A DNA stretch of 64,000 nt. Origin: Candidatus Multivoradales bacterium. GTDB lineage: Bacteria > Acidobacteriota > Thermoanaerobaculia > Multivoradales > J023. Below are positions 1-64,000 of this stretch, piece after piece. The translations under genes were made by a program, and so were the position numbers. Location of the stretch: the NCBI GenBank assembly GCA_965248925.1, contig CBDFLE010000005.1, positions 1,920,001-1,984,000 of the forward strand. The letters run 5' to 3'. Position 1 is the first letter of the stretch, and each line of letters starts with the position of its first letter. Under the pieces are notes generated by a model, which made no database searches, was not told the DNA's origin, and saw nothing but the letters and a program-made list of their open reading frames with translations.

Positions 1-26
1 CCCAGTCAACGAGAGAGGAACAAGTA

Positions 27-290
27 ATGGCAGACCGCGAGGTCACCGCGACCGAAAAAGACTCGAACAACATCATCAAGGCCTTGTGTAATGCTGCGGT
101 TTTCCCACAGCCGATCTCCAAGGCGCAAGCGATCGCCGACATTGATAGCGGAATACATCGCTACTTCGTCGAGTGGCCAGACGGGGTCAAGACCTGGATT
201 CGAACAGTTCCCGGCTCCAGCGGCAAATACCTCAGAACCGACAAGGACAACACCACCAGCAACAATCTGCTCGATCTCCCAGATTGTTGA
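27..290 (+). CDS. DUF3892-like small protein
   Basis: 87 aa; C-terminal YLRTDKDNTTSNNLLDLP matches the DUF3892 signature; AGAGGA RBS upstream. Confidence 0.8.
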   Translation: MADREVTATEKDSNNIIKALCNAAVFPQPISKAQAIADIDSGIHRYFVEWPDGVKTWIRTVPGSSGKYLRTDKDNTTSNNLLDLPDC

Positions 291-2212
291 AGTCAACCAC
301 CGATCAGAATGGCGCTCGGCGGGCGCTGGTTGTCGGCATCGATCACTATCCGCAGCTCGGTGACCCGGCCCAGCTGCGAGGCGCAGTTCACGACGCCGAG
401 CAGATGGCTGATCTCCTCGAGCACCGATTCGGCTTCCCACATCGCGATCTGTGCCTGCTGAAGAACTCGGAGGCGACCCGCGAACGTTTGACGGCAGAGA
501 TGGAAGCTCTGGTAGCGCGGGCCCAGCCGACCGACACCACCGTCTTTCACTGGAGCGGGCACGGCTCCCAGGTAGTCGACCTTGAAGGGGACGAACCGGA
601 TGGCCTGGATGAGACTCTGGTGCCGGTGGACGGCCGCCTGCTGCATCAAGAACCGGCCGACCTGCGAGATGACGAGATTCGCTCTTGGCTAGCGCGCCTC
701 GAGAGTCACGGCTCTGCGGTGACCTTGATCGTCGACTGCTGTCACTCGGGCCACATTCACCGACACAGCTCATTGAGACCGCGCTATCTGCCTGCATTCA
801 AGCGCGCCGCGCAAACCTTCCCTGGCCCACCCACCCCTCGTCCCGTGGCCGACCCGTGGCAGTCGCGCCCCAGCCACTACGTTCTTCTCGCCGCCTGCGG
901 TGAAGACCAGCTGGCTTGGGAAAGGCCGGTCGGCCGTGGACAGTTTCACGGCCACTGGACCTGGGCTATTCTGCGAACTCTAGCCAGAGCGGATCACGGC
1001 GCGACAGCCGCGGAAATCTTCGAGTTCTCCCGCGCCTGCCTGCGGAGCGAAAATCCCCAGCAAGAACCGGTTCTGGTGGGCCAACGAGATCGCTTGCTCT
1101 TCGGTTGTCGAGCACGCCCCTGCCGCCGTTTCCTCTTCGTCGACTCCTGGAACTCCAGCACCCAGACTGGCAGGCTGCGCGGTGGTGCCGTGCAAGGCCT
1201 CGGCGAGGGTTCAATCTGGACTCTTCATCCGCCGGCCAAACACCAGGCTCAGTCGTTGCTGGGCCGCGCCAGAATCCGCCGGGTCGGCGCCTTACGCTCG
1301 ACTTTCGAGGCCGCTCTTCTTCCCAACAGTCGCCCTCCCAGGCCTGGAGATCGGGCCTTCGAAAGAACAGTGGCCTACTGCCAACCCCGCCTCCGGGTCC
1401 AGGTGGATTCATGTTCAGTCGGGGCCGATCGCCTGCGGGCAGCCGTTGCAGCGTCTCCTCTGCTACGTCTCGGCGGTCGCGATGAGATCCACGACTCCGA
1501 CCAGCTGCACCTGCGGCTGGACGAGGGACCTGGCGGTCTCTGCTGGTGGATAGTCGATCTGCGGGGCCAATCCCTGGCAGCACCCCGGCCTCGGGAGGAA
1601 CCCGGTGTCAACGGCGCCTTGGTCAGGCGTCTCGAACGTCGCGCTCGCTGTCGCAACGTGCTGGCATTAGAATGCAAAAATCCGCCGCCTTCATGGGCAC
1701 AGGCAATTTCGCTCCGCCTCCTCGATCTCGAAACCCGCCAACCAAAGTGTGATTTCTTGGACGGCGCCCGATTTGTAATCGAGATCGAAAATCAGCATAG
1801 CGAGGATCTTTATATCTCACTGCTGGATCTCGGCAGCAGCGACCGAGTCTCGCTGCTTCACCCCGACCCTGGAAGCGACGAGTTGCTGGCCCCGGACCTA
1901 CCCATGCGCATCGGCCACCTTGCTGGCGATCCGCTGATCGCTAGCCGGCCAGGGGATCTCTATCCACGAAGTCTCAACCCGGCAGTCAGCCATTTAAAGC
2001 TCTTCGCCACCACCTCCCCAGTCGATCTGAGCTGGCTCTCCACCGATCGGCCGTGGCGTTCACCCAACCCAGCGCCTCTAACCTGCGGCCAGTCTTCACT
2101 CGAAGGATTGTTGGCCCGAACCACGGCCGTTTGGGTAAACCGGGGTGCCGGTGAAGAATGGACTGCCGTGTCGATCCCTCTGCGAGCCTTCGGCCGCCAC
2201 CCCCCGCATTAG
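287..2212 (+). CDS. Caspase family (peptidase C14, metacaspase-like) protein with DUF4384-like C-terminal domain
   Basis: RALVVGIDHY, SGHG (catalytic His) and DCCHSG (catalytic Cys); C-terminal YISLLDLGSSDRVSLLHP...LKLFAT. Likely TTG start at 287 overlapping the upstream TGA; the ORF track starts at 173. Confidence 0.85.
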   Translation: MKSTTDQNGARRALVVGIDHYPQLGDPAQLRGAVHDAEQMADLLEHRFGFPHRDLCLLKNSEATRERLTAEMEALVARAQPTDTTVFHWSGHGSQVVDLEGDEPDGLDETLVPVDGRLLHQEPADLRDDEIRSWLARLESHGSAVTLIVDCCHSGHIHRHSSLRPRYLPAFKRAAQTFPGPPTPRPVADPWQSRPSHYVLLAACGEDQLAWERPVGRGQFHGHWTWAILRTLARADHGATAAEIFEFSRACLRSENPQQEPVLVGQRDRLLFGCRARPCRRFLFVDSWNSSTQTGRLRGGAVQGLGEGSIWTLHPPAKHQAQSLLGRARIRRVGALRSTFEAALLPNSRPPRPGDRAFERTVAYCQPRLRVQVDSCSVGADRLRAAVAASPLLRLGGRDEIHDSDQLHLRLDEGPGGLCWWIVDLRGQSLAAPRPREEPGVNGALVRRLERRARCRNVLALECKNPPPSWAQAISLRLLDLETRQPKCDFLDGARFVIEIENQHSEDLYISLLDLGSSDRVSLLHPDPGSDELLAPDLPMRIGHLAGDPLIASRPGDLYPRSLNPAVSHLKLFATTSPVDLSWLSTDRPWRSPNPAPLTCGQSSLEGLLARTTAVWVNRGAGEEWTAVSIPLRAFGRHPPH

Positions 2213-2257
2213 CAGAACTTCCGCCAAAACCGATACCGCCCCACCAACTTCAGCCCG

Positions 2258-2572
2258 CTAGGTCGTACTCTCGGCCTCCAATTCAATCTCGTTCGCCGCA
2301 AATATCTTAATGATCGGAGCCTCCGCAGCAAGCGCCACCAGAGCTTTGACAAAGGCCACCGAAGCGGGAACCTTGAAGTGCTCCCGAAGCGCCTGCGGAT
2401 CGGTCCATTCCTCGATAAACACCAGGCGCTGAGGATTCTCCGCGTCCACATGAGCAGCGTGGGACAGGCACCCCGGTTCTTTTCGCGAACGCACCACATG
2501 TTCGCGACACAGAGCGAGCATCTCAGCAACGCGATCCTCTTGAGCAACAACACTACCAAGAACTATGATCAT
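2258..2572 (-). CDS. Antibiotic biosynthesis monooxygenase (ABM) family protein
   Basis: 104 aa; SRKEPGCLS...LVFIEEWTDPQALREHF pattern. Confidence 0.85.
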   Translation of the reverse strand: MIIVLGSVVAQEDRVAEMLALCREHVVRSRKEPGCLSHAAHVDAENPQRLVFIEEWTDPQALREHFKVPASVAFVKALVALAAEAPIIKIFAANEIELEAESTT

Positions 2573-2716
2573 CTCTGGCCTCCGAAATCAGCGCGCGAAT
2601 GACACTCTCACCGAGGGATTCTCCAAGGTTGCGCTGGCCCCGATTCTGCGTCCATCACATCCGGCCTGCGGCGCACTTTCGTTGCCCAGATCCTACCCCG
2701 GTAGCTCGCCAAAATT

Positions 2717-5095
2717 TCATCCATCGGTGTGCAGCCGCTCGGCCCCGCCGGCAGAGATCACCAGCGCGAAATCCTGCGGCCCCCGCGGCACATCACTGGC
2801 GACTACTCGCACAGTCCAAACTCCAAGATCGGGTTCCTCGACCCGGATGCCCTCGACGTTGTTATCGCCATCGAACATGCCGCCACCGAAGTCGTTACCG
2901 AGGTGGAAACCGCCGTCCGGCGGAATCGCGATCAGGTTGAGATTGTTGATCAGATCCTCACCAGGAAAATCACTGTAGACGAGAGTCAGGCGCAACGGGA
3001 CCGAGCCGTCAGCGACCTTGATACGGAATTCCTGTTGCTGTCCTGAATGAAGAGAGTCACCGTTGACGAACAGTACCTGAATCGGCGCCTCGGGCATCAG
3101 CAAGGTCTGGAGCCGGAGCCGTCCCCAACCCTGCTCGTTGTCGGCCTCAGCCTGCGAGGAAGGGTGGGCGAATCGATAGGGTGTATATCGAGCGGAGTGG
3201 ATGAGCGCGGCTTTGAGTAGGGCCGCTGACGGCTCGGCGACGGTGTTCTCGCGCAGAAATTGCCTGACCAGCGCACAGCAACCGGCCACCAACGGCGTCG
3301 CCATTGATGTACCGCCCATAAACATGTAGTCCAATTTGGCCGCCGCAAAGGCTCCCCAGGCGAAGTTGTTGCTGGCGATCTGCGACGAACGCGTGGAGAG
3401 AATGAAGGTACCGGGCGCGATGACGTCGGGTTTGCGCCGCCCGGTTGTACACGGGCCACGACTACTGAAGGCCACAACATCGTCGACCGAATCCGCGACC
3501 GGATCGGAAGCAAAGGGTCCGTTGGGAAAGTCCTGAAACATATCGCCGTAAGTCCGAGAGCCCGAATCTCCGGGGCGGAAGTTCTCGCAAGCTCCAACAG
3601 TTAGGCAGTTCTTTGCTGTCGCTGGTGAACTGACGCTACCGAGATCGATGCCTTGTCCGCCGCCAGGTGTAGTGTCGGCGCCATCGTTACCGGCCGCAAC
3701 CACCACCAGAAAACCCGGATGGTCAAGTACGAACTGATCCAAGGCTTCGCATTGCTCATCGTACTCACCGGGGCCGCCGCCACCCCAGGAATTGGAGTGA
3801 ATGCGGGCCCCTAGATCGAAGGCCGGCTGGAAGAGATCGCCGAGATCGTCAGGAATGCCAAAAAGTCCGTGCGCTGGCGGCGTCCCACCTTGTTGCAGGA
3901 AAGCTAGCGTACCGTCCATATTCCACTCTGTGGATTGGTCGATCGCCTGAAATACCAGTTCGGCCTCCGGCGCCACCCCTTCGATCGGATCGAGGCCAAG
4001 GGCGCGAGAGCGAGAACCGTTGCCGAGGACGCTACCGCAGACGTGAGTACCGTGCCCGGAGAATCGATCGGCGGCACCGTCATCACTATCTGGGTCTAAC
4101 AGAAACGGAGCCAGAGAGCCGGCGATAGGGAAGCTAGAGATGTCGCGTACCCGGCCGCGGAAATCTGCATGTACGGTCAGGAGATCGCCAGTGTCGAGAC
4201 CGGAATCTGCTACCGCTACAATCTCTCCCGCCCCGGTGAGTCCCAAACCACCAGGGGCTGGCAGCACCGTCGGACCACAGATGACTTCGCGGGCCACATC
4301 ATTGAACAGGCGTCGGACCTTCTTCTCTGTTAGCTTTTTCAGCCCTCTGAGGCTAGCGACAAGATGCAGATCTTCAACCACATTGTCGGTGCCGGCGAGG
4401 TTAATGACCAATCCGGTGGATCCCACCTCGACAACCGGACGCAGTCCCTCACGCCGAAGTTTGTTTCGCGCCCGCCGTCGGTCATCGGCGGTAAGGAAGG
4501 ACGCATTGAGCAAACCACCGAGAGTCGCCCGGCGTAGCGAGCGCCGCGACACGTCGGAGGCTGCCAACCGGTCTGCGGCCCCGGCTACCTCAGCGCCATC
4601 GGCCTTGACAGCAACGTTCTGAAGGAATTCCGGGGAAATCAGGATGCTGGGTACAAAGGGAGTAACTTTCTCGACGCCTTCCAGACGTTGGACGCGGGCA
4701 CGGCTGGCTTTGTTCGGGCACCTGACGGCAACCGTCGAATTGCCGATGGTAGCCAGCAGACGGCATCCCGCCGAGTTGAGACGCACCTCATGATCCGCCG
4801 GAATTGGCGGCGCGAAGCGCACGGCGACTATGTACGGACCCCGCTCCCGCCCGCCCCCCATCGCTGCTGCTAGTCCAGCCACTTCTGGAAAACTTGGCGG
4901 CGGCGACGCAGTAGACAACTCCTCCACTGGATACCTCGCCCGCAGATCGCCCAGCGCCTCCTCCGTTCCATGGACAACCATGTAGGCTGGGTACCGCGTT
5001 TCGATCTCGGCACCATCAGGCAGCTCGACCACATCGGTCTCTGAGCAGTAGATTCTGAATCGGAAAGTCTCTCGATTCGGCATGTCAGTCTCCAA
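2717..5095 (-). CDS. S8 subtilisin-like serine peptidase (Kp43-like), no evident signal peptide
   Basis: Catalytic triad motifs VAVADSGLD, HGTHVCG and GGTSMATP; SNSWG, AAGNDG, FSSRGP..GRRKPDVIAPG; C-terminal beta-sandwich. Start may be ATG at 5083. Confidence 0.92.
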   Translation of the reverse strand: METDMPNRETFRFRIYCSETDVVELPDGAEIETRYPAYMVVHGTEEALGDLRARYPVEELSTASPPPSFPEVAGLAAAMGGGRERGPYIVAVRFAPPIPADHEVRLNSAGCRLLATIGNSTVAVRCPNKASRARVQRLEGVEKVTPFVPSILISPEFLQNVAVKADGAEVAGAADRLAASDVSRRSLRRATLGGLLNASFLTADDRRRARNKLRREGLRPVVEVGSTGLVINLAGTDNVVEDLHLVASLRGLKKLTEKKVRRLFNDVAREVICGPTVLPAPGGLGLTGAGEIVAVADSGLDTGDLLTVHADFRGRVRDISSFPIAGSLAPFLLDPDSDDGAADRFSGHGTHVCGSVLGNGSRSRALGLDPIEGVAPEAELVFQAIDQSTEWNMDGTLAFLQQGGTPPAHGLFGIPDDLGDLFQPAFDLGARIHSNSWGGGGPGEYDEQCEALDQFVLDHPGFLVVVAAGNDGADTTPGGGQGIDLGSVSSPATAKNCLTVGACENFRPGDSGSRTYGDMFQDFPNGPFASDPVADSVDDVVAFSSRGPCTTGRRKPDVIAPGTFILSTRSSQIASNNFAWGAFAAAKLDYMFMGGTSMATPLVAGCCALVRQFLRENTVAEPSAALLKAALIHSARYTPYRFAHPSSQAEADNEQGWGRLRLQTLLMPEAPIQVLFVNGDSLHSGQQQEFRIKVADGSVPLRLTLVYSDFPGEDLINNLNLIAIPPDGGFHLGNDFGGGMFDGDNNVEGIRVEEPDLGVWTVRVVASDVPRGPQDFALVISAGGAERLHTDG

Positions 5096-5334
5096 GTAGG
5101 TATCTCTTCACGGGGACGATTCGCAATCGCTTTGGCCATCACGACCATTTAGGACAGCGCGAACCGGCGCTGAATTCTACCTTGGGTTCACCGAGACACC
5201 GTCCGCTCGGACTACGTCGGTCAGACTCCACTCAAACTGATCGACCTCAAGATGGAGGACATCGAGCACGGCATCCAGCTGCCTGTCCATCGCTAACACC
5301 TTATCCCAGGTATTGTCAGCGGTCTACGTCTCGA

Positions 5335-5808
5335 ATGAAGGAGTGCATCGGCGACCTGATCTTGCCGATCGCCGCCATCCGCGGCGAGGGCACCTCCAAC
5401 GACTACTTGCCGCAAGAGGTCCCGGCGCTGCCCTCATTCGCCTTGCAAAAAACCATCTCGACGACCTTTCGCGACCACGAGCGCGACTACTGGACCGGCA
5501 CCGTCTACTCGACCAATCGCCGAGTCTGGGAACACGACGACACCTTCAAAAAGTACCTGCGGGAGCTACGAGCCATGGCCGTGGACATGGAGACCGCGAC
5601 CGTCTTCATCGTCGCCTTCGCCAACCAGATACCGGTCGGCGCCCTATTGCTGGTCTCGGATCAACCGATGGTGCCTGAGGGAGTCAAGACGGAAGCGAGC
5701 GACCGCAAAGTGACCGAAGACTTCGTCGATCGCCACTTACAGATCGGCATCGACTCCTTGCGCCAGCTGATCAACTACGGCAATACCGTCAGGCACTTGC
5801 GTTTCTAG
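5335..5808 (+). pseudogene. amn: AMP nucleosidase, C-terminal fragment (5' truncated)
   Basis: GDLILPIAAIRGEGTSNDY, GTVYSTNRRVWEHD, AVDMETAT, LLLVSDQPMVPEGVKT; the N-terminal part is missing. Confidence 0.75.
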
Positions 5809-5908
5809 CCACCGCAAGGCCGAATGCCAAGATTGCGCGGCCTCAGTAGATTTAGGGGGTTCTCAGCCCGCTGCTGTCGATTCCAGAACTCCTGACATAC
5901 CCTTTTTC

Positions 5909-6620
5909 TCAAATGTCCGGTTGAGCCTCTCCGGAGGTGTTCCGAGGGCCTGGGAAGGCCAGGCTCCGGGGTGGCGCTGGCTTGATCGCGAACCGCATCC
6001 GTAGCTCGGTGCCGGGGAACTGGGTGGCGGTAGCGTTGAGTTCTTCGCCGACGGCGGCGATCGCCGCCGTTTTGTGGGGAGAGCTGAGCGGGTCGATGGA
6101 GAGGAGCAGCTCAGTGTCGGTAACCTCCATATCGCCGCCGGCCGCGAAAGCGCTTTGGATCAGGGTGCGTCCCTCCTGCTCGCTGCGGCGGTAGTGGGGT
6201 GATAGGAGCCGCAGAAGATCACCTGCGGCCTGGTAGGCAACCATCTTGAGAATATCGCTGAGGTGCTTGCGCTCGACCGACAGCTTGATGACATCCGCTT
6301 CGACGACCTCCTGGACCGGGACGCGGACAGGGAGGGTCGCGCGCTGGTTCTTGAGTTCGGTGATCTGCTCTGTCGCTGCCCGGACCCTGGCGGAGGTTGC
6401 TGCGTTGGCGATCTTGAATCCACGCATCGTAGGCCGCCGATCCTCTCGGTTCTCGAGCGCTGCGATCCCGCAATGGGCCTGGATCTGCTCGAGATGCGCT
6501 TTGGCTTTACGCAACTCTGCGTTGATTTTGCTGCGCTCGGGGTTCGGCACATCGCGGGCAGCGTCTGCCGGCTCGGTGCCGTAGTCCACCAGCGCATCGA
6601 GGGCGAATTGTTCGCGCAGT
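5909..6620 (-). mobile_element. Putative transposase, C-terminal fragment
   Basis: REQFALDALVDY...VPNP...KMVAYQA...LLSPHYRR..EGRTLI resembles the C-terminal part of a large putative transposase family; N-terminus absent. Confidence 0.6.
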
Positions 6621-6775
6621 CGGTTGCCATGCGCTGCGAGCCGAGCAGGTTTTCTAGAAGCCAATATCGCATTCGAAGCCTACAGGAATTCCTCTTTGCG
6701 GCTCTTCGGCCATTCGATCTTCGAGAAGACGGTGGACTTGGCTGAAGTGAGTGCACTCGGAATTTCACCTTGATG

Positions 6776-7126
6776 ATGGATCCGATCTCCAGCATCGCAA
6801 TTCCCATCCTGACCATGTTCCTCATGGTGGTCGTTGGGTTGGAACTCAGGCCGCAAGATTTCCTCAGCTTTGTTCGTCCACCGAGGAAGCTGTTTCTGCT
6901 TCCGGCGATGGCCGTGGGCGAGATTCTGGGTCGCTGGGTCCACCTAGCACCGACCGCGCGACTGGCCTGGGTATTGGAACTCGGCTTCCGCAACCTGGAG
7001 CTGGCCATCGTGGTCACCGCAACGCTATTGGGTCAGAAAGGCTCCCTGGTCTTCGCGATGATCTTCTTCCTCACCGCGAATCTCTACGCAATCGCCATCG
7101 TCGCCCTCTCCCGCCTGCGGCGCTGA
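6776..7126 (+). pseudogene. Bile acid:sodium symporter family remnant (internally deleted)
   Basis: N-terminal LMVVVGLELRPQDF joined to C-terminal LELGFRNLELAI in only about 116 aa. Confidence 0.55.
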
Positions 7127-7150
7127 CCTCGACGCTAGCACCGGGCAAAG

Positions 7151-7188
7151 GGGCAACAGCCTGCCCCGGGAGGGGCAGAACTTTGCCC
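7151..7188. promoter_or_regulatory. Tandem GGGCA-N6-TGCCC palindromes; putative enhancer (UAS) for a sigma54 activator
   Basis: GGGCAacagccTGCCC at 7151-7166 and GGGCAgaacttTGCCC at 7173-7188, about 90-120 bp upstream of a -24/-12 site. Confidence 0.6.
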
Positions 7189-7273
7189 CCTGCCCGGCCG
7201 CGGTGCTCCTGTTTCGTCAGCAGGAGCGCCCAAGTCCAGCGCAGCCCATGTCGGCGGGGGCCGCGCGGCAACC

Positions 7274-7289
7274 TGGCATTGATGTTGCT
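7274..7289 (+). promoter_or_regulatory. sigma54 (-24/-12) promoter
   Basis: TGGCATTGATGTTGCT fits TGGCA-N6-TTGCW with correct GG/GC spacing; upstream of the sulfatase. Confidence 0.75.
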
Positions 7290-7429
7290 CCATTACTCTT
7301 CCGACAATTCAACAGCATCACTCCCACGAGCAGGAGAGTTCAATACCCGGCGGTCGCCGGAGAGGAGTATGAAGTGAATAGTAGTGCGCGACTCCGCAAC
7401 CAGACAATGCCAAGAGGGAGGATCAAGTC

Positions 7430-9382
7430 ATGAGAATTCGAACGAGTTCAACGTTCCGCTCACCGGGGGTAAGAAATCCCGGCCGGGACATCTTCGCCGC
7501 CCTGATCATTCTGGCCATCATCGCCGCCCCGCAGGCGGCCCAGGCCAAGGAAAAGAAAGCGAAGATGGGAGGAGCCCAGCAGCCGAACATACTGGTTATC
7601 ATGGGCGACGACATCGGCTGGTTCAACCTCTCGGTCTACAACCACGGCATGATGGGCTACACGACCCCGAACCTGGACCGCCTAGCCCGAGAGGGCGGGA
7701 TGTTCACCGATGCCTACGCCGAGCAGAGCTGCACCGCCGGCCGCGCCGCTTTCATCACCGGCCAGCATGGACTGCGCACTGGTATGACCAAAGTCGGGTT
7801 GCCAGGCGTACCCTTCGGCCTCAATCACGACGATCCCACTATCGCGGAGATGCTCAAGTCCCTCGGCTACACCACAGGCCAATTCGGCAAGAACCACCTC
7901 GGCGACACCAACGACACTCTGCCAACCACCCACGGCTTCGACGAATTCTTCGGCAATCTCTACCATCTTAACGCCGAGCAGGAGCCCGAGCATCCCGACT
8001 ACCCCGACAGCGAGGAGTTTCGTCGTTTGTTCGGGCCACGCGGCGTGATGCACTCCTTCGCCAGAGACAACAAACCCCCGCTTGGCAGCAGTGTCTACGA
8101 AGAAGGCAAGGTCATCGAGACAGACGAGTATGGCTCGATAGACGGCCAAGTGATCGTCGACACCGGCCCGCTGACGATTCAGCGGATGAAAACCATCGAT
8201 GGAGCCGTCACCCGGGAAGCGATCCGTTTCATGTCCGCGGCAGCCAAAGAAGGAACGCCCTTCTTCACCTGGTGGGCGGCGACCCGGATGCACGTCTGGA
8301 CCCACTTGAAAGAGCCGGAACCAGACTACGACTACGCCTCTTCCGAGGTCCCCGAGGTCGACCGGAAATGCTACGCCGCAGGGGAATATACGACCGATGA
8401 GCTGTGCAACCTGGGCCTGGCCGAGGACTATTACGCGGAAGGTAAGACCGGGCTCGGAGTCCATGTGGACGGCATGGTCGAGCACGACATGTATATCGGA
8501 GCGCTGCTCGATTTCCTCGACGAGAGCAGCCTCGACGAGAACACCATTGTGTTTTACACTTCCGACAACGGCGCTGAGACCTTCACCTGGCCGGATGGTG
8601 GTACCACCCCTTTCCGTTCGGAAAAGGCTACCAACTGGGAAGGCGGCTACCGCGTACCGCTGCTCGTCCGTTGGCCCGGCGTGATCAAGGGCGGCTGGGT
8701 CTCAAACGATGTCATCTCGTTGCTGGACTGGGCTCCGACGCTGGTTTCCGCGGCCAGTGAAGCCGCCGGGGATCGCATCGATATCAAGGAGCTGCTGAAG
8801 GGCGACGGCGGCTACTCACTCAACGACCATCACGACCCCTACTACGTCCATCTCGATGGCTATGACTTTCTCGACTACTTCCGCTGCGCCAATGGTTTCG
8901 GCCCACAGAATGTGGCTTGTGAATCACCCCGCAAGGAGTTCATCTATGCCAATGACGACGGCTTCGTGACCGGTATCCGGGTCGGCACCTGGAAGGCCCA
9001 ATTCTACGAGCAGCGTCAACAGGGGGGCTTCAACGTCTGGCAGGAGCCCTTCACCCGTTTGCGGTTGGCGAAGCTCTTCAATCTGCGAACCGACCCCTTC
9101 GAAAGGGCCGATTGGGAGGCTAGCGACTACGATCATTGGCGTTTCGACCGTGCTTTCGTGCTCGCGCCGGCACAGGTCGCGACCTATACCTTCCTGCAGT
9201 CCTTCCAGGACTTCCCGCCGCGGCAGGCACCCCCTAGCTTCAGCGTCGACGAAGATGTCAGGGGCATCATCGAAAAATGTGGAACGCCTGGCAACCCTCC
9301 GGACGAGGCAGGGAATTGCTTTGATTTCGGGCAGACTACTGCGGGTGAGTTTGCTTTCCCGACGGCGGGCGGCAGCAGCTGA
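7430..9382 (+). CDS. Arylsulfatase (Cys-type sulfatase), secreted
   Basis: Signal peptide; PNILVIMGDD, CTAGR (CxxxR), GKNHLG, SDNG. Confidence 0.93.
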   Translation: MRIRTSSTFRSPGVRNPGRDIFAALIILAIIAAPQAAQAKEKKAKMGGAQQPNILVIMGDDIGWFNLSVYNHGMMGYTTPNLDRLAREGGMFTDAYAEQSCTAGRAAFITGQHGLRTGMTKVGLPGVPFGLNHDDPTIAEMLKSLGYTTGQFGKNHLGDTNDTLPTTHGFDEFFGNLYHLNAEQEPEHPDYPDSEEFRRLFGPRGVMHSFARDNKPPLGSSVYEEGKVIETDEYGSIDGQVIVDTGPLTIQRMKTIDGAVTREAIRFMSAAAKEGTPFFTWWAATRMHVWTHLKEPEPDYDYASSEVPEVDRKCYAAGEYTTDELCNLGLAEDYYAEGKTGLGVHVDGMVEHDMYIGALLDFLDESSLDENTIVFYTSDNGAETFTWPDGGTTPFRSEKATNWEGGYRVPLLVRWPGVIKGGWVSNDVISLLDWAPTLVSAASEAAGDRIDIKELLKGDGGYSLNDHHDPYYVHLDGYDFLDYFRCANGFGPQNVACESPRKEFIYANDDGFVTGIRVGTWKAQFYEQRQQGGFNVWQEPFTRLRLAKLFNLRTDPFERADWEASDYDHWRFDRAFVLAPAQVATYTFLQSFQDFPPRQAPPSFSVDEDVRGIIEKCGTPGNPPDEAGNCFDFGQTTAGEFAFPTAGGSS

Positions 9383-9487
9383 TAGGTTACTCAGCAGCGC
9401 GCCGGACCAATTCCGCGAGGGGCTGCCGGCGCGTTTCCGTCTTTTCTTAATGTTTGATCTATTGCGCAAGACACAGAGACGCTGGCG

Positions 9488-11773
9488 ATGACCCGACGAA
9501 AGAGACCTCTTCTCCGATACATGGTAGTCGCCGGTCTGGTGGCCGGACCCGGCTCGTCCCTGGCGGCGGCAAACCGGGTCCCGGCCTACCTGACCTCCGC
9601 CAGCTGCGCCGAGTGCCACTCCCAAGCCTACAATGCCTGGTCCGACTCGCACCATGGTTGGGCCTGGCGGCCGGCAACGGCCGAGAACGTCCTCGGCGAT
9701 TTCTCCGCCGCCACGTTCGAGCACCGCGGCGTTCGCAGCCACTTCTCCAAGCGCGACGGGCGCTACTTCGTGCAGACCGGTGGCCCCGATGGCCAGCCAA
9801 CGACCTACGAGATCGCCGGCACCGTGGGCGTCACTCCGCTCCAGCAATACCTGGTTAAACTCGACGATGGCCGCCTGCAAGCCCTCGACATCGTCTGGGA
9901 CACCGAGGAGGGCCGGTGGTATCACCTGTACCCTGATCAAGCGCTGGAGCACGATCCAGGGCTCCACTGGACGGGCCCTTACCGCAACTGGAACTCGCGC
10001 TGCGTCAGCTGCCACGTCACCGGTTTCGTTAAGGGCTATGAGCCTGAGTCCGATCGCTATCAGAGTTCGTGGAGCGAGATGGGGGTCGGCTGCGAGGCCT
10101 GCCACGGCCCCGGCGAAGCCCACCTCGTCTGGGCCCGACAGGAAGAGACCCAGCGCCCCGGTTCAGCGTTGCTCGAATCCTTTGCTGGGGTCAACGCGAT
10201 GGGGTTCACGGTGAGCCTGGCAGCCACTGACCCCGAGGCCGAGATTCAGAGGTGCGCCGGCTGCCACTCGCGAAGGGAATCGTTGGCCGCCGACAGCGCG
10301 CCGCCAGGAGAGCCCTTTGCCGACCATTTCCGACTCGCCCTACTGCGCCAAGGGCTCTACCACGCCGATGGGCAGATCCAGGACGAGGTCTACGTCTACG
10401 GCTCGTTCTTACAAAGCAAGATGCACGCCCGTGGTGTTAGCTGCGGTGACTGTCACCAGCCTCACAATGCCGAACTCGATGTGGTGGGGAATGGCGTATG
10501 CACCCAATGCCACAATCCGCAGGGCAGGAAGGACTTCCCCACCCTGCGACTGGCGGAGTACGACTCACCACTCCACCACCACCACAGCCCCGGTAGCGAA
10601 GCCGCGCAATGCGTCAACTGTCACATGCCGGAGCAGACCTATATGGGGGTCGATCCACGCCGCGACCACAGCTTTCGCGTGCCCCGGCCTGACCTCACCG
10701 TCACAACCGGAGTGCCGAACGTCTGCACCAGCTGCCACGCGGATCAATCCGCCGAGTGGGCGCAAGCGCGCGTCGCGGGCTGGTTCCCACAAGGCCACCA
10801 ATTGCGGCCCCACTATGGCGAGGTTTTTCACGCCGCTCGCCAGGAGTTGAATGAGGTAACGGCCCAGAGTCTGGTCGATCTGGCGATGGACGTTGCCCAA
10901 CCTACGATCGTCCGCGCCTCAGCTCTGGAGTTCCTGGCGCCAGTGGCCACGCCGCCGATCGTCGGTTCGACCTTGCCGTTGTTGACCGACCCGAGTCCGC
11001 TGCTGCGGTCGACCGCCCTCGGCCTGTTCGCCGCCGCGCCGGCTGCCGTGCGAACCCGACATGGCGGCCCGCTGCTCGACGATCCGCTGCGCGCGGTGCG
11101 CATCGCCGCCGCCCGCCAGGTGTTGGACATCAAGACCGATAACTTGAGCCAAACCGATCGGGCAGTCGTCGAGAACGCTGTCGCTGAATACCATGCCTCG
11201 CTGTCGGCCCATGCCGATTTTCCCGAGGTGCAGCTCAATCTCGCACGCTTCGCTGCTACCCTGGGTCAGCAGAACATGGCGCAACGCGCCCTTGAAACCG
11301 CGCTCGCGCTCGACCCGAAACTGGCCGAGGCCTGGTTGCGTCTGGCACTGATGGAGGTCGATGAGCAGCGCTTCAAAGACGCCAAGAAAACCTTGCAGCG
11401 CGCCCTCGCCGAGGTGCCGAGCCACGGTGCTCTCCAGCAATTGTTCGGCCGGGTCCTGGCGCGGTTGGGCGACCAGGCCGCGGCGACTGCCGCTTTCGCG
11501 ACAGCGCTCTCCGAACTGCCCGACGAACTGGAAATCCGCGTCGAGTACGTGTCACTGCTCAGCAACCTCGGCCGACACGCCGAGGCCCTCGAAACACTCG
11601 CACAAGCGGATCAAACCGCGCAAGTCGATCCGCAGATGCTCTATCTTCTGGCCTACAACCATGCTCGGGTGAACGACATGGAAAGAGCCCGTCACTTTGC
11701 GCGAGAGCTTTCGCGCCGACATCCCGAGAGCCCGCTAAACCAGAACCTCCAGTCGGTCCTGGGTCAGCACTGA
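9488..11773 (+). CDS. Octaheme c-type cytochrome with HEAT/TPR C-terminus
   Basis: Eight CxxCH motifs (CAECH, CVSCH, CEACH, CAGCH, CGDCH, CTQCH, CVNCH, CTSCH); signal peptide; helical repeats in the C-terminal third. Confidence 0.88.
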   Translation: MTRRKRPLLRYMVVAGLVAGPGSSLAAANRVPAYLTSASCAECHSQAYNAWSDSHHGWAWRPATAENVLGDFSAATFEHRGVRSHFSKRDGRYFVQTGGPDGQPTTYEIAGTVGVTPLQQYLVKLDDGRLQALDIVWDTEEGRWYHLYPDQALEHDPGLHWTGPYRNWNSRCVSCHVTGFVKGYEPESDRYQSSWSEMGVGCEACHGPGEAHLVWARQEETQRPGSALLESFAGVNAMGFTVSLAATDPEAEIQRCAGCHSRRESLAADSAPPGEPFADHFRLALLRQGLYHADGQIQDEVYVYGSFLQSKMHARGVSCGDCHQPHNAELDVVGNGVCTQCHNPQGRKDFPTLRLAEYDSPLHHHHSPGSEAAQCVNCHMPEQTYMGVDPRRDHSFRVPRPDLTVTTGVPNVCTSCHADQSAEWAQARVAGWFPQGHQLRPHYGEVFHAARQELNEVTAQSLVDLAMDVAQPTIVRASALEFLAPVATPPIVGSTLPLLTDPSPLLRSTALGLFAAAPAAVRTRHGGPLLDDPLRAVRIAAARQVLDIKTDNLSQTDRAVVENAVAEYHASLSAHADFPEVQLNLARFAATLGQQNMAQRALETALALDPKLAEAWLRLALMEVDEQRFKDAKKTLQRALAEVPSHGALQQLFGRVLARLGDQAAATAAFATALSELPDELEIRVEYVSLLSNLGRHAEALETLAQADQTAQVDPQMLYLLAYNHARVNDMERARHFARELSRRHPESPLNQNLQSVLGQH

Positions 11774-11831
11774 TCAAGACCAATAGGCTGGAACAAATTC
11801 GGCAAAAGTCAACGGCACTAAGGAGTTCACG

Positions 11832-13004
11832 ATGAAACAAATCGCATGCATTCTCGCCCTCGCCCTGATGTCCTGTTCGGCCACCGAGCGCCCCGATTCC
11901 GAGACTACGACAATCCCGGCCTCAGGGCCTGCGTCGACGTTACCCGCGGTCGCGTGGCCGGGGCATCTGCCGATCTACGACCACATTGTGATTGTCATCG
12001 AAGAAAACAAGGATTGGTCAGAAATCATCGACAATGCGGACGCGCCGCACATCAACATGATGAAAGACAATGGAGCTCTCTTCACCAAAAGTTTCGGCCT
12101 TGAACACCATAGTCAAGGCAACTACTACTGGCTCTTCTCAGGCAGCAACCAGGATGTTGGTTTCAACGATAAGGTTCCGGCAACCTGCGATGATGAACCA
12201 CCCTTTGACTGTACCGACAACTATCCTTTCGACGGATCCAATCTAGGCCAACAGCTGATCGCCAACAATCTCTCTTTCAAAGGCTATTCCGAAAACCTCC
12301 CCGCCATCGGATCTACAGTGGATCATACCACTGAATTTATCGAGGCCGACGGAACAACCAGGAAGGTCTACGCGCGAAAGCATGTGCCTTGGATCAGCTT
12401 CTCCAACGTACCTAACACCGAAGACGCAGACACTTCATCCAATCTAAGATTCGCGAACTTCCCCACTGACTTCAAACATCTTCCTACGGTTTCTTTCGTT
12501 ATTCCAGATCTTCAGAATGACATGCACAACATCCGTAAGGAGGACGATCCCACGTTGTCTTACTGCAACGGCAAGGGTAGTGTCTGTGCCGGCGACACAT
12601 GGCTGCGTGACAACCTCGGCGACTACTATGATTGGGTCCAAGATGACAAGAACAATAGCCTGCTGATCTTCACGTTTGACGAGAACACCGGGTTTCAGGC
12701 CGGTTTGACCGAACCCGGCCTCACGATCCCGGATGGGGAGACTTGCGAAGAAGAGCAGGATCCCGACAACCGGGTCAAAAAGACAGCTTGCGGAGAACAA
12801 AACCGCGTCGTTACGATCTTCACCGGAGCACGCATCGAACCGTTTCAGTACGACGAGGGCAATGGCATCACCCACGTCAATATCCTGCGCACCATCGAGA
12901 GCATGTACGGTTTGCCCAAGTCGGGTGCCCAGTCGCAGCCCGCCGTCGATGCAGGAATCACGGACGACTTCATCATCATCGACGTGTTCCGGCCGGCGCG
13001 GTAG
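11832..13004 (+). CDS. Phosphoesterase / acid phosphatase family lipoprotein
   Basis: Lipobox-like LALMSC; HIVIVIEEN, HHSQGNY..LFSG, YARKHVPW, NDMH, FTFDE; AGGAG RBS. Confidence 0.85.
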   Translation: MKQIACILALALMSCSATERPDSETTTIPASGPASTLPAVAWPGHLPIYDHIVIVIEENKDWSEIIDNADAPHINMMKDNGALFTKSFGLEHHSQGNYYWLFSGSNQDVGFNDKVPATCDDEPPFDCTDNYPFDGSNLGQQLIANNLSFKGYSENLPAIGSTVDHTTEFIEADGTTRKVYARKHVPWISFSNVPNTEDADTSSNLRFANFPTDFKHLPTVSFVIPDLQNDMHNIRKEDDPTLSYCNGKGSVCAGDTWLRDNLGDYYDWVQDDKNNSLLIFTFDENTGFQAGLTEPGLTIPDGETCEEEQDPDNRVKKTACGEQNRVVTIFTGARIEPFQYDEGNGITHVNILRTIESMYGLPKSGAQSQPAVDAGITDDFIIIDVFRPAR

Positions 13005-13079
13005 CTCGCCGATCACCACTAGGACTCACTCGACACAATTGGGAGAGTAGAGATTCTTGATTGCCGGCCGGGCCCAGCG

Positions 13080-16000
13080 TCAAGCTCCCGGACGCGCGAT
13101 TTCGAGCTTCTTCATCCGGTTGCGCAAAGTCGGCGGGGTCAACCCTAGCCGTTCTGCGGCGTTGCCAAGACCTTTGACTTTCCAGCCGCACTCCTCGAGG
13201 ACTCTGCGGACATGGCTACGCTCCAGATCGATCAGGCGCTCGGGATTCGCCCAGGGTGTTTTTCCCACGCCGAAGGTCTCCTCCAAGAACAGGGAGTCGC
13301 CCGGCGACAGAATCAGCGCCCGCTCGACTACGTTCTCGAGTTCCCGGACGTTGCCTGGCCAGGCATAGGCGGCGAGGCGCTCCATCACCAACTGTGGAAT
13401 CCTCTCGATCGCCTTACCCAGCTTGGCCTGTTTGCAGTTGACGAAATAGTGCACCAGCAACGGCAGGTCACCGTGGCGCTCCCTGAGCGGCGGTAATTCG
13501 ACGGGAAAAACCGTCACGCGGTAGTAGAGGTCGGAGCGAAAAGTCCCTTCCGCCATCGCCTGCTGGAGATCTCGGTTGGTGGCGGCGATGATCCGCACGT
13601 CGACCTTGATCGTCTTGACTCCGCCCAACCGTTCGAATTCCCCTTCTTGCAGCACCCGCAGTAGCTTGGCCTGGACTTCCAGCGATAGATCGCCGATCTC
13701 GTCGAGAAAGAGGGTGCCGGCGTCGGCCAGTTCGAAGCGGCCCGCCCGACGATTCACCGCGCCGGTATAGGCTCCCTTCTCGTGACCAAAGAGTTCGCTC
13801 TCGATCAAGGTGGTCGGCAGAGCGGCGCAGTTGACCTTGACCAACGGACGGTCGCGACGTGGGCTGAGCCGGTGGAGAGCTCTAGCGATGAGTTCCTTGC
13901 CGGTGCCAGTCTCACCCAGAATCAACACCGTGGCATCGGTGGCTGCGACCTGCTCAACCTTGAACAGCACTTTTCGCATCGCCTCACTTTCGCCGACGAT
14001 CTCTTCGAAATGGCTGCTGATCTCCTCTTGTAGATAGACGTTCTCAGCCTCCAAGCGATTCTTCAGGACCGCCAACTCGCCCTCGGCGTGGCGCCGGGTC
14101 TCGACTTCTTGCTGCAGGCTGTGATGAAGCCGGGCATTCTGCAGCGCCGCTGCTGCTCGCGACGCCAGCAGCAGCACCGTCGTCGAGCGCTGGGAGGAAA
14201 AGACATCCGGACTGCGGTCGTTCTCGAGATAAACAATCTCCACCACCTGGCCCCGATGCAGCAGCGGAAAACAGTGCAGCGAGCGAGGCTGCGCACGCTG
14301 CATGTAGGGGTCCGAAGCAAAGCGGGGGTCGCTCGTGGCCTCGCCGAGACACACCGCCTCTCGCGTGCGGGTGACAAAGCGGACCACCGCCGCGGAGATC
14401 TCCGAGTAATCCTCGAGCACCAGGTTCTCCATCAAGTCGACCTCGCCATCGGCGCCGCTCGCTTCGATGACGATCTGCTCTCCGTCCTGCCGCAGCAAGA
14501 ATCCGCGCCGAGCGCCCGCATTTTGCAGCAGCAGGGTCATCAGGCGGCGCAGGAGTCTGGCCAAGTCGAGTTCATTCGAAAGCGCGCTCTCGGCGCGCTC
14601 AAGACTGGTCAGATCGAGCGGACTGGCGCCGTCGCCCGGTGCCGACAAAAGGTCTGGATAGCTCTCGAACAGCTGATCGACTTTGGCGCGAGCGCCCCAG
14701 CGGCCATAAACCGCGACTGCCGCCCGCAGATAAGCCCCGGCAGCGCGCTGCTGCTCGATCTCCAAGCAGAACTCGCCGGCGAGTTCGCGGGCCAGAGCTT
14801 CCTCGTGGGGAAAGCCACTCAGCCGAGCGCCCTCGATCGCTCGCTCGAAAAGCGCCAGCACCACGTCAGCCGCACCGGCGGAGCGCTGCCGGTGCGCTAT
14901 CACCAGATCCAATCGGTGCTGATAGATCTCCGGCGCGGCTTGAGCCTGGCGCTCGAGCCGCGCATAACAGGCGCTGACCTCGGACTCTTCCACGGCACCT
15001 TGGTCAATACCTCCGGTCGCTGCGAGGCTATCCCAGAAGATCAGGCAGCGGTAGAAGTCGAAGGGAAAGAGCGGCAACATGCCGTTGAGCATCGCCAGCG
15101 ACTCGCGCGCCGCACGCGCCGCCGCGACGTGTTGGCGCAGCATAAAGCGCACCATCATCTCCGGCCCGATAGCCCGCAGGCGCACGCTCGCCACGGCTCC
15201 CGGAGGGATATCGGCGGTGTCGATCGCCTGCTCGACCGTGCACCGGCCGAGCAACACGCCGGCGAGCCGGGCCACCCCTTCGATGGCGTTCGCCATCATC
15301 AGCTGACCGAAACCCTGGACTTTGGCGTGATGCTCAAGAGCCAACGCCTCGACCTCTGCCAATTCGCTGGTGCCAAGGAGGCTGGCGATCGACATTTGCA
15401 ACCCACACGCACTTGCCAAGTGAAGATCGCCGGATTCGAGATTGCGGCGGAAATGTTCGGTGAAACGCTGCTGGAGAACGTCGGGATGCAAGGTCCTCCC
15501 GCCGACCAACAGGTCGAAAATCATCCGGCAGCTGTTTTCCTGGCTTTTCCCTTCTGGACGGTCCGCAAGCGCCAGTCCGAACTCACCAACACGGCGCCCG
15601 GCCGCGATGTCCTCCAGCTCGCCGCAGTACACCTCGCTCATCAGGGTATAGGCCAGCGGCGAGGACGGACCGAGGCCGTGAATGGCGGTGAGGTCCACCA
15701 GCCGACAAGTCGCCAACCGGAGGAGGGGGATCCGGGTCCATGCCGCCATGAGCACAGTCCGCGCCAGGAGCCTTGATACGGCGATCAGTGCGGGGTCCCG
15801 AAGAGTCGGCAGCTGGCCAACGCCGCCTTCTTTTACCGCCGCCAGCACCGATTCAACCCCTCGGTCAGCGGCCTCCACCGCGGTCGTGAGATCCGCGGAT
15901 TCGGGTTGCATCGGGATCTCCACCCCGAGGCGCCCGACGATGTCGAGCGAAAGGCGGATCGCCTCTTCCTCCTCACGCCGGGCGTAGAGCATGTAGATCC

Positions 16001-18553
16001 GAGCCTCGTGGGCCGGCACCGCGTCGAGCAGGCTGGAAGCATTGCGGCATAGGGCCTCTGCCAGGCACTCAGCGGCCTCGAAGTCCCCGGCCAGCGAAGC
16101 CGCTTCGGCGGCCTCCACATGCAGGGACCGGTTGAGCTCGTAATCCGCGCGCCAGGAAGCGGCGCGGCTAACGGTGGCGGTCTCGGCCAGCAACATTTCA
16201 AGGGCCCGGTTGAAATAGGCCGAGGCCGTCGAAAAGGCACCTGAAGCCCTGGCCTGGCGGCCGGCTTCCGTGTTGAGCCAGCTCAATTCCCGGCGCTCCT
16301 CCGGTTCCGTGATCAAGTGAGCCGCTTGATTGAGGTGGTCAGCAACCGCAAAGAGATCGTAGCGGCTCACTTCGCGCCGATCCCGCAGCAGACGCCCTAT
16401 CCGCAGGTGGAGGTTGACCCGCTCCTGCGGCTGGAGAAGATGGTAGGCACCTTCCCGCACCCGGTCGTGAACGAACGCATAGCGTCGACTCTTGCCCTTT
16501 GGCTGCCCCCATGGGGAGGCGTCGGCGTGGACAAAAAACCCTTGCCGACAAGCTTCGACCAGGATCCCTTCGGTCTGTCTCTCTCCCGGCACGGTGTTGC
16601 CGAAGCATCGCCACCGCAGACCGCGGCCAGGGTCTCCACGTCGACCTCTTTGCCGAGCATCGACGCCACCGCCACCGCCCGGCGTGCGGCGCTGGGGAGT
16701 TCGGTGAGCCGGTGAGCGATCAGCTCGATGACGTTCTCCGTCGCCTCGAGCTTGGTGATCTGACCCAGGTCCCAGGTCCAGCGAGCTGAAGGCAGAAAGC
16801 TATCCGATGATTCGCTGACGGTAAAACGCAGCAGGCCGCGCCGGTGGAGAGTGCTGAGGAAAGTGTGAGCGAAAAAAGGATTGCCGGCGGTCTTGCGGTA
16901 AACCAGCCTGGCCAGGGGCGCCACCTCCGACGACTCCAGGTGCAAAGTCTCGCTGACCAACCTGGAAAGCGCCGCCTCGGTCAGCGGCGGCAGCCTCAGG
17001 GAGTCGATGTCGACGCCCTGCTCGGAGATGTGTTCCAATGTATGAGCCAGCAAGTGGTCTTGGTCGACCTCGCTGTCGCGGTAGGCCCCCAACAACAGGA
17101 AAGCTCCTCTCTCGCCGGTCACCAAACTTGCCATGAGTGCCAAGCTAGCCGGGTCGATCCAATGCAGATCGTCGAGAAAGATCACCAGCGGCGTACTGTC
17201 CTTCACCGCCACGAGCGACGCCAAGAAACTACAAATGCTGACGTGGAAACGGTTCATGGCGTTTGCCGGTGCCGCTTCGAGCACCGGCGGCGGCTCCCCG
17301 ACCAGGCTGAGGAGTTCGGGCAGGGCCTCGGTCACTACGCCGAAGTTGCTGCCCAATTCCGCCTCCAGGAGCCGCCCCCAGCTGGCAGCCTGCTGCGGGT
17401 TGGCGCCGAGCCGCTGCTCCACCAAACTTCGCAGGGCGGTGAGGATCCCGGCGTAAGGCATCGCTCGCGAGTTGGGGTCGAACGTGCCGCTGGCGAACAG
17501 CCCCCCCCGCCGTATCACCGAGCAACGGATTTCCTCGACCAGGGAGGTCTTGCCAACCCCGGAGTAGCCCGCCACCAACCGCACCGACCCACGTCCCGCA
17601 GCGGCGGCGGCCAGTGCCTGTTCCAACCAGTCCAGCTCCACTTCCCGGCCGAACAGCCCTTGGGGTAGCTCGAAGCGCTCCGCCACGTCGCGCTCACCGA
17701 GCTCGAAGGGGCGGATCTCACCACCGTCCGCCAGCTTGGCAAGGCAACGCTCGAGATCATAGAGCAGGCCCAGGCCGCTCTGGTAGCGCTCCTCCGCGGC
17801 CCTGGCCAGCAGCTTGCCGACGATCGCCGAGACCACGGTCGGGATGGCGGACCGGTAGGCGCGAGGATCGGGCGCGTCGACGGCGATGTGGGCGTGGACC
17901 AGGGCCATCCTATCGGTGGCCTCAAAGGGAAGCCGGCCGGTCAGCATCTCGAATAATACGACACCGAGGGAGTAGAGATCGGCACGGTAGTCGAGCTGCC
18001 GATTGATACGCCCGGTGGCCTCCGGCGCCAAGTAGGTAGGATCCCCCTCCAGCCGGTTCGGGGGACGGAGCCGCCACGCTTCTCGCCCTACCTGGCTGGC
18101 GCGCCCCAGACCGGTGAGGAGCACTTGCCCCGTTTCTTCGTCGTAGAAGACGTTGGCGGGCCGCAGATCCCGGTGCATCAGGTCGCGCCGGTGAAGCGCG
18201 CTCAAGGTGCTGGCCAGTTGGGCACCTATCTTGAGCGCGGAGTTCAGTGGCAGCGCACAGCCATGCCGACTCAAGAAGTGTTCTAGGGGGGCGCCGGGAA
18301 CGCTAGCAAGCACTAACACCGCCGAACCGTTCTTGCCGATGAGATCGAGGACAGCGATCACCCCGTCGACATTGATATCGCGACAGACCTCGAATTCATG
18401 TTCGAGCAAGGCTCTAGCGTTGCTAGTCGAGCCGGAGCCGTTCCCCGAGGCCTTCAACAGCACGCGCCGCCCGTCGGACGTGCGCCGCGCTCGCCAGAAG
18501 CAGTGAGCGCCACCACCGATCTCCTCACTGACTTCGAACCCCTCAAAGTCCAT
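13080..18553 (-). pseudogene. Kinase-AAA ATPase-TPR-like-GAF-sigma54 enhancer-binding protein, split by a frameshift near 16590
   Basis: 5' ORF: HRDLRPAN, YLAPE, GYSGVGKT, IFLDDLHW. 3' ORF: [50 protein letters not shown]. The domains continue across the frame change; GGAGG RBS before ATG 18553. Confidence 0.82.
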
Positions 18554-18747
18554 TCCCCACCTCCCACGGTGCATTGCTGAGATGTCTTATCCTAGCAAAA
18601 GCACAGAAATTCTGCCTACCTCGTAATTCCTCCCCAATTGCACTGAGGGCAGCGACGAGAGCGGGTGTCGTAGCCGCTGCACGGCTTGCCACACTCAGGA
18701 CGGGGTGGCGCTTCTCTCCGTTGATCAGATGCACCAAAAACTCACCC

Positions 18748-19630
18748 TCACCCAAGGCCAGCCGCCAACACGCCGACCCGCACCGGCTGGTTGTGCTCGT
18801 CGACCCGGATCGCGCCGGTGCCGTAGAGCACTTTGAGATTGGCCAGTGGGTTCTCTGCCACGACGACCAGGTCAGCCAGCTTGCCGGGCTCGACCGAGCC
18901 GATCTCGGCCACCCGGCCAAGCGCCTCGGCGCCGAGGAAAGTCGCCGAGCGCAGCACCTCAAGGGGGTGGAAACCTGCTTCGCGCAGCAGTTCGAGTTCG
19001 CGGATGTAGCCGAAGCCGTAAAGCTTGTAGATAAAACCGCTGTCGGGGCCGGCGGTGACCCGGCCGCCACGGTTCTTGTACTCATTGAGAAACACCATCC
19101 AACGACGGAAGTTGTCGCGCCAGGCGACCTCGTCTTCGGTCGACCAGTCGAACCAGTAGGAACCGTGCGGCTTACGGCTCGGGCGGTAGAAGTCCCACAG
19201 CGACGGCAGGGTGTACTCCTCGTGCCATTCGGCGCGGCGGGCGCGCATCAGGTCGCGGCTGGCTTCGTAGATGGTCAGGGTCGGGTCGAGGGTGAAGTCG
19301 AGTTCTAGCAACTCCTCCATCACCGCTTCCCAGCGGGCGCTGCCGGGGCCCACAGCCAGCCGGCCGCGCCAAAGCGGTGCTGCTCGTTAGTTGTAGTTGT
19401 AGTCGAGCGGGTAGTCCTGGATCACCCGATCGTCAAACAATGCCTCGGGCAGGCCATACCAATGCTCCATCGAGGTCAATCCCCAGCGCGCGGTGCCGGG
19501 CACATTGACCCGGGTGACCGCCAGCTGGGCATGGTGGCAGGCGGTTCTCAGGCCGCGGGCGGTGGCCTCCTCGATCGCCGCTTGCATGATGTCGGGCCGA
19601 TAGCCGCAGAACTTCAGCCCGGTGGCGCCT
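18748..19630 (-). pseudogene. Amidohydrolase family fragment with several frameshifts
   Basis: TACHHAQ, SMEHWYGLPEALF, AGPDSGFIYKLYGF, GSVEPGKLADLVVV spread over different frames; 5' end missing. Confidence 0.8.
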
Positions 19631-19937
19631 CACCCTCGGCCAGAAATGCCGTCCGCAGGGTCTCGCGGAACTCCTTGCCGCCGGCCTTGGGCGGGGCGTC
19701 CAGATGCTCGGCCGGGTCGCACATCGTGACCCGGCGAAAGAACTCCTCGGGGGTGATCTCCATCGCCCCGAGGAGCCTCTCGAGGCTCGACAGGGTCACC
19801 ACGCGGGTGGCCCAAACCCGGGTCAGGTAGCCGCCGCTGAAGCCGGCTCGCACCTCGATCTCGGTCTGATTCAGCGGGTGGGCCTCGATCACCCGCTGAA
19901 GAATCTCGATCAGTTGCTGTTGAAGCTGCCCTGGCAT
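19614..19937 (-). CDS. XRE-like helix-turn-helix protein (3' end probably fused to the amidohydrolase remnant)
   Basis: LNQTEIEVRAGFSGGYLTRV...LERLLGAMEITPEEFF; GGAGG RBS before ATG 19937; divergent from the giant-protein locus. Confidence 0.65.
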   Translation of the reverse strand: MPGQLQQQLIEILQRVIEAHPLNQTEIEVRAGFSGGYLTRVWATRVVTLSSLERLLGAMEITPEEFFRRVTMCDPAEHLDAPPKAGGKEFRETLRTAFLAEGEAPPG

Positions 19938-20811
19938 AGTCGCGCCCTCCTGCCCCGCTGGCATCTGTCGGCATCTGCCGGCAAAGTCTCCAAATTCAAC
20001 GATCAGACTAGTTCGATCAACAAAATCTTCTCTCATTTTCTCTGAAAGGGAATGGTTTTGTCTAGACGGAAAGGAGAGAGCTAGGGTCACAGCAGACCCC
20101 GCGGAGAAACCCAGCCGCGGTATCGGACCGCCCCAAGACCTGTAGACCCGGAGTCAGCCAGTTGAAAAAATCCACCGATTCCCCCCAGACCCCAGCCGCT
20201 GGCGCCGCGGCCGGTCGCCACGATTTCCTGGAGAGCACCCGTCTGGATGTCAAGCGAGTCGCAGCCAACTGGAGCGGTCACAGCCACGAGCCCGCAGAGC
20301 CGCCGGAAGGGGCCGCGGGATGAGCGGGGCACCGCCAGTACAACCGCTTGAGCGAGGAAGTCCTGGCCAGCCTGAAGTCCCGAGTGCGGAGCGACGAGAT
20401 CCGAGCCTTCAAGGAAGTTCCGGCGGGTCTGGATCTCTTTGGCCAGTGCGCACCCCGCCGAAGCCATTCTTGCGCGCGCCTACGAGCGATTATCGCCGGC
20501 CTCCATGCAGGTGGAATACCGAAGAGGAATCCTGAATTTTGCCCTATCTTCGCCAGAATCTGTCGCCACTTGGCCTCAAGGCCAGTGAATACTCGTCTTC
20601 GGCGGGAGAAATCCCTACATGGAATTCAGTAGCTCCGAAGAGCCGACTGCGAAAAGCTGGGCCATCGGGACCCAAATGAACCGAGGAACTGAAGTTTCTG
20701 CGAATTGGCTTGTAACTTTTGAATCGAATCTGCGCCTATAGATGTTTGAAGGCCCAGCCCAGCCACTCGGCTGGCGGCGAAATCAGCTGATGATCGGGGA
20801 CGATTGAGATT

Positions 20812-23800
20812 ATGGTAGCTGCAAACCGACCGATAAGAGCCAGAAGCCACCCGGCCTACCGGGTCACTCCATGGATGGTTTGCTTGCTGCTGGTGGCAGC
20901 CTTGTGGGTCTGCCCAACAGCCGTTTGGGCGCAGGGTCCGCGCGCGGTATTGGTGGTCGGCAATGTGAGCCTGTCAGCAGCGGATGCGGCGGTCGCGATA
21001 CGCCTGGACGCCCTGGGATTCGAGGTGTTGGTGGTCGACGACTCCAAGGCAGCTCCGAGCGACGAGCGGGGTGCCGCGTTGGTGGCGATCTCATCAAGCG
21101 TTAGACCTGCCCGCCTCGACTCCGGCTTCCGCGACCTCGAAACCCCGCTGGTGGTCTGGGAGCATCAGCTTTTCGCCGCCCTGGGCCTCACCGAAGGCGA
21201 AGAAGACACTGATTTTGGCCGCACCAGCGGTGAGACCGAAGTGGCCATCGTCCAAGCTAGTCACCCCCTTGCCGCCGGCCTGAATGGCACCCCGACAACC
21301 ACTTCGAGCCCCTCCACCTTCGCCTGGGGCCGACCTGGTTCGGCAGCAGAGGTAGTGGCCACCGAGGTTGGCAACCCCGAGCATGCCACCCTCTTCGCCT
21401 ACGAGGCTGATGTCATCATGCCCGGCCTGCTGTCGGCACCGGCGCGGCGAGTGGCCCTCTTCATGGACGGCACCAGCAGCGCCGTCTTGACCGCGGAAGG
21501 GCTGGCGCTCTTCGATGCCGCGGTAATTTGGGCCAGCAGCCGGGGAGTTCCCAACTTACGACCGGTTGTGGCCATCACCGCGCCGGTTTCCGGAGCTACG
21601 TTCACCGTTGGCGAGAGCATCACTTTCACTGCCCAGGCATCCGATGCCGATGGCAACATCGCGTCGGTCAGCTTTCAGCTCTATGGCATATCGGTGGGAA
21701 ATGCCACTACCGCGGCTCCCTACTCGCTGCGAATCTCCAATTTACCGGCGGGGCTCTATGCGCTGCGGGCGCGGGCGGTCGACGAGCGGGGCTTGGTAAC
21801 CGTCTCGGAACCGAGCTACTTCCAAGTTGGCTCGCAAGCCTATAGCGCCTTGCTGGTCGCCGGAAATGATGGGCCAACGGCCGGTGATCAGGCGATCCTC
21901 GAACACCTCAATCGCCTTGGACTGATGGTCACCACGGCGGTGGACGAAACCGTCACAGCGGACAGCGACACGAGCCACACGGTGGTGCTGGTTTCGGCGT
22001 CGGCCCGCGCCGGTAAGCTCCGGTCGGTACTTCGTGACGTCGAGACTCCGGTGATGACCTGGGACCACGGTTTCTATCGTCGGCAACAAATGACTGGCCC
22101 GATCTCTAGCGTCGATCATGGGGTTGAGGGTGATCAAGCAGCAGTTACCCTCGACGCCGGCAACTCGTTTCTGGCGGCCGGCCTCCAGGGCTCGCCGCTG
22201 CTCTTTACCCATCCTCAGACCCTCGCTTGGGGAGTAGCGAGCGACGAAGCGCAAATCGTGGCGACGCTCGCCACCGACGACGGACGCGCAGCCCTCTTCG
22301 CCTACCAGCCTGGGGCAGCCATGGTCACGGCGATCGCCCCCGCCCGCCGCCTCGGCTTTCCCCTCGCCCGCAACGCCGCCAGCGAGCTGAGTGCGGCCGG
22401 CTGGCGTCTATTCGAGACCGCGGTAGCCTGGAGTGCTGGCTTCGATGCCTTTGCCAACAACCAGCCTCCACAAGTTGATTTGTCGGCTCCAGCAGACGGC
22501 TTGGCGGTGCCGGCCGGCGAACCGATCGCCCTGGCGGCCAACGCCGTTGATCTTGACGGCAGCGTGGCGGAAGTGATCTTCAAAGCCAACGGTGAGACTA
22601 TCGCGACCACAAGTGCAGAGCCCTACTCGGCGACCTGGATGGGTGCCGCCGTCGGTCGCTACGCGGTGACCGCGGAAGCGCGAGATGACCGCGGCGCGGT
22701 GACCATCTCATCACCTGCACGAGTCGAAGTCGGCACCCCGCCAGGCTCGGTCCTGATGATCGTTGGCAGCGAGCCGAGCTCAGGCGATACGACGGTCGCA
22801 GTCCGCCTGCAATCGACCGGTTACAACGTGACCCAGATCAGCTCCGAAGCATTCTCACCGGCCGACGGGCTGGTGGCCAGCGCGCTGCTGGTGTCCGCCA
22901 CCGCCCGCGCAGGCGACCTCGGTAGGGTGCTTAGTAATCTACCGATTCCGACGCTGACCTGGAATCACCATCTATTTGACAATCTAGGCATGACCGGCAC
23001 CGAGAACGGCGTCGACCACGGCCGTGCGCCGGATCAATTCCAGCTCGAGGTGTCCGGCGGATCGTTCCTGGCCGCCGGGCTGAGTGGCGGGGTTGGGGTT
23101 TCCTCGGCGCCGTCCCGGTTCACCTGGGGCATGCCGAACAGCGAAGCGGCGGTCGTCGCAACTCTGGTGGGCGACCCGGGCCGGGCAGCAATCTTCAGCT
23201 ATGAGCGCGGCGCCTTGATGCCCGGTGGTGTTGCCCTCGCCCGGAGAGTCGGATTCTTCCTCGGAACCACCGGTGCCAACAGCTTGGTCGACAACGGATG
23301 GGCCTTATTCGATGCCGCGATGGCTTGGACAGCTGGCCTTGAGCCTGGAAACCGGCCACCGTCGGTCAGCATCACCACGCCTGCGGCCGGGACCGAGTTT
23401 GCCCTCGACGAGACCCTTACATTCTCAATCGAAGCTAGCGACATCGATGGCACAGTGGCCAGGGTTGAAGTGCTGGCGGCGGGTACCACCATCGGCGTCG
23501 CCACAGCTTCACCGTGGCAAGTCGAATGGACCGCTTCCTCGGCGGGCGTGGTGCCGATCGCCGCTCGGGCCGTTGACGATCAGGGCGCGGCGACCCCCTC
23601 GGCACCGATCTCTATTGTCATCGGCGGTGCTTCGCGAACGGCCCTGCTGATCGTTGGCGAATCGGATCTTGGCGCGGGCGATGCCGCGGTGCGCTCTCAT
23701 CTTGAACGCTTGGGGTATCAGGTTGCGGTGGCGAGTGCGACGGATGTGACGGCGGCAGAGGCCGGTGAAGTGGCGGTGGTCTTGATCTCCTCCACGGTCA

Positions 23801-26800
23801 GAGCGCGCGAGATTGATCCGGCGTTCAGCGATCTGGAGGTGCCGATCATCACTTGGGAAAACCGGCTCTACGACGATCTCGGTTTCACCGGCGATCAGGC
23901 GAACGTCGATTTTGGGCGAGCCCGGAAGCAGATCGCCATTGATGTCACCGATGGCGCACTGTTCGGTCAGCCTGATCTCGCCGGTCTCACCGGTGTTACC
24001 ACCCGTCCCCGAGCCATGGCCTGGGGCCTCCCCGGCGCAGCAGCACAGGTAGTGGCGAGGCTCGCCGACGGCTCCGGCCTGGCGACCCATTTCGCCTATG
24101 AGGCTGGCAGCGAGATGGCGGTCGGAATAGCTCCTGCAAGGCGTGTCGCCCTCGGCCTGCACAACGGTACCGCTGCTGCTCTGGCGCCAGCCGGCTGGGC
24201 GCTCTTCGATGGCGCCATCGCCTGGGCCACCGGCATCGAAATCGCCCCGCTACCCGACGACACGACCCCGCCAAGTCTGGCGATCACGGCCCCGGTAGAC
24301 GGCACCATCGTCAACACCTCAACTCCGACCATCACCCTGACCTATGACGATCCGCGCAGTGGCATCGAGGCCACGACTCTCGAAGTGCGGCTCGACGGTG
24401 GAGTGATCACCTCCAGTTGCCAGGTCACCGCCAGTGGGGCAACCTGCCAGGCGATTGCACTCGCCGAGGGCAGTCATGGCTTGACAGCGACCATCGCCGA
24501 CCTGGCGGGGAACTTGGCGACGGCGGAGGCTAGCTTCTCGGTTGAATTGTTGGTGCCAGATGCGGTTTCGCCAAGTATTTTGGTTCTTGCCCCTCATACC
24601 GGAGAAATCTTGATCGCTGAACTGCCGAGTGTGATCGTCACCTATTTCGATAGGAAAAGTGGGATCGCAGAAAGCAGCTTCCTGGCAGACCTCGACGGAG
24701 TTGCTCTAGCATGCACCGTCGGTCCTATCGAGGCCTCCTGCGACGTTACCGAACTTGCGGCAGGCCGTCACACCCTCGCTGCCAGTGTTCAAGATAGTGC
24801 CGGGAATGAAGCGGCCATCACCTTTGAATTCACGGCGCTATTGGCAAGACCAGATACCAGCGCCCCAGATCTACAAATCTCCTCGCCTCTCGACGGTACA
24901 CTTGTCGGCGACGCCACGCCCGAGATCCGAGTAGCATATGCGGACGACGACTCGGGGCCAGATCTGCAATCACTCTTGATCGAAGTCGACGGCGTCGATC
25001 TCATCTCCTGGTGTCAGATCACAGCCGACTTCGCCGCCTGCGAATCCACCACCCTGGCTTCCGGCAGTCATTCTGTCGTGGCCGAGATCAGCGACCTCGC
25101 CGGTAACACCACGACTGTTAACCGAGTGTTCACTCTAGATCTCGATCTACCGGTGGTGATCACCTCACCGCAATCGGGTCTCCTCACCCAAGCGTCGACC
25201 CTCGATGTCATCGGCACCGTATCGCCCTTGGCCGACTCGGTCGAAGTTGCTGGGATCACCGCCCAGCTCAGCGAAGGCTCGTTCGAAGCACTCAACGTTC
25301 CGCTCACAGAGGGTAGCAACACCCTGACCGTGATCGCCCGCAACGTGGCCGGTGGCAACGGCCTCGCCAGCGTAACCCTGGTACGCGATACTGAAGGGCC
25401 GCGAATCACCTTGATCAACCCTCCCGATGGCTTCGTCACCACTTCCCCGCACCTCATCATTACCGGTGAAGTCGTCGATCTTACCTCCAGCAACACTGAA
25501 GCGGCCGTCGTTTCGGTGGAGGTCAATGGGCTCGTCGCGGAAGTCGACCACCGGAGCTTCGTCGTGCCGGAGCTGCTCTTACAACCTGGGGAGAACTCCA
25601 TCACCGCTGTCGCCCGAGATGCGCTTGGCAACAGCCACAGCACAACGCGAATCATCCACCGGGTGATTGATTCCTCAGCCCGTCTAGAGGAGATCAGCGG
25701 CAACCTCCAGTCAGCGGCCGTTGGCACGGCGCTCGCCGAGCCGCTGGTGGTGCGCCTGACAGATGCCTTTGGAACGCCGCTGATCGGTCAACAAATCACC
25801 TTTGAAGTGACCCGTGGTGACGGTTCTCTGATCGACTTTCCCGAGGCCGTGCGCACTTTCCGAGTTCGCACCGACAGCAATGGACTAGGGTCGGCGAACT
25901 TCACCCTCGGCCGCCGGGCGGGATCAGGAAACCATGAAGTCACCGCCTCTGCTGCCGGCCGAATTGGCTCGGTGATCTTCTGCGCCTCGGGCACTTCCAG
26001 AATTCCAGAGCGAATCGTCAGGATCGCTGGCGATAATGCGATGGGAAGCCAGACCGCGATTGCCGGCAAGCGTTTCGCCAAGCCCCTGCTTACCCAAGTC
26101 TTCGACTCCTACGGCAATCCAGTCGCCGGGGTCACCGTCACTTACCAGGTTACCGATGGCGGCGGCAGCTTTGCGGGTCAGGCCACGGCTTTCGCTACCA
26201 CCGATGCCGACGGCAAAGCAGCCGTTTTCTTTGCTCTCGGCCCCGAGGAGGGGGTCAATAACAACCGAGTAGAGGCAGCGTTCGATGATGGGCAGGCAGC
26301 GCCCGCGATGTTCCAAGTCGGCGGCCAGATCCCCGGACCCGTCGAGCTGACCTCAGTGATTGGCGTCGTACTCGACAACGCCGATTTACCTGTGCCGGGC
26401 GTCACGGTGACGATCGCCCACTTGACAACGGTGAGCGATGCGCAAGGGCGCTTTCAGATCACCTCCACACCCGCCGGCAGACTGATGCTCGAAGTCGATG
26501 GAGCAACGGCCACCCGCCCTGGCACCTGGCCCCATCTGGAATTCGAACTGATCGCTGTCAGTGGCCGAGAAAACCAACTCGGCATGCCGATTCGTCTGCT
26601 GCCACTCGATGATGGCGGCGTGCGCTTGGTGGGCGGAAATCAAGACGTGACCCTACCGATCGCCGGCGTAGCTGGTGTCGAGTTGACCGTCTTCGCAAAC
26701 TCGACCACCTTCCCCGATGGCAGCTCCACCGGCGCCCTCTCTCTCACCCAGGTTCACGCCGACAAAGTACCGATGGTAGCTCCCATGGGCTCCAACTTCA

Positions 26801-28617
26801 TGCTCGCCTGGACCGTCCAACCGCCAGGGGTGAAGTTCGACCCACCGGCACGGATCGCCATCCCCAACATGGGCGAGGCGCCGGGTACGGTGGTCGACAT
26901 GTTCAGCTTCGATCATGAGCTGGGAGAATTCGTCTCGATCGGTACCGCGAGCGTCAGCGAGGATGGCAGTCAATTGCTCTCGAATCCTGGATCGGGAGTG
27001 ATCAAGAGCGGCTGGCACGGTTGCGTGCCGCCGCCGGCACCCCCGAGCAATCTCTGCAAAGGTGGAGCGTGCACTGCCTGCGCACCCACCGGCCCGGTCA
27101 GTACCTGCACCGAGTGTCAGCACTGCGACGGACCCGACGGCTGCGAACCCAACAGGATTGTCGATATTCAAGTCACCATCGAAGAAGATCGGGATACCGT
27201 GCCCGAAGGCAATACGCCGATCTCGCCCAGAAGAGCCCAGACCCGACCCATAGCGACACCGGCCAAGCAAGCGACACAACAACGCACCGTTGGGCTCAAC
27301 GCGATGGTGAGCTTCACCGCCAAAGCCACCCCCGAAGGCGAGTGCCAAGACCCGCTGACCTATGAGTGGGACTTCGGCGATGGCGAAACCGACATGGGCA
27401 AAACAGTCGAGCACCGCTTCAAAAAGAGAACCGTGGCCAACGATGATATGCCATTCATGACCACCGTCACCATCGCTTGCCCGAGCTGCCCGGACATGAC
27501 ACTTGACGAAGTCTGGGAAGTAGAAGTCGAGGGTAGCATCGAGATCCAGCGGGTGATCTCGGATCAGCTGCCAGGGCTGACCTGCAACTTCCTCGATCGT
27601 GCCGCAGGGGACGGCCCCAACAACCCGATGCTGATGGGCTGCAGGAGTGGTTCAGACGCCCAGATCCGGGTCGTCACCAAGATTGAACCACCAGCAGCGG
27701 AACCGCTAGCGCGAATCCAGGTGCGCCGCAAAGGCGGCACTGAGCGCAAGGGAGAGAACTTCGCCAAGCAGGCACCCGCCGAGACGGCGGTGATGTTCCA
27801 GGCAGACAATGGTGCAGAAATCTACGAGATCGTCGCTGGATTCTTTGAGAACGATACTGTCGGACTAGAGGATGAAGAGATCATGAACGGCGACATCTTT
27901 CCGCACAATGTGCAGGTGGTTACTCTTGGGGACTACGAAGGTGCGGCAGGAACACTGGAGTTTCAAGGTGCAATTCCGGGGACCGGCGTAGCCGGCGCCC
28001 TGCTGCGAGCATATCTCACGGGCGCTACCCCTCCACGCGCACTAGCTACGCCAAGACCTACAGCAGCAAGCAGTCTCGACCATCCAGTCGGCATTCTCCC
28101 TGCGGCAGGATCATGCACCGACACTTCTACCTTCGAGTACTCTTTCTCGTCGTCTACGTCCGAAAGTACTGAAGTAGCAAAGACCGATCAGATCGAAGAA
28201 ATCATCCGCGAAATAGTCATGCCCCACTCCGAATCTATCCGGGCGTTCTTCGCGAATTCGGACAGTCCAACCGCGATATTCCCGCAGGCGACTGGTGAAG
28301 GTCCCTGGACCGACTCTAGAGGCATCACTTGGTCGCAAATGAATCACCCTCTACTATTCCTGGCCTTTGGCAGTGTCCGCATAAACACGGAAGTCTTAGA
28401 AGTAGAAGTTCGAAAGTTCGACCTCAAAGTACTCAGAGTCAGATTTCGAGGTAACTTCGAGGATGCGTACGATTTCGCTATCAAGAAGTTCGGAAACCGC
28501 AACGGTGCAATCACCCAATCCGGCTATTCTTCACTAGGGCAAGAAGGCCATGTTTTCAGAGACTCAATCGAGTTTGAGCGCACCGCAAACTACTCACTAG
28601 GTATCTTCTTCCCATGA
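20812..28617 (+). CDS. Giant secreted Ig-repeat protein (2601 aa) with ZU5-like domain, PKD and a low-GC C-terminal putative toxin domain
   Basis: Signal peptide; four ~300-aa modules; many Ig/Big domains; QPPGVKFDPPARIAIPN...KSGWHG; YEWDFGDG (PKD); DAYDF in the low-GC tip. Confidence 0.8.
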   Translation: MVAANRPIRARSHPAYRVTPWMVCLLLVAALWVCPTAVWAQGPRAVLVVGNVSLSAADAAVAIRLDALGFEVLVVDDSKAAPSDERGAALVAISSSVRPARLDSGFRDLETPLVVWEHQLFAALGLTEGEEDTDFGRTSGETEVAIVQASHPLAAGLNGTPTTTSSPSTFAWGRPGSAAEVVATEVGNPEHATLFAYEADVIMPGLLSAPARRVALFMDGTSSAVLTAEGLALFDAAVIWASSRGVPNLRPVVAITAPVSGATFTVGESITFTAQASDADGNIASVSFQLYGISVGNATTAAPYSLRISNLPAGLYALRARAVDERGLVTVSEPSYFQVGSQAYSALLVAGNDGPTAGDQAILEHLNRLGLMVTTAVDETVTADSDTSHTVVLVSASARAGKLRSVLRDVETPVMTWDHGFYRRQQMTGPISSVDHGVEGDQAAVTLDAGNSFLAAGLQGSPLLFTHPQTLAWGVASDEAQIVATLATDDGRAALFAYQPGAAMVTAIAPARRLGFPLARNAASELSAAGWRLFETAVAWSAGFDAFANNQPPQVDLSAPADGLAVPAGEPIALAANAVDLDGSVAEVIFKANGETIATTSAEPYSATWMGAAVGRYAVTAEARDDRGAVTISSPARVEVGTPPGSVLMIVGSEPSSGDTTVAVRLQSTGYNVTQISSEAFSPADGLVASALLVSATARAGDLGRVLSNLPIPTLTWNHHLFDNLGMTGTENGVDHGRAPDQFQLEVSGGSFLAAGLSGGVGVSSAPSRFTWGMPNSEAAVVATLVGDPGRAAIFSYERGALMPGGVALARRVGFFLGTTGANSLVDNGWALFDAAMAWTAGLEPGNRPPSVSITTPAAGTEFALDETLTFSIEASDIDGTVARVEVLAAGTTIGVATASPWQVEWTASSAGVVPIAARAVDDQGAATPSAPISIVIGGASRTALLIVGESDLGAGDAAVRSHLERLGYQVAVASATDVTAAEAGEVAVVLISSTVRAREIDPAFSDLEVPIITWENRLYDDLGFTGDQANVDFGRARKQIAIDVTDGALFGQPDLAGLTGVTTRPRAMAWGLPGAAAQVVARLADGSGLATHFAYEAGSEMAVGIAPARRVALGLHNGTAAALAPAGWALFDGAIAWATGIEIAPLPDDTTPPSLAITAPVDGTIVNTSTPTITLTYDDPRSGIEATTLEVRLDGGVITSSCQVTASGATCQAIALAEGSHGLTATIADLAGNLATAEASFSVELLVPDAVSPSILVLAPHTGEILIAELPSVIVTYFDRKSGIAESSFLADLDGVALACTVGPIEASCDVTELAAGRHTLAASVQDSAGNEAAITFEFTALLARPDTSAPDLQISSPLDGTLVGDATPEIRVAYADDDSGPDLQSLLIEVDGVDLISWCQITADFAACESTTLASGSHSVVAEISDLAGNTTTVNRVFTLDLDLPVVITSPQSGLLTQASTLDVIGTVSPLADSVEVAGITAQLSEGSFEALNVPLTEGSNTLTVIARNVAGGNGLASVTLVRDTEGPRITLINPPDGFVTTSPHLIITGEVVDLTSSNTEAAVVSVEVNGLVAEVDHRSFVVPELLLQPGENSITAVARDALGNSHSTTRIIHRVIDSSARLEEISGNLQSAAVGTALAEPLVVRLTDAFGTPLIGQQITFEVTRGDGSLIDFPEAVRTFRVRTDSNGLGSANFTLGRRAGSGNHEVTASAAGRIGSVIFCASGTSRIPERIVRIAGDNAMGSQTAIAGKRFAKPLLTQVFDSYGNPVAGVTVTYQVTDGGGSFAGQATAFATTDADGKAAVFFALGPEEGVNNNRVEAAFDDGQAAPAMFQVGGQIPGPVELTSVIGVVLDNADLPVPGVTVTIAHLTTVSDAQGRFQITSTPAGRLMLEVDGATATRPGTWPHLEFELIAVSGRENQLGMPIRLLPLDDGGVRLVGGNQDVTLPIAGVAGVELTVFANSTTFPDGSSTGALSLTQVHADKVPMVAPMGSNFMLAWTVQPPGVKFDPPARIAIPNMGEAPGTVVDMFSFDHELGEFVSIGTASVSEDGSQLLSNPGSGVIKSGWHGCVPPPAPPSNLCKGGACTACAPTGPVSTCTECQHCDGPDGCEPNRIVDIQVTIEEDRDTVPEGNTPISPRRAQTRPIATPAKQATQQRTVGLNAMVSFTAKATPEGECQDPLTYEWDFGDGETDMGKTVEHRFKKRTVANDDMPFMTTVTIACPSCPDMTLDEVWEVEVEGSIEIQRVISDQLPGLTCNFLDRAAGDGPNNPMLMGCRSGSDAQIRVVTKIEPPAAEPLARIQVRRKGGTERKGENFAKQAPAETAVMFQADNGAEIYEIVAGFFENDTVGLEDEEIMNGDIFPHNVQVVTLGDYEGAAGTLEFQGAIPGTGVAGALLRAYLTGATPPRALATPRPTAASSLDHPVGILPAAGSCTDTSTFEYSFSSSTSESTEVAKTDQIEEIIREIVMPHSESIRAFFANSDSPTAIFPQATGEGPWTDSRGITWSQMNHPLLFLAFGSVRINTEVLEVEVRKFDLKVLRVRFRGNFEDAYDFAIKKFGNRNGAITQSGYSSLGQEGHVFRDSIEFERTANYSLGIFFP
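20941..24235 (+). repeat. Four tandem ~900-bp intragenic modules (alpha/beta domain plus Ig domain)
   Basis: Modules start near 20941, 21841, 22744 and 23635; each has ALL.VG...GD.A...L..LG...WG.P...A.RR..F...GW.LFD.A..WA. Confidence 0.85.
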
Positions 28618-30371
28618 CCACTAGTCGACTCAGGACGTCAGCTCTAGCCATTCTCTTCTACCTGACCTTGATGGGCGAATCACATCCGACGCATGCAAAA
28701 TCACAGAGCACTCGGTGGTGCGAAACAACGATGGACTCGCCCCTTCCGATCTCTATTTTAACGAGATCAAATAGGGATGCATGGCCATCTATAACAATCG
28801 CAGATATTAAGGGAAATGCGAAATGTCATGATCTCATATGGCGTACACTCGACGAGCTATCAGCTATTCTCACTTCTCCACCGTCTGCAGATCACAAATT
28901 CGTCTCACTAAAACTCGATCAACTAACGCTGATGCGGCATGCGGCAATCCAATCTCCAGGCTACGGAAACCAACTAGTCACGAGCGCCATCGACTCAACA
29001 TGCCTCACAGTCCTTGCGAAGCATTTTGACCAACAATGGTTGGTAGAGCCATATCTCCGACATCAGCTAAATGAACTTATGGCAAGAACTCTAAAGGTCT
29101 CCCATTGGATGTCCTGGATCAAACAAGAACATCCTGACCTGGACCTCTTCATCACTGAAAGCGACAGTGACAGGCTCCCGGCGGCGGCGTTGCGCATCAT
29201 CGCCAACACGGGCTCACTCCTCTCTGATGGGCCTGGTTTGCTGGATCCCCGAGGCCTACGAAACCTAATCGACGAGCCAAACACTCACGTTCTGTTGTGG
29301 CGAGCACTAGGAATTTACATCGAGACCCAACTCAGCCTGCGTTACCTAGTAGACTACATTGAAAAGACACCAGAACGCCCCTCTGAAATACCTGATGCAG
29401 CGGCAGTAGAATTCACTCTAGCTCTAGATGAAGAAACACGTTCCATGTCTAAAGAACGGACACTTGGGATGGCCGTATTCCCTGCGCAATCCGTCGTCGA
29501 ACTGTTAGAGAGCTTGCACAACGGATTCATCGATTGGCGATATGGCTTTGACTACTCAAGAAAAGGGATACATGAATTTGTTTTCCCGAAGCTACGAGCA
29601 CATCTCAACACACCACGAGATGCCCGTGCAGTCAATTTACCTCTTCCGCTTGAACTCGTAGTCCAGGGCCACCATTGGTTCGCGGATTCCATCCCTTCAG
29701 TGGCAAAATGGAATACAGAAGAGCCCCCTGAATTCGCCGGTGCACGCCTTCGCATGCTCTGCAACGAGGGCAAAGAACAGTTCTGGTACCTGCCGATCGA
29801 GTCCGGGGACTCGATCGTGACGGCTAGCCAATGGCGAAAGGAGAGAGTGCCGCCCAATAGCAGTACGTCACTAGAGTTCGTTCTCTTATCTCCACCGATT
29901 GAAGAGCCTGGAACATACAGCTTCAGACTAGAGATATTTGACCGCCCCTTCGCTACGAACGGACCGAGCGATCCGGAGCTACTTACACTCCGGGCTCCCG
30001 CTATTGAGATCAATGTCCGCACCCGGACTCCTGCAGAGGATCGCTGCTGGCAGTCCGGACAGGCCCTCCTGGAGCAGTCATTTTCGGATCCGAAAGGCGA
30101 TTGGATTCGGGCATCGGATCCCGATGAAACCACCCGCTTGCTCGCCACTGTAGAGCGGCTCAAGGAGCCTTGCGAAAAGACCCCCTATGCCCCATATCTG
30201 GCGCTGGTCCGCACAATGTTGGTCGTCGAGGAGTCCGGTCCTGAGCCCGCACCCCAGGAGGCAATGACAACGCTGAAACAGTTGTCGGCAGACCAAGACT
30301 TCGCGTTCCGGCTCGCAGCCGACGAACTCGGACAGCAGACATTTGGCCAACGATGGGCAGTTGCACCGTGA
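28614..30371 (+). CDS. Secreted hypothetical protein, candidate immunity protein
   Basis: ATGA overlap with the upstream stop; N-terminal signal-like segment; low GC over most of its length. Confidence 0.6.
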   Translation: MTTSRLRTSALAILFYLTLMGESHPTHAKSQSTRWCETTMDSPLPISILTRSNRDAWPSITIADIKGNAKCHDLIWRTLDELSAILTSPPSADHKFVSLKLDQLTLMRHAAIQSPGYGNQLVTSAIDSTCLTVLAKHFDQQWLVEPYLRHQLNELMARTLKVSHWMSWIKQEHPDLDLFITESDSDRLPAAALRIIANTGSLLSDGPGLLDPRGLRNLIDEPNTHVLLWRALGIYIETQLSLRYLVDYIEKTPERPSEIPDAAAVEFTLALDEETRSMSKERTLGMAVFPAQSVVELLESLHNGFIDWRYGFDYSRKGIHEFVFPKLRAHLNTPRDARAVNLPLPLELVVQGHHWFADSIPSVAKWNTEEPPEFAGARLRMLCNEGKEQFWYLPIESGDSIVTASQWRKERVPPNSSTSLEFVLLSPPIEEPGTYSFRLEIFDRPFATNGPSDPELLTLRAPAIEINVRTRTPAEDRCWQSGQALLEQSFSDPKGDWIRASDPDETTRLLATVERLKEPCEKTPYAPYLALVRTMLVVEESGPEPAPQEAMTTLKQLSADQDFAFRLAADELGQQTFGQRWAVAP

Positions 30372-30421
30372 GCGACCACAAGACTAGCTCCATAGATTTT
30401 CGCTAGGAAAAGAGGCATCGC

Positions 30422-33400
30422 ATGAACTCCGGGAATCGACACCAACTCACCAACAGCGGTCGGGCCTGCCTACTTCTCTGCCTGCTGGCGATAGGATCGT
30501 TCACCGCCCCTACCCAGGCGCAGCTGGATGCGACTTGCGATGCACAGCTGCTCAACCGCTCGGTGCAGGTCAACGCGGACGGCTCGTTCTTTCTCGCCAA
30601 TGTGCCGGCTGAGGAGGGACTTCATCGGGTGCGGGTCCACTGCACACCGGACCAAGCCGCACTCAACCAGGGTCAATCGAGCCTTTTTCGGCTGATTCCC
30701 AACGGGCAGGTCACCTTGACCGGAATCGACTTCGATAACTTCTTGCCGATTCCTGAAGCAATCCAGGTCGAAGTCACACCTGGGGTTTTGACTCAGGTCG
30801 GCCAGATGGTGGGGATCTCGGTGACCGGTATCTTGAGCGATGGCTCGCAGGTCGACATGGGGCGGGTGGATGAGGGGACGGAGTATTGGATCAGCAATCC
30901 GCGGCTGGCACGGCTGATAACCACCGGTGATCAGCGGCAGGTGCTGATCGCTCTGGAGCGCGGCCGGGTGCTGGTGGGGGCGCGGCGCGATGGCGTGGTC
31001 GGGGCGGTTGAGGTGGATCTGCAAATTCCCAACGACGCCGATGGCGACGGCATGACCGATGAGTTCGAAGAGCTTCTAGGTCTCGATCCGAATGACCCCA
31101 ACGACGCTTTCGACGACCCGGACGGCGACAATCTGTCGAACTTGCGCGAGTTTGAGCTGGGCACGGATATCTACTCCTCGGATACCGACGCTGACGGCCT
31201 GAGCGATGGCCGTGAGGTGGAGCTTGGCACCCTGCCCAATGACCCAGACACCGATGGTGACGGCTTGAATGATGGCCAGGAGCTGGCGCGCGGCACCGAT
31301 CCGCTGAGCGCGGACTCGGACCTTGACGGCATTGTCGATGGCCTCGAGGTTGGCCTCGGCACTGATCCACTGATCGAAAACGCCACTACCTCGCTGATCG
31401 GCCAGGTACGCGACGAGCAGGACTTGATCCAGGCGGGTGCCTCGGTGATCGTTTTCGGCCGGCTGGTCGCCACTACCGACGGCGCTGGCCGCTTCATCCT
31501 CGACCATGTGCCGGCCGACCAGGGCAGCGTGGTGGCGTTCGCTCGCGCTCTGCGGGTGGTGGTGGACCAGGAAGGCAACTCAATGGTCGAGGTGCTGGAG
31601 GGTGCTTCGGCCGCGACGCTTCCCCGGCCCGATTCCTTCACCGACATGGGGTTGATCCGGGTGCGGCCGATGAGCGGCCGGGTGTCGGGCGCGGTGCTCG
31701 ATCCGCGCGGCGATGCGGTGGCCGGCGTTCGGGTGACGCTGACGCTGGGCCTTGAGCGCCGCTCGACCCAGGCCGATATCACCGGTGTTTTCAGCTTTGA
31801 GAATCTACCCGCCGGCTCCTTCAATCTCGAAGCGATCGATGGCCAGACCGGCTTGCGGGGTCGCGCACTGGGCGTGCTGCCTGGCGACGGCGAGGCGCTG
31901 GCGGACATCCAGCTCGGCGCCTTCGGCGCCATCTCTGGGCGGGTGCTGGACAGCGACGGTGAGACCCCGGCCGGGCCAGGGGTGGCGATCGAGGTGCGCA
32001 CCGCCCCTGATCAACCGCCCGTCGAAATAGCCCTGACGGATCGGGAGAGCAGCTATCGCTTCGGCTTCTTGCCGCCCGGCACCTACACCCTCGACGCCAT
32101 CGACGGGCAGGGTAACCGGGGTCGCACGACGGTGGTGATCGAGGAAACGGCGCAGATCTTCGAGGCCGACGTGGTTTTCCTCGGCCGGGGTGTGGTCAAT
32201 GGCGTGGTCGAAGGCGCCAGTGGCCAACTGCTGGTTGGCGCGGCGGTCGAGATCTCAAGCCGCGGTCTGTTCGATCAGCTGCTCATCGGCACCTCGGGCG
32301 CGGATGGGCGCTTCAGCATCGCCGGGGTCTTTGTCGGCGAGTTTGACGCCGTGGCCCGCGACCTGACTAGCAATCTGACCGGTAGCGCTGTTGGCGAAAT
32401 CCGCCACCAGGGCGACAGCGAAGAGCTGACTATCGTGGTCGAAGAGACCGCCAGCGTCGAGGGCCGGGTGTTCGAGCTCGATGGGGTGACGCCGGTGGGC
32501 GGCGCCGAGGTCACGGTGAGCACCCTGGGTTTGCGGCGTAGCGGTCTGAGCGCAGCCAACGGTGATTACCGCTTCGATGGCCTGCCGCTCGACAACTACT
32601 CGCTGTCGGCACGTCACCCACTCAATGCCGACTGCGCTAGCAGCTCGGTGAGCCTCGATGCACCGCTCGAAGTGCGCACCCGAGATCTGGTAATGCACGG
32701 CCTAGGCACGGTAGAAGTGACGGTGCGCTACGCCGATGGCACCCTCGCACCCGGCGCCCGTGTCTCTCTCACCAGTGGCATACCCTGCGTAGCCAGACGC
32801 AGCGCCCTCGCCGATGCGAACGGTCGCGCGACCTTCAACGGCCTACCGACAGGGGGTCTGGAAGCTCTGGCGACCAGCCCGGTGGGTGGCCTCCAGGGCC
32901 AGATCCGCTCTACCCTGCTTCCTGGCGAAATCCTGGCACTGACTGTCGAGCTGGGGCCGTCGGGGGTGATCTTCGGTACTGTCTTCGGCAACGGTGGCTT
33001 CACCCCAGCAGCCGGGGTCGAGGTGCACTGGCGCGGCCGAACGGTGCGCACCGGGATCGATGGTAGCTACCGCTTCGATTGGGCCAAGCTGTCGCAGAAT
33101 CCACACACGGTTGAGGCCAACACCCTCGACCGCAGCCGACGAGCACGAGTCAGCGGCATTTTGATTGCGGCCGACGGCGGCTCGGTGCGGCGCGATCTGG
33201 TGCTCTCCGCCGTCGGCACGGTCACTGGCGTGGTGCGTGATGAAGCCGGCCTGGCGGTGGCGAATGCCTCGGTCACGGTGACAACTTTGGCTGCGGGTGG
33301 GCCAAACCGCCAGGTGCTGAGCGATGTCAATGGCATCTACTTCGCTAGCAGCGTTGCGGTCGGCGACATCCGCGCCGAGGCCAAGGATGGTGAGGGGGGC

Positions 33401-36400
33401 TTCGGTACAAAGAGCGGTGTACTCAGCTCCGAAGGCCAGGTGCTGACCCTCGACATCCGGCTGTTGGCGCCGACCAGCCGCTTCGCCAGTCAGCTCTTCG
33501 ATGCCAACAACCACCGCTACCCGATCTCGGTCGACAGTGGCGGGGTGCTCGGCGGCAGCCTGGGCATCTTCGATGGTGACAACGGCGAGAACCGCGATGC
33601 GATGTTGCTCGAGATCGGTCAGGGAGGCATCTTCCACCGCTTCGATGCCGCTAGCTCCGTGCTGTCGAGCACCGGCCGCGAGGTGGTGCTTGAGGGCGGT
33701 GATCCATCGGGTCTGGTGGTCACCCGCAAGGTGTTCATCCCCCTCGATGGCTATTTCGTGCGCTACCTCGAAGTGCTGTTTAATCCTTCTCCGCAGCCGA
33801 TCACGGTGGATGTGCGAGTTGATAGCTTCTTCGAGTTCTTGACCAATGTCAGGAATGGCGCCGCGTTCTTCGATCCCTTGACCCTGGTGAGCACCTCGAA
33901 CGGCGATCAGCGATTGCTGGTTGGAGCGGCGGCGCCCACCGGCACCGAGGTGGATCGCTGGCTGGTGCTCGAGGCGATTTCGCAAAGCGCCAACGGCCCG
34001 GTGTTCGATGCCCTCTATCCGACCTTCGGCTACCTCTTCCAGGGTCCAGGGGCGGCACTCGGCATCGACCGCTTGACCTACGAGACCGACTTCGCCGGCC
34101 GCTTCAGCCGTCTGCGCTCGCAGTGGAACCAACTCACCGTGCTGCCGGGCGACAGCATCACCCTGATGCACTTCGCCACTCAACAGACCAGTATCGAAGC
34201 TGCCACCGCGAGCCAGGAACGACTGCTCAGCCTGCCTCCCGAGGGCCTCGCCGGCTTGACCGCGGGCGAACTCCAGACCCTGGCCAACTTTGCCCCACCG
34301 CCCGGTGGCAGCAGCCTGCTCGACCCACTGCCGGCCCTCGATGGCGGGATCACCGGCACGGTGCTCGAAGGCGACGGCAGCAGCCGGGTAGCCAACGCTG
34401 AAGTGCGCTACCGCTCGACCAGCCCATTCTTTGGCCGCCTGCTCGAAGTCGAAGCCGATGCTGCCGGCGACTACACCCTCACCACCAGCGAGGCGATCAA
34501 CAACGGCAACCGTAGGGTGATTCCGCGAGTCTCTTTCCGCGTCGATGCCACCAACCCGGACACCCGGGGAGTCTCGCCAGCCTATGCCGGCGACTTCCCC
34601 GCCGGAGGTCCAAGCACTCAGCAAGACATTGTCTTTGTCGACACCAGCTTGGTCGAAGGCACCGTGCGCCGCGCCGACGGCAACGTGGTGAGCTTCGGCG
34701 ATGTGGTGCTGCGCGCTCGCCAGCAGCTGATCAACGTCGCCAGGCCGGTCCCCGGCGATGGCCGCTTTGAGTTCAACGGTCTGCCCCCCGAGGTCTACTC
34801 CCTGGTCGCCAGCCAACCCCATCCGCAGGGTACGGCGCTGCGCACCGCCGGCTCGGCCCTGGTGTCGACAGGCGGACAGCGAGTGTTGGCCGACCTCACC
34901 ATGCCGCCGACCGGTGGCGTCGAGGGCATCGTGCGCACCGGCGATGGCTTCCCCGGCGTTGGTCTGGAGCTGGCGCTGCGCGGCCCCGACTTCGGCCGCT
35001 TCACCACCAGCGACAGCGGTGGCCAGTACCGCTTCCTCGACGTTCCTGCGGGCGTCTACACCCTGCGCGGGATCGAGCCGATCACCCGCATCGCTACCGA
35101 GATTCCGCTGGATCTAGTGGCCGGCTCCGTGCTGCAACTTGATTTGCAGCTCTTCGCCCTCGGCTCGGTCATCGTCGAGGCGCAGCTGTCCGACGGCACC
35201 CCGGCCGTGGGTAGCGAGGTACGGATTCAGATCGCAGTGCTGGGTAGCGGCTTCGTCGCTGCCGGCACCACCGATGCAACCGGCAAGCTACGGATCGACG
35301 ACGTACCGGTGGGCAACCTCACCGTGCGCGTGCTGCATCCGCAGAACCCGTTCTTGGCCATCGACGAAAGCGCGCTGCTGAGCACCGGGGGCGGCACGCT
35401 GACGGTGCCGGTAGAGTTGCCGATCGACCAACCACCAGCGATCGAGATGGTGCTGCCAGTGGCCGGCTCGGTGGTCGCGCCGGGCAACCTGCTGACCCTG
35501 CAAGCCGCCGCGGCAGACCTGGTGGGCCTCAGCCGGGTCGACTTCCTGGTCAACGGTACCGAGGTCGGCAGCGACACCACTGCGCCCTATCGGATCGTGT
35601 ATCGGGTGGTTGAACCGCCAACCACGATCCTGTCGATCAGCGCCATCGCCCGCGACAATGGCATCAACTCGGCTCAAGCGGTGCCGGTGGCGGTGACCGT
35701 CGGTGCTGATTCGACACCGCCTACCGTGACGCTGACCGCGCCGGCTGACGGCGCCTCGGCCATCGAGGGTAGCCGAGTGATCTTGAGCGCCAACGCCACC
35801 GACGGCGGCGCCGTCGCCAGGGTCGAGTTCCGCATCGATGGGGTGTTGTTAGAAATCGTCCAGAACGCTCCTTATAGCTCTGCTCTCGACCTCGACCCGA
35901 ATCTCGCGCCCAGCGGTCCGGTGGCCGTGACCCTCACCGCTACCGCTTTCGACTTCGCCGGCAACAGCAGCAGCGATAGCCGCACCCTGACGGTGTTGAG
36001 CGATCAGGGGCCGAGCATCGCCATCGTCAGTGCGCCAGCCAGCGGCTCGGTGCTCACTGAGGGCGAGTTGGTGCGCTTCGAGGTCGACGCCAGCGATGAC
36101 CGGGGCGCCGAGGTCGAGCTGCGGATCAATGGCGAGGTGCTGCAAACGCGGCCCTACCAGCCCTTCCGCTTCGATTTCACCGTTCCTTCACCGAGCGAGC
36201 TAGCGTCGCCATTCGAGGTCGTCTTCATCGCTCGCGACGAGCGCGGGCAGACCGCCTCGACGCCGGCAATACAGCTGCAGATCGCATCCGACGAACCGCC
36301 CACCGTGGCCATTACCAGCCCGGCCGCGGGCTTGCTGGCCACCGAGGGCGAGTTATTGCAAATCGCCGCTAGCGCTAGCGATGACCTGGGCGTGGTTTCA

Positions 36401-39400
36401 GTGGCATTCTTCCTCGACCAGGAGGCGATCGGCGAACTGACAGAGGAGCCCTACGAGCTAGAGCTTCGCCTGCCAGCAGGGGAGGCCGGCAATCTGGCAC
36501 TGCGAGCCATCGCGACGGACACCACCGGCCAGACCCGCGAAGCCACGATCACCCTGGTGCGCCAGGACGATTCAGTAGCGCCAACGGTGAGCTTGATCTC
36601 ACCTCTCGACGGCACTACCCTGCCGGTGGGATTCTCAGATCTGATCTTGCTGCTCGACCACAGCGCATCGAACGCAACCGCCGCAGGATTCGACCTCGAT
36701 GGCGACGGCAGCGACGACAAAGTCAGCCGAGTGCAGGTGATCGCCGCCCGTGCCCTGCTGCAACAGCTCGATGCCAGCACCAGCCGAGTGGCCTTGGTGC
36801 GCATGCTCGCCGGCGCGGCGGCCGAAGGCGGCCTGACCAACGACTTCGCCAGCATCGATCTGCGTCTTGAGCAGCTGCTCCCCGGCCTGACTTCCGGCCA
36901 CGCTAGCTTCACCGCCGGTCTGGAAGTGGCGCGCGATCAGCTCACCAGCCTGGCCGCTCAGCGCACCGCACGGCCGCTGATCGTGCTGTTCTCTGATGGC
37001 CAGGGCGGCATCTTCCCGACCGAGATCATCGAGCGCCTGATTGCCCACGACGCGGTGGTCCACACGGTGGCGGTGGGGGCTACGGCCGATCCGGAAGTGC
37101 TCGAACAGATCGCCTTGGCCACCGGTGGCACGGCGAGCTTGCTGGCGACGACCACTGATCTTGCCACCATGCTCGCCACCATCGGTCGCCTGGGGCTCGC
37201 CCAACTGACGGTGGAGGCCGAGGCCACGGATGACATCGCCTTGCGCGAGGTCACCTTCCGGGTCACCGGTGGCGGCCTTGACCAGAGCCTGGTGCTCGAG
37301 CAACCGCCCTACCTCACCGCCTTGCCGCTACCTGAATTCGCTGCCCCGACGGACCTCACCCTCACCGCCGAAGCCCGTGACTTCGGCGACAATCTCGCCC
37401 TCAGTGCAGCGACCCAGGTGACCGTGACACCAGTCGACAGCTCACCAGATCTGACTATCTTGCTGCCCGACCGCGGTATTGCCGGCGACACCATCACTCT
37501 GCTCGGCCGCTACTTCTCGCGAGTCGCCAATGCCCACAGCGTGCGCTTCGACGGGTTGCTAGCCACCGTCACTTCAGCCTCCAAATTCGAGCTTCAGGTA
37601 ACGGTGCCAGGGGGAGTGCGCAGCGGCCTGGTGACCGTCACCCTCGACGGCCTGACCACCGCCGGCCTGCGCTTCGAGCTCGATAGCGACTTCGACGGTT
37701 TGAGCGATGAGGAAGAAGCAGCCCTGGGCACAGATCCCACCAACCCCGACAGCGACGGCGACGGCCTCAGCGATGGCGCCGAGGTTGATGAGCACGGCAC
37801 CGACCCCCTTGCCGCCGACTCCGACAGCGACGGCATGGACGACGGCTTCGAGATCGCCCAGGGCTTTGACCCGAACGACCCGGCGGACGCGGGCGGCGAC
37901 CCCGATGGTGATGGTCTGAGCAACGTCCGCGAATTCCAGGCCGGCAGCGACCCCTTCGACCCGGACACCGACGGCGACACCCTGACGGACGGCGACGAGG
38001 TCGACCTCTACGGCACCGATCCCACCCTGCGCGACACCGATGGCGGTGGCCGTGAGGATCAACAAGAGATCGCCGATGGCACTGATCCTCTCGATCCCTC
38101 CGACGATGTCTTCGACTTGCCGGTGGTGCTGATCGATGGCGGCGGCTTTGATTGGGATCTGGTCCGCGGCGGCCTGATCCATCACGGTCTGAACGATGCC
38201 TTCGACCTGGCCTTCATCCGCATCGTCAACAATTTGACGCCCTGCCTTGGCTTCGGTCCCAGCGCTTGCCGGCGGAGCGCCGCTTTTGAAGACGGTGGCC
38301 GCGAAATCATCCTCAGCCGGCACGAGCACAGTGGCGAGCCCGGACTGTTCTATTCTCGTAAGGTCTTCGTCCCCGAGGACGACCGCTTCGTGCGCTACCT
38401 CGAAATCATCGACAACGAAACGGCGGCGGCGAAGGAAGTTACGGTGCGGATCAAGTCCACGGTCGGTACCAGTTTCCTCACCCAGCGGGTCGCCACCTCC
38501 TCCGGGGCGGTAGATTTCGGCGTCCGCGATCGTTGGATCGTCACCGACGACGAAGACCTCACCGGCTCGCCGGCCGTGGCCTTCGTCTTTGCCGGCGTCA
38601 CCACTCGGACCTTGCCGAGCCGGGTCTTCACCAATGCTCCGGGCAACGATGCCATCGAGTATTCGGTGACCTTCACGGTGCCTGCGGGCGAGCGGCGACT
38701 GATGATGCACTTCGGCGTGCAAGCCATTGAACAAGTCACCGCCACGGCCCAGGCCGAGCGCGTCAGCCGCCTCGAAGGCAGCACCCTGGATGGCCTGTCG
38801 GCCACGGAGCAGGCGCAGATCGTCAACTTCTTTGCCTATCCAGACGCCGACCTAGATCATCTCGCGGACGCCGACGAGCCGGTTCTGGGCACCGATCCTC
38901 TGAATCCCGACAGCGACGGCGACAGTCTGCTCGATGGGTTCGAGGTCGAATTTGGTTTCGATCCGCTGGTGGCCGACGACCCGACCGCCGATCCCGACAG
39001 CGACGGTCTGTCGAACTTCGATGAGCAGGCAGCCCTCGGCGATCCGACCAATCCAGACACCGATGGCGACGGCCTGGACGACGGCCAAGAAGTAGCGAAC
39101 GGCTCCGAGACCGCGCTACGGGACACCGACGCCGATGGCCTCGACGACGGCCCGGAAGTGCTGACCCACGGCACCGATCCCACCGCCTTCGACACCGACG
39201 GTGGTGGCCTCGGCGATGGTGACGAGATCGATCGGGGCAAAGACCCTCTCGACCCCACTGACGATATCTTTGAGGTCGCCCTACCCCTGGTGCTGACCGA
39301 TGGCGACGGCTTCGAGTGGGACATCCAGCAGCACGGCGGCCAATACGCCGGCACCGAGGGGGCCTTCACCGGCAGCAGCACACCGTTTATCTTCGACGGT

Positions 39401-41851
39401 GCTTTCGAGCAGTTGGTCGCCGGCAAGAGAGTTCGGGTCGGGCAATGGGAAACCGCCCTGGCGGAGGACTTCGGCCGTGAGTTGCGCACCGGGCAGTTCT
39501 TCATTGCCGACGTTGGCGAGCCTCGGGTCTGGCGACAGCGCAAGATCTTCGTGCCAGAAGATGACAGCTTCGTCCGCTACCTGGAGATCTTCGAAAACGT
39601 TTTGGACACCCAAGCGGTGACCTTCACCGTCGATATCGAATCCCGGCTCGGCTCTGGCTTTGACACCTTGATCGTGCAGACCTCGAGCGGTGATCCAACT
39701 TACACCGCCGAGGACGACTGGATCGTCACCGACGATCTCGACGGATTCGGCACCCCGGCCGTCGGCCACGTCTTCCACAGCGCCAACGGGCTGGTCACAC
39801 CGAGCGCAGTGTCGACTACCGCGCCGGGCTCCAACCTGGTGACCTTCACCTACGAGCTGACGGTGCCACCGAGTGGAACGGTGATTCTGATGCACTTCGG
39901 CATCCAGGCTTTCGACCGCACGACGGCGCTAGCCACCGCCGACCGCCTGATGCGCCTCGGCGGCAGCGCCCTAGATGGCTTGGCGCCGGCCGAGCGCGAC
40001 ACCATCGTCAACTTCTTCCCCTACCTGGACGCCGACTTCGACCGCCTGAGTGATGCCGACGAGGCGTTGGCCGGCACCGATCCCAACAACCCCGACACGG
40101 ACGGCGACGGCCTCAGCGACGGCTTCGAAGTCAGCAACGGTCTCGACCCACTGACCTTCTCCCTCGACGCCGACAACGACGGTCTGGAAAACGCGGACGA
40201 GATCGCCCGTGGTACCCACCCCGCGCTGCCCGACAGCGACAGCGACTTGTTGCTCGACGGCGCGGAGGTCTTCACCCACCTCACCGATCCACTGGCGCTC
40301 GACAGCGACCTCGGTGGTGTCGAAGACGGCCGCGAAGTGATCTTCGACGGCACCGATCCCCTAGATGCCAACGACGACCAGGGACCGATACAGGTCAATC
40401 AATCCGTCTTCGGCGTCGACCCAGCCCTGGCCGCCGGGCCGACCGGCAACCTGCATATTGTCTGGAAGGACATTCGCACCGGTTGCGAGGAGCTGTTCTA
40501 CAGCCTGCTCACCCCGACTGGTGAGACGCTGATCGACGACACTCAGATCACCGACGACTGCGACGACGCCAATGTCCCACGGGTCGCCAGCGACGCCACC
40601 GGCCACCTGCATGTGCTGTGGACCAACTCCGACGATCTGCGCTACCTCAAGCTCGACCCGGACCTCGACGATCAAGACGGCTCCGCATCGACCGCGGCAA
40701 CCCTACTGGTGGTGGCTCCCCAGACCGTGCTGCCACTACCGGACAACGATGGTGGCGGACCGGTCAGTGCCCCCGACACCGTGCCCACTTCGGCCAAGGT
40801 CTTCGCCTTCGAAGATGCCTTCCGCTACGACCTCGCCGCCGACGGCGCCGGCCACGTTCACATTGTCTGGCAGAACGAAGTTGCCCCCAGCGCCCCGGTT
40901 TCCTCACCGCTAGGTGTCAAAGGCGGTCCCCCCGGCGACTACGACAACGAAGTCCACTACCTGCAACTCGATACCGCGGGTATCGAAGTAGTCAGCGATC
41001 AAGAGATTTTCCTCGCCGCAGCAAGCCCCGACGGACCCGAAGGCTTCCCCGGAATCGCAATCGATGCCAGCGGCGATGTCCACCTGCTGTGGCGCGGCGA
41101 AGACCAAGACCTCGGCGGCTGGGGCATCTTCTATGCCCAACTCGCCGCCATCGATGGCGGCTTGCGGATCGCCCCCACCAACCTGACGCCCGGCGCCGAC
41201 ACGGCGATCAGCTACCCAAGCCTCGCCATACAGCCAGCTGGCGATCAGGTGGCGGTGGTGTTCGAAGATCTGGCAAGCGCGGGAGCTGAGATCTTCCTGC
41301 TACGGATCAATCCACGGCTCGACGACCGTAACGGAGACGCCGCCAACCAGGCTCAGATCACCACTCTTGGCCGCACCCTACTGACCGACGACGACGGCAA
41401 CGCCAGCGAGCGGCCGGCGGTGGCGCTCGATGCTCGCGGCGACCTGCACCTCAGCTACTTCGAAACCGTGCCAGATCCCTTCTCTACCTCAGGCGACCAG
41501 GCCGTCATCGAGCTGGCGGTATTCGATTCCTCGGGAGTGGTGAGGATTCCGGCACTGACTGCCGGCGATGCTTTCGATCCCGACGCCCGCGCGCCACGGC
41601 CCGAGCCGGCGGTCTTCGGTGTCTCCTCCGCATTGACCTGGTACGTACAAGACACCGACTTCGCCGTCGACTTCACAGTCCTGCTGCGCACCTTCCACCC
41701 CGACGCCGACGGCGATGGCCTGGGCCGGTACCTCGAGCTTGAGCTGGGCACCGATCCGACCCTCGCCGACACCGATGGCGGTGGGCGGAGCGACGGCGAC
41801 GAGGTTTTGATTGATGGCACTGACCCGCTCGATGGCGCTGATGATCTTTGA
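30422..41851 (+). CDS. Giant secreted protein (3809 aa): TSP3-like Ca-binding repeats, carboxypeptidase-regulatory-like repeats, Ig, vWA and IPT/TIG domains
   Basis: Signal peptide; five clusters of D.DGDGL.D..E...GTDP; repeated G.V.G.V...G..V.GA.V; vWA MIDAS-like LLLDHSAS and LFSDG; three RK(V/I)F(V/I)P..D.FVRYLE-type modules. Confidence 0.85.
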   Translation: MNSGNRHQLTNSGRACLLLCLLAIGSFTAPTQAQLDATCDAQLLNRSVQVNADGSFFLANVPAEEGLHRVRVHCTPDQAALNQGQSSLFRLIPNGQVTLTGIDFDNFLPIPEAIQVEVTPGVLTQVGQMVGISVTGILSDGSQVDMGRVDEGTEYWISNPRLARLITTGDQRQVLIALERGRVLVGARRDGVVGAVEVDLQIPNDADGDGMTDEFEELLGLDPNDPNDAFDDPDGDNLSNLREFELGTDIYSSDTDADGLSDGREVELGTLPNDPDTDGDGLNDGQELARGTDPLSADSDLDGIVDGLEVGLGTDPLIENATTSLIGQVRDEQDLIQAGASVIVFGRLVATTDGAGRFILDHVPADQGSVVAFARALRVVVDQEGNSMVEVLEGASAATLPRPDSFTDMGLIRVRPMSGRVSGAVLDPRGDAVAGVRVTLTLGLERRSTQADITGVFSFENLPAGSFNLEAIDGQTGLRGRALGVLPGDGEALADIQLGAFGAISGRVLDSDGETPAGPGVAIEVRTAPDQPPVEIALTDRESSYRFGFLPPGTYTLDAIDGQGNRGRTTVVIEETAQIFEADVVFLGRGVVNGVVEGASGQLLVGAAVEISSRGLFDQLLIGTSGADGRFSIAGVFVGEFDAVARDLTSNLTGSAVGEIRHQGDSEELTIVVEETASVEGRVFELDGVTPVGGAEVTVSTLGLRRSGLSAANGDYRFDGLPLDNYSLSARHPLNADCASSSVSLDAPLEVRTRDLVMHGLGTVEVTVRYADGTLAPGARVSLTSGIPCVARRSALADANGRATFNGLPTGGLEALATSPVGGLQGQIRSTLLPGEILALTVELGPSGVIFGTVFGNGGFTPAAGVEVHWRGRTVRTGIDGSYRFDWAKLSQNPHTVEANTLDRSRRARVSGILIAADGGSVRRDLVLSAVGTVTGVVRDEAGLAVANASVTVTTLAAGGPNRQVLSDVNGIYFASSVAVGDIRAEAKDGEGGFGTKSGVLSSEGQVLTLDIRLLAPTSRFASQLFDANNHRYPISVDSGGVLGGSLGIFDGDNGENRDAMLLEIGQGGIFHRFDAASSVLSSTGREVVLEGGDPSGLVVTRKVFIPLDGYFVRYLEVLFNPSPQPITVDVRVDSFFEFLTNVRNGAAFFDPLTLVSTSNGDQRLLVGAAAPTGTEVDRWLVLEAISQSANGPVFDALYPTFGYLFQGPGAALGIDRLTYETDFAGRFSRLRSQWNQLTVLPGDSITLMHFATQQTSIEAATASQERLLSLPPEGLAGLTAGELQTLANFAPPPGGSSLLDPLPALDGGITGTVLEGDGSSRVANAEVRYRSTSPFFGRLLEVEADAAGDYTLTTSEAINNGNRRVIPRVSFRVDATNPDTRGVSPAYAGDFPAGGPSTQQDIVFVDTSLVEGTVRRADGNVVSFGDVVLRARQQLINVARPVPGDGRFEFNGLPPEVYSLVASQPHPQGTALRTAGSALVSTGGQRVLADLTMPPTGGVEGIVRTGDGFPGVGLELALRGPDFGRFTTSDSGGQYRFLDVPAGVYTLRGIEPITRIATEIPLDLVAGSVLQLDLQLFALGSVIVEAQLSDGTPAVGSEVRIQIAVLGSGFVAAGTTDATGKLRIDDVPVGNLTVRVLHPQNPFLAIDESALLSTGGGTLTVPVELPIDQPPAIEMVLPVAGSVVAPGNLLTLQAAAADLVGLSRVDFLVNGTEVGSDTTAPYRIVYRVVEPPTTILSISAIARDNGINSAQAVPVAVTVGADSTPPTVTLTAPADGASAIEGSRVILSANATDGGAVARVEFRIDGVLLEIVQNAPYSSALDLDPNLAPSGPVAVTLTATAFDFAGNSSSDSRTLTVLSDQGPSIAIVSAPASGSVLTEGELVRFEVDASDDRGAEVELRINGEVLQTRPYQPFRFDFTVPSPSELASPFEVVFIARDERGQTASTPAIQLQIASDEPPTVAITSPAAGLLATEGELLQIAASASDDLGVVSVAFFLDQEAIGELTEEPYELELRLPAGEAGNLALRAIATDTTGQTREATITLVRQDDSVAPTVSLISPLDGTTLPVGFSDLILLLDHSASNATAAGFDLDGDGSDDKVSRVQVIAARALLQQLDASTSRVALVRMLAGAAAEGGLTNDFASIDLRLEQLLPGLTSGHASFTAGLEVARDQLTSLAAQRTARPLIVLFSDGQGGIFPTEIIERLIAHDAVVHTVAVGATADPEVLEQIALATGGTASLLATTTDLATMLATIGRLGLAQLTVEAEATDDIALREVTFRVTGGGLDQSLVLEQPPYLTALPLPEFAAPTDLTLTAEARDFGDNLALSAATQVTVTPVDSSPDLTILLPDRGIAGDTITLLGRYFSRVANAHSVRFDGLLATVTSASKFELQVTVPGGVRSGLVTVTLDGLTTAGLRFELDSDFDGLSDEEEAALGTDPTNPDSDGDGLSDGAEVDEHGTDPLAADSDSDGMDDGFEIAQGFDPNDPADAGGDPDGDGLSNVREFQAGSDPFDPDTDGDTLTDGDEVDLYGTDPTLRDTDGGGREDQQEIADGTDPLDPSDDVFDLPVVLIDGGGFDWDLVRGGLIHHGLNDAFDLAFIRIVNNLTPCLGFGPSACRRSAAFEDGGREIILSRHEHSGEPGLFYSRKVFVPEDDRFVRYLEIIDNETAAAKEVTVRIKSTVGTSFLTQRVATSSGAVDFGVRDRWIVTDDEDLTGSPAVAFVFAGVTTRTLPSRVFTNAPGNDAIEYSVTFTVPAGERRLMMHFGVQAIEQVTATAQAERVSRLEGSTLDGLSATEQAQIVNFFAYPDADLDHLADADEPVLGTDPLNPDSDGDSLLDGFEVEFGFDPLVADDPTADPDSDGLSNFDEQAALGDPTNPDTDGDGLDDGQEVANGSETALRDTDADGLDDGPEVLTHGTDPTAFDTDGGGLGDGDEIDRGKDPLDPTDDIFEVALPLVLTDGDGFEWDIQQHGGQYAGTEGAFTGSSTPFIFDGAFEQLVAGKRVRVGQWETALAEDFGRELRTGQFFIADVGEPRVWRQRKIFVPEDDSFVRYLEIFENVLDTQAVTFTVDIESRLGSGFDTLIVQTSSGDPTYTAEDDWIVTDDLDGFGTPAVGHVFHSANGLVTPSAVSTTAPGSNLVTFTYELTVPPSGTVILMHFGIQAFDRTTALATADRLMRLGGSALDGLAPAERDTIVNFFPYLDADFDRLSDADEALAGTDPNNPDTDGDGLSDGFEVSNGLDPLTFSLDADNDGLENADEIARGTHPALPDSDSDLLLDGAEVFTHLTDPLALDSDLGGVEDGREVIFDGTDPLDANDDQGPIQVNQSVFGVDPALAAGPTGNLHIVWKDIRTGCEELFYSLLTPTGETLIDDTQITDDCDDANVPRVASDATGHLHVLWTNSDDLRYLKLDPDLDDQDGSASTAATLLVVAPQTVLPLPDNDGGGPVSAPDTVPTSAKVFAFEDAFRYDLAADGAGHVHIVWQNEVAPSAPVSSPLGVKGGPPGDYDNEVHYLQLDTAGIEVVSDQEIFLAAASPDGPEGFPGIAIDASGDVHLLWRGEDQDLGGWGIFYAQLAAIDGGLRIAPTNLTPGADTAISYPSLAIQPAGDQVAVVFEDLASAGAEIFLLRINPRLDDRNGDAANQAQITTLGRTLLTDDDGNASERPAVALDARGDLHLSYFETVPDPFSTSGDQAVIELAVFDSSGVVRIPALTAGDAFDPDARAPRPEPAVFGVSSALTWYVQDTDFAVDFTVLLRTFHPDADGDGLGRYLELELGTDPTLADTDGGGRSDGDEVLIDGTDPLDGADDL

Positions 41852-41854
41852 GCT

Positions 41855-42314
41855 TGTCGGTGATCAGTGATCAGGCGATTCGGCCCTTGGCCCTGTGCCT
41901 TCAATAGCTTCCGAAAGAAGCGTTTAGCTGCACGGCTATGATGCCGAGACTGGACCAAGAGATCAATTGTGTCCCCATCTTGATCGACAGCTCGCCACAA
42001 GTACTGCTGCCTGCCCTGGATCTTTACGAACACTTCGTCAAGGTACCCAAAGTCACCGAGCCGCCCTTCTTCCGCTTCAGCCGGCGAGTGTAGGCGCAGC
42101 CGAACTTGCCGCACCACTGACGAATCGTCTAGTAGGATAAAGTGACGCCACGCTCAGCGCGCAGATCTTCGACGTCGCGGAAGCTCTGGCAGAAGCGATA
42201 GTAGAGCTAGACGGCGTGGCTGTTGTCTCGGGCGGGAAACGGTAGCCTCGGTAGGTCGGAGCGGGCTCGTTTATGGAGCTACTCTGCCACTCCGAGGCTC
42301 GACCTGACAGTACC
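41855..42314 (-). mobile_element. IS6 family element remnant (frameshifted, 3' truncated)
   Basis: YRGYRFPPE; DEVFVKIQGRQQYLWRAVDQDG...LITD; IS6-type end GGTACTGTCAGGTC on the minus strand from 42314. Confidence 0.85.
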
Positions 42315-42372
42315 CTATGAACCGTACTCATGTGGCGATACCGCGAGTTCACAGTTGAGAGGTAATTGCATC

Positions 42373-43854
42373 ATGCCCAACGATTATAGATTTCGAGTTC
42401 CGAGAAGGATCTGTCTGATCATGCTGCCGTTGCTGCTGTGGGTAGCGCCGACAAACGCCGACGGACACATTCACAGTCCGTTGGCAGATCTCGGTCGCGC
42501 ACCGGCCGGCCATCCCCTCGCCAGCACCTCGGCCATGCAGGGTGGCACGTCGACGCTCCTCGTCTTCGAGGAGCACGACTTCGTGAATCCACTCACCGGC
42601 GGCGTCGCGTGGGAAACAAGCCTGAACGCCGACGTGCTCTCGATGGAGTGGGCTTTCGTCGGGGTCAGCGATGTGCTCCCTCTCTGCGCCGGCACTTTCG
42701 ACTGGCCGATGGTCGACGATTTCCTCGAAACCGTGGCGTCTCGAGGGCACCAGGCGATCCTCCGTCCCGTATTCTTCGGGCCAGGCTATGGCCTTGGTAA
42801 CTACGCGCCCGCCGACCTCCCCGTCGCCGACTTCAACTATGACGGCAACACCTTCGACAACCCCCGGTGGGACCTGGTGGCAACACAGGACTGCGTCTTG
42901 AAGTTCATCGACGCATTCGCAATACGCTACAAGAGTGACCTGCGAGTGGCCTACATCCAGATGGGGTTGGTCGGGCTGTGGGGTGAGCACCACCTTGACG
43001 GCGGGCCCTACACGGCCTCCAACTTCCCCTCCGTGGCATTCCAAAAGACCATGATCAGCCGCTACCTGGTGGGATTCGGTAGCACTTCGTCCGACCTGCT
43101 CTCTTCCCTCTCGCTCGACTCGGCCCAGGAGCACGGCTTCTTCGGCACGGCTGACACTTCATTCGACGCCGAGCGAGTCGGTTTCTTCGATGACAGTCTG
43201 CTCATCGCGAACCACGGTGCCCCGGACAACTGGCGGCAGCAGCCTCACCCGGCCGAGCAGCTCTCCCTGCACAAGCGCCACGGGTGGGGCGGAGAGGCTT
43301 TCTGGGAGGGATGCAACGAGAACGGCTCCTGGGTCCTCCAGCCAACCGACTGCGGCAACGGCGAAAGCCTCGGAGCGCAGGCAGAACGCATCGGCCTGAA
43401 CTACATGTTGGGGCACGCTGCCTTCGACAATGGTTTGTACTCCTCCGGGGACCTCCTAGCGGCCTCGCAGATGATGGGTTACAAGTTTACCGCCACGGGG
43501 GCAGTGCGGCAGGACGCCGGCCATCTCGCGATCACCGTCGAAAACACTGGCGCCGCCTATTGCCCGTACAAGGCGGAGGTATGCGCGGAGCAAGGCTGCG
43601 GCGGCGACCTTTCGACCCTCGCACCAGGGACCGACGTTGTGGTCTCCGTGCCCACCTCCGCCTCGGCGTCGCAAGTCCTCTTCTTAACCTCTCCACGCCT
43701 CGACCCGACCGGCCCGTTGAAGATCCGCTGGAGCAACGCGGGCGCAGACGGCGCTGCGGGCACACTCACCGTGGTTGTCGATGCCGCGGAGCTGATCTTC
43801 GCCGACGGCTTCGAGTCGGGCTCGACGAACGTCTGGTCGACCACGACGCCCTGA
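42373..43854 (+). CDS. Secreted putative glycoside hydrolase (DUF4832-like TIM barrel) with C-terminal IFADGFES tail
   Basis: Signal peptide; YIQMGLVGLWGEHH, GFFDDS, WGGE; start taken at ATG 42373 (ORF track starts at 42223). Confidence 0.65.
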   Translation: MPNDYRFRVPRRICLIMLPLLLWVAPTNADGHIHSPLADLGRAPAGHPLASTSAMQGGTSTLLVFEEHDFVNPLTGGVAWETSLNADVLSMEWAFVGVSDVLPLCAGTFDWPMVDDFLETVASRGHQAILRPVFFGPGYGLGNYAPADLPVADFNYDGNTFDNPRWDLVATQDCVLKFIDAFAIRYKSDLRVAYIQMGLVGLWGEHHLDGGPYTASNFPSVAFQKTMISRYLVGFGSTSSDLLSSLSLDSAQEHGFFGTADTSFDAERVGFFDDSLLIANHGAPDNWRQQPHPAEQLSLHKRHGWGGEAFWEGCNENGSWVLQPTDCGNGESLGAQAERIGLNYMLGHAAFDNGLYSSGDLLAASQMMGYKFTATGAVRQDAGHLAITVENTGAAYCPYKAEVCAEQGCGGDLSTLAPGTDVVVSVPTSASASQVLFLTSPRLDPTGPLKIRWSNAGADGAAGTLTVVVDAAELIFADGFESGSTNVWSTTTP

Positions 43855-44059
43855 GAAGGGATCGCCTCCTTCCCACCCACGTCGCACCGTAGAGAGCCAA
43901 CTTGCGCATGGCAATCGCCAGAATCGTTTTGATTGCCCGCAGGCTCAGGGTGCCATGCACCATCGAAGCTGGACAGTCGATCAGGACACCTGTCATAGGC
44001 AAATACTTGAACTTCTGCGATTTCAGTCACTCGGCAGCGCCTAAAGATCCCGTAGAACC

Positions 44060-44419
44060 TCATCCCCCCTCTGGCAGATCCAGCCCCCGCCGCTCCGCCC
44101 TCTTCGCCATGACATGCTCAAACACCCGAGCAAACGCCCCAAGCTGCGCCAGCCCTTCTTGACCCGCCTTCCTGTCCTTCCCCGGTACAGCCCCGAAAGC
44201 CCGACTCACAGCCACTAGCACCAAGACAAGCCCAAGGTCGATGCCGCCATCGAGCATGCACATATCGCAAACAGCATCGTCATCTCGAAAGCCGACCGGC
44301 CCAGCCCCCGTCGGAACTCCGCATGTTGTGCACTCCTCCCCCGCTTCGTCGGCGATCCGGATACTGTAGAAGTGCTGCGGTTCGCCTGCCTCGGAAGTCG
44401 TCTTCGATTCTGCTGTCAT
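44060..44419 (-). CDS. Hypothetical protein with two CxxC motifs
   Basis: GAGGAG RBS before MTAESK; CTTC and CDMC. Confidence 0.5.
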   Translation of the reverse strand: MTAESKTTSEAGEPQHFYSIRIADEAGEECTTCGVPTGAGPVGFRDDDAVCDMCMLDGGIDLGLVLVLVAVSRAFGAVPGKDRKAGQEGLAQLGAFARVFEHVMAKRAERRGLDLPEGG

Positions 44420-44640
44420 GGCGTCGCTCCTCTCGCAAGATCTACTTCGGCACAAGACCCAACTCGACCAGCCGAGCGAGGCCCAACGAGCAGGCTCCAA
44501 AGCGCCTACCCAGCCGAAATGTGAGAGGAGTAAGTACCCAGGGGAGCAGCCGGATGTCAACAGGAGCAGCTCGTAACTGCTGATTCTAGGAGCTTTGCGC
44601 TCCACCTACGCTGTACTACAGCTACAGCGCTTTTTCAACC

Positions 44641-44903
44641 GGTTGCTCATGGGTTGCTCACACTTCAGCACTCACTACCGAGAGGTAAATAAACTATTTT
44701 GAAATCAATACGTTACAGAAACACCTTCTCCCCCGCTTAGGTCTCTGTCCCGGAACCACCGCGCCCTACGCGGCACTACGCCACTCCACGCCAGACTACG
44801 CTAAAGCGTTGACATTCAAGGACTTACCTACTTATGGTAGGTACATGGTCAACACTGGTCTACGCCACAATACTCGTTCACTTGGTTGCTCCACGGTTGC
44901 TCA
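44641..44903. other. Putative att site of a tyrosine-integrase element (arm repeats, IHF sites, 10-bp phased repeats)
   Basis: GGTTGCTC pairs at 44641/44652 and 44884/44895; IHF consensus AATCAATACGTTA at 44703-44715; directly upstream of the integrase. Confidence 0.6.
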
Positions 44904-44960
44904 AAGCCCCTGGGAACCCAAACGTGGGTGCCCTGGCAAGGGCCTCCTGGGAGGCCAGCC

Positions 44961-45257
44961 ATGAAAGTCCGGATCAACAAACGGGCCGTCGATCTCGCCA
45001 CCTACCAAGGCCCTGGTGGCTGCTACCTCTGGGATGATCTGATGCCAGCCTTCGGCCTGCGGATCTACCCGACCGGCGCCAAGTCATTCGTGGTCAGCTA
45101 CTGGAGCAAGGGACGGCGGCGATTCTTCACCCTCGGCCGCTACGGCCAGATGACCGTTCAGCAGGCTCGCGATGAAGCCCAGCAGGTCTTCGCACAGGTT
45201 CGGAAGGGCGAAGATCCTTCAACGAGTCGCCGAGCGGATCGCCACGCACCGACTGTC
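44961..45257 (+). pseudogene. Tyrosine integrase, N-terminal arm-binding domain only (disrupted)
   Basis: LWDDLMPAFGLRIYPTGAKSFVVSY...[21 protein letters not shown]...GEDP; GGAGG RBS; catalytic part absent. Confidence 0.85.
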
Positions 45258-45259
45258 TG

Positions 45260-47275
45260 ATCGGGTGGCCCCGGGCGGTTACCCACCAGGGGCTCCCACA
45301 GATCCGGACGTGCGGGACTACCGCATCCGGCTCCTCGAATCACAGTTTCGCTACGCGCAGCACCGAGTGGACCGCCACCGGCCCAGGAAGCGGGTTGCGC
45401 TTCAGAAGCCCCTGACGGAACTTCCTCAGCGTCAGACCTGACCTCTGAGATCGGCGGTTGAGCCACTTGAACCAGATCATCTTGACCCGGTCGGCAAAGA
45501 GCGCCAGCGCTATCGAGTTTCCTGTGATGCCGTAGTAAGCATAGTGGCCTCGCAGCTTGAGTGCGAGCAGAGCTCGCTGCCACGGGACCGGCGCATGCCT
45601 ATACCGACGACACCACATCGAGATCCTCTTCAGCGCACGACGAAATCGATCCTTGGCTGTCTTGCGCTTGACCACCCAGTTTCCCCGTCGAGATCGGCCC
45701 CAGAAGTGGGTGAACCCCAGGAGATCAAAGGTCTCCGGGCGCTCGCCTCCCTTGGGCCGTGCTCGATGATGGGGACGCTGGAACCGGACGAGGCGCGTCT
45801 TCTCCGGATGGAGCGTCAAACCGAAACGGTCGAGCCGCTTCGGCAGAACCGCCAGAACTCGCCGCGCATCCTGCTCGTCCGTGAAGACCAGCAGAGCGTC
45901 ATCGGCGTAGCGGATCAGAAACGCCCTACCCCGGAGACGAGGCTTGACCACCTCCTCGAACCACTTGTCGAGCACTTCGTGCAGGTACAAGTTGGCCAAA
46001 ATCGGTGAGATCACCCCGCCTTGTGGACTGCCTCGATCCGAGTGGACCACGCTCCCCTTCTCCATCACACCCGCCTTGAGCCACTTGTCGATCGCCCGTC
46101 GTAGCACTCCATCGCGTACCCTCTGGTCCAAGAAACCTCGAAGGTGTGCGGGCACCAGAGCATCGAAGAAGCCCTGAATGTCCATGTCCAGAACCCAGCC
46201 CCCACCGTGATTCATCAAGCCTTTCCATAGAACGTCCAGCGCCTGATGCGCAGAGCGGCCGGGCCGAAACCCATATGAGCAGTCCAAGAAGTCCTGCTCA
46301 TAGACCGCCGACAGCACCATCGCCACGGCTCTCTGAAGGACTTTGTCCTCGAAGGTGGGAATCCCGATCGGCCGGGTCTTCGACCCATCGCCTTTCGGAA
46401 TGTAGTGACGCCGCACGGGCGGTGCGCGGTAACTGCTCGAACGGAAGCGTTCTAGCAAAGACCGGAGGTTGTCCTCCAGATTCTCCGCATAGTCCGACGC
46501 CGTCTGACCATCCACGCCCACCGCACCGTCCTTCCGCGTTCGCCGATAGGCTTCCCGCAGAAAGTCGACATCAATGTAGTAGGCCAGGCTCGTCAGCACA
46601 CGATCCGGTGCCTCCTGAGCCAGCTTTGTTATCCGCTGAAGTCGCGTTGAGATGTTCCCGAGATCCGATGCTCTCGCCATCTTTCCCCCCAACGGGTCAG
46701 TGATTCGGTGCCCCCTTCCCTCCACCGGGTCCCGTGGGCGGGTTCCCCGGCTTCACCGGTACTATGAGGCACTCTGACTCCCTGTCGTCCATCCCGCCGC
46801 ACTTCGTTGCCTTCGCTTGGCGGTACCAGATTGCGCTTCTCTCGTTCGCTCCCGCGGGGAGCCGAGCGCGGGCTTCCGCGGGCCTGGACTGTTGATTCCC
46901 CGGTGCCCATCAACCGGCGTTTCGATCTGGAGACGACAGGGCCTCCCAGGTTCCTGGGTAACCCTCGTGTGCTCATGCCCTGCTCATCGACCCCGGCAGC
47001 GCCTCTTCCACCTGGCCAAGACGGTGGAGAGATCCTGTCTTCCGCAGAGACAATTACGTCGACCGCCGCAACAACAATTTGATATCGGGGCTCCATCACA
47101 CAGCCTGAGCACTCGCTGTCTACGCTTCGCAGCCCGCATCGCTACGGCACCACGCAAGACTCGCTTCCAGCTGGTGGCCAACCTTTGCTGGGCAGGATTC
47201 CCACCTGCCGGGTTACGTCGTGAGGTTTCAATGATCTAAATCTTGTCCTCCTCACCCAGGCTTGGCCTGGCGCAC
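45260..47275 (-). mobile_element. Group II intron
   Basis: 5' end GTGCGCCAGG at 47275; domain V GAGCCGGATGCGGTAGTCCCGCACGTCCGGATC and domain VI ending CCACCCGAT at 45260; encodes an RT. Confidence 0.9.
45340..46680 (-). CDS. ltrA: Group II intron reverse transcriptase/maturase (no endonuclease domain)
   Basis: [50 protein letters not shown], maturase X domain; ATG 46680 after GGGGGA. Confidence 0.95.
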
Positions 47276-48030
47276 TGCCTCGCCAATAAAATACCGACCT
47301 GTTTTCTCAACGACTTACAGCCTATAGGCCGGAACGAATACATCTTGCTTGACGGAGCCCGTCAGGGCATGATCGGCCCATGATCCGAGCTTCCTTGGCT
47401 TCCCTCGCTTCCCTATTCCGATCCCGATCTGATCCTCGAGAACGCCGCTCTTCGCCAACAGCTCGCGGTTCTTCAGGGCCAGAAGCCGCGCCGCAGAATG
47501 CCGACGCTCGGTCGACTCTTCTGGGTCGCTCTTCGCCGTTCCTGGCCGAGATGGCGTGATGCTCTGATTCTGGTGAAGCCCGAGACGGTCGTCCGATGGC
47601 ATCGGCTCGGCTTCCGTGCCTACTGGACATGGAAGTCCAAGAAGAGGCGGCCAGGTCGACCGAGGATTGATCCAGAGCTGCGGAAACTCATCCGCCGACT
47701 GGCAGAAGATAATCCGACTTGGGGAGCACCCAGGGTACACGCCGAGCTTCGTCTCCTCGAATTCGATGTCGCTGAACGGACGGTCTTACGATACCTACCG
47801 AAGCCGGCCAACCCCGATGCTGTTGGTCGCTGGATAGTCTTACTACGACAGCACCGCAAAGCGTTGGTCGGAATGGACTTCCTCGTTGTCCACACGCTCA
47901 CTTTCCGGCTACTCCACGTCCTCTTCATCGTCCACCGCGAACGCCGGCGCATCGTCCATTGGGCGGTGACCAGAGCGCCGAATCTGGACTGGATTCGCCA
48001 GCAGCTACGCCAGCTCGTCGTCCTCGAACG
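47276..48030 (+). mobile_element. rve/integrase-core transposase element remnant, copy 1 (its terminal TG lies at 45258-45259, across the intron)
   Basis: ENAALRQQL, VKPETVVRWHRLGFRAYWTWKS, GRP, NPTWGAPRVHAEL, MDFLVV; frameshifted and 3' truncated. Confidence 0.8.
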
Positions 48031-48186
48031 CCCGGCCTCGGCAGGAGTGGCCCGAAACGGTGACCACCAGGTGATGCGATTTGAGGCCAGACTGCGTTCA
48101 CTATGGCAAACAAACTCGTCTCGGCCTCATCCCGCCGGCCAACCGGGCTGGGCGGATAGGGCGCCGGACCATCAGGAGACATTGTC

Positions 48187-50103
48187 ATGAATGGCCGATT
48201 TACCCCTTGGTTCTGGTTACTAGCGATTTCGTTTTGGCTCTTGACCACGGGAGCCAGCCCGCCGTCGGACGACGAAACTGCCGTCGACCCCAAGAGTTTA
48301 CCGAGCTATTTCCCACCGGCAGCGACTGTGACCCTACAGCTTCTCTCCGCCGACGAAAGTGACGCCAGCGGCAACGTTCTGGTGACCGCCACCCTCGATG
48401 AGGCAGGGCTCGCGGCACTCATCTCTGCGACAGGCCAGCAGACCTTTGCGTCGGTGCATATGAATGACAGCTCGACAGTGCTTCGCGACGATGGCACAAA
48501 CCACGACGCCGTGGCTGGGGACGGCCGTTTCTCTTTCGTATCGGACTTCGATCTCGAGACGATTCACCGCCGGGCTGCGATGGAGATGGAAGCTGACGCT
48601 GCCGGCGCGCTGACCGGCGTCCCATCGTTTCGCGGCCGGCAACTCATCGGTGTCGCCGACCGTGCCCCGTTCGACCTAGAGGGCTTTCTCGCCGGTCGCG
48701 CCGTGCCGATCCAACCGTTCATCGCATCGAGGACCTCGCCCAGTGGAACCGATGATGAATTCCGCGAGGTCGCATATTTCGGACTGTTCATCAGCAACAG
48801 CCAAGAGCTGTACAATCCCGGTGCTGGAGGAGGCTTCGACATGGGCCATCTCGCGCTGGCCGACCCGGAACGAACCTGGGATCCGTGCACACAACAAGGC
48901 AGCCCGGACGGCGTTTGGACTTTCAATCACCTGATGACTCAGATGGCCGGCAGCCACGATCCGGCGGAGTTCGTCGAGCAGTGGATGACCCTCTTCACGC
49001 AAGATCAGCAATCCGCCGCCACCAACTGGTTCACCGTGCCTGCGATCGGCCCCAGGGCGGTCGACTTCCTCGACGCATGGCCCACGACCGCAACGGGCGC
49101 GCTGGATCTGGCACGGTCCCCATTTCGTTTGCTCGCCATCGTACCGCGCGTCGACCTGCGCACCGGATCCACGACCTACGGTGGAGAGCTCAACGCGGGC
49201 GAACTGCGCTTCATCTTCGGTGCCGTCGACTATACGATGAGCTGCGCGCCGGTCGATTTCAGCGTAATCTTGGAGTTCGGGGTACCCATAGGGGACTGCG
49301 CTGGCGTTCGCCACTGGGCGAGCCAATGGCTGACCTTGGACGATGTATTTTGGGGCGGAAGCGATGAGGATTACCTTGCGGCACTCGAAGCGCTGACCGT
49401 TCAGGTCACCATTCAGGGCGCGGCGCCGGGGAAGCCGAATGGAAGCGCGCTCAACCAGTTACGTTCCAACGAGATTTTCCTCAACACCGAAGTCTGGCGG
49501 ATCCGCGAGTTCCATCTCGAGCCGTCCGGCTTTCTGGAGCAGGCCACGACCGCCCAGACACCCGACGTCGACTTCAAGGAGAATCGGCCCGATCACTTCG
49601 ACTTTCTGATCCAACTTCCCTGGCTCGACCCGGTTCCCCTGATCCTGGCGCTTCCCGGGCAATCGGGGGAGAGGTTTCTCGGCGCGGAGGCACTGGTTCG
49701 TGTTCCCGAGCACACCGAGGTGGCCTGGGGAAAAGCGGGCAATCTCGACTTTGCGAACGACCCCGCACTGAATGACGAGCGCCATCGCCGCTCGCTCGCG
49801 ACCTGCGACGGCTGCCACGCGGCCGAGATCGAACCAGGGGCAAACCCCGCTCTTGGCATGAACGCCCACATGGTGGACCCCGAGAACGGCCGGGTCTCGC
49901 CGTTCATCGCCGGTGGTGGCGACTTCGAGCCCAGCGTCCCATTCGTCGTCGAGGACGCCGTCGTGCCGGGAACCACCCGGTCTTTCTATGACCTTCTGAG
50001 GCGCTACAACGACCTTCGTATCCTGGCGGAAAGTCTGTGCCCCAACGACCCTCCAATCGCCGTCGACTTGCTGTCGCTCGATCCAGTCAGCCAGGTTCAC
50101 TGA
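48187..50103 (+). CDS. Secreted protein with a choice-of-anchor X-like segment and a single CxxCH
   Basis: Signal peptide; LRDDGTNHDAVAGDGRFS; PFRLLAIVPRVDL, GELRFIFG, NQLRSNE; CDGCH. Confidence 0.65.
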   Translation: MNGRFTPWFWLLAISFWLLTTGASPPSDDETAVDPKSLPSYFPPAATVTLQLLSADESDASGNVLVTATLDEAGLAALISATGQQTFASVHMNDSSTVLRDDGTNHDAVAGDGRFSFVSDFDLETIHRRAAMEMEADAAGALTGVPSFRGRQLIGVADRAPFDLEGFLAGRAVPIQPFIASRTSPSGTDDEFREVAYFGLFISNSQELYNPGAGGGFDMGHLALADPERTWDPCTQQGSPDGVWTFNHLMTQMAGSHDPAEFVEQWMTLFTQDQQSAATNWFTVPAIGPRAVDFLDAWPTTATGALDLARSPFRLLAIVPRVDLRTGSTTYGGELNAGELRFIFGAVDYTMSCAPVDFSVILEFGVPIGDCAGVRHWASQWLTLDDVFWGGSDEDYLAALEALTVQVTIQGAAPGKPNGSALNQLRSNEIFLNTEVWRIREFHLEPSGFLEQATTAQTPDVDFKENRPDHFDFLIQLPWLDPVPLILALPGQSGERFLGAEALVRVPEHTEVAWGKAGNLDFANDPALNDERHRRSLATCDGCHAAEIEPGANPALGMNAHMVDPENGRVSPFIAGGGDFEPSVPFVVEDAVVPGTTRSFYDLLRRYNDLRILAESLCPNDPPIAVDLLSLDPVSQVH

Positions 50104-53100
50104 CCATAGTAGAGGCCTCCCCGTCGGCCTCGAGGAGCGCGCGGCGGTGGGTGACCACCGCCGCGAGGGATTCGGCCACGGTTCCCCTGGTGGCTGGACT
50201 GTCTCCACGGGCATCGAAATAGCGCAGGGCCCGGCGCAGGCCTTCACGATGCTGGATGCTCCACCGACCACGCCCATCGCGGATCACTTCGATGGCTTCG
50301 AGCACCTGAGGCGTACGCTGTGCCCCGCCACCGGCCTCCGCTTTGATCGCCGCCGCGACCAGAAAGACTGCGGCCGTCTGCCAATGATCGCTGGCGCGGA
50401 CCTCGTGGACCGACCGCAGTGCCTGATCTGCCCTCGTATGTGCTGCGCCATGCCGTCCTTGCCGTGCCAACGCTTCGGCCAGCTTGCTCAGCACCCGCGA
50501 ACGGTCGACTTGGTGCCTGCCGGCATCCTCCGGCAGCACAGCGAGCCCGCGGCGGTACCAACTTTCGGCTTCGTCGACGGCGCCGGTCGAGAGCAGCGCG
50601 TCTCCCAGGTCGCAGCTGGCTCGAAGGCGCTGAAGGTCTGAGCCGGTAGCCTCGCGAATCGCCAAGACGCGGCCGAAGAGGATCTCGGCAGCGGTCCCGT
50701 TACCCAGCTCCAACAACGTCTGTCCGAGGGTGGCGATCGTGGAACCGACCCTGGGATGATCCTTGCCGAACCGCGCTTCTAGTAGCTCCAGCGCCTGGGA
50801 CAGCATTCTTATTGCCGAACGGAGCGAGCCTCGATCACGGTACACCAGGCCTCTAGCCTGGAGCGCATAAGCATAGCCCCCATGGCCGCTTCCCGGCAAT
50901 CGGGAGAAAACGGCCTCTGCATCATCGATCAGTCTCAGGGACTGGTCAAATTCTCCGCGCTGCCGCAGCACATGAGAGAGATTCGTTTTCGCGGTCGCCA
51001 CGACCGGGTGGTCCTCTCCGAGGGCCACGCGAACAATTCCCAATGCCTCGCGATAGCTGGCCTCGGCGGCCTCGAGATCGCCCAGAGACCGCAAGGCTCG
51101 GGAACGATTGTTCAGCAGGCTCCCCAAATCGGGATGAGTCGCGGAGAGCCGTCGCCGGAGAATCCGTAACGCCTGGTCATAGGCGTCGACCGCGGCACGG
51201 GCATTGCCTAGCTCGCCCCGCTGATCGCCCAGGACTCCCCAAGCGTTGGCCGCGGCGATCTGGTCGGGGCCGACCTGCTTCTGGGCAATCGCCAGCGCCG
51301 TTTCGGCCATGGCCATCGCTTCTTCATGGCGTCCCTGCAGGCCAACCGCCTGAGCCAAGCTCAGCAGAGAATCACCGACCCTCGGATCGGTCTCGCCGAA
51401 CAGGCGTTGGCGCATCTCGAGAGCTCGATGATGTTCCGCCTCTGCTTCGGCAAAGGCCCCACGGGCCATCGCCACCAGTCCCTGGCGCTCGATGGTGTTG
51501 GCGAGACGCGGATCGTCACGGCCCTGCGACCCTTGTGCCTGTATCGAACGGGCTCGTAGGAGCTGCTCATACGCGGCGTTATAGTCCCCTATCTGAATCA
51601 ACAGCAGTGCCAGGTCAGAGAGGCTCTCGCCAACATCCGGGTGGCTATCACCGAGGCCCTCCGCCCGGGCGGCTACGGCACCTTGGAAATCCCTCTGTGC
51701 CTCGGTGTAGAGTCCAAGACCCTGGTATGTCTTGGCCAGCGTATTGAGGAACCGACCGCGCAGCTCTGGCCGGTCGGCAAAGTCCTCGCGTACCTGATTC
51801 GACTGACGGTCGAGCAAGTCGCGGGCACGAAGGTCCTCGGCGCCTCCTCGGCCAGGATCCGCAATCTCAAACATCCTTTCGAGAAAGACCGCCACCTGTT
51901 CGGACCGGGTACGTTGTTGGCGCGCCTCGTCGCGCTCTATTCCTCGTTGGCGGGCCATGAGAGCCGCTGCAACTGCCAAGGTCACGATCGCGACGGTAGC
52001 CAGGGCCGACACCGAGCTGGCAACCGGGTGGCGGCGGAGCTGTTTGTGAAGTCGATCCGCCAGGCTCGGCGGGCGGGCGGCGAGCGGCTGGCATGCCAAG
52101 AACCGAGCGATGTCCTCGGCCAAAGCTTGCACCGACGGATAGCGGTCCGGAGGCACCTCGCGCGTCGCCTTGCCGACGATGATGTCAAGATCTCCGCGCA
52201 ACCGCCGCGCGTGGGCGCCCGAGACAACACTGCTTGGCGCGGGTGGCCCAACTGTCGGCAAACTTCCGGTGACGAGCGGCGCCCCTCCACGAAAGTCTCG
52301 GGCACGCGCACCGGTCAGCAACTCGAACAGCAACATTCCCAGAGAGAATACGTCCGATGCCGTGGTGATCGACTGGCCACTCAGCTGTTCCGGACTGGCA
52401 TAGCTGCGGGTCATCGGGCGCGCTTGCAGGGTGGTTTCATCGCCGTCTTTCTCGGCGAGCAGCTTGGCGATCCCGAAGTCCAATAGCTTGAGCTCTCCGG
52501 CCTGGGTGACGAGCACATTCGAAGGCTTGAGGTCACGGTGTACGACCAGATGACGATGCGCGTCATGAACCGCGGCGCAAAGCTGCTGAAAGAGCCGCAA
52601 CCGGCCTCTCAGATCTAGTCCCGCAGAATCACAATAGGTGGTCAGAGGCTTTCCTTCGACCAGCTCCATGACCACGTAGGGAACGCCTTCGTCTGTGGTC
52701 CCACCATCAAGTAGCCGCGCGATATGGGGATGTTCGAAGCTGGCGAGAATCCGACGCTCAGTACGAAAGCGGCGCAGTGCCGCCGCCTCCGGCCGACCGC
52801 GCAGCACCTTGATCGCGACTCGCTTTTCGAACGCCTCGTCCGTTCGCTCGCCGCGATACACGCGCCCCATACCACCCTCACCGAGCGTCTCCACTATCCG
52901 GTAGGCACCGAGTTGACGACCCAGCCAGGGATCGGGTTCCGCAGCCGGCTCGGGTGCTGCGGTACGTTCGAGGAAGCTGTCGTCGATCGCCTGGGCGAGA
53001 AGAGACTCCAGCTCGCGCCGCAGGCTTGGATCCTCGACCTTGGCGAGAAACGCACCTCGCGCGGGCTCCGGCAGCACCGTCGCCCGGTCCCACAAGGCCG

Positions 53101-53128
53101 CGAGTCGTTCCCAGCGCTCGGGCGTCAT
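50087..53128 (-). CDS. Membrane Ser/Thr protein kinase with TPR repeats
   Basis: GEGGMGRVY, VAIK, HRDLKPSN, DFG, YASPEQ; TM segment; HP.V...L..LA TPR repeats. Confidence 0.93.
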   Translation of the reverse strand: MTPERWERLAALWDRATVLPEPARGAFLAKVEDPSLRRELESLLAQAIDDSFLERTAAPEPAAEPDPWLGRQLGAYRIVETLGEGGMGRVYRGERTDEAFEKRVAIKVLRGRPEAAALRRFRTERRILASFEHPHIARLLDGGTTDEGVPYVVMELVEGKPLTTYCDSAGLDLRGRLRLFQQLCAAVHDAHRHLVVHRDLKPSNVLVTQAGELKLLDFGIAKLLAEKDGDETTLQARPMTRSYASPEQLSGQSITTASDVFSLGMLLFELLTGARARDFRGGAPLVTGSLPTVGPPAPSSVVSGAHARRLRGDLDIIVGKATREVPPDRYPSVQALAEDIARFLACQPLAARPPSLADRLHKQLRRHPVASSVSALATVAIVTLAVAAALMARQRGIERDEARQQRTRSEQVAVFLERMFEIADPGRGGAEDLRARDLLDRQSNQVREDFADRPELRGRFLNTLAKTYQGLGLYTEAQRDFQGAVAARAEGLGDSHPDVGESLSDLALLLIQIGDYNAAYEQLLRARSIQAQGSQGRDDPRLANTIERQGLVAMARGAFAEAEAEHHRALEMRQRLFGETDPRVGDSLLSLAQAVGLQGRHEEAMAMAETALAIAQKQVGPDQIAAANAWGVLGDQRGELGNARAAVDAYDQALRILRRRLSATHPDLGSLLNNRSRALRSLGDLEAAEASYREALGIVRVALGEDHPVVATAKTNLSHVLRQRGEFDQSLRLIDDAEAVFSRLPGSGHGGYAYALQARGLVYRDRGSLRSAIRMLSQALELLEARFGKDHPRVGSTIATLGQTLLELGNGTAAEILFGRVLAIREATGSDLQRLRASCDLGDALLSTGAVDEAESWYRRGLAVLPEDAGRHQVDRSRVLSKLAEALARQGRHGAAHTRADQALRSVHEVRASDHWQTAAVFLVAAAIKAEAGGGAQRTPQVLEAIEVIRDGRGRWSIQHREGLRRALRYFDARGDSPATRGTVAESLAAVVTHRRALLEADGEASTMVSEPG

Positions 53129-53733
53129 TGGCCGACAGCGCTGTCGGCGCGCGCTATCTCGGTGGTCAGCTCACGCCGCAACCAAGCCCGTGCCATCTGC
53201 CAGCGGCGCGACACCGTGGCCGTGCCGATCCCGAGCAGGTCCGCCACCTCGGGAACGGTCAAACCTCCGAAGTATCGGAGCTCGACGATCCGCGCCGCTT
53301 GCGGATTGTGCCCGGCCAACTTGGTCAAGGCCTCGTCCAAGGCCAGAGAGTCCACCTGCCGACTCGATCCGGCAAGTCGCGAGGCATCGACCTTGACATG
53401 CTCGGCAGCGCCCCCCCGCTTGATCGCTGCACGGTGGCGCTGGCGGTCCACCAACACTTGGCGGACAACCTTGGACGCCAAGCCGAAGAAAGAGAGCCGG
53501 TTGTGCCATTCCAGATGGCCGGCCCGCGCAAGTTTCAAATAGGCTTCATTCACCGCCTCGGTCGGCTCGATGGTCAGGTCCGTACGGGCGAAAAGATGGC
53601 GGCCGGCAATCCGCCGCAAATCGCCGTAGACCCGTCTGAAGAGCGCCTCCCCTGCACCGGTATCGCCACCCTGCCAAGCCTGCAAAAGACCGGTTAGATC
53701 CTCGACTCTGCTCCCGGGGCCGGTAAGTGTCAT
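53125..53733 (-). CDS. ECF-type sigma factor of the kinase-associated type
   Basis: LTGLLQAWQGGD, VNEAYLKL, AIKRGG, ARIVELRYFGGLT..EVA; 4-bp overlap with the kinase gene. Confidence 0.9.
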   Translation of the reverse strand: MTLTGPGSRVEDLTGLLQAWQGGDTGAGEALFRRVYGDLRRIAGRHLFARTDLTIEPTEAVNEAYLKLARAGHLEWHNRLSFFGLASKVVRQVLVDRQRHRAAIKRGGAAEHVKVDASRLAGSSRQVDSLALDEALTKLAGHNPQAARIVELRYFGGLTVPEVADLLGIGTATVSRRWQMARAWLRRELTTEIARADSAVGQ

Positions 53734-53853
53734 GGCTCTGTCCCCCTTCGCCGTTTCCCGTCTTCACTCACGCTTCTGCTCGGTACGTTAGCAGCCACCC
53801 AAAGACCTTGTCCAAAGAGAGACCAGCCACGATTCCGCTGCGTTCGCAACGGG

Positions 53854-54085
53854 TCTCCCTCGCCAATGTTTCGTCCACCTGTGGTTTCAGCGGTTTACAT
53901 CCCATACGCTTCAACGCATACATGTTGTCTGACAGAGCCCGAGGGGGGCATGATCGGGCCATGATCCGCGCTCTTCTAGCCGCCTTCGCTGCTCTACTCC
54001 GCTGCCTAACCGACCTCGCCCTCGAGAACGCGGCGCTTCACCAGCAGTTGGCGATCCTGAGGAGTCAGAGGCCGCGTCAACGGAT
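53854..54085 (+). mobile_element. rve/integrase-core element remnant, copy 2 (left end plus 5' of the transposase)
   Basis: Collinear with 47276-47490, sharing CCTCGCCAAT, GAGCCCG and GGGCATGATCGG.CCATGATCCG; LALENAALHQQL. Confidence 0.75.
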
Positions 54086-54300
54086 TGTGGCGTCCACTGC
54101 CGTCCATTCGTCCGTCTGGATCCCCTCAGACGGCGACGGCGGCGCAAACGGAGAGATCGAAGATGATTTCAGAAGAGAAGAAGCAGGAGATCCTGCGCTA
54201 CCACTTCGTGGAGAAATGGCGGCCGGGCACGATCAGCCGGCAGCTCGGGATTCACTACGAGACGGTGCAGCGAGCCCTGCGGGAGGTCGAGCCCGAGACC
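54086..54300 (+). mobile_element. IS21-like element left-end remnant
   Basis: Begins TGT at 54086; MISEEKKQEILRYHFVEKWRPGTISRQLGIHYETVQRAL from 54163 resembles the IstA N-terminal HTH. Confidence 0.65.
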
Positions 54301-54385
54301 GACGGACACCGGGCATGGGGAGGTCCTTCTGCTACCAGGCATCGGCCTTGCCTACTGTTAGTCGTACTTGCAGCAACCTACAGCT

Positions 54386-54643
54386 ATGCGTCTCTGCATC
54401 ACCAAGACGACGGGGGGTACAACCACCGTCCTGCACATCGACGGCGAACTCCTCGGCGAAGGCGTGCGTGAGCTTGAAAGGGTCGCCCTCGCAGCCCATC
54501 CGCTGCGTCTCGATCTGACGAATCTTCTGCGGGCCGACACCGACGGCCTGGAGGTGCTGCTGCAGCTGGCCGCCGCCGGGGCGGATTTGGTGAGTATTCC
54601 GCCCTATTTCGCTCTATTACTCGAACGTCCATCCGGCAGCTAA
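54386..54643 (+). CDS. STAS-like small protein
   Basis: TVLHIDGELLGEGVRELE...LRLDLTNLLRADTDGLEVL. Confidence 0.6.
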   Translation: MRLCITKTTGGTTTVLHIDGELLGEGVRELERVALAAHPLRLDLTNLLRADTDGLEVLLQLAAAGADLVSIPPYFALLLERPSGS

Positions 54644-54704
54644 TATAGGGCACAGCAGCAGGAATTTCCGAGGAACGCTTTGCGTAGCGCCAGGCAGAAA
54701 CACC

Positions 54705-54740
54705 GGGCAGAAACCTGCCCGCGCGGGCAGGTTTCTGCCC
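54705..54740. repeat. Perfect 36-bp palindrome made of two GGGCA-N6-TGCCC units
   Basis: GGGCAGAAACCTGCCC GCGC GGGCAGGTTTCTGCCC. Confidence 0.85.
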
Positions 54741-54851
54741 ACCAAGCACTCTCGCTTCGCGGCTCCAAACCACCTGCCTCGGCTACCGACCTTCAGAAGA
54801 TCAGGTTGTATCGCCAGAGCGCCACCCGACGCTGCGATAGACTCCCCCGCC

Positions 54852-56747
54852 ATGGCAAGAACCCCCATCTTGACTCTGCTGGCCCTGTCGCTGGTGCTGG
54901 TGCTATCGCCCCTGGCGCTGCAGAAGCCGGGCCTACCGGTGACTCTGAAGGCTGACGAGCCGGCCTATCTGCTGATGGCTCTCAGCTTGGCCCACGACGG
55001 GGATTTGCGCTGTGACACCGGCGATCTGGCACGGCTGTTCGAGGAATATCCCTACCTGCCCGTGGACAACCTGATCTTGGCCAGTCCCGACGGCTGGCAT
55101 ACGGTGTTCTTCGGCAAGCCCTACATCTACTCGCTGCTGGCGGCACCGCTGGCCGGCTGGTTGGGTTCGAACGGCCTGCTGACCTTCAACATGCTGCTCT
55201 TCGTCGCCATGCTGTGGATGGGTTTCGTTTTCTTGCGCGCCACCAACGACGAGGCCACCGCGGCGCTGTTCACGGTCGGCTTCTTCTTGCTCAGTTCCAC
55301 TTTCGCCTACGTTTTCTGGTTGCAGCCTGAGCTGCTCAACATGTGCAGCGTAATGGCCTGCCTGTTCTTCGGCTTGCACCGCTTCAACTACCCGCCGGGC
55401 AACCGCTGGTGGCCACGCCTGGCATCGGTGATTTCGGGCGCGGCGCTGGTGTTCGCGGTCTACAACAAGCCGTTTCTGGCCCTGCTCGGCGTACCGGTGC
55501 TGCTGTCCTACTTGCTGGCGCGGCGCTGGCGCGCCACCGCTGCCTGGCTGAGCGCAGCGCTGGCGGGCATGGCGCTGGTGGCGGCAGTGAGCTGGGCGCT
55601 GACCGGCCAGGTGACGCCGTACCTGGGAGTTGATCGAGCCGGAGTGCCAGTCAAGACTCCCCATGTGATGCCCATTCAGCCAGTGGGACCTGCTCCCGGC
55701 TCTCCAGCGGCCATCCAAGCAGCCGCCGACCGCCACGGTGAGAAGAAAACCCACTCGGCGAGCTGGAATTGGTTGTTCACCAAGCCGGTGACCACCGCCG
55801 GTGAAGTGGTCGACGATCTGCGCTACTTCTTGATCGGTCGCCACTCTGGCATGCTGGCCTACCAACCCTTTGCCTTCCTCTGCCTGGGGCTGTTCGCCTT
55901 CGCTGGCTGGCGGGGCTCGCGGGCTTGGCTGCGGTGGACGATCTTGGCCTCGCTCGGGGTCGTGGCACTGGCCTTTATCCTACAAATTCCCTTCAACTGG
56001 CATGGCGGCGGCGGTTTTGTCGGCAATCGCTATTTCATCAACGCCTATCCGGCCTTTCTCTTTCTGGTGACGGCGATCCGCCCGCGGCTGCTGCTGGTCG
56101 CCGGCTGGGCGGTAGGCGGACTGTTCACCCTGCCCTTCATCACCGCCCCGCTGGGCGCCGTGGTGCCGTCACCGACTTTGCAAGCTCACACCCGCTCAGC
56201 TGCTCACCAGCTGCTGCCTTACGATCTTGTCCTGCGCGAGATTCCGGGCTACCTCGGCTATGTCGAAGACTCGATCTATATTCGCGGCCGCCGCGACCAA
56301 GTGCGGCTGGCGCCGCGGCCAGAAGGGCCGGCCGAGCTGCTGCTGCGCGGCGCCGACCGGGTCGAGTTGATCGTCCAAACCACCGTGCCGCTGCGTCAGC
56401 TGACGGTCGCGATCAGCAGTCCTTCAGCCAACAATCCGGTGACTTTGCGGCTCGGCAAGGATCGCCGCCAGATCATCGCCGGGCCGGACTGGCAGCAGCT
56501 AACCCTGGCCGCCGGCAAACCGCTGCTGATCCGCGACGAGCGCTCGATGGACGACTTCACGCATCCCTATCGGGTTTGGGCCTATCGATTGATGATAGAA
56601 ACCGAGCGTGGCGAGATACCCGCGTGGCACGGTCGCGGCCAGCACCATTTCTACCTCGGCAGCCGGCTGAAGATCTTGGGCCAGGGCCAAGCCGCAACCA
56701 GCCAACCTCCAGCCAACTCCGAGCAAGACCCCGAGAATCCACCGTGA
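54852..56747 (+). CDS. Polytopic membrane protein, probable GT-C fold glycosyltransferase
   Basis: Early ADEPAY acidic motif; many TM helices; GNRYF. Confidence 0.6.
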   Translation: MARTPILTLLALSLVLVLSPLALQKPGLPVTLKADEPAYLLMALSLAHDGDLRCDTGDLARLFEEYPYLPVDNLILASPDGWHTVFFGKPYIYSLLAAPLAGWLGSNGLLTFNMLLFVAMLWMGFVFLRATNDEATAALFTVGFFLLSSTFAYVFWLQPELLNMCSVMACLFFGLHRFNYPPGNRWWPRLASVISGAALVFAVYNKPFLALLGVPVLLSYLLARRWRATAAWLSAALAGMALVAAVSWALTGQVTPYLGVDRAGVPVKTPHVMPIQPVGPAPGSPAAIQAAADRHGEKKTHSASWNWLFTKPVTTAGEVVDDLRYFLIGRHSGMLAYQPFAFLCLGLFAFAGWRGSRAWLRWTILASLGVVALAFILQIPFNWHGGGGFVGNRYFINAYPAFLFLVTAIRPRLLLVAGWAVGGLFTLPFITAPLGAVVPSPTLQAHTRSAAHQLLPYDLVLREIPGYLGYVEDSIYIRGRRDQVRLAPRPEGPAELLLRGADRVELIVQTTVPLRQLTVAISSPSANNPVTLRLGKDRRQIIAGPDWQQLTLAAGKPLLIRDERSMDDFTHPYRVWAYRLMIETERGEIPAWHGRGQHHFYLGSRLKILGQGQAATSQPPANSEQDPENPP

Positions 56748-57655
56748 GCCACCCCCGCGTCGCCTGCCTCGTGCTCAACTACAACGGCCGCGAGATTACC
56801 CTCGAAGCGCTGGCCAGCTTGAGCCGGATGAGCTACCCAGCCTTCGACTTGATCCACATCGACAATGGCTCTTCGGACGGCTCCTTCGTCGCCGTGGCTG
56901 AGGCCTTTCCGGAAGTGCGCCAAGTACGGGTAGAGACCAACCAGGGGCCGACCCACGGCCTCAACCAGGGCCTGCTAGCCGGTCTAGAAGGCGACTATGA
57001 CTACCTGCTATCGCTGAATAACGACATCGAAGTCGACCCGGAGATGGTCACCGAGATGGTGCGTCTGGCGGAGAGCGATCCGCGGATCGCCTGCGTCGGC
57101 CCCAAGGCGTACTACTTCTGGGATCGCGAACGGCTGTGGTCGGCCGGCGGCATCATTCGTTTTAAGCAGTCAGTGACCCGCGAACGCGGTATGGGCGAGA
57201 TCGATCGCGGGCAGTACGACAATGATCAAGAGGTCGGCTACATCAACGGCTGCGCCATCTTGATGCGTCGCTCGGTGGTCGAAGAGATCGGCATTTGGGA
57301 TCCGATTTTCAACCTGGCGGTCGAAGACGCCGACTGGTGCATGCGCAGCAAACGCCGCGGCTACCGCTGCATGTACTGCCATCGCGCCGTGCTGTGGCAT
57401 ATGGTCTCGGCCACCGCCGGCAACTACCAGCCGAGCCGCACCTTCTTCACCGGGCGCGCCAACGCCATCTTCGTGCGCCGCTATGGCGGGCCGCTGGAGT
57501 GGCTGACCTTCGTGCTGTGGAGCGCCCTCGGCCTGCCCTTGGCCTTCCTGCGCGAATTGCCCAAGCGCAATCAGGGCGCCGCCATCGCCAAGCTCAAGGG
57601 CATTTTCACCGGTCTGCGGGTGCCGATGAGCGAGCCCCCCGGCAGCACCGGTTGA
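56744..57655 (+). CDS. Glycosyltransferase family 2
   Basis: VLNYNG, IDNGSSDGS, LNND, EDADWC; GTG start overlaps the upstream TGA. Confidence 0.9.
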   Translation: MSHPRVACLVLNYNGREITLEALASLSRMSYPAFDLIHIDNGSSDGSFVAVAEAFPEVRQVRVETNQGPTHGLNQGLLAGLEGDYDYLLSLNNDIEVDPEMVTEMVRLAESDPRIACVGPKAYYFWDRERLWSAGGIIRFKQSVTRERGMGEIDRGQYDNDQEVGYINGCAILMRRSVVEEIGIWDPIFNLAVEDADWCMRSKRRGYRCMYCHRAVLWHMVSATAGNYQPSRTFFTGRANAIFVRRYGGPLEWLTFVLWSALGLPLAFLRELPKRNQGAAIAKLKGIFTGLRVPMSEPPGSTG

Positions 57656-57666
57656 GAGGAGCAATT

Positions 57667-58923
57667 TTGCGCCGAGAACTGAGCTTACTCGCCACCGCCT
57701 GGTGGATGCTAACCCTCGCTTGTGCCCCGCCGAGCGAGAATCCCGAGCCACCCCAGCCAGTCCCAGCGCCGGCTCCACCGCGGGTCGCCGTCGGTCTGGA
57801 ACAACCCACCATTTTCCACCCCTTGCTAGCCGGCAAACGTCTCGGTCTGGTGGTCCACGGCGCCTCGCAGACCTGGGACGGACGCCACGCCATCGATGTG
57901 TTTCGTGATGCCGGGCTCGACGTGGTGCGGCTCTTCTCCCCCGAGCACGGACTGCGTGGCCAAGCCGCGGCCGGTGAGGCAGTCGCTAGAGGTCTCGACA
58001 CGGCAAGCGGCTTGCCGGTAGTGAGCCTCTATGGCGCCGAGCACCAACCCCAGCCGGCCGATCTGGCGGATCTCGAGGCGCTGGTATTCGATCTGCAAGG
58101 TGCCGGCGTGCGCTTCTACACCTACGTCTCGACGCTGATTCTGTGCCTCGAAGCGGCTGCCGAAAACGATCTCGAGTTCATCGTGCTCGACCGCCCCAAC
58201 CCGCTCAGTGGGGTGCGTATCGAAGGCCCGGTGGCGGCGCCGCGCGAGCAGGTAGCGGCCAGTTTCGTCAACCTGGCGCCGGGGCCGCTGGTCCACGGTC
58301 TGACGCTGGGAGAGATGGCCCGGCAAGTCAACGGCACTCGCCAGCAGCCAGCCCGGCTAACGGTGGTGAAGATGGCCGGTTGGCAGCGCGCCATGACCTG
58401 GGCCGACACTGGCCGCCCTTGGCTGCCGCCATCGCCCAACCTGCGCAGCGCCGAAGCCGCCATGGCCTACCCCGGCAGCGCTCTCTTCGAAGCCACCAAC
58501 GCCTCTGAAGGCCGCGGCACCGAGGCCCCCTTCTTGCTCCTCGGAGCGCCCTGGTTCGATCCTGGTCCCCGAGTTCTGGTGCGCCATGGATTCGAACTGC
58601 GCCCGGCCCGCTTCGTGCCCCAGCCCTCACCAGCGGCGCCCAAGCCCAAGCTGCTCAACCAACAGTGCGCTGGCTGGCGACTGTCGGTAGTCGACGCCAA
58701 GGCTGCCCATCCCTACGCCCTCGGCCTCGAATTGGTCGCCCAACTAGCCGCCGAGCCAGAGTTCGAATGGCGCCGCCAGGGTGCCGCCCTGACCTGGCTG
58801 CTGGGCACTCCACGGGTTTATCAACAGCTCGCTGATGGCCGACCGATCAGCGAAATTCTGGCCCAAGACCATGCCGACCACGTCGCTTGGCGAAAGCAAA
58901 GCCACGACGCCCGGCTGTATTGA
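57667..58923 (+). CDS. DUF1343 / NamZ-like exo-beta-N-acetylmuramidase, probable lipoprotein
   Basis: LFSPEHG, RFYTY, LDRPNP, HGLTLGE, PSPNL, SEGRGT; TTG start after GAGGAG; LTLAC lipobox. Confidence 0.88.
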   Translation: MRRELSLLATAWWMLTLACAPPSENPEPPQPVPAPAPPRVAVGLEQPTIFHPLLAGKRLGLVVHGASQTWDGRHAIDVFRDAGLDVVRLFSPEHGLRGQAAAGEAVARGLDTASGLPVVSLYGAEHQPQPADLADLEALVFDLQGAGVRFYTYVSTLILCLEAAAENDLEFIVLDRPNPLSGVRIEGPVAAPREQVAASFVNLAPGPLVHGLTLGEMARQVNGTRQQPARLTVVKMAGWQRAMTWADTGRPWLPPSPNLRSAEAAMAYPGSALFEATNASEGRGTEAPFLLLGAPWFDPGPRVLVRHGFELRPARFVPQPSPAAPKPKLLNQQCAGWRLSVVDAKAAHPYALGLELVAQLAAEPEFEWRRQGAALTWLLGTPRVYQQLADGRPISEILAQDHADHVAWRKQSHDARLY

Positions 58924-59139
58924 CTAACGACCCCGAGGGCCGACCACCTGGCCCGCGCTGGAGATTTCGAGCAAGATAGCCTCCCTTCCATCCGACATTT
59001 CCTATAACAAGTGCTTGCAGGCCCGCAATCGAAGGGTCATACTCTTAGAGCTTAAATCAAATTAGCCGATAGGCTTGCGTTCAGCCACCCCGCCTGGCGA
59101 TCCTCCTATCCACTTCTAGAAATTTCTGGAGTCCAAGAA

Positions 59140-60873
59140 ATGCTGCGATCTTCCCTCCGGCTTGCAATTGCTGCGCTGCTCGTCACCAGCGCGCTGCCCA
59201 CCGTCGCCCAGACCACCGGCCACACCATCGACCAGAGTCGTGGCGTCGACGCGCGGGTCGACTATGCCTCTCTCGCCGGTATCGGTCCTTGGGATGACCG
59301 CAACTACCAGTTGACCCAAGAAGACATCGCATTGCTGACCGACAACGAGCGCGAACTGAACGAGGGCATTCCGGCCTTCTACCGCGTCCACTTGCGGCGC
59401 ACCTTCCTCGACATGCCACGCACCGGCGAGCTGCAATATCCGCGCAGCGGCCTGCCCCGCTTCCTCAACGAATACGGCGGCTACTTGATCGACGGCAAGG
59501 TCTACACCCAGGTCGAGCACCACGGCAACAGCTGGCTTATCGATACCAGCAAAGGCGGCGTGTTGGAAAAGGCGTTCATCGCCCAGCGTGCTTTAGAGGG
59601 AGATGTGCGGGTGACCACCCCGATAGGCGCCGCCGAGTCGTCGATCGAGATCAATCCTGTCAATCCGATGCAGGTCGTCGCCGGCTCCAACGGCCCCGGC
59701 GGTGGTCAGCGCATGCACTACTCCACCGATGGGGGCGAGACCTGGACTCAAAGCGCAGCCCTACCCCTCGGCGGCACCTGCTGTGATCCGACCATCGATT
59801 GGTCGTCCGACGGCACCAAGGTCTACGCCGCCACCCTCGGCTCCGGTGTCTTCGTCTACCGTTCGGCCGACGGTGGCCAGACCTGGACCGACCTCGACAC
59901 TGAACCCGGTAACGATCCGCGCCGCGAACTCGGCGGCGGCGTCGACAAAGAGTTCCTCCATGTCGACCGCTATCCCACCTCGCCGCATCTGGACAATGTC
60001 TACCTGTCCTGGCATCAGGCCAACATCCAGCAATTCGCCTGCTCGACCGATTTCGGCCACACTTGGACGAGCCAAAACTTCGGTTCTGACCCACGCGGCA
60101 TCGGCTCGGACATCACCACCGACAAGGGCGGCACCGTCTACTACTTCTGGCCCAACACCAGTGGCCGCCTGATCCTGCTCAAACGCTCCACCGACGGCGG
60201 CGTCACTTTCGAAGCTGGCACGGTGACGGTAGCCACCACTGAAGGCTCGTTCATCTTCCCCTTGCCCTCGACCGAGAGCCGCGAGGTGTTTATCTACACA
60301 TCGGTCGACGTCGACTACTCAGACGGTCCCTTCGGCGACAGTATCTATGCCGCCTGGACCGACAACACCGGCCCGGATAGCGGCACTGCCGCCAACAACC
60401 ACGGTCGCATCCAGGTGGGCTATTCGCGCGATGGTGGCGACACCTGGACCCTCACCACGCCGCACGAGACCGCCGACGCCAACACCGTCGACCGCTGGCA
60501 CCAATGGCTGGCGGTGGGTCCGGACGGCAAGGTCTATGTGATGTTCTACGACACCCGTGTCAGCGGTCGCACCTCGGTCGATGTTTTCTACTCGGTGTCG
60601 AGTGACGGTGCCCAAACCTGGTCGACACCGGCCCGGCTGACCACCGCAACTTCGCCCAACAGCACCAGCGGCTTCGAATTCGGCGACTACAATGGCATGG
60701 ACGTAGCGGTGAACCAGCTGATCACAATTTTTTCCGATAACCGGGATGAGAATGGCGGCGGCGCCCAATCGATGGATGTCTACTCCGCCGGCTTGCTAAC
60801 CGGTGAGACGCCGATCTTCGAGGACGGGTTTGAGAGCAACGGCACCACGATGTGGGACTTCACCATGCCCTAG
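59140..60873 (+). CDS. Secreted BNR/Asp-box (sialidase-like) beta-propeller protein with C-terminal IFEDGFES tail
   Basis: Repeated S.DGG.TW Asp boxes; DKE and GDY motifs; signal peptide. Confidence 0.8.
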   Translation: MLRSSLRLAIAALLVTSALPTVAQTTGHTIDQSRGVDARVDYASLAGIGPWDDRNYQLTQEDIALLTDNERELNEGIPAFYRVHLRRTFLDMPRTGELQYPRSGLPRFLNEYGGYLIDGKVYTQVEHHGNSWLIDTSKGGVLEKAFIAQRALEGDVRVTTPIGAAESSIEINPVNPMQVVAGSNGPGGGQRMHYSTDGGETWTQSAALPLGGTCCDPTIDWSSDGTKVYAATLGSGVFVYRSADGGQTWTDLDTEPGNDPRRELGGGVDKEFLHVDRYPTSPHLDNVYLSWHQANIQQFACSTDFGHTWTSQNFGSDPRGIGSDITTDKGGTVYYFWPNTSGRLILLKRSTDGGVTFEAGTVTVATTEGSFIFPLPSTESREVFIYTSVDVDYSDGPFGDSIYAAWTDNTGPDSGTAANNHGRIQVGYSRDGGDTWTLTTPHETADANTVDRWHQWLAVGPDGKVYVMFYDTRVSGRTSVDVFYSVSSDGAQTWSTPARLTTATSPNSTSGFEFGDYNGMDVAVNQLITIFSDNRDENGGGAQSMDVYSAGLLTGETPIFEDGFESNGTTMWDFTMP

Positions 60874-60928
60874 CGGCCCCAGGACCAGGCGCCGTCCGGC
60901 GTCTGGTCTGTCTCTACGCTCAAACTCC

Positions 60929-62224
60929 TTAGTCGAGCAGCCGCTGGGCGGCCCGCTCACCACTCTCGTAGGCCTCGTCGGTCCAGTGGTAGCCCCACTC
61001 GCCATAGCGACCGGCGGTCTCGATGCCGATCTCCTGCAAATAGCCGCGCACGGTGGCTAGCGCCGCCGGCCGATCCAGGTCGAAAATGACATTGGCGTAG
61101 GGCACCAAGCGAGCACTGCGATGCAAGATGCTGTCGTCGGGGCGTAGCAGGCCGCAGCGTTTGAGATCGTTGATCACCGGCTCGATGCACTTTTCGGGGG
61201 AGCGATCGAGGGGACGGTATTTGGCCGAGTAGTAGACCTCGGCCTGAATGCTGCCAGCGCCGGGCGGCACGTTGTTGGGCGACAGCATGTGGGGAAAGCT
61301 CAGGCGGGTGAAGAAGTAGTCGTCGTCGTAAAAATAGGTCCAATGGGCCGGCGACAGATCCAGGCGATCGATGCCGAGATTGACCACCACGCAGGTGGTG
61401 CAAGCGAGCTGAGCAGCGGCTTGGAGAACCTCCTCGGGAACGCCTTGAATTCTCTGCACCAGCTCGGGCAGCGGCAGGGAGGAAATCAACTGACCAAAGG
61501 GCAGCTGGCTGCCGTCGGCAAAGGTCAGTCGGCCCGCCGCAGGCTCGATGCGGGTGACCTCGCGACCAAGTTCGAGGCGGCTTTGGCCGATGAAATCGCG
61601 CAAGAAGGCGACGAAACCACCATGGCTGGGATAGCGAAAGTTGTCAACGTAATGAACGTCCGCGGTCTGTGCCGACAGGGCGCCGCGTAGCACCTCTTCA
61701 AGATCCGGCCGATAGAGCCGCGGGCCGAGCCAGTCGGTGGTCATCCGGGCCGCTGCGCAAGTGTGGTACTTGTGGCCGTAGCGCAGCGGAAAGGTCTCAG
61801 CAAAGGTGCGGCCATAGCTCGCCACTAGCCAGTCTTCGTAGTGGCGAATCGCCGGATCCTGCTGCTGACTGGCGGCAACAAAATCGCGGATCACCGCCAC
61901 CACCAGATCCTCGGGCAAGCCATGCAGATTGCACTGCGCCGGGTGCTTGATCCACTGACCCCGCCAGTGATTGTTGACCCGAGTCTGCAAGACCTCGAAC
62001 TCGCCGCCGACGCTGTCGGCGAAGAGCTGCTGCAAGCGCTGATTCTTGGTGAAAGAGATATGCGGTCCGTCGTCAAACAAGAAATCGCCATGCTCGAAGC
62101 TGGCGGCATGGCCGCCGGCAAAGCTGTTCCTGTCGAAAATCCGTGCCTGCCGACCAGCATCGCGCAAGCGTTGGGCCGCGCCCAAGCCGGCCAAGCCAGC
62201 GCCGAGAATGACAATCTCGCTCAA
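60929..62224 (-). CDS. FAD-dependent oxidoreductase (UDP-galactopyranose mutase / protoporphyrinogen oxidase-like)
   Basis: GAGLAGL, GGHAAS, FDDGPH, AGRYGEWGY. Confidence 0.8.
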   Translation of the reverse strand: MSEIVILGAGLAGLGAAQRLRDAGRQARIFDRNSFAGGHAASFEHGDFLFDDGPHISFTKNQRLQQLFADSVGGEFEVLQTRVNNHWRGQWIKHPAQCNLHGLPEDLVVAVIRDFVAASQQQDPAIRHYEDWLVASYGRTFAETFPLRYGHKYHTCAAARMTTDWLGPRLYRPDLEEVLRGALSAQTADVHYVDNFRYPSHGGFVAFLRDFIGQSRLELGREVTRIEPAAGRLTFADGSQLPFGQLISSLPLPELVQRIQGVPEEVLQAAAQLACTTCVVVNLGIDRLDLSPAHWTYFYDDDYFFTRLSFPHMLSPNNVPPGAGSIQAEVYYSAKYRPLDRSPEKCIEPVINDLKRCGLLRPDDSILHRSARLVPYANVIFDLDRPAALATVRGYLQEIGIETAGRYGEWGYHWTDEAYESGERAAQRLLD

Positions 62225-63165
62225 GTTCCTTCCTCTCCCAAAGCCAGTTCAACCCGCCACCAATCGACCGTCTGCCGCAGTCCCTCATCTAGGCTCAGTC
62301 GCGGTCGCCAGCCGAGTTCGTCGCGCAGCCGCGAGACATCAGCCACCACCCGCGGCGGATCGTCCGCCGGCACCGCCAGGGCCCCCAGCTCGACCAGATC
62401 CTCGCGCCCGATCCAGCGCGCCGCGCCGAGGATCAGGCGACGCAATTCGACGGCCTCGCCCGAGGCAATATTGATCGGCCCGTCGAGCTCGCTATCGAGC
62501 ACCTTCACCAAGGCATCGGCGGCATCGATGGTCGAGAGATAGTCTCGTAACTGGCGACCGTGCGAACAACGCGCCGGCTCGCCGCGGAGCAAGGCATGGA
62601 TTACCGAAGCCAACAGCCGCGGCGGTTTTTCGTACGCGCCGTAAAGGAAGAACAACCGCGCCCAGGCACCGCCCAAGGGCGGACCGTGGTGGGCGATGAA
62701 ATCGGTGAACAGCTCACTGAGCGCCCGCTTGGCAAGGCCATAGGTAGTGCTCGGAACGAGCGGCGTGTGCAACTCCGAGCAGGGCTCCTCGCCCCACGCA
62801 TACTCCGCGCTACTGCCAACGAAGACCACCCGCTGGCCGCCACCGGCGACGAAATCGCGCAGCAGCTCCAGGCTGGCGGCCAGCCAGCGGTAGTTCTCGG
62901 CGCTGCGGTAGATTTCGCGACCGGAGTGCCAGGCCAGATGCAGCAGGTGGCTGGGGCGACTTTCGGCGAGCAACCCCCGGCGGGCAGCTGGATCGAGCAA
63001 GTCGGCCTGGCGCCAGTGCAATCGCCCCTGATCATTGACCGCATGGCTGCTCGACGCCGCCCAGACTTCGAAACCAGCATCGAGCAGCCGTTGTTGGCAA
63101 GGTTGGCCGACCAAGCCGCTGGCGCCGGTCAGCAACACCCTTTTCGTGCCCTCGGAACTCTCCAT
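62221..63165 (-). CDS. NAD-dependent epimerase/dehydratase
   Basis: TGASGLVG, HLAW, YGLAK, RDYL. Confidence 0.9.
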   Translation of the reverse strand: MESSEGTKRVLLTGASGLVGQPCQQRLLDAGFEVWAASSSHAVNDQGRLHWRQADLLDPAARRGLLAESRPSHLLHLAWHSGREIYRSAENYRWLAASLELLRDFVAGGGQRVVFVGSSAEYAWGEEPCSELHTPLVPSTTYGLAKRALSELFTDFIAHHGPPLGGAWARLFFLYGAYEKPPRLLASVIHALLRGEPARCSHGRQLRDYLSTIDAADALVKVLDSELDGPINIASGEAVELRRLILGAARWIGREDLVELGALAVPADDPPRVVADVSRLRDELGWRPRLSLDEGLRQTVDWWRVELALGEEGT

Positions 63166-63238
63166 GGGCGAGAGAATACTCTGCCGGCAACTACTTTGCG
63201 ATCCTCCGCCCCAGGGGTGGTCGGAATGAGGCCACCAT

Positions 63239-63360
63239 CGACATTCGCACGCCACTCCCGCAAGCGCGGCACGGTTTGTGTCCCCGTCCCGACAGCGACG
63301 TTATTCTCCAGCAAGTGATTTCAATCACTTGCGACATTCGCACGCCACTCCCGCAAGCGC
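63239..63360. repeat. 29-bp direct repeat (93-bp period) enclosing a 10-bp inverted repeat
   Basis: CGACATTCGCACGCCACTCCCGCAAGCGC at 63239-63267 and 63332-63360; GCAAGTGATT-TC-AATCACTTGC at 63311-63332. Confidence 0.85.
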
Positions 63361-63650
63361 TCTGCAGCCAACTCCGGGCGGCCTGCGCGGCGGCCGAATG
63401 CTGCCCAGCAGCGCGGCGGGACTGGCGGCCGAACGCTGCCCAGCAGCCGATGAATTACGCCGCGGGTCCGCGAGGGATTGAAATCCCTCGCTAGGATGTA
63501 ACGTCCCTGGCGGGACGGAGAGCAAGATAGCGGTTTTCGGAAATTTGGGCGATCTCCGGGAAATCCGGCCGGCCCCGGCAGGGGGGCAGATTTCGTACTA
63601 GCATTGCGGCGCGCCTGCCTGTCACCTAGTTTCTGTTGGAGAGTCTAAAT

Positions 63651-64000
63651 ATGAAGCACGTCGAGATCGCCTTCACCCTCACCCTGTCGCTACTGCTACC
63701 GCAGGCCCTGCTGACCGCCGAGCCGGCGCCGCAGCCAGCCACCAAGAACCTGCGCATTCCCCGCGATCAGGGCGAAGATCTGCTGGCCCCGCGACGCCGG
63801 AAACAGCTCGCCACCCAGGCCGACATCGCCGTCGACAGCTTCTTTCTGTTCACCGATCAGCGGCGCAAGAGCGGCATCGACTTTCACCATCGGGTGGTCG
63901 ACGATGGCGCTCGCGACTACAAGATGGTGCACTACGACCACGGCAACGGCTTGGCGGCGGCGGATGTGGACGGCGACGGCTTGCTCGACCTCTACTTCGT
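63651..64000 (+). CDS. CRTAC1/FG-GAP (ASPIC-UnbV type) protein, partial; runs off the window
   Basis: Translated by hand: MKHVEIAFTLTLSLLLPQA...SGIDFHH...DHGNGLAAADVDGDGLLDLYF; GGAG RBS. Confidence 0.8.
   Translation, partial: MKHVEIAFTLTLSLLLPQALLTAEPAPQPATKNLRIPRDQGEDLLAPRRRKQLATQADIAVDSFFLFTDQRRKSGIDFHHRVVDDGARDYKMVHYDHGNGLAAADVDGDGLLDLYF

Follow-up and report, generated by a model that had tools for sequence, protein, structure and literature searches.

Three large, co-oriented genes lie side by side in a 64,000-nucleotide stretch of DNA from a Candidatus Multivoradales bacterium, hereafter the window, and they raise the question of whether a giant exported carrier, a candidate immunity gene and a giant partner together make up a polymorphic toxin system, as an original prediction had proposed. 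The ORF list and translations bear out the three reading frames (P0001, P0002 and P0003, all on the + strand; Table 1). Each also has the predicted signal peptide, called by eye from the translated N-termini, in which a basic segment and hydrophobic residues are accompanied by a site resembling AxA. P0001 and P0002 overlap by ATGA at 28614-28617, and the low GC expected of the tip of P0001 and of the middle gene was found: GC is 0.63 for P0001 residues 1-2239, 0.551 for the tip, 0.528 for the P0002 gene and 0.654 for the P0003 gene, with third-position GC dropping from ~nt 27800. Because the alpha/beta domain of the tip and the P0002 gene are poorer in GC than their surroundings, they may be a foreign cassette. 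We put at roughly 60% the probability that the locus encodes a Sec-exported system resembling polymorphic toxins, found mainly in Acidobacteriota, whose immunity proteins are exported too and whose giant partner is conserved.

Table 1 Features of the three-gene locus, in positions of the window
Feature	Position (nt)	Strand	Basis
P0001, 2601-aa exported carrier (predicted)	20812..28617	+	ORF, translation, Pfam
P0001 CarboxypepD_reg (transthyretin-like) domain, residues 1846-1925, first half of the module	26347..26586	+	Pfam, E 4e-08
P0001 ZU5-fold domain, residues 1926-2071, ending in G2067-W2068-H2069-G2070-C2071	26587..27024	+	structure model
P0001 Pro/Cys-rich linker, spacer and PKD domain (residues 2149-2205), start of the variable tail	27025..27528	+	sequence, Pfam
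P0001 tip sub-domain 1, Ig-like beta-sandwich, residues 2240-2371	27529..27924	+	model, pLDDT 95.4
P0001 tip sub-domain 2, alpha/beta, residues 2372-2601, candidate toxin domain, low GC	27925..28614	+	conserved columns, homologues
P0002, 585-aa exported protein, candidate cognate immunity protein	28614..30371	+	BLASTP, hhalign
P0003, 3809-aa exported partner (predicted)	30422..41851	+	Pfam, synteny
P0003 conserved N-terminal domain, residues 31-215	30512-31066		
P0003 vWA domain	~36734-37141		

From its N-terminus, P0001 consists of a signal peptide, four copies of an uncharacterised domain of ~200 residues, each followed by a Big_7 domain, an Ig stalk, a transthyretin-like (TTR-like) domain, a ZU5 domain, a Cys-rich linker, a PKD domain and the variable tip. 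Pfam, the sequence and a structure model thus agree with the predicted order of Ig stalk, ZU5-like domain, GWH boundary, Pro/Cys linker, PKD and low-GC tip. The Pfam matches were Big_7 (four), Big_13, Glucodextran_B (three), Big_1, CarboxypepD_reg (residues 1849-1896) and PKD, and the motif SGWHG at residue 2066 is followed by a Pro- and Cys-rich stretch.

The ZU5 region (residues 1926-2078) was modelled with a pLDDT of 91.7. Foldseek ranked the ankyrin ZU5A-ZU5B pair best (E 1.5e-4), with UNC5b and GAIN domains next, and VIA-align placed 3f59 first (Z 10.7, rmsd 2.7 over 122 residues), followed by GAIN, CARD8 and NLRP1 FIIND domains. ZU5 chains scored Z 10.7, 10.3 (6m3q) and 10.1, and the other relatives 8.0 (BAI3 GAIN), 6.9 (UNC5b), 6.4 (CARD8) and 5.6 (NLRP1). 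With both programs matching the ankyrin ZU5 fold, the earlier call of a ZU5-like domain was correct. The module differs from the ZU5 superfamily in lacking a match to the Pfam ZU5 family (PF00791), which found nothing on the segment at E <= 10 and had its genome-wide best elsewhere, at 12.6 bits; a PDB sequence-profile search with the region returned ankyrin-3 alone (E 0.15). We therefore assign the domain to the ZU5 superfamily on its modelled fold only. A teneurin lead for this part, given by atlas features (unnamed clusters and weak TTR_TEN1-4 and FN-plug rows, 0.80-0.84), was dropped once the ZU5 fold was clear.

Members of the ZU5/GAIN/FIIND group, which share this fold with the P0001 module and include the ZU5 domains of ankyrin and UNC5, the GAIN domains of adhesion GPCRs and the FIIND domains of NLRP1 and CARD8, self-cleave at H-x-S/T motifs. 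Like them, the P0001 module has a conserved His beside a nucleophile-type residue at the C-terminal end of the domain (H2069 and C2071 in a W-H-(x)-C motif); unlike in them, the candidate nucleophile is a Cys, and the motif is not universal in its family. Among 97 distinct modules, the GW motif is missing at the boundary in one, His follows GW in 82 (absent in 15), Cys lies within 3 residues in 87 (absent in 10), and a His-Cys or His-x-Cys pair follows GW in 75. Since the ZU5, GAIN and FIIND relatives self-cleave at this place, we propose that self-cutting by the ZU5 domain probably takes place at the conserved W-H-(x)-C and would free the tip from the stalk, a case weakened by the incompleteness of this putative motif in part of the 97 modules.

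The combined TTR-like and ZU5 module was found at 126 places in public genomes, mostly metagenome-assembled genomes (MAGs) of Acidobacteriota/Thermoanaerobaculia. Some genomes contain as many as eight module matches (G026), in places standing in tandem. A gene encoding a PAP2 protein with a Tat signal was seen in 20 related loci and is absent from the window. Across 30 aligned modules the CarboxypepD_reg domain is kept, identity to the window copy is 43-71%, and conservation runs up to the boundary; the parts common to their tails are the linker and PKD domain, or none. As anticipated, the tips vary past GW(H/G): 78 tails (76 public loci and the window) fell into 33 clusters. The break is abrupt between two tandem paralogues in G029, which are 88-100% identical in each 50-residue segment over ~600 residues and ~25% identical just past it, and in the paralogue alignment similarity fades shortly past GW(H/G). 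Judged from sequence, these carriers have the conserved stalk of a polymorphic toxin, with C-terminal domains that vary from a sharp boundary onwards, and the module may mark where tips are swapped by recombination.

The original prediction held further that the intervening genes would vary with the tips, and a comparison of tail clusters with clusters of the genes in the gap agreed: tail cluster 0 was paired with gap-gene cluster 0 in 9 loci, 2 with 1 in 4, 3 with 3 in 3 and 11 with 6 in 2. A gene specific to the tip type thus appears to stand directly downstream of the tip, as in polymorphic toxin loci, a tie of genetic linkage only. Some gap genes are duplicated, most have N-termini that, as printed and judged by eye, resemble signal peptides, and two gap-gene clusters are HEAT-repeat proteins, a type named among known immunity proteins in the available text of PMC3482391. 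On other tips we found the enzyme domains Peptidase_M15_3 (26.7 bits), 3D (47.7 bits) and PG_binding_1, whose periplasmic targets would suit exported immunity proteins. Some tails are plain Ig domains such as He_PIG, and these occur in loci lacking a neighbour gene; the middle gene was absent from 6 of the 52 loci that have the partner.

The tip carried by the window belongs to no Pfam family, and PDB sequence profiles gave nothing relevant for it. Fold searches with the two-domain tip model produced nothing but Ig matches, and none of the chains reached Z 8; the structural matches of the first sub-domain were all of Ig type (Z up to 7.8), and the sole row spanning the alpha/beta part, the C-terminal domain of a B. 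fragilis T6SS effector (9jdi_A), was too weak (Z 5.3, rmsd 6.7). The alpha/beta domain nonetheless forms a family with nearly invariant H, D-x-Y-D and G residues. It occurs in 151 metagenome protein clusters (50% identity level, E <= 0.001), at or near the C-terminus in nearly all of the 150 clusters listed, and on carriers of unrelated architecture (TSP3, FG-GAP, fn3, LamG, RCC1); among 401 sampled Acidobacteriota genomes, just 2 had this tip type.

By language-model features, the nearest clusters to the alpha/beta domain were those carrying DUF3289 (0.96), Colicin_M (0.93) and DUF6402 (0.92). PMC11148199 and PMC12135965 describe DUF3289 as a tested antibacterial effector with a periplasmic site of action and structural homology to colicin M. 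The tip shares with colicin M a nearly invariant D-x-Y-D (D312, Y314 and D315) ~50 residues from the C-terminus, but the HR of the colicin M catalytic motif DxYD(x5)HR (PMC8469651) is absent, and sequence profiles give no link to colicin M or DUF3289. Membership of these families found no support at the sequence level: hhalign against DUF3289 gave probabilities of 0.05% and 0.4% (with 2 and then 113 sequences), and the Pfam models of Colicin_M, DUF3289 and DUF6402 had no match at the tip. No Colicin_M comparison case was found among 401 Pseudomonadota genomes, and colicin M structures did not appear in the fold results, in which the lists were filled by the Ig sub-domain of the tip. The predicted export of P0002 is a trait shared with the Cmi and Pmi proteins, although P0002 is unrelated to Cmi/DUF943 as far as Pfam sees. 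We suggest that the probable target of the alpha/beta domain is the envelope or periplasm of competing cells.

A word-indexed search with P0002 returned itself alone, and its relatives came from genomic context and profile comparison. P0002 matched the neighbour of the same tip type in G029 (BLASTP E 5e-06) and four genes of Kiritimatiellae/Verrucomicrobia (hhalign probability 96.8%, E 3e-10), and a reverse search with the P0002-like family led back to the same four genome loci. Residues 35-309 are what P0002 has in common with the genes behind this tip type in other phyla. Of the 7 loci with the tip type of the window, 6 have a P0002-family gene directly behind it; they come from different phyla and differ in their carriers, and they include G029 and the four Kiritimatiellae/Verrucomicrobia loci. 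The exception, in a genome that is 91% complete (G001), has a 140-aa lipoprotein-like ORF in its place, and two near-identical metagenome loci carry a P0002-family gene without the tip (2.5 kb upstream checked at one). A predicted complex of the tip with P0002 residues 30-320, run without controls, scored 0.00 against a mark of 0.32, which speaks neither for nor against binding. The window tip, with its Ig-like and ~230-residue alpha/beta domains, may have arrived together with P0002 as a low-GC cassette, and exported P0002 would bind the alpha/beta domain and protect the producer. The size of P0002, large for an immunity protein at 585 aa, weakens this reading of its role.

The same tips and neighbours could be read as surface-anchored exoenzyme carriers that degrade or remodel extracellular polymers, the neighbours being inhibitors, chaperones or substrate-binding helpers. 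Zhang et al. 2012 put forward such a role for the ZU5 domains of large surface proteins in bacteria, and section 8 of that paper places ZU5 in such proteins together with adhesion modules and hydrolases (PMC3482391). CBM96 and LamG modules in relatives of the carrier, and the hydrolase-like nature of some tips, are in keeping with it. We nevertheless consider it improbable, because the abrupt swapping of cassettes with a matched neighbour is not expected of enzymes for nutrient acquisition, the recognisable enzyme tips aim at peptidoglycan, a bacterial target, and the tip and its neighbour travel as a unit between unrelated carriers and phyla.

The third protein is, as had been predicted, of the vWA/Ca-binding type: Pfam found TSP3_bac repeats and a VWA_2 domain (30.4 bits against a cut-off of 27), along with eight CarboxypepD_reg domains, four Big_7 domains and TIG, and the protein has uncharacterised repeated domains besides. 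The two giants co-occur: of 58 informative loci, from several phyla, 52 have a P0003-like giant downstream of the module, and a partner match was present in all 17 related genomes that have a strong module match; the N-terminal domain of P0003 follows the module in 18 of 41 related genomes. P0003, with its predicted Ca-binding TSP3 repeats and vWA domain, may be the constant part that presents, anchors or helps to deliver the carrier. The synteny and the genome-level co-occurrence also speak against accidental adjacency, in which three unrelated surface-protein genes would have met by chance and the low GC would be ordinary compositional drift. The solitary result of the word-indexed search and the rarity of the tip type in Acidobacteriota are what one would expect of such an accident, but P0002 is homologous, at profile level, to genes that adjoin this tip type at other loci, and we regard chance as a negligible explanation.

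The composition of the two giants, almost wholly of adhesion-type modules (Ig, PKD, TSP3, vWA and TIG), lends itself to a different account, that of an apparatus for adhesion or kin recognition with variable parts. A cell-surface or matrix structure would then be built from the stalk and the TSP3/vWA partner, the tip and its exported neighbour would fit as lock and key in self-recognition or attachment, and the ZU5 joint would be cleaved yet stay associated, as might be expected from the GAIN domains of adhesion receptors among the closest structural relatives of the module. Tails made of Ig domains only, in loci lacking a neighbour gene, point the same way, as does the failure to find a toxin fold for the window tip. 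Against these stand the peptidoglycan-directed enzyme domains (M15, 3D, PG_binding_1) of several other tips, the HEAT-repeat, duplicated and orphan neighbour genes, which suit immunity genes, and the position of tested antibacterial toxin families as the nearest feature neighbours of the tip; an adhesion apparatus is in our judgement unlikely.

In agreement with the original prediction, RHS/YD, haemagglutinin, VgrG/PAAR, TpsB and T1SS families were absent from the Pfam matches of the three proteins and 14 neighbouring ORFs of the window. The same matches held no TPS domain, FHA repeats or CdiB/TpsB; for RHS/YD repeats, PAAR and VgrG the NCBIfam matches were likewise negative. The Pfam matches of the 14 neighbours held nothing recognisable as an outer-membrane component for export or delivery, and no secretion component was seen in the flanking-gene clusters common to related loci, three of which were scanned against Pfam. 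As read from their N-termini, the signal peptides of P0001-P0003 fit the Sec-dependent class. The toxin-like reading is weakened by the lack of a delivery route that we could recognise, by the exceptions to pairing (G001 and the metagenome P0002-family locus that has no tip), by the lack of a toxin family assignable to the tip, by the plain Ig tails and by the six partner loci without a middle gene. A more far-reaching version, which we hold only tentatively and think doubtful, is that the three genes deliver toxins aimed at the envelope by a route not recognised before, in Acidobacteria and a scatter of other phyla, and in which the partner would be the export or presentation machine and self-cutting by ZU5 would free the tip on contact.

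The toxin-like reading places the locus close to the Sec/T2SS-dependent class as it appears in the available text of PMC3482391. P0001 has the signal peptide, long repetitive stalk, sharp boundary and variable C-terminal domains of that class, a matched gene (HEAT-repeat in some loci) lies directly downstream, and ZU5 is among the processing peptidases of the class. In that text, toxins with RHS repeats and a tie to TcdB/TcaC have ZU5 at their N-terminus, whereas P0001 has no RHS repeats and carries ZU5 directly before the tip, the position that HINT occupies there. The Ig domains of the stalk and the conserved giant TSP3/vWA partner gene in the locus are further differences, as are middle genes that, where inspected, mostly look exported, and a W-H-C or W-H-x-C motif in the place of CxH. 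The claim that the system is undescribed may hold for its architecture, which differs from those in the available part of Zhang et al. 2012, but not for its class, since Sec-dependent polymorphic toxins with ZU5 autopeptidases are already listed there (PMC3482391). The literature on polymorphic toxins, bacterial ZU5 and Multivoradales yielded no description of the architecture, although Additional File 1 of PMC3482391 may list relatives. CDI and Rhs-T6SS systems are alike in outline, with a long stalk, boundary motif, variable tip, adjoining candidate immunity gene and orphan immunity genes, but their hallmarks (TPS, FHA, CdiB/TpsB, the VENN motif, RHS/YD, PAAR and VgrG) were not detected here.

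Acidobacteriota are abundant in soils, and little is known of how they compete. Thermoanaerobaculia MAGs commonly carry the locus type described here. Were it a toxin system, its carrier would represent a new architecture in which ZU5 occupies the release point, its constant giant partner would be without a counterpart in the known polymorphic toxin classes, and its tips would number at least 33 types, mostly without a known family; the tip domain of the window would stand for a family of 151 clusters with its own cognate family of exported partners. Should the more tentative delivery-route version be true, contact-dependent antagonism would gain a new class, and with it would come a toxin fold and an immunity family that are both new. 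The locus offers a bacterial setting in which to ask whether self-cleavage of the ZU5/GAIN type releases a payload.

The locus comprises three co-oriented genes: a carrier (P0001), a middle gene encoding a candidate immunity protein (P0002) and a giant partner (P0003). ORFs called on the + strand agree exactly with those of the original prediction, all three products have Sec signal peptide-like N-termini (judged by eye), and the P0001 stop and P0002 start overlap as ATGA. Pfam searches placed four Big_7, Big_13, three Glucodextran_B, Big_1, CarboxypepD_reg (residues 1849–1896) and PKD (2149–2205) domains in P0001, and found no family in its residues 1900–2110 and 2240–2601 or in P0002. P0003 carries eight CarboxypepD_reg and four Big_7 domains, at least seven TSP3_bac repeats, TIG and VWA_2 (30.4 bits versus a cut-off of 27). 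GC content is 0.63 across P0001 residues 1–2239, 0.551 in its tip (the last 362 residues), 0.528 in P0002 and 0.654 in P0003, with third-position GC starting to fall at about nt 27800, within the tip.

Genes adjoining the locus code for regulators and for a reverse transcriptase of group II intron type, and one encodes an unrelated exported protein; Pfam searches of the window revealed no known secretion component among these neighbours. The reverse transcriptase and a transposase-like ORF lie ~3.5 kb downstream of P0003, and the locus is therefore flanked by mobile elements. Upstream of P0001 and divergent from it, two regulatory ORFs overlap by ~196 nt on the same strand and may be two overlapping genes or a single frameshift-split regulator. 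P0001 residues 41–1130 hold four copies of an unknown ~200-residue domain, each followed by Big_7; the first copy had no Pfam match at E ≤ 10 and no PDB sequence match, and relatives have other N-terminal modules in place of these repeats (for example, CBM96, or a repetitive region in the related genome G001). Two scanned copies of an unknown ~250-residue domain in P0003 and its ~430-residue C-terminal region matched no Pfam family at E ≤ 1. The ORF immediately 3' of P0003 likewise matched no Pfam family and is not kept beside related loci.

Coordinates of features in the window and, where prefixed with L, in related loci
Feature	Coordinates	Strand	Description
P0001	20812–28617	+	ORF, 2601 aa
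P0002	28614–30371	+	ORF, 585 aa
P0003	30422–41851	+	ORF, 3809 aa
Regulatory ORFs	13080–16592 and 16397–18574	-	GAF + sigma-54 activator; Ser/Thr kinase + AAA_16
P0001 repeats	20932–24200	+	~200-residue domain, four copies
P0003 repeats	33419–34201 and 38099–38911	+	~250-residue domain
P0003 C-terminal region	40409–41701	+	recurring H-[IVL]-[VL]-W motifs
ORF 3' of P0003	42223–43854	+	internal Met, then signal-peptide-like stretch
Reverse transcriptase	45340–46725	-	group II intron type (RVT_1, E 1.9e-33)
Transposase-like ORF	47498–48190	+	HTH_32/HTH_21
G001 ORF	L047:5931–6353	+	140 aa, lipoprotein-like N-terminus
PAP2 genes (examples)	L109:16170–17819; L067:18015–19697; L087:14268–15947		~550 aa, twin-arginine signal
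Cluster 6 tails	L015:4572–6641; L048:18202–20325		~700 residues

The segment preceding the tip had been called ZU5-like, and structural matches of a predicted model bear this out, even though the Pfam ZU5 model did not match P0001 and the best PDB sequence profile for the region was ankyrin-3 at E 0.15. We modelled P0001 residues 1926–2078 from an alignment of 44 modules, a module being the conserved CarboxypepD_reg (TTR-like) and ZU5-fold segment (pLDDT 91.7). The best solved structures in Foldseek were ankyrin ZU5A–ZU5B (E 1.5e-4), ankyrin-B, UNC5b and GAIN domains. A second, independent all-against-all structural search ranked ankyrin ZU5 3f59 first (Z 10.7, rmsd 2.7, 122 residues), then 6m3q (Z 10.3) and 3ud1 (Z 10.1), with BAI3 GAIN (Z 8.0), CD97, GPR126, UNC5b (6.9), CARD8 FIIND (6.4) and NLRP1 FIIND (5.6) lower down. 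The domain closes with S-G-W-H-G-C (residues 2066–2071), after which come prolines and a linker with eight cysteines. Among 97 distinct modules, all but one have GW at this boundary, 82 continue with His, 87 have Cys within 3 residues and 96 contain [FY][SQ]F[DR]H.

Strong matches to the module occurred in 17 of 41 related genomes, several of which carry more than one, some in tandem, and nearly all matches ended at query residues 230–290, at GWH or just past it. A pattern scan restricted to a single genome for each species yielded 126 relatives, of which 76 loci were retained. The majority belong to Acidobacteriota or Thermoanaerobaculia MAGs, with single cases in Entotheonella, Nitrospirales, Chromatiales, Sedimenticola, Phycisphaerae, Binatia and a Roseibacillus MAG. 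The module is a hallmark of the family, and its boundary is sharp. Beyond it the tails vary, as predicted: 78 tails, compared over their distal 150 residues and some of them cut by contig ends, fell into 33 clusters. Two tandem carrier genes in the genome G029 are 88–100% identical per 50-residue window across ~600 residues and identical at 50/50 positions right before the boundary, falling to ~25% from ~50 residues past it, the pattern that cassette exchange would be expected to leave.

The P0001 tip, searched against 1.84 billion representatives, matched 151 clusters at E ≤ 0.001. Among 150 matches listed, the tip was C-terminal or nearly so in all but a few, in proteins of 86–2266 aa named 'PKD domain-containing protein' or 'hypothetical protein'. 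Carriers among the 37 matches scanned include Ig/ZU5-type stalks and TSP3, FG-GAP, fn3, LamG, transglutaminase and RCC1 architectures, and in none did a Pfam family cover the tip region. The predicted tip structure (pLDDT 95.4) consists of an Ig-like sandwich (model residues 1–132) and an alpha/beta domain (133–362), with F162, H185, G188, D312, Y314, D315, G332 and G340 near-invariant.

Genes of the P0002 family usually accompany this tip. A word-indexed search found no P0002 relatives; in G029, a carrier 40% identical to P0001 across module and tip is followed by a 567-aa exported protein with 21% identity to P0002 (E 5e-06). The tip type also sits on different carriers in four Verrucomicrobia and Kiritimatiellae loci, each followed, at no more than 13 nt or overlapping, by a ~330-aa signal-peptide gene. 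These four genes align with P0002/G029 residues 35–309 (hhalign probability 96.8%, E 3e-10), and a genome search with their family returned the same four loci. There are exceptions: G001 (91% complete) has the tip at 32% identity and no P0002-family gene, and one metagenome locus, seen twice, has a P0002-family gene with no tip in the 2.5 kb upstream. A 140-aa ORF after the G001 carrier is a possible alternative cognate partner. The tip type is rare in Acidobacteriota (2 of 401 sampled genomes), which fits the low GC of the tip/P0002 cassette.

In other loci, too, the middle gene follows the tail type. Carrier and partner are separated by up to 8.4 kb, with no gap in six loci (L043, L093, L104, L108, L109 and L113). 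When gap ORFs of at least 150 aa on the + strand were clustered, gap clusters matched tail clusters, as the original prediction had anticipated for intervening genes: tail cluster 0 with gap cluster 0 (9 loci), 2 with 1 (4 loci), 3 with 3 (3 loci) and 11 with 6 (2 loci). Most gap ORFs have signal-peptide-like starts, judged by eye from N-termini, and three loci contain duplicated copies. HEAT-repeat proteins, a type counted among immunity proteins by Zhang et al. (PMC3482391), make up gap clusters 1 and 3.

The partner stays constant and belongs to the unit, in line with the proposed co-occurrence of the two giants. In 52 of 76 loci, the P0003 N-terminal domain (residues 31–215) was found downstream of the module and co-oriented with it; it is absent from six others (L042, L044, L064, L073, L101 and L105) in which 5 kb or more is available downstream, and 18 are too short to score. 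All 17 genomes with a strong module match have a partner match, although these counts are not independent because the genomes are related to one another. The fragmented genome G019 has the partner and only a weak module match, and in G009 a distant module occurs without a partner match. In 20 of the 76 loci, the gap or the stretch beyond the partner holds a gene that combines a twin-arginine signal with a PAP2-superfamily domain (E 1.4e-07); none was found beside the window's locus.

Most tails have no assigned family. Those that do, with Peptidase_M15_3 (26.7 bits versus a cut-off of 23.2), 3D domain (47.7 bits), PG_binding_1 or DUF6973, point at the cell wall. Cluster 6 tails combine PKD, PG_binding_1 and a long C-terminal part without a family, each followed by a ~300-aa signal-peptide gene, and look like cell-wall-targeting tips. 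For the P0001 alpha/beta domain, the nearest clusters by language-model features are ones that carry DUF3289 (score 0.96; 22% of members), Colicin_M (score 0.93; 47%) and DUF6402 (score 0.92). DUF3289 is a periplasm-acting antibacterial effector, structurally colicin M-like (PMC11148199, PMC12135965). Of the colicin M motif DxYD(x5)HR (PMC8469651), the tip family has only D-x-Y-D. Profile comparisons and Pfam models gave no link to colicin M-type families, and fold searches with the tip model were dominated by the Ig sub-domain. The recognition value of this feature comparison was low, and a colicin M-type nature is therefore a lead only.

The locus works like a polymorphic toxin system, as far as function can be inferred. 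The tip would act as an envelope toxin that P0002 would neutralise, and P0003 may present the carrier or assist its delivery. PIDD, GAIN and FIIND domains cleave at H-x-S/T; by analogy, the ZU5 domain may cut itself between G and C of W-H-G-C. Weak points of this mechanism are that no route across two outer membranes was recognised, that some loci have no middle gene, that the His/Cys motif is imperfect and that P0002 is large.

Zhang et al. 2012 (PMC3482391) list ZU5 as a releasing peptidase of Sec-dependent and TcdB/TcaC polymorphic toxins, place it N-terminally in RHS proteins in contrast to toxin-proximal HINT, and note that large surface proteins combining adhesion with hydrolase modules contain related ZU5 domains. 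Unlike the RHS proteins of that paper, P0001 has its ZU5 domain where HINT would sit, and its stalk consists of Ig domains with no RHS repeats; P0001-type loci also have a conserved giant partner gene alongside. In the literature searched, we found no description of an Ig stalk with ZU5 before the tip and a giant partner. By the features tested, the locus lies outside the CDI, Rhs/T6SS and colicin M families. Both genetic hallmarks of polymorphic toxins that we tested are present, namely variable C-termini at a sharp boundary and a type-matched downstream gene, and we file the P0001–P0003 arrangement as a new form within an already known kind of system.
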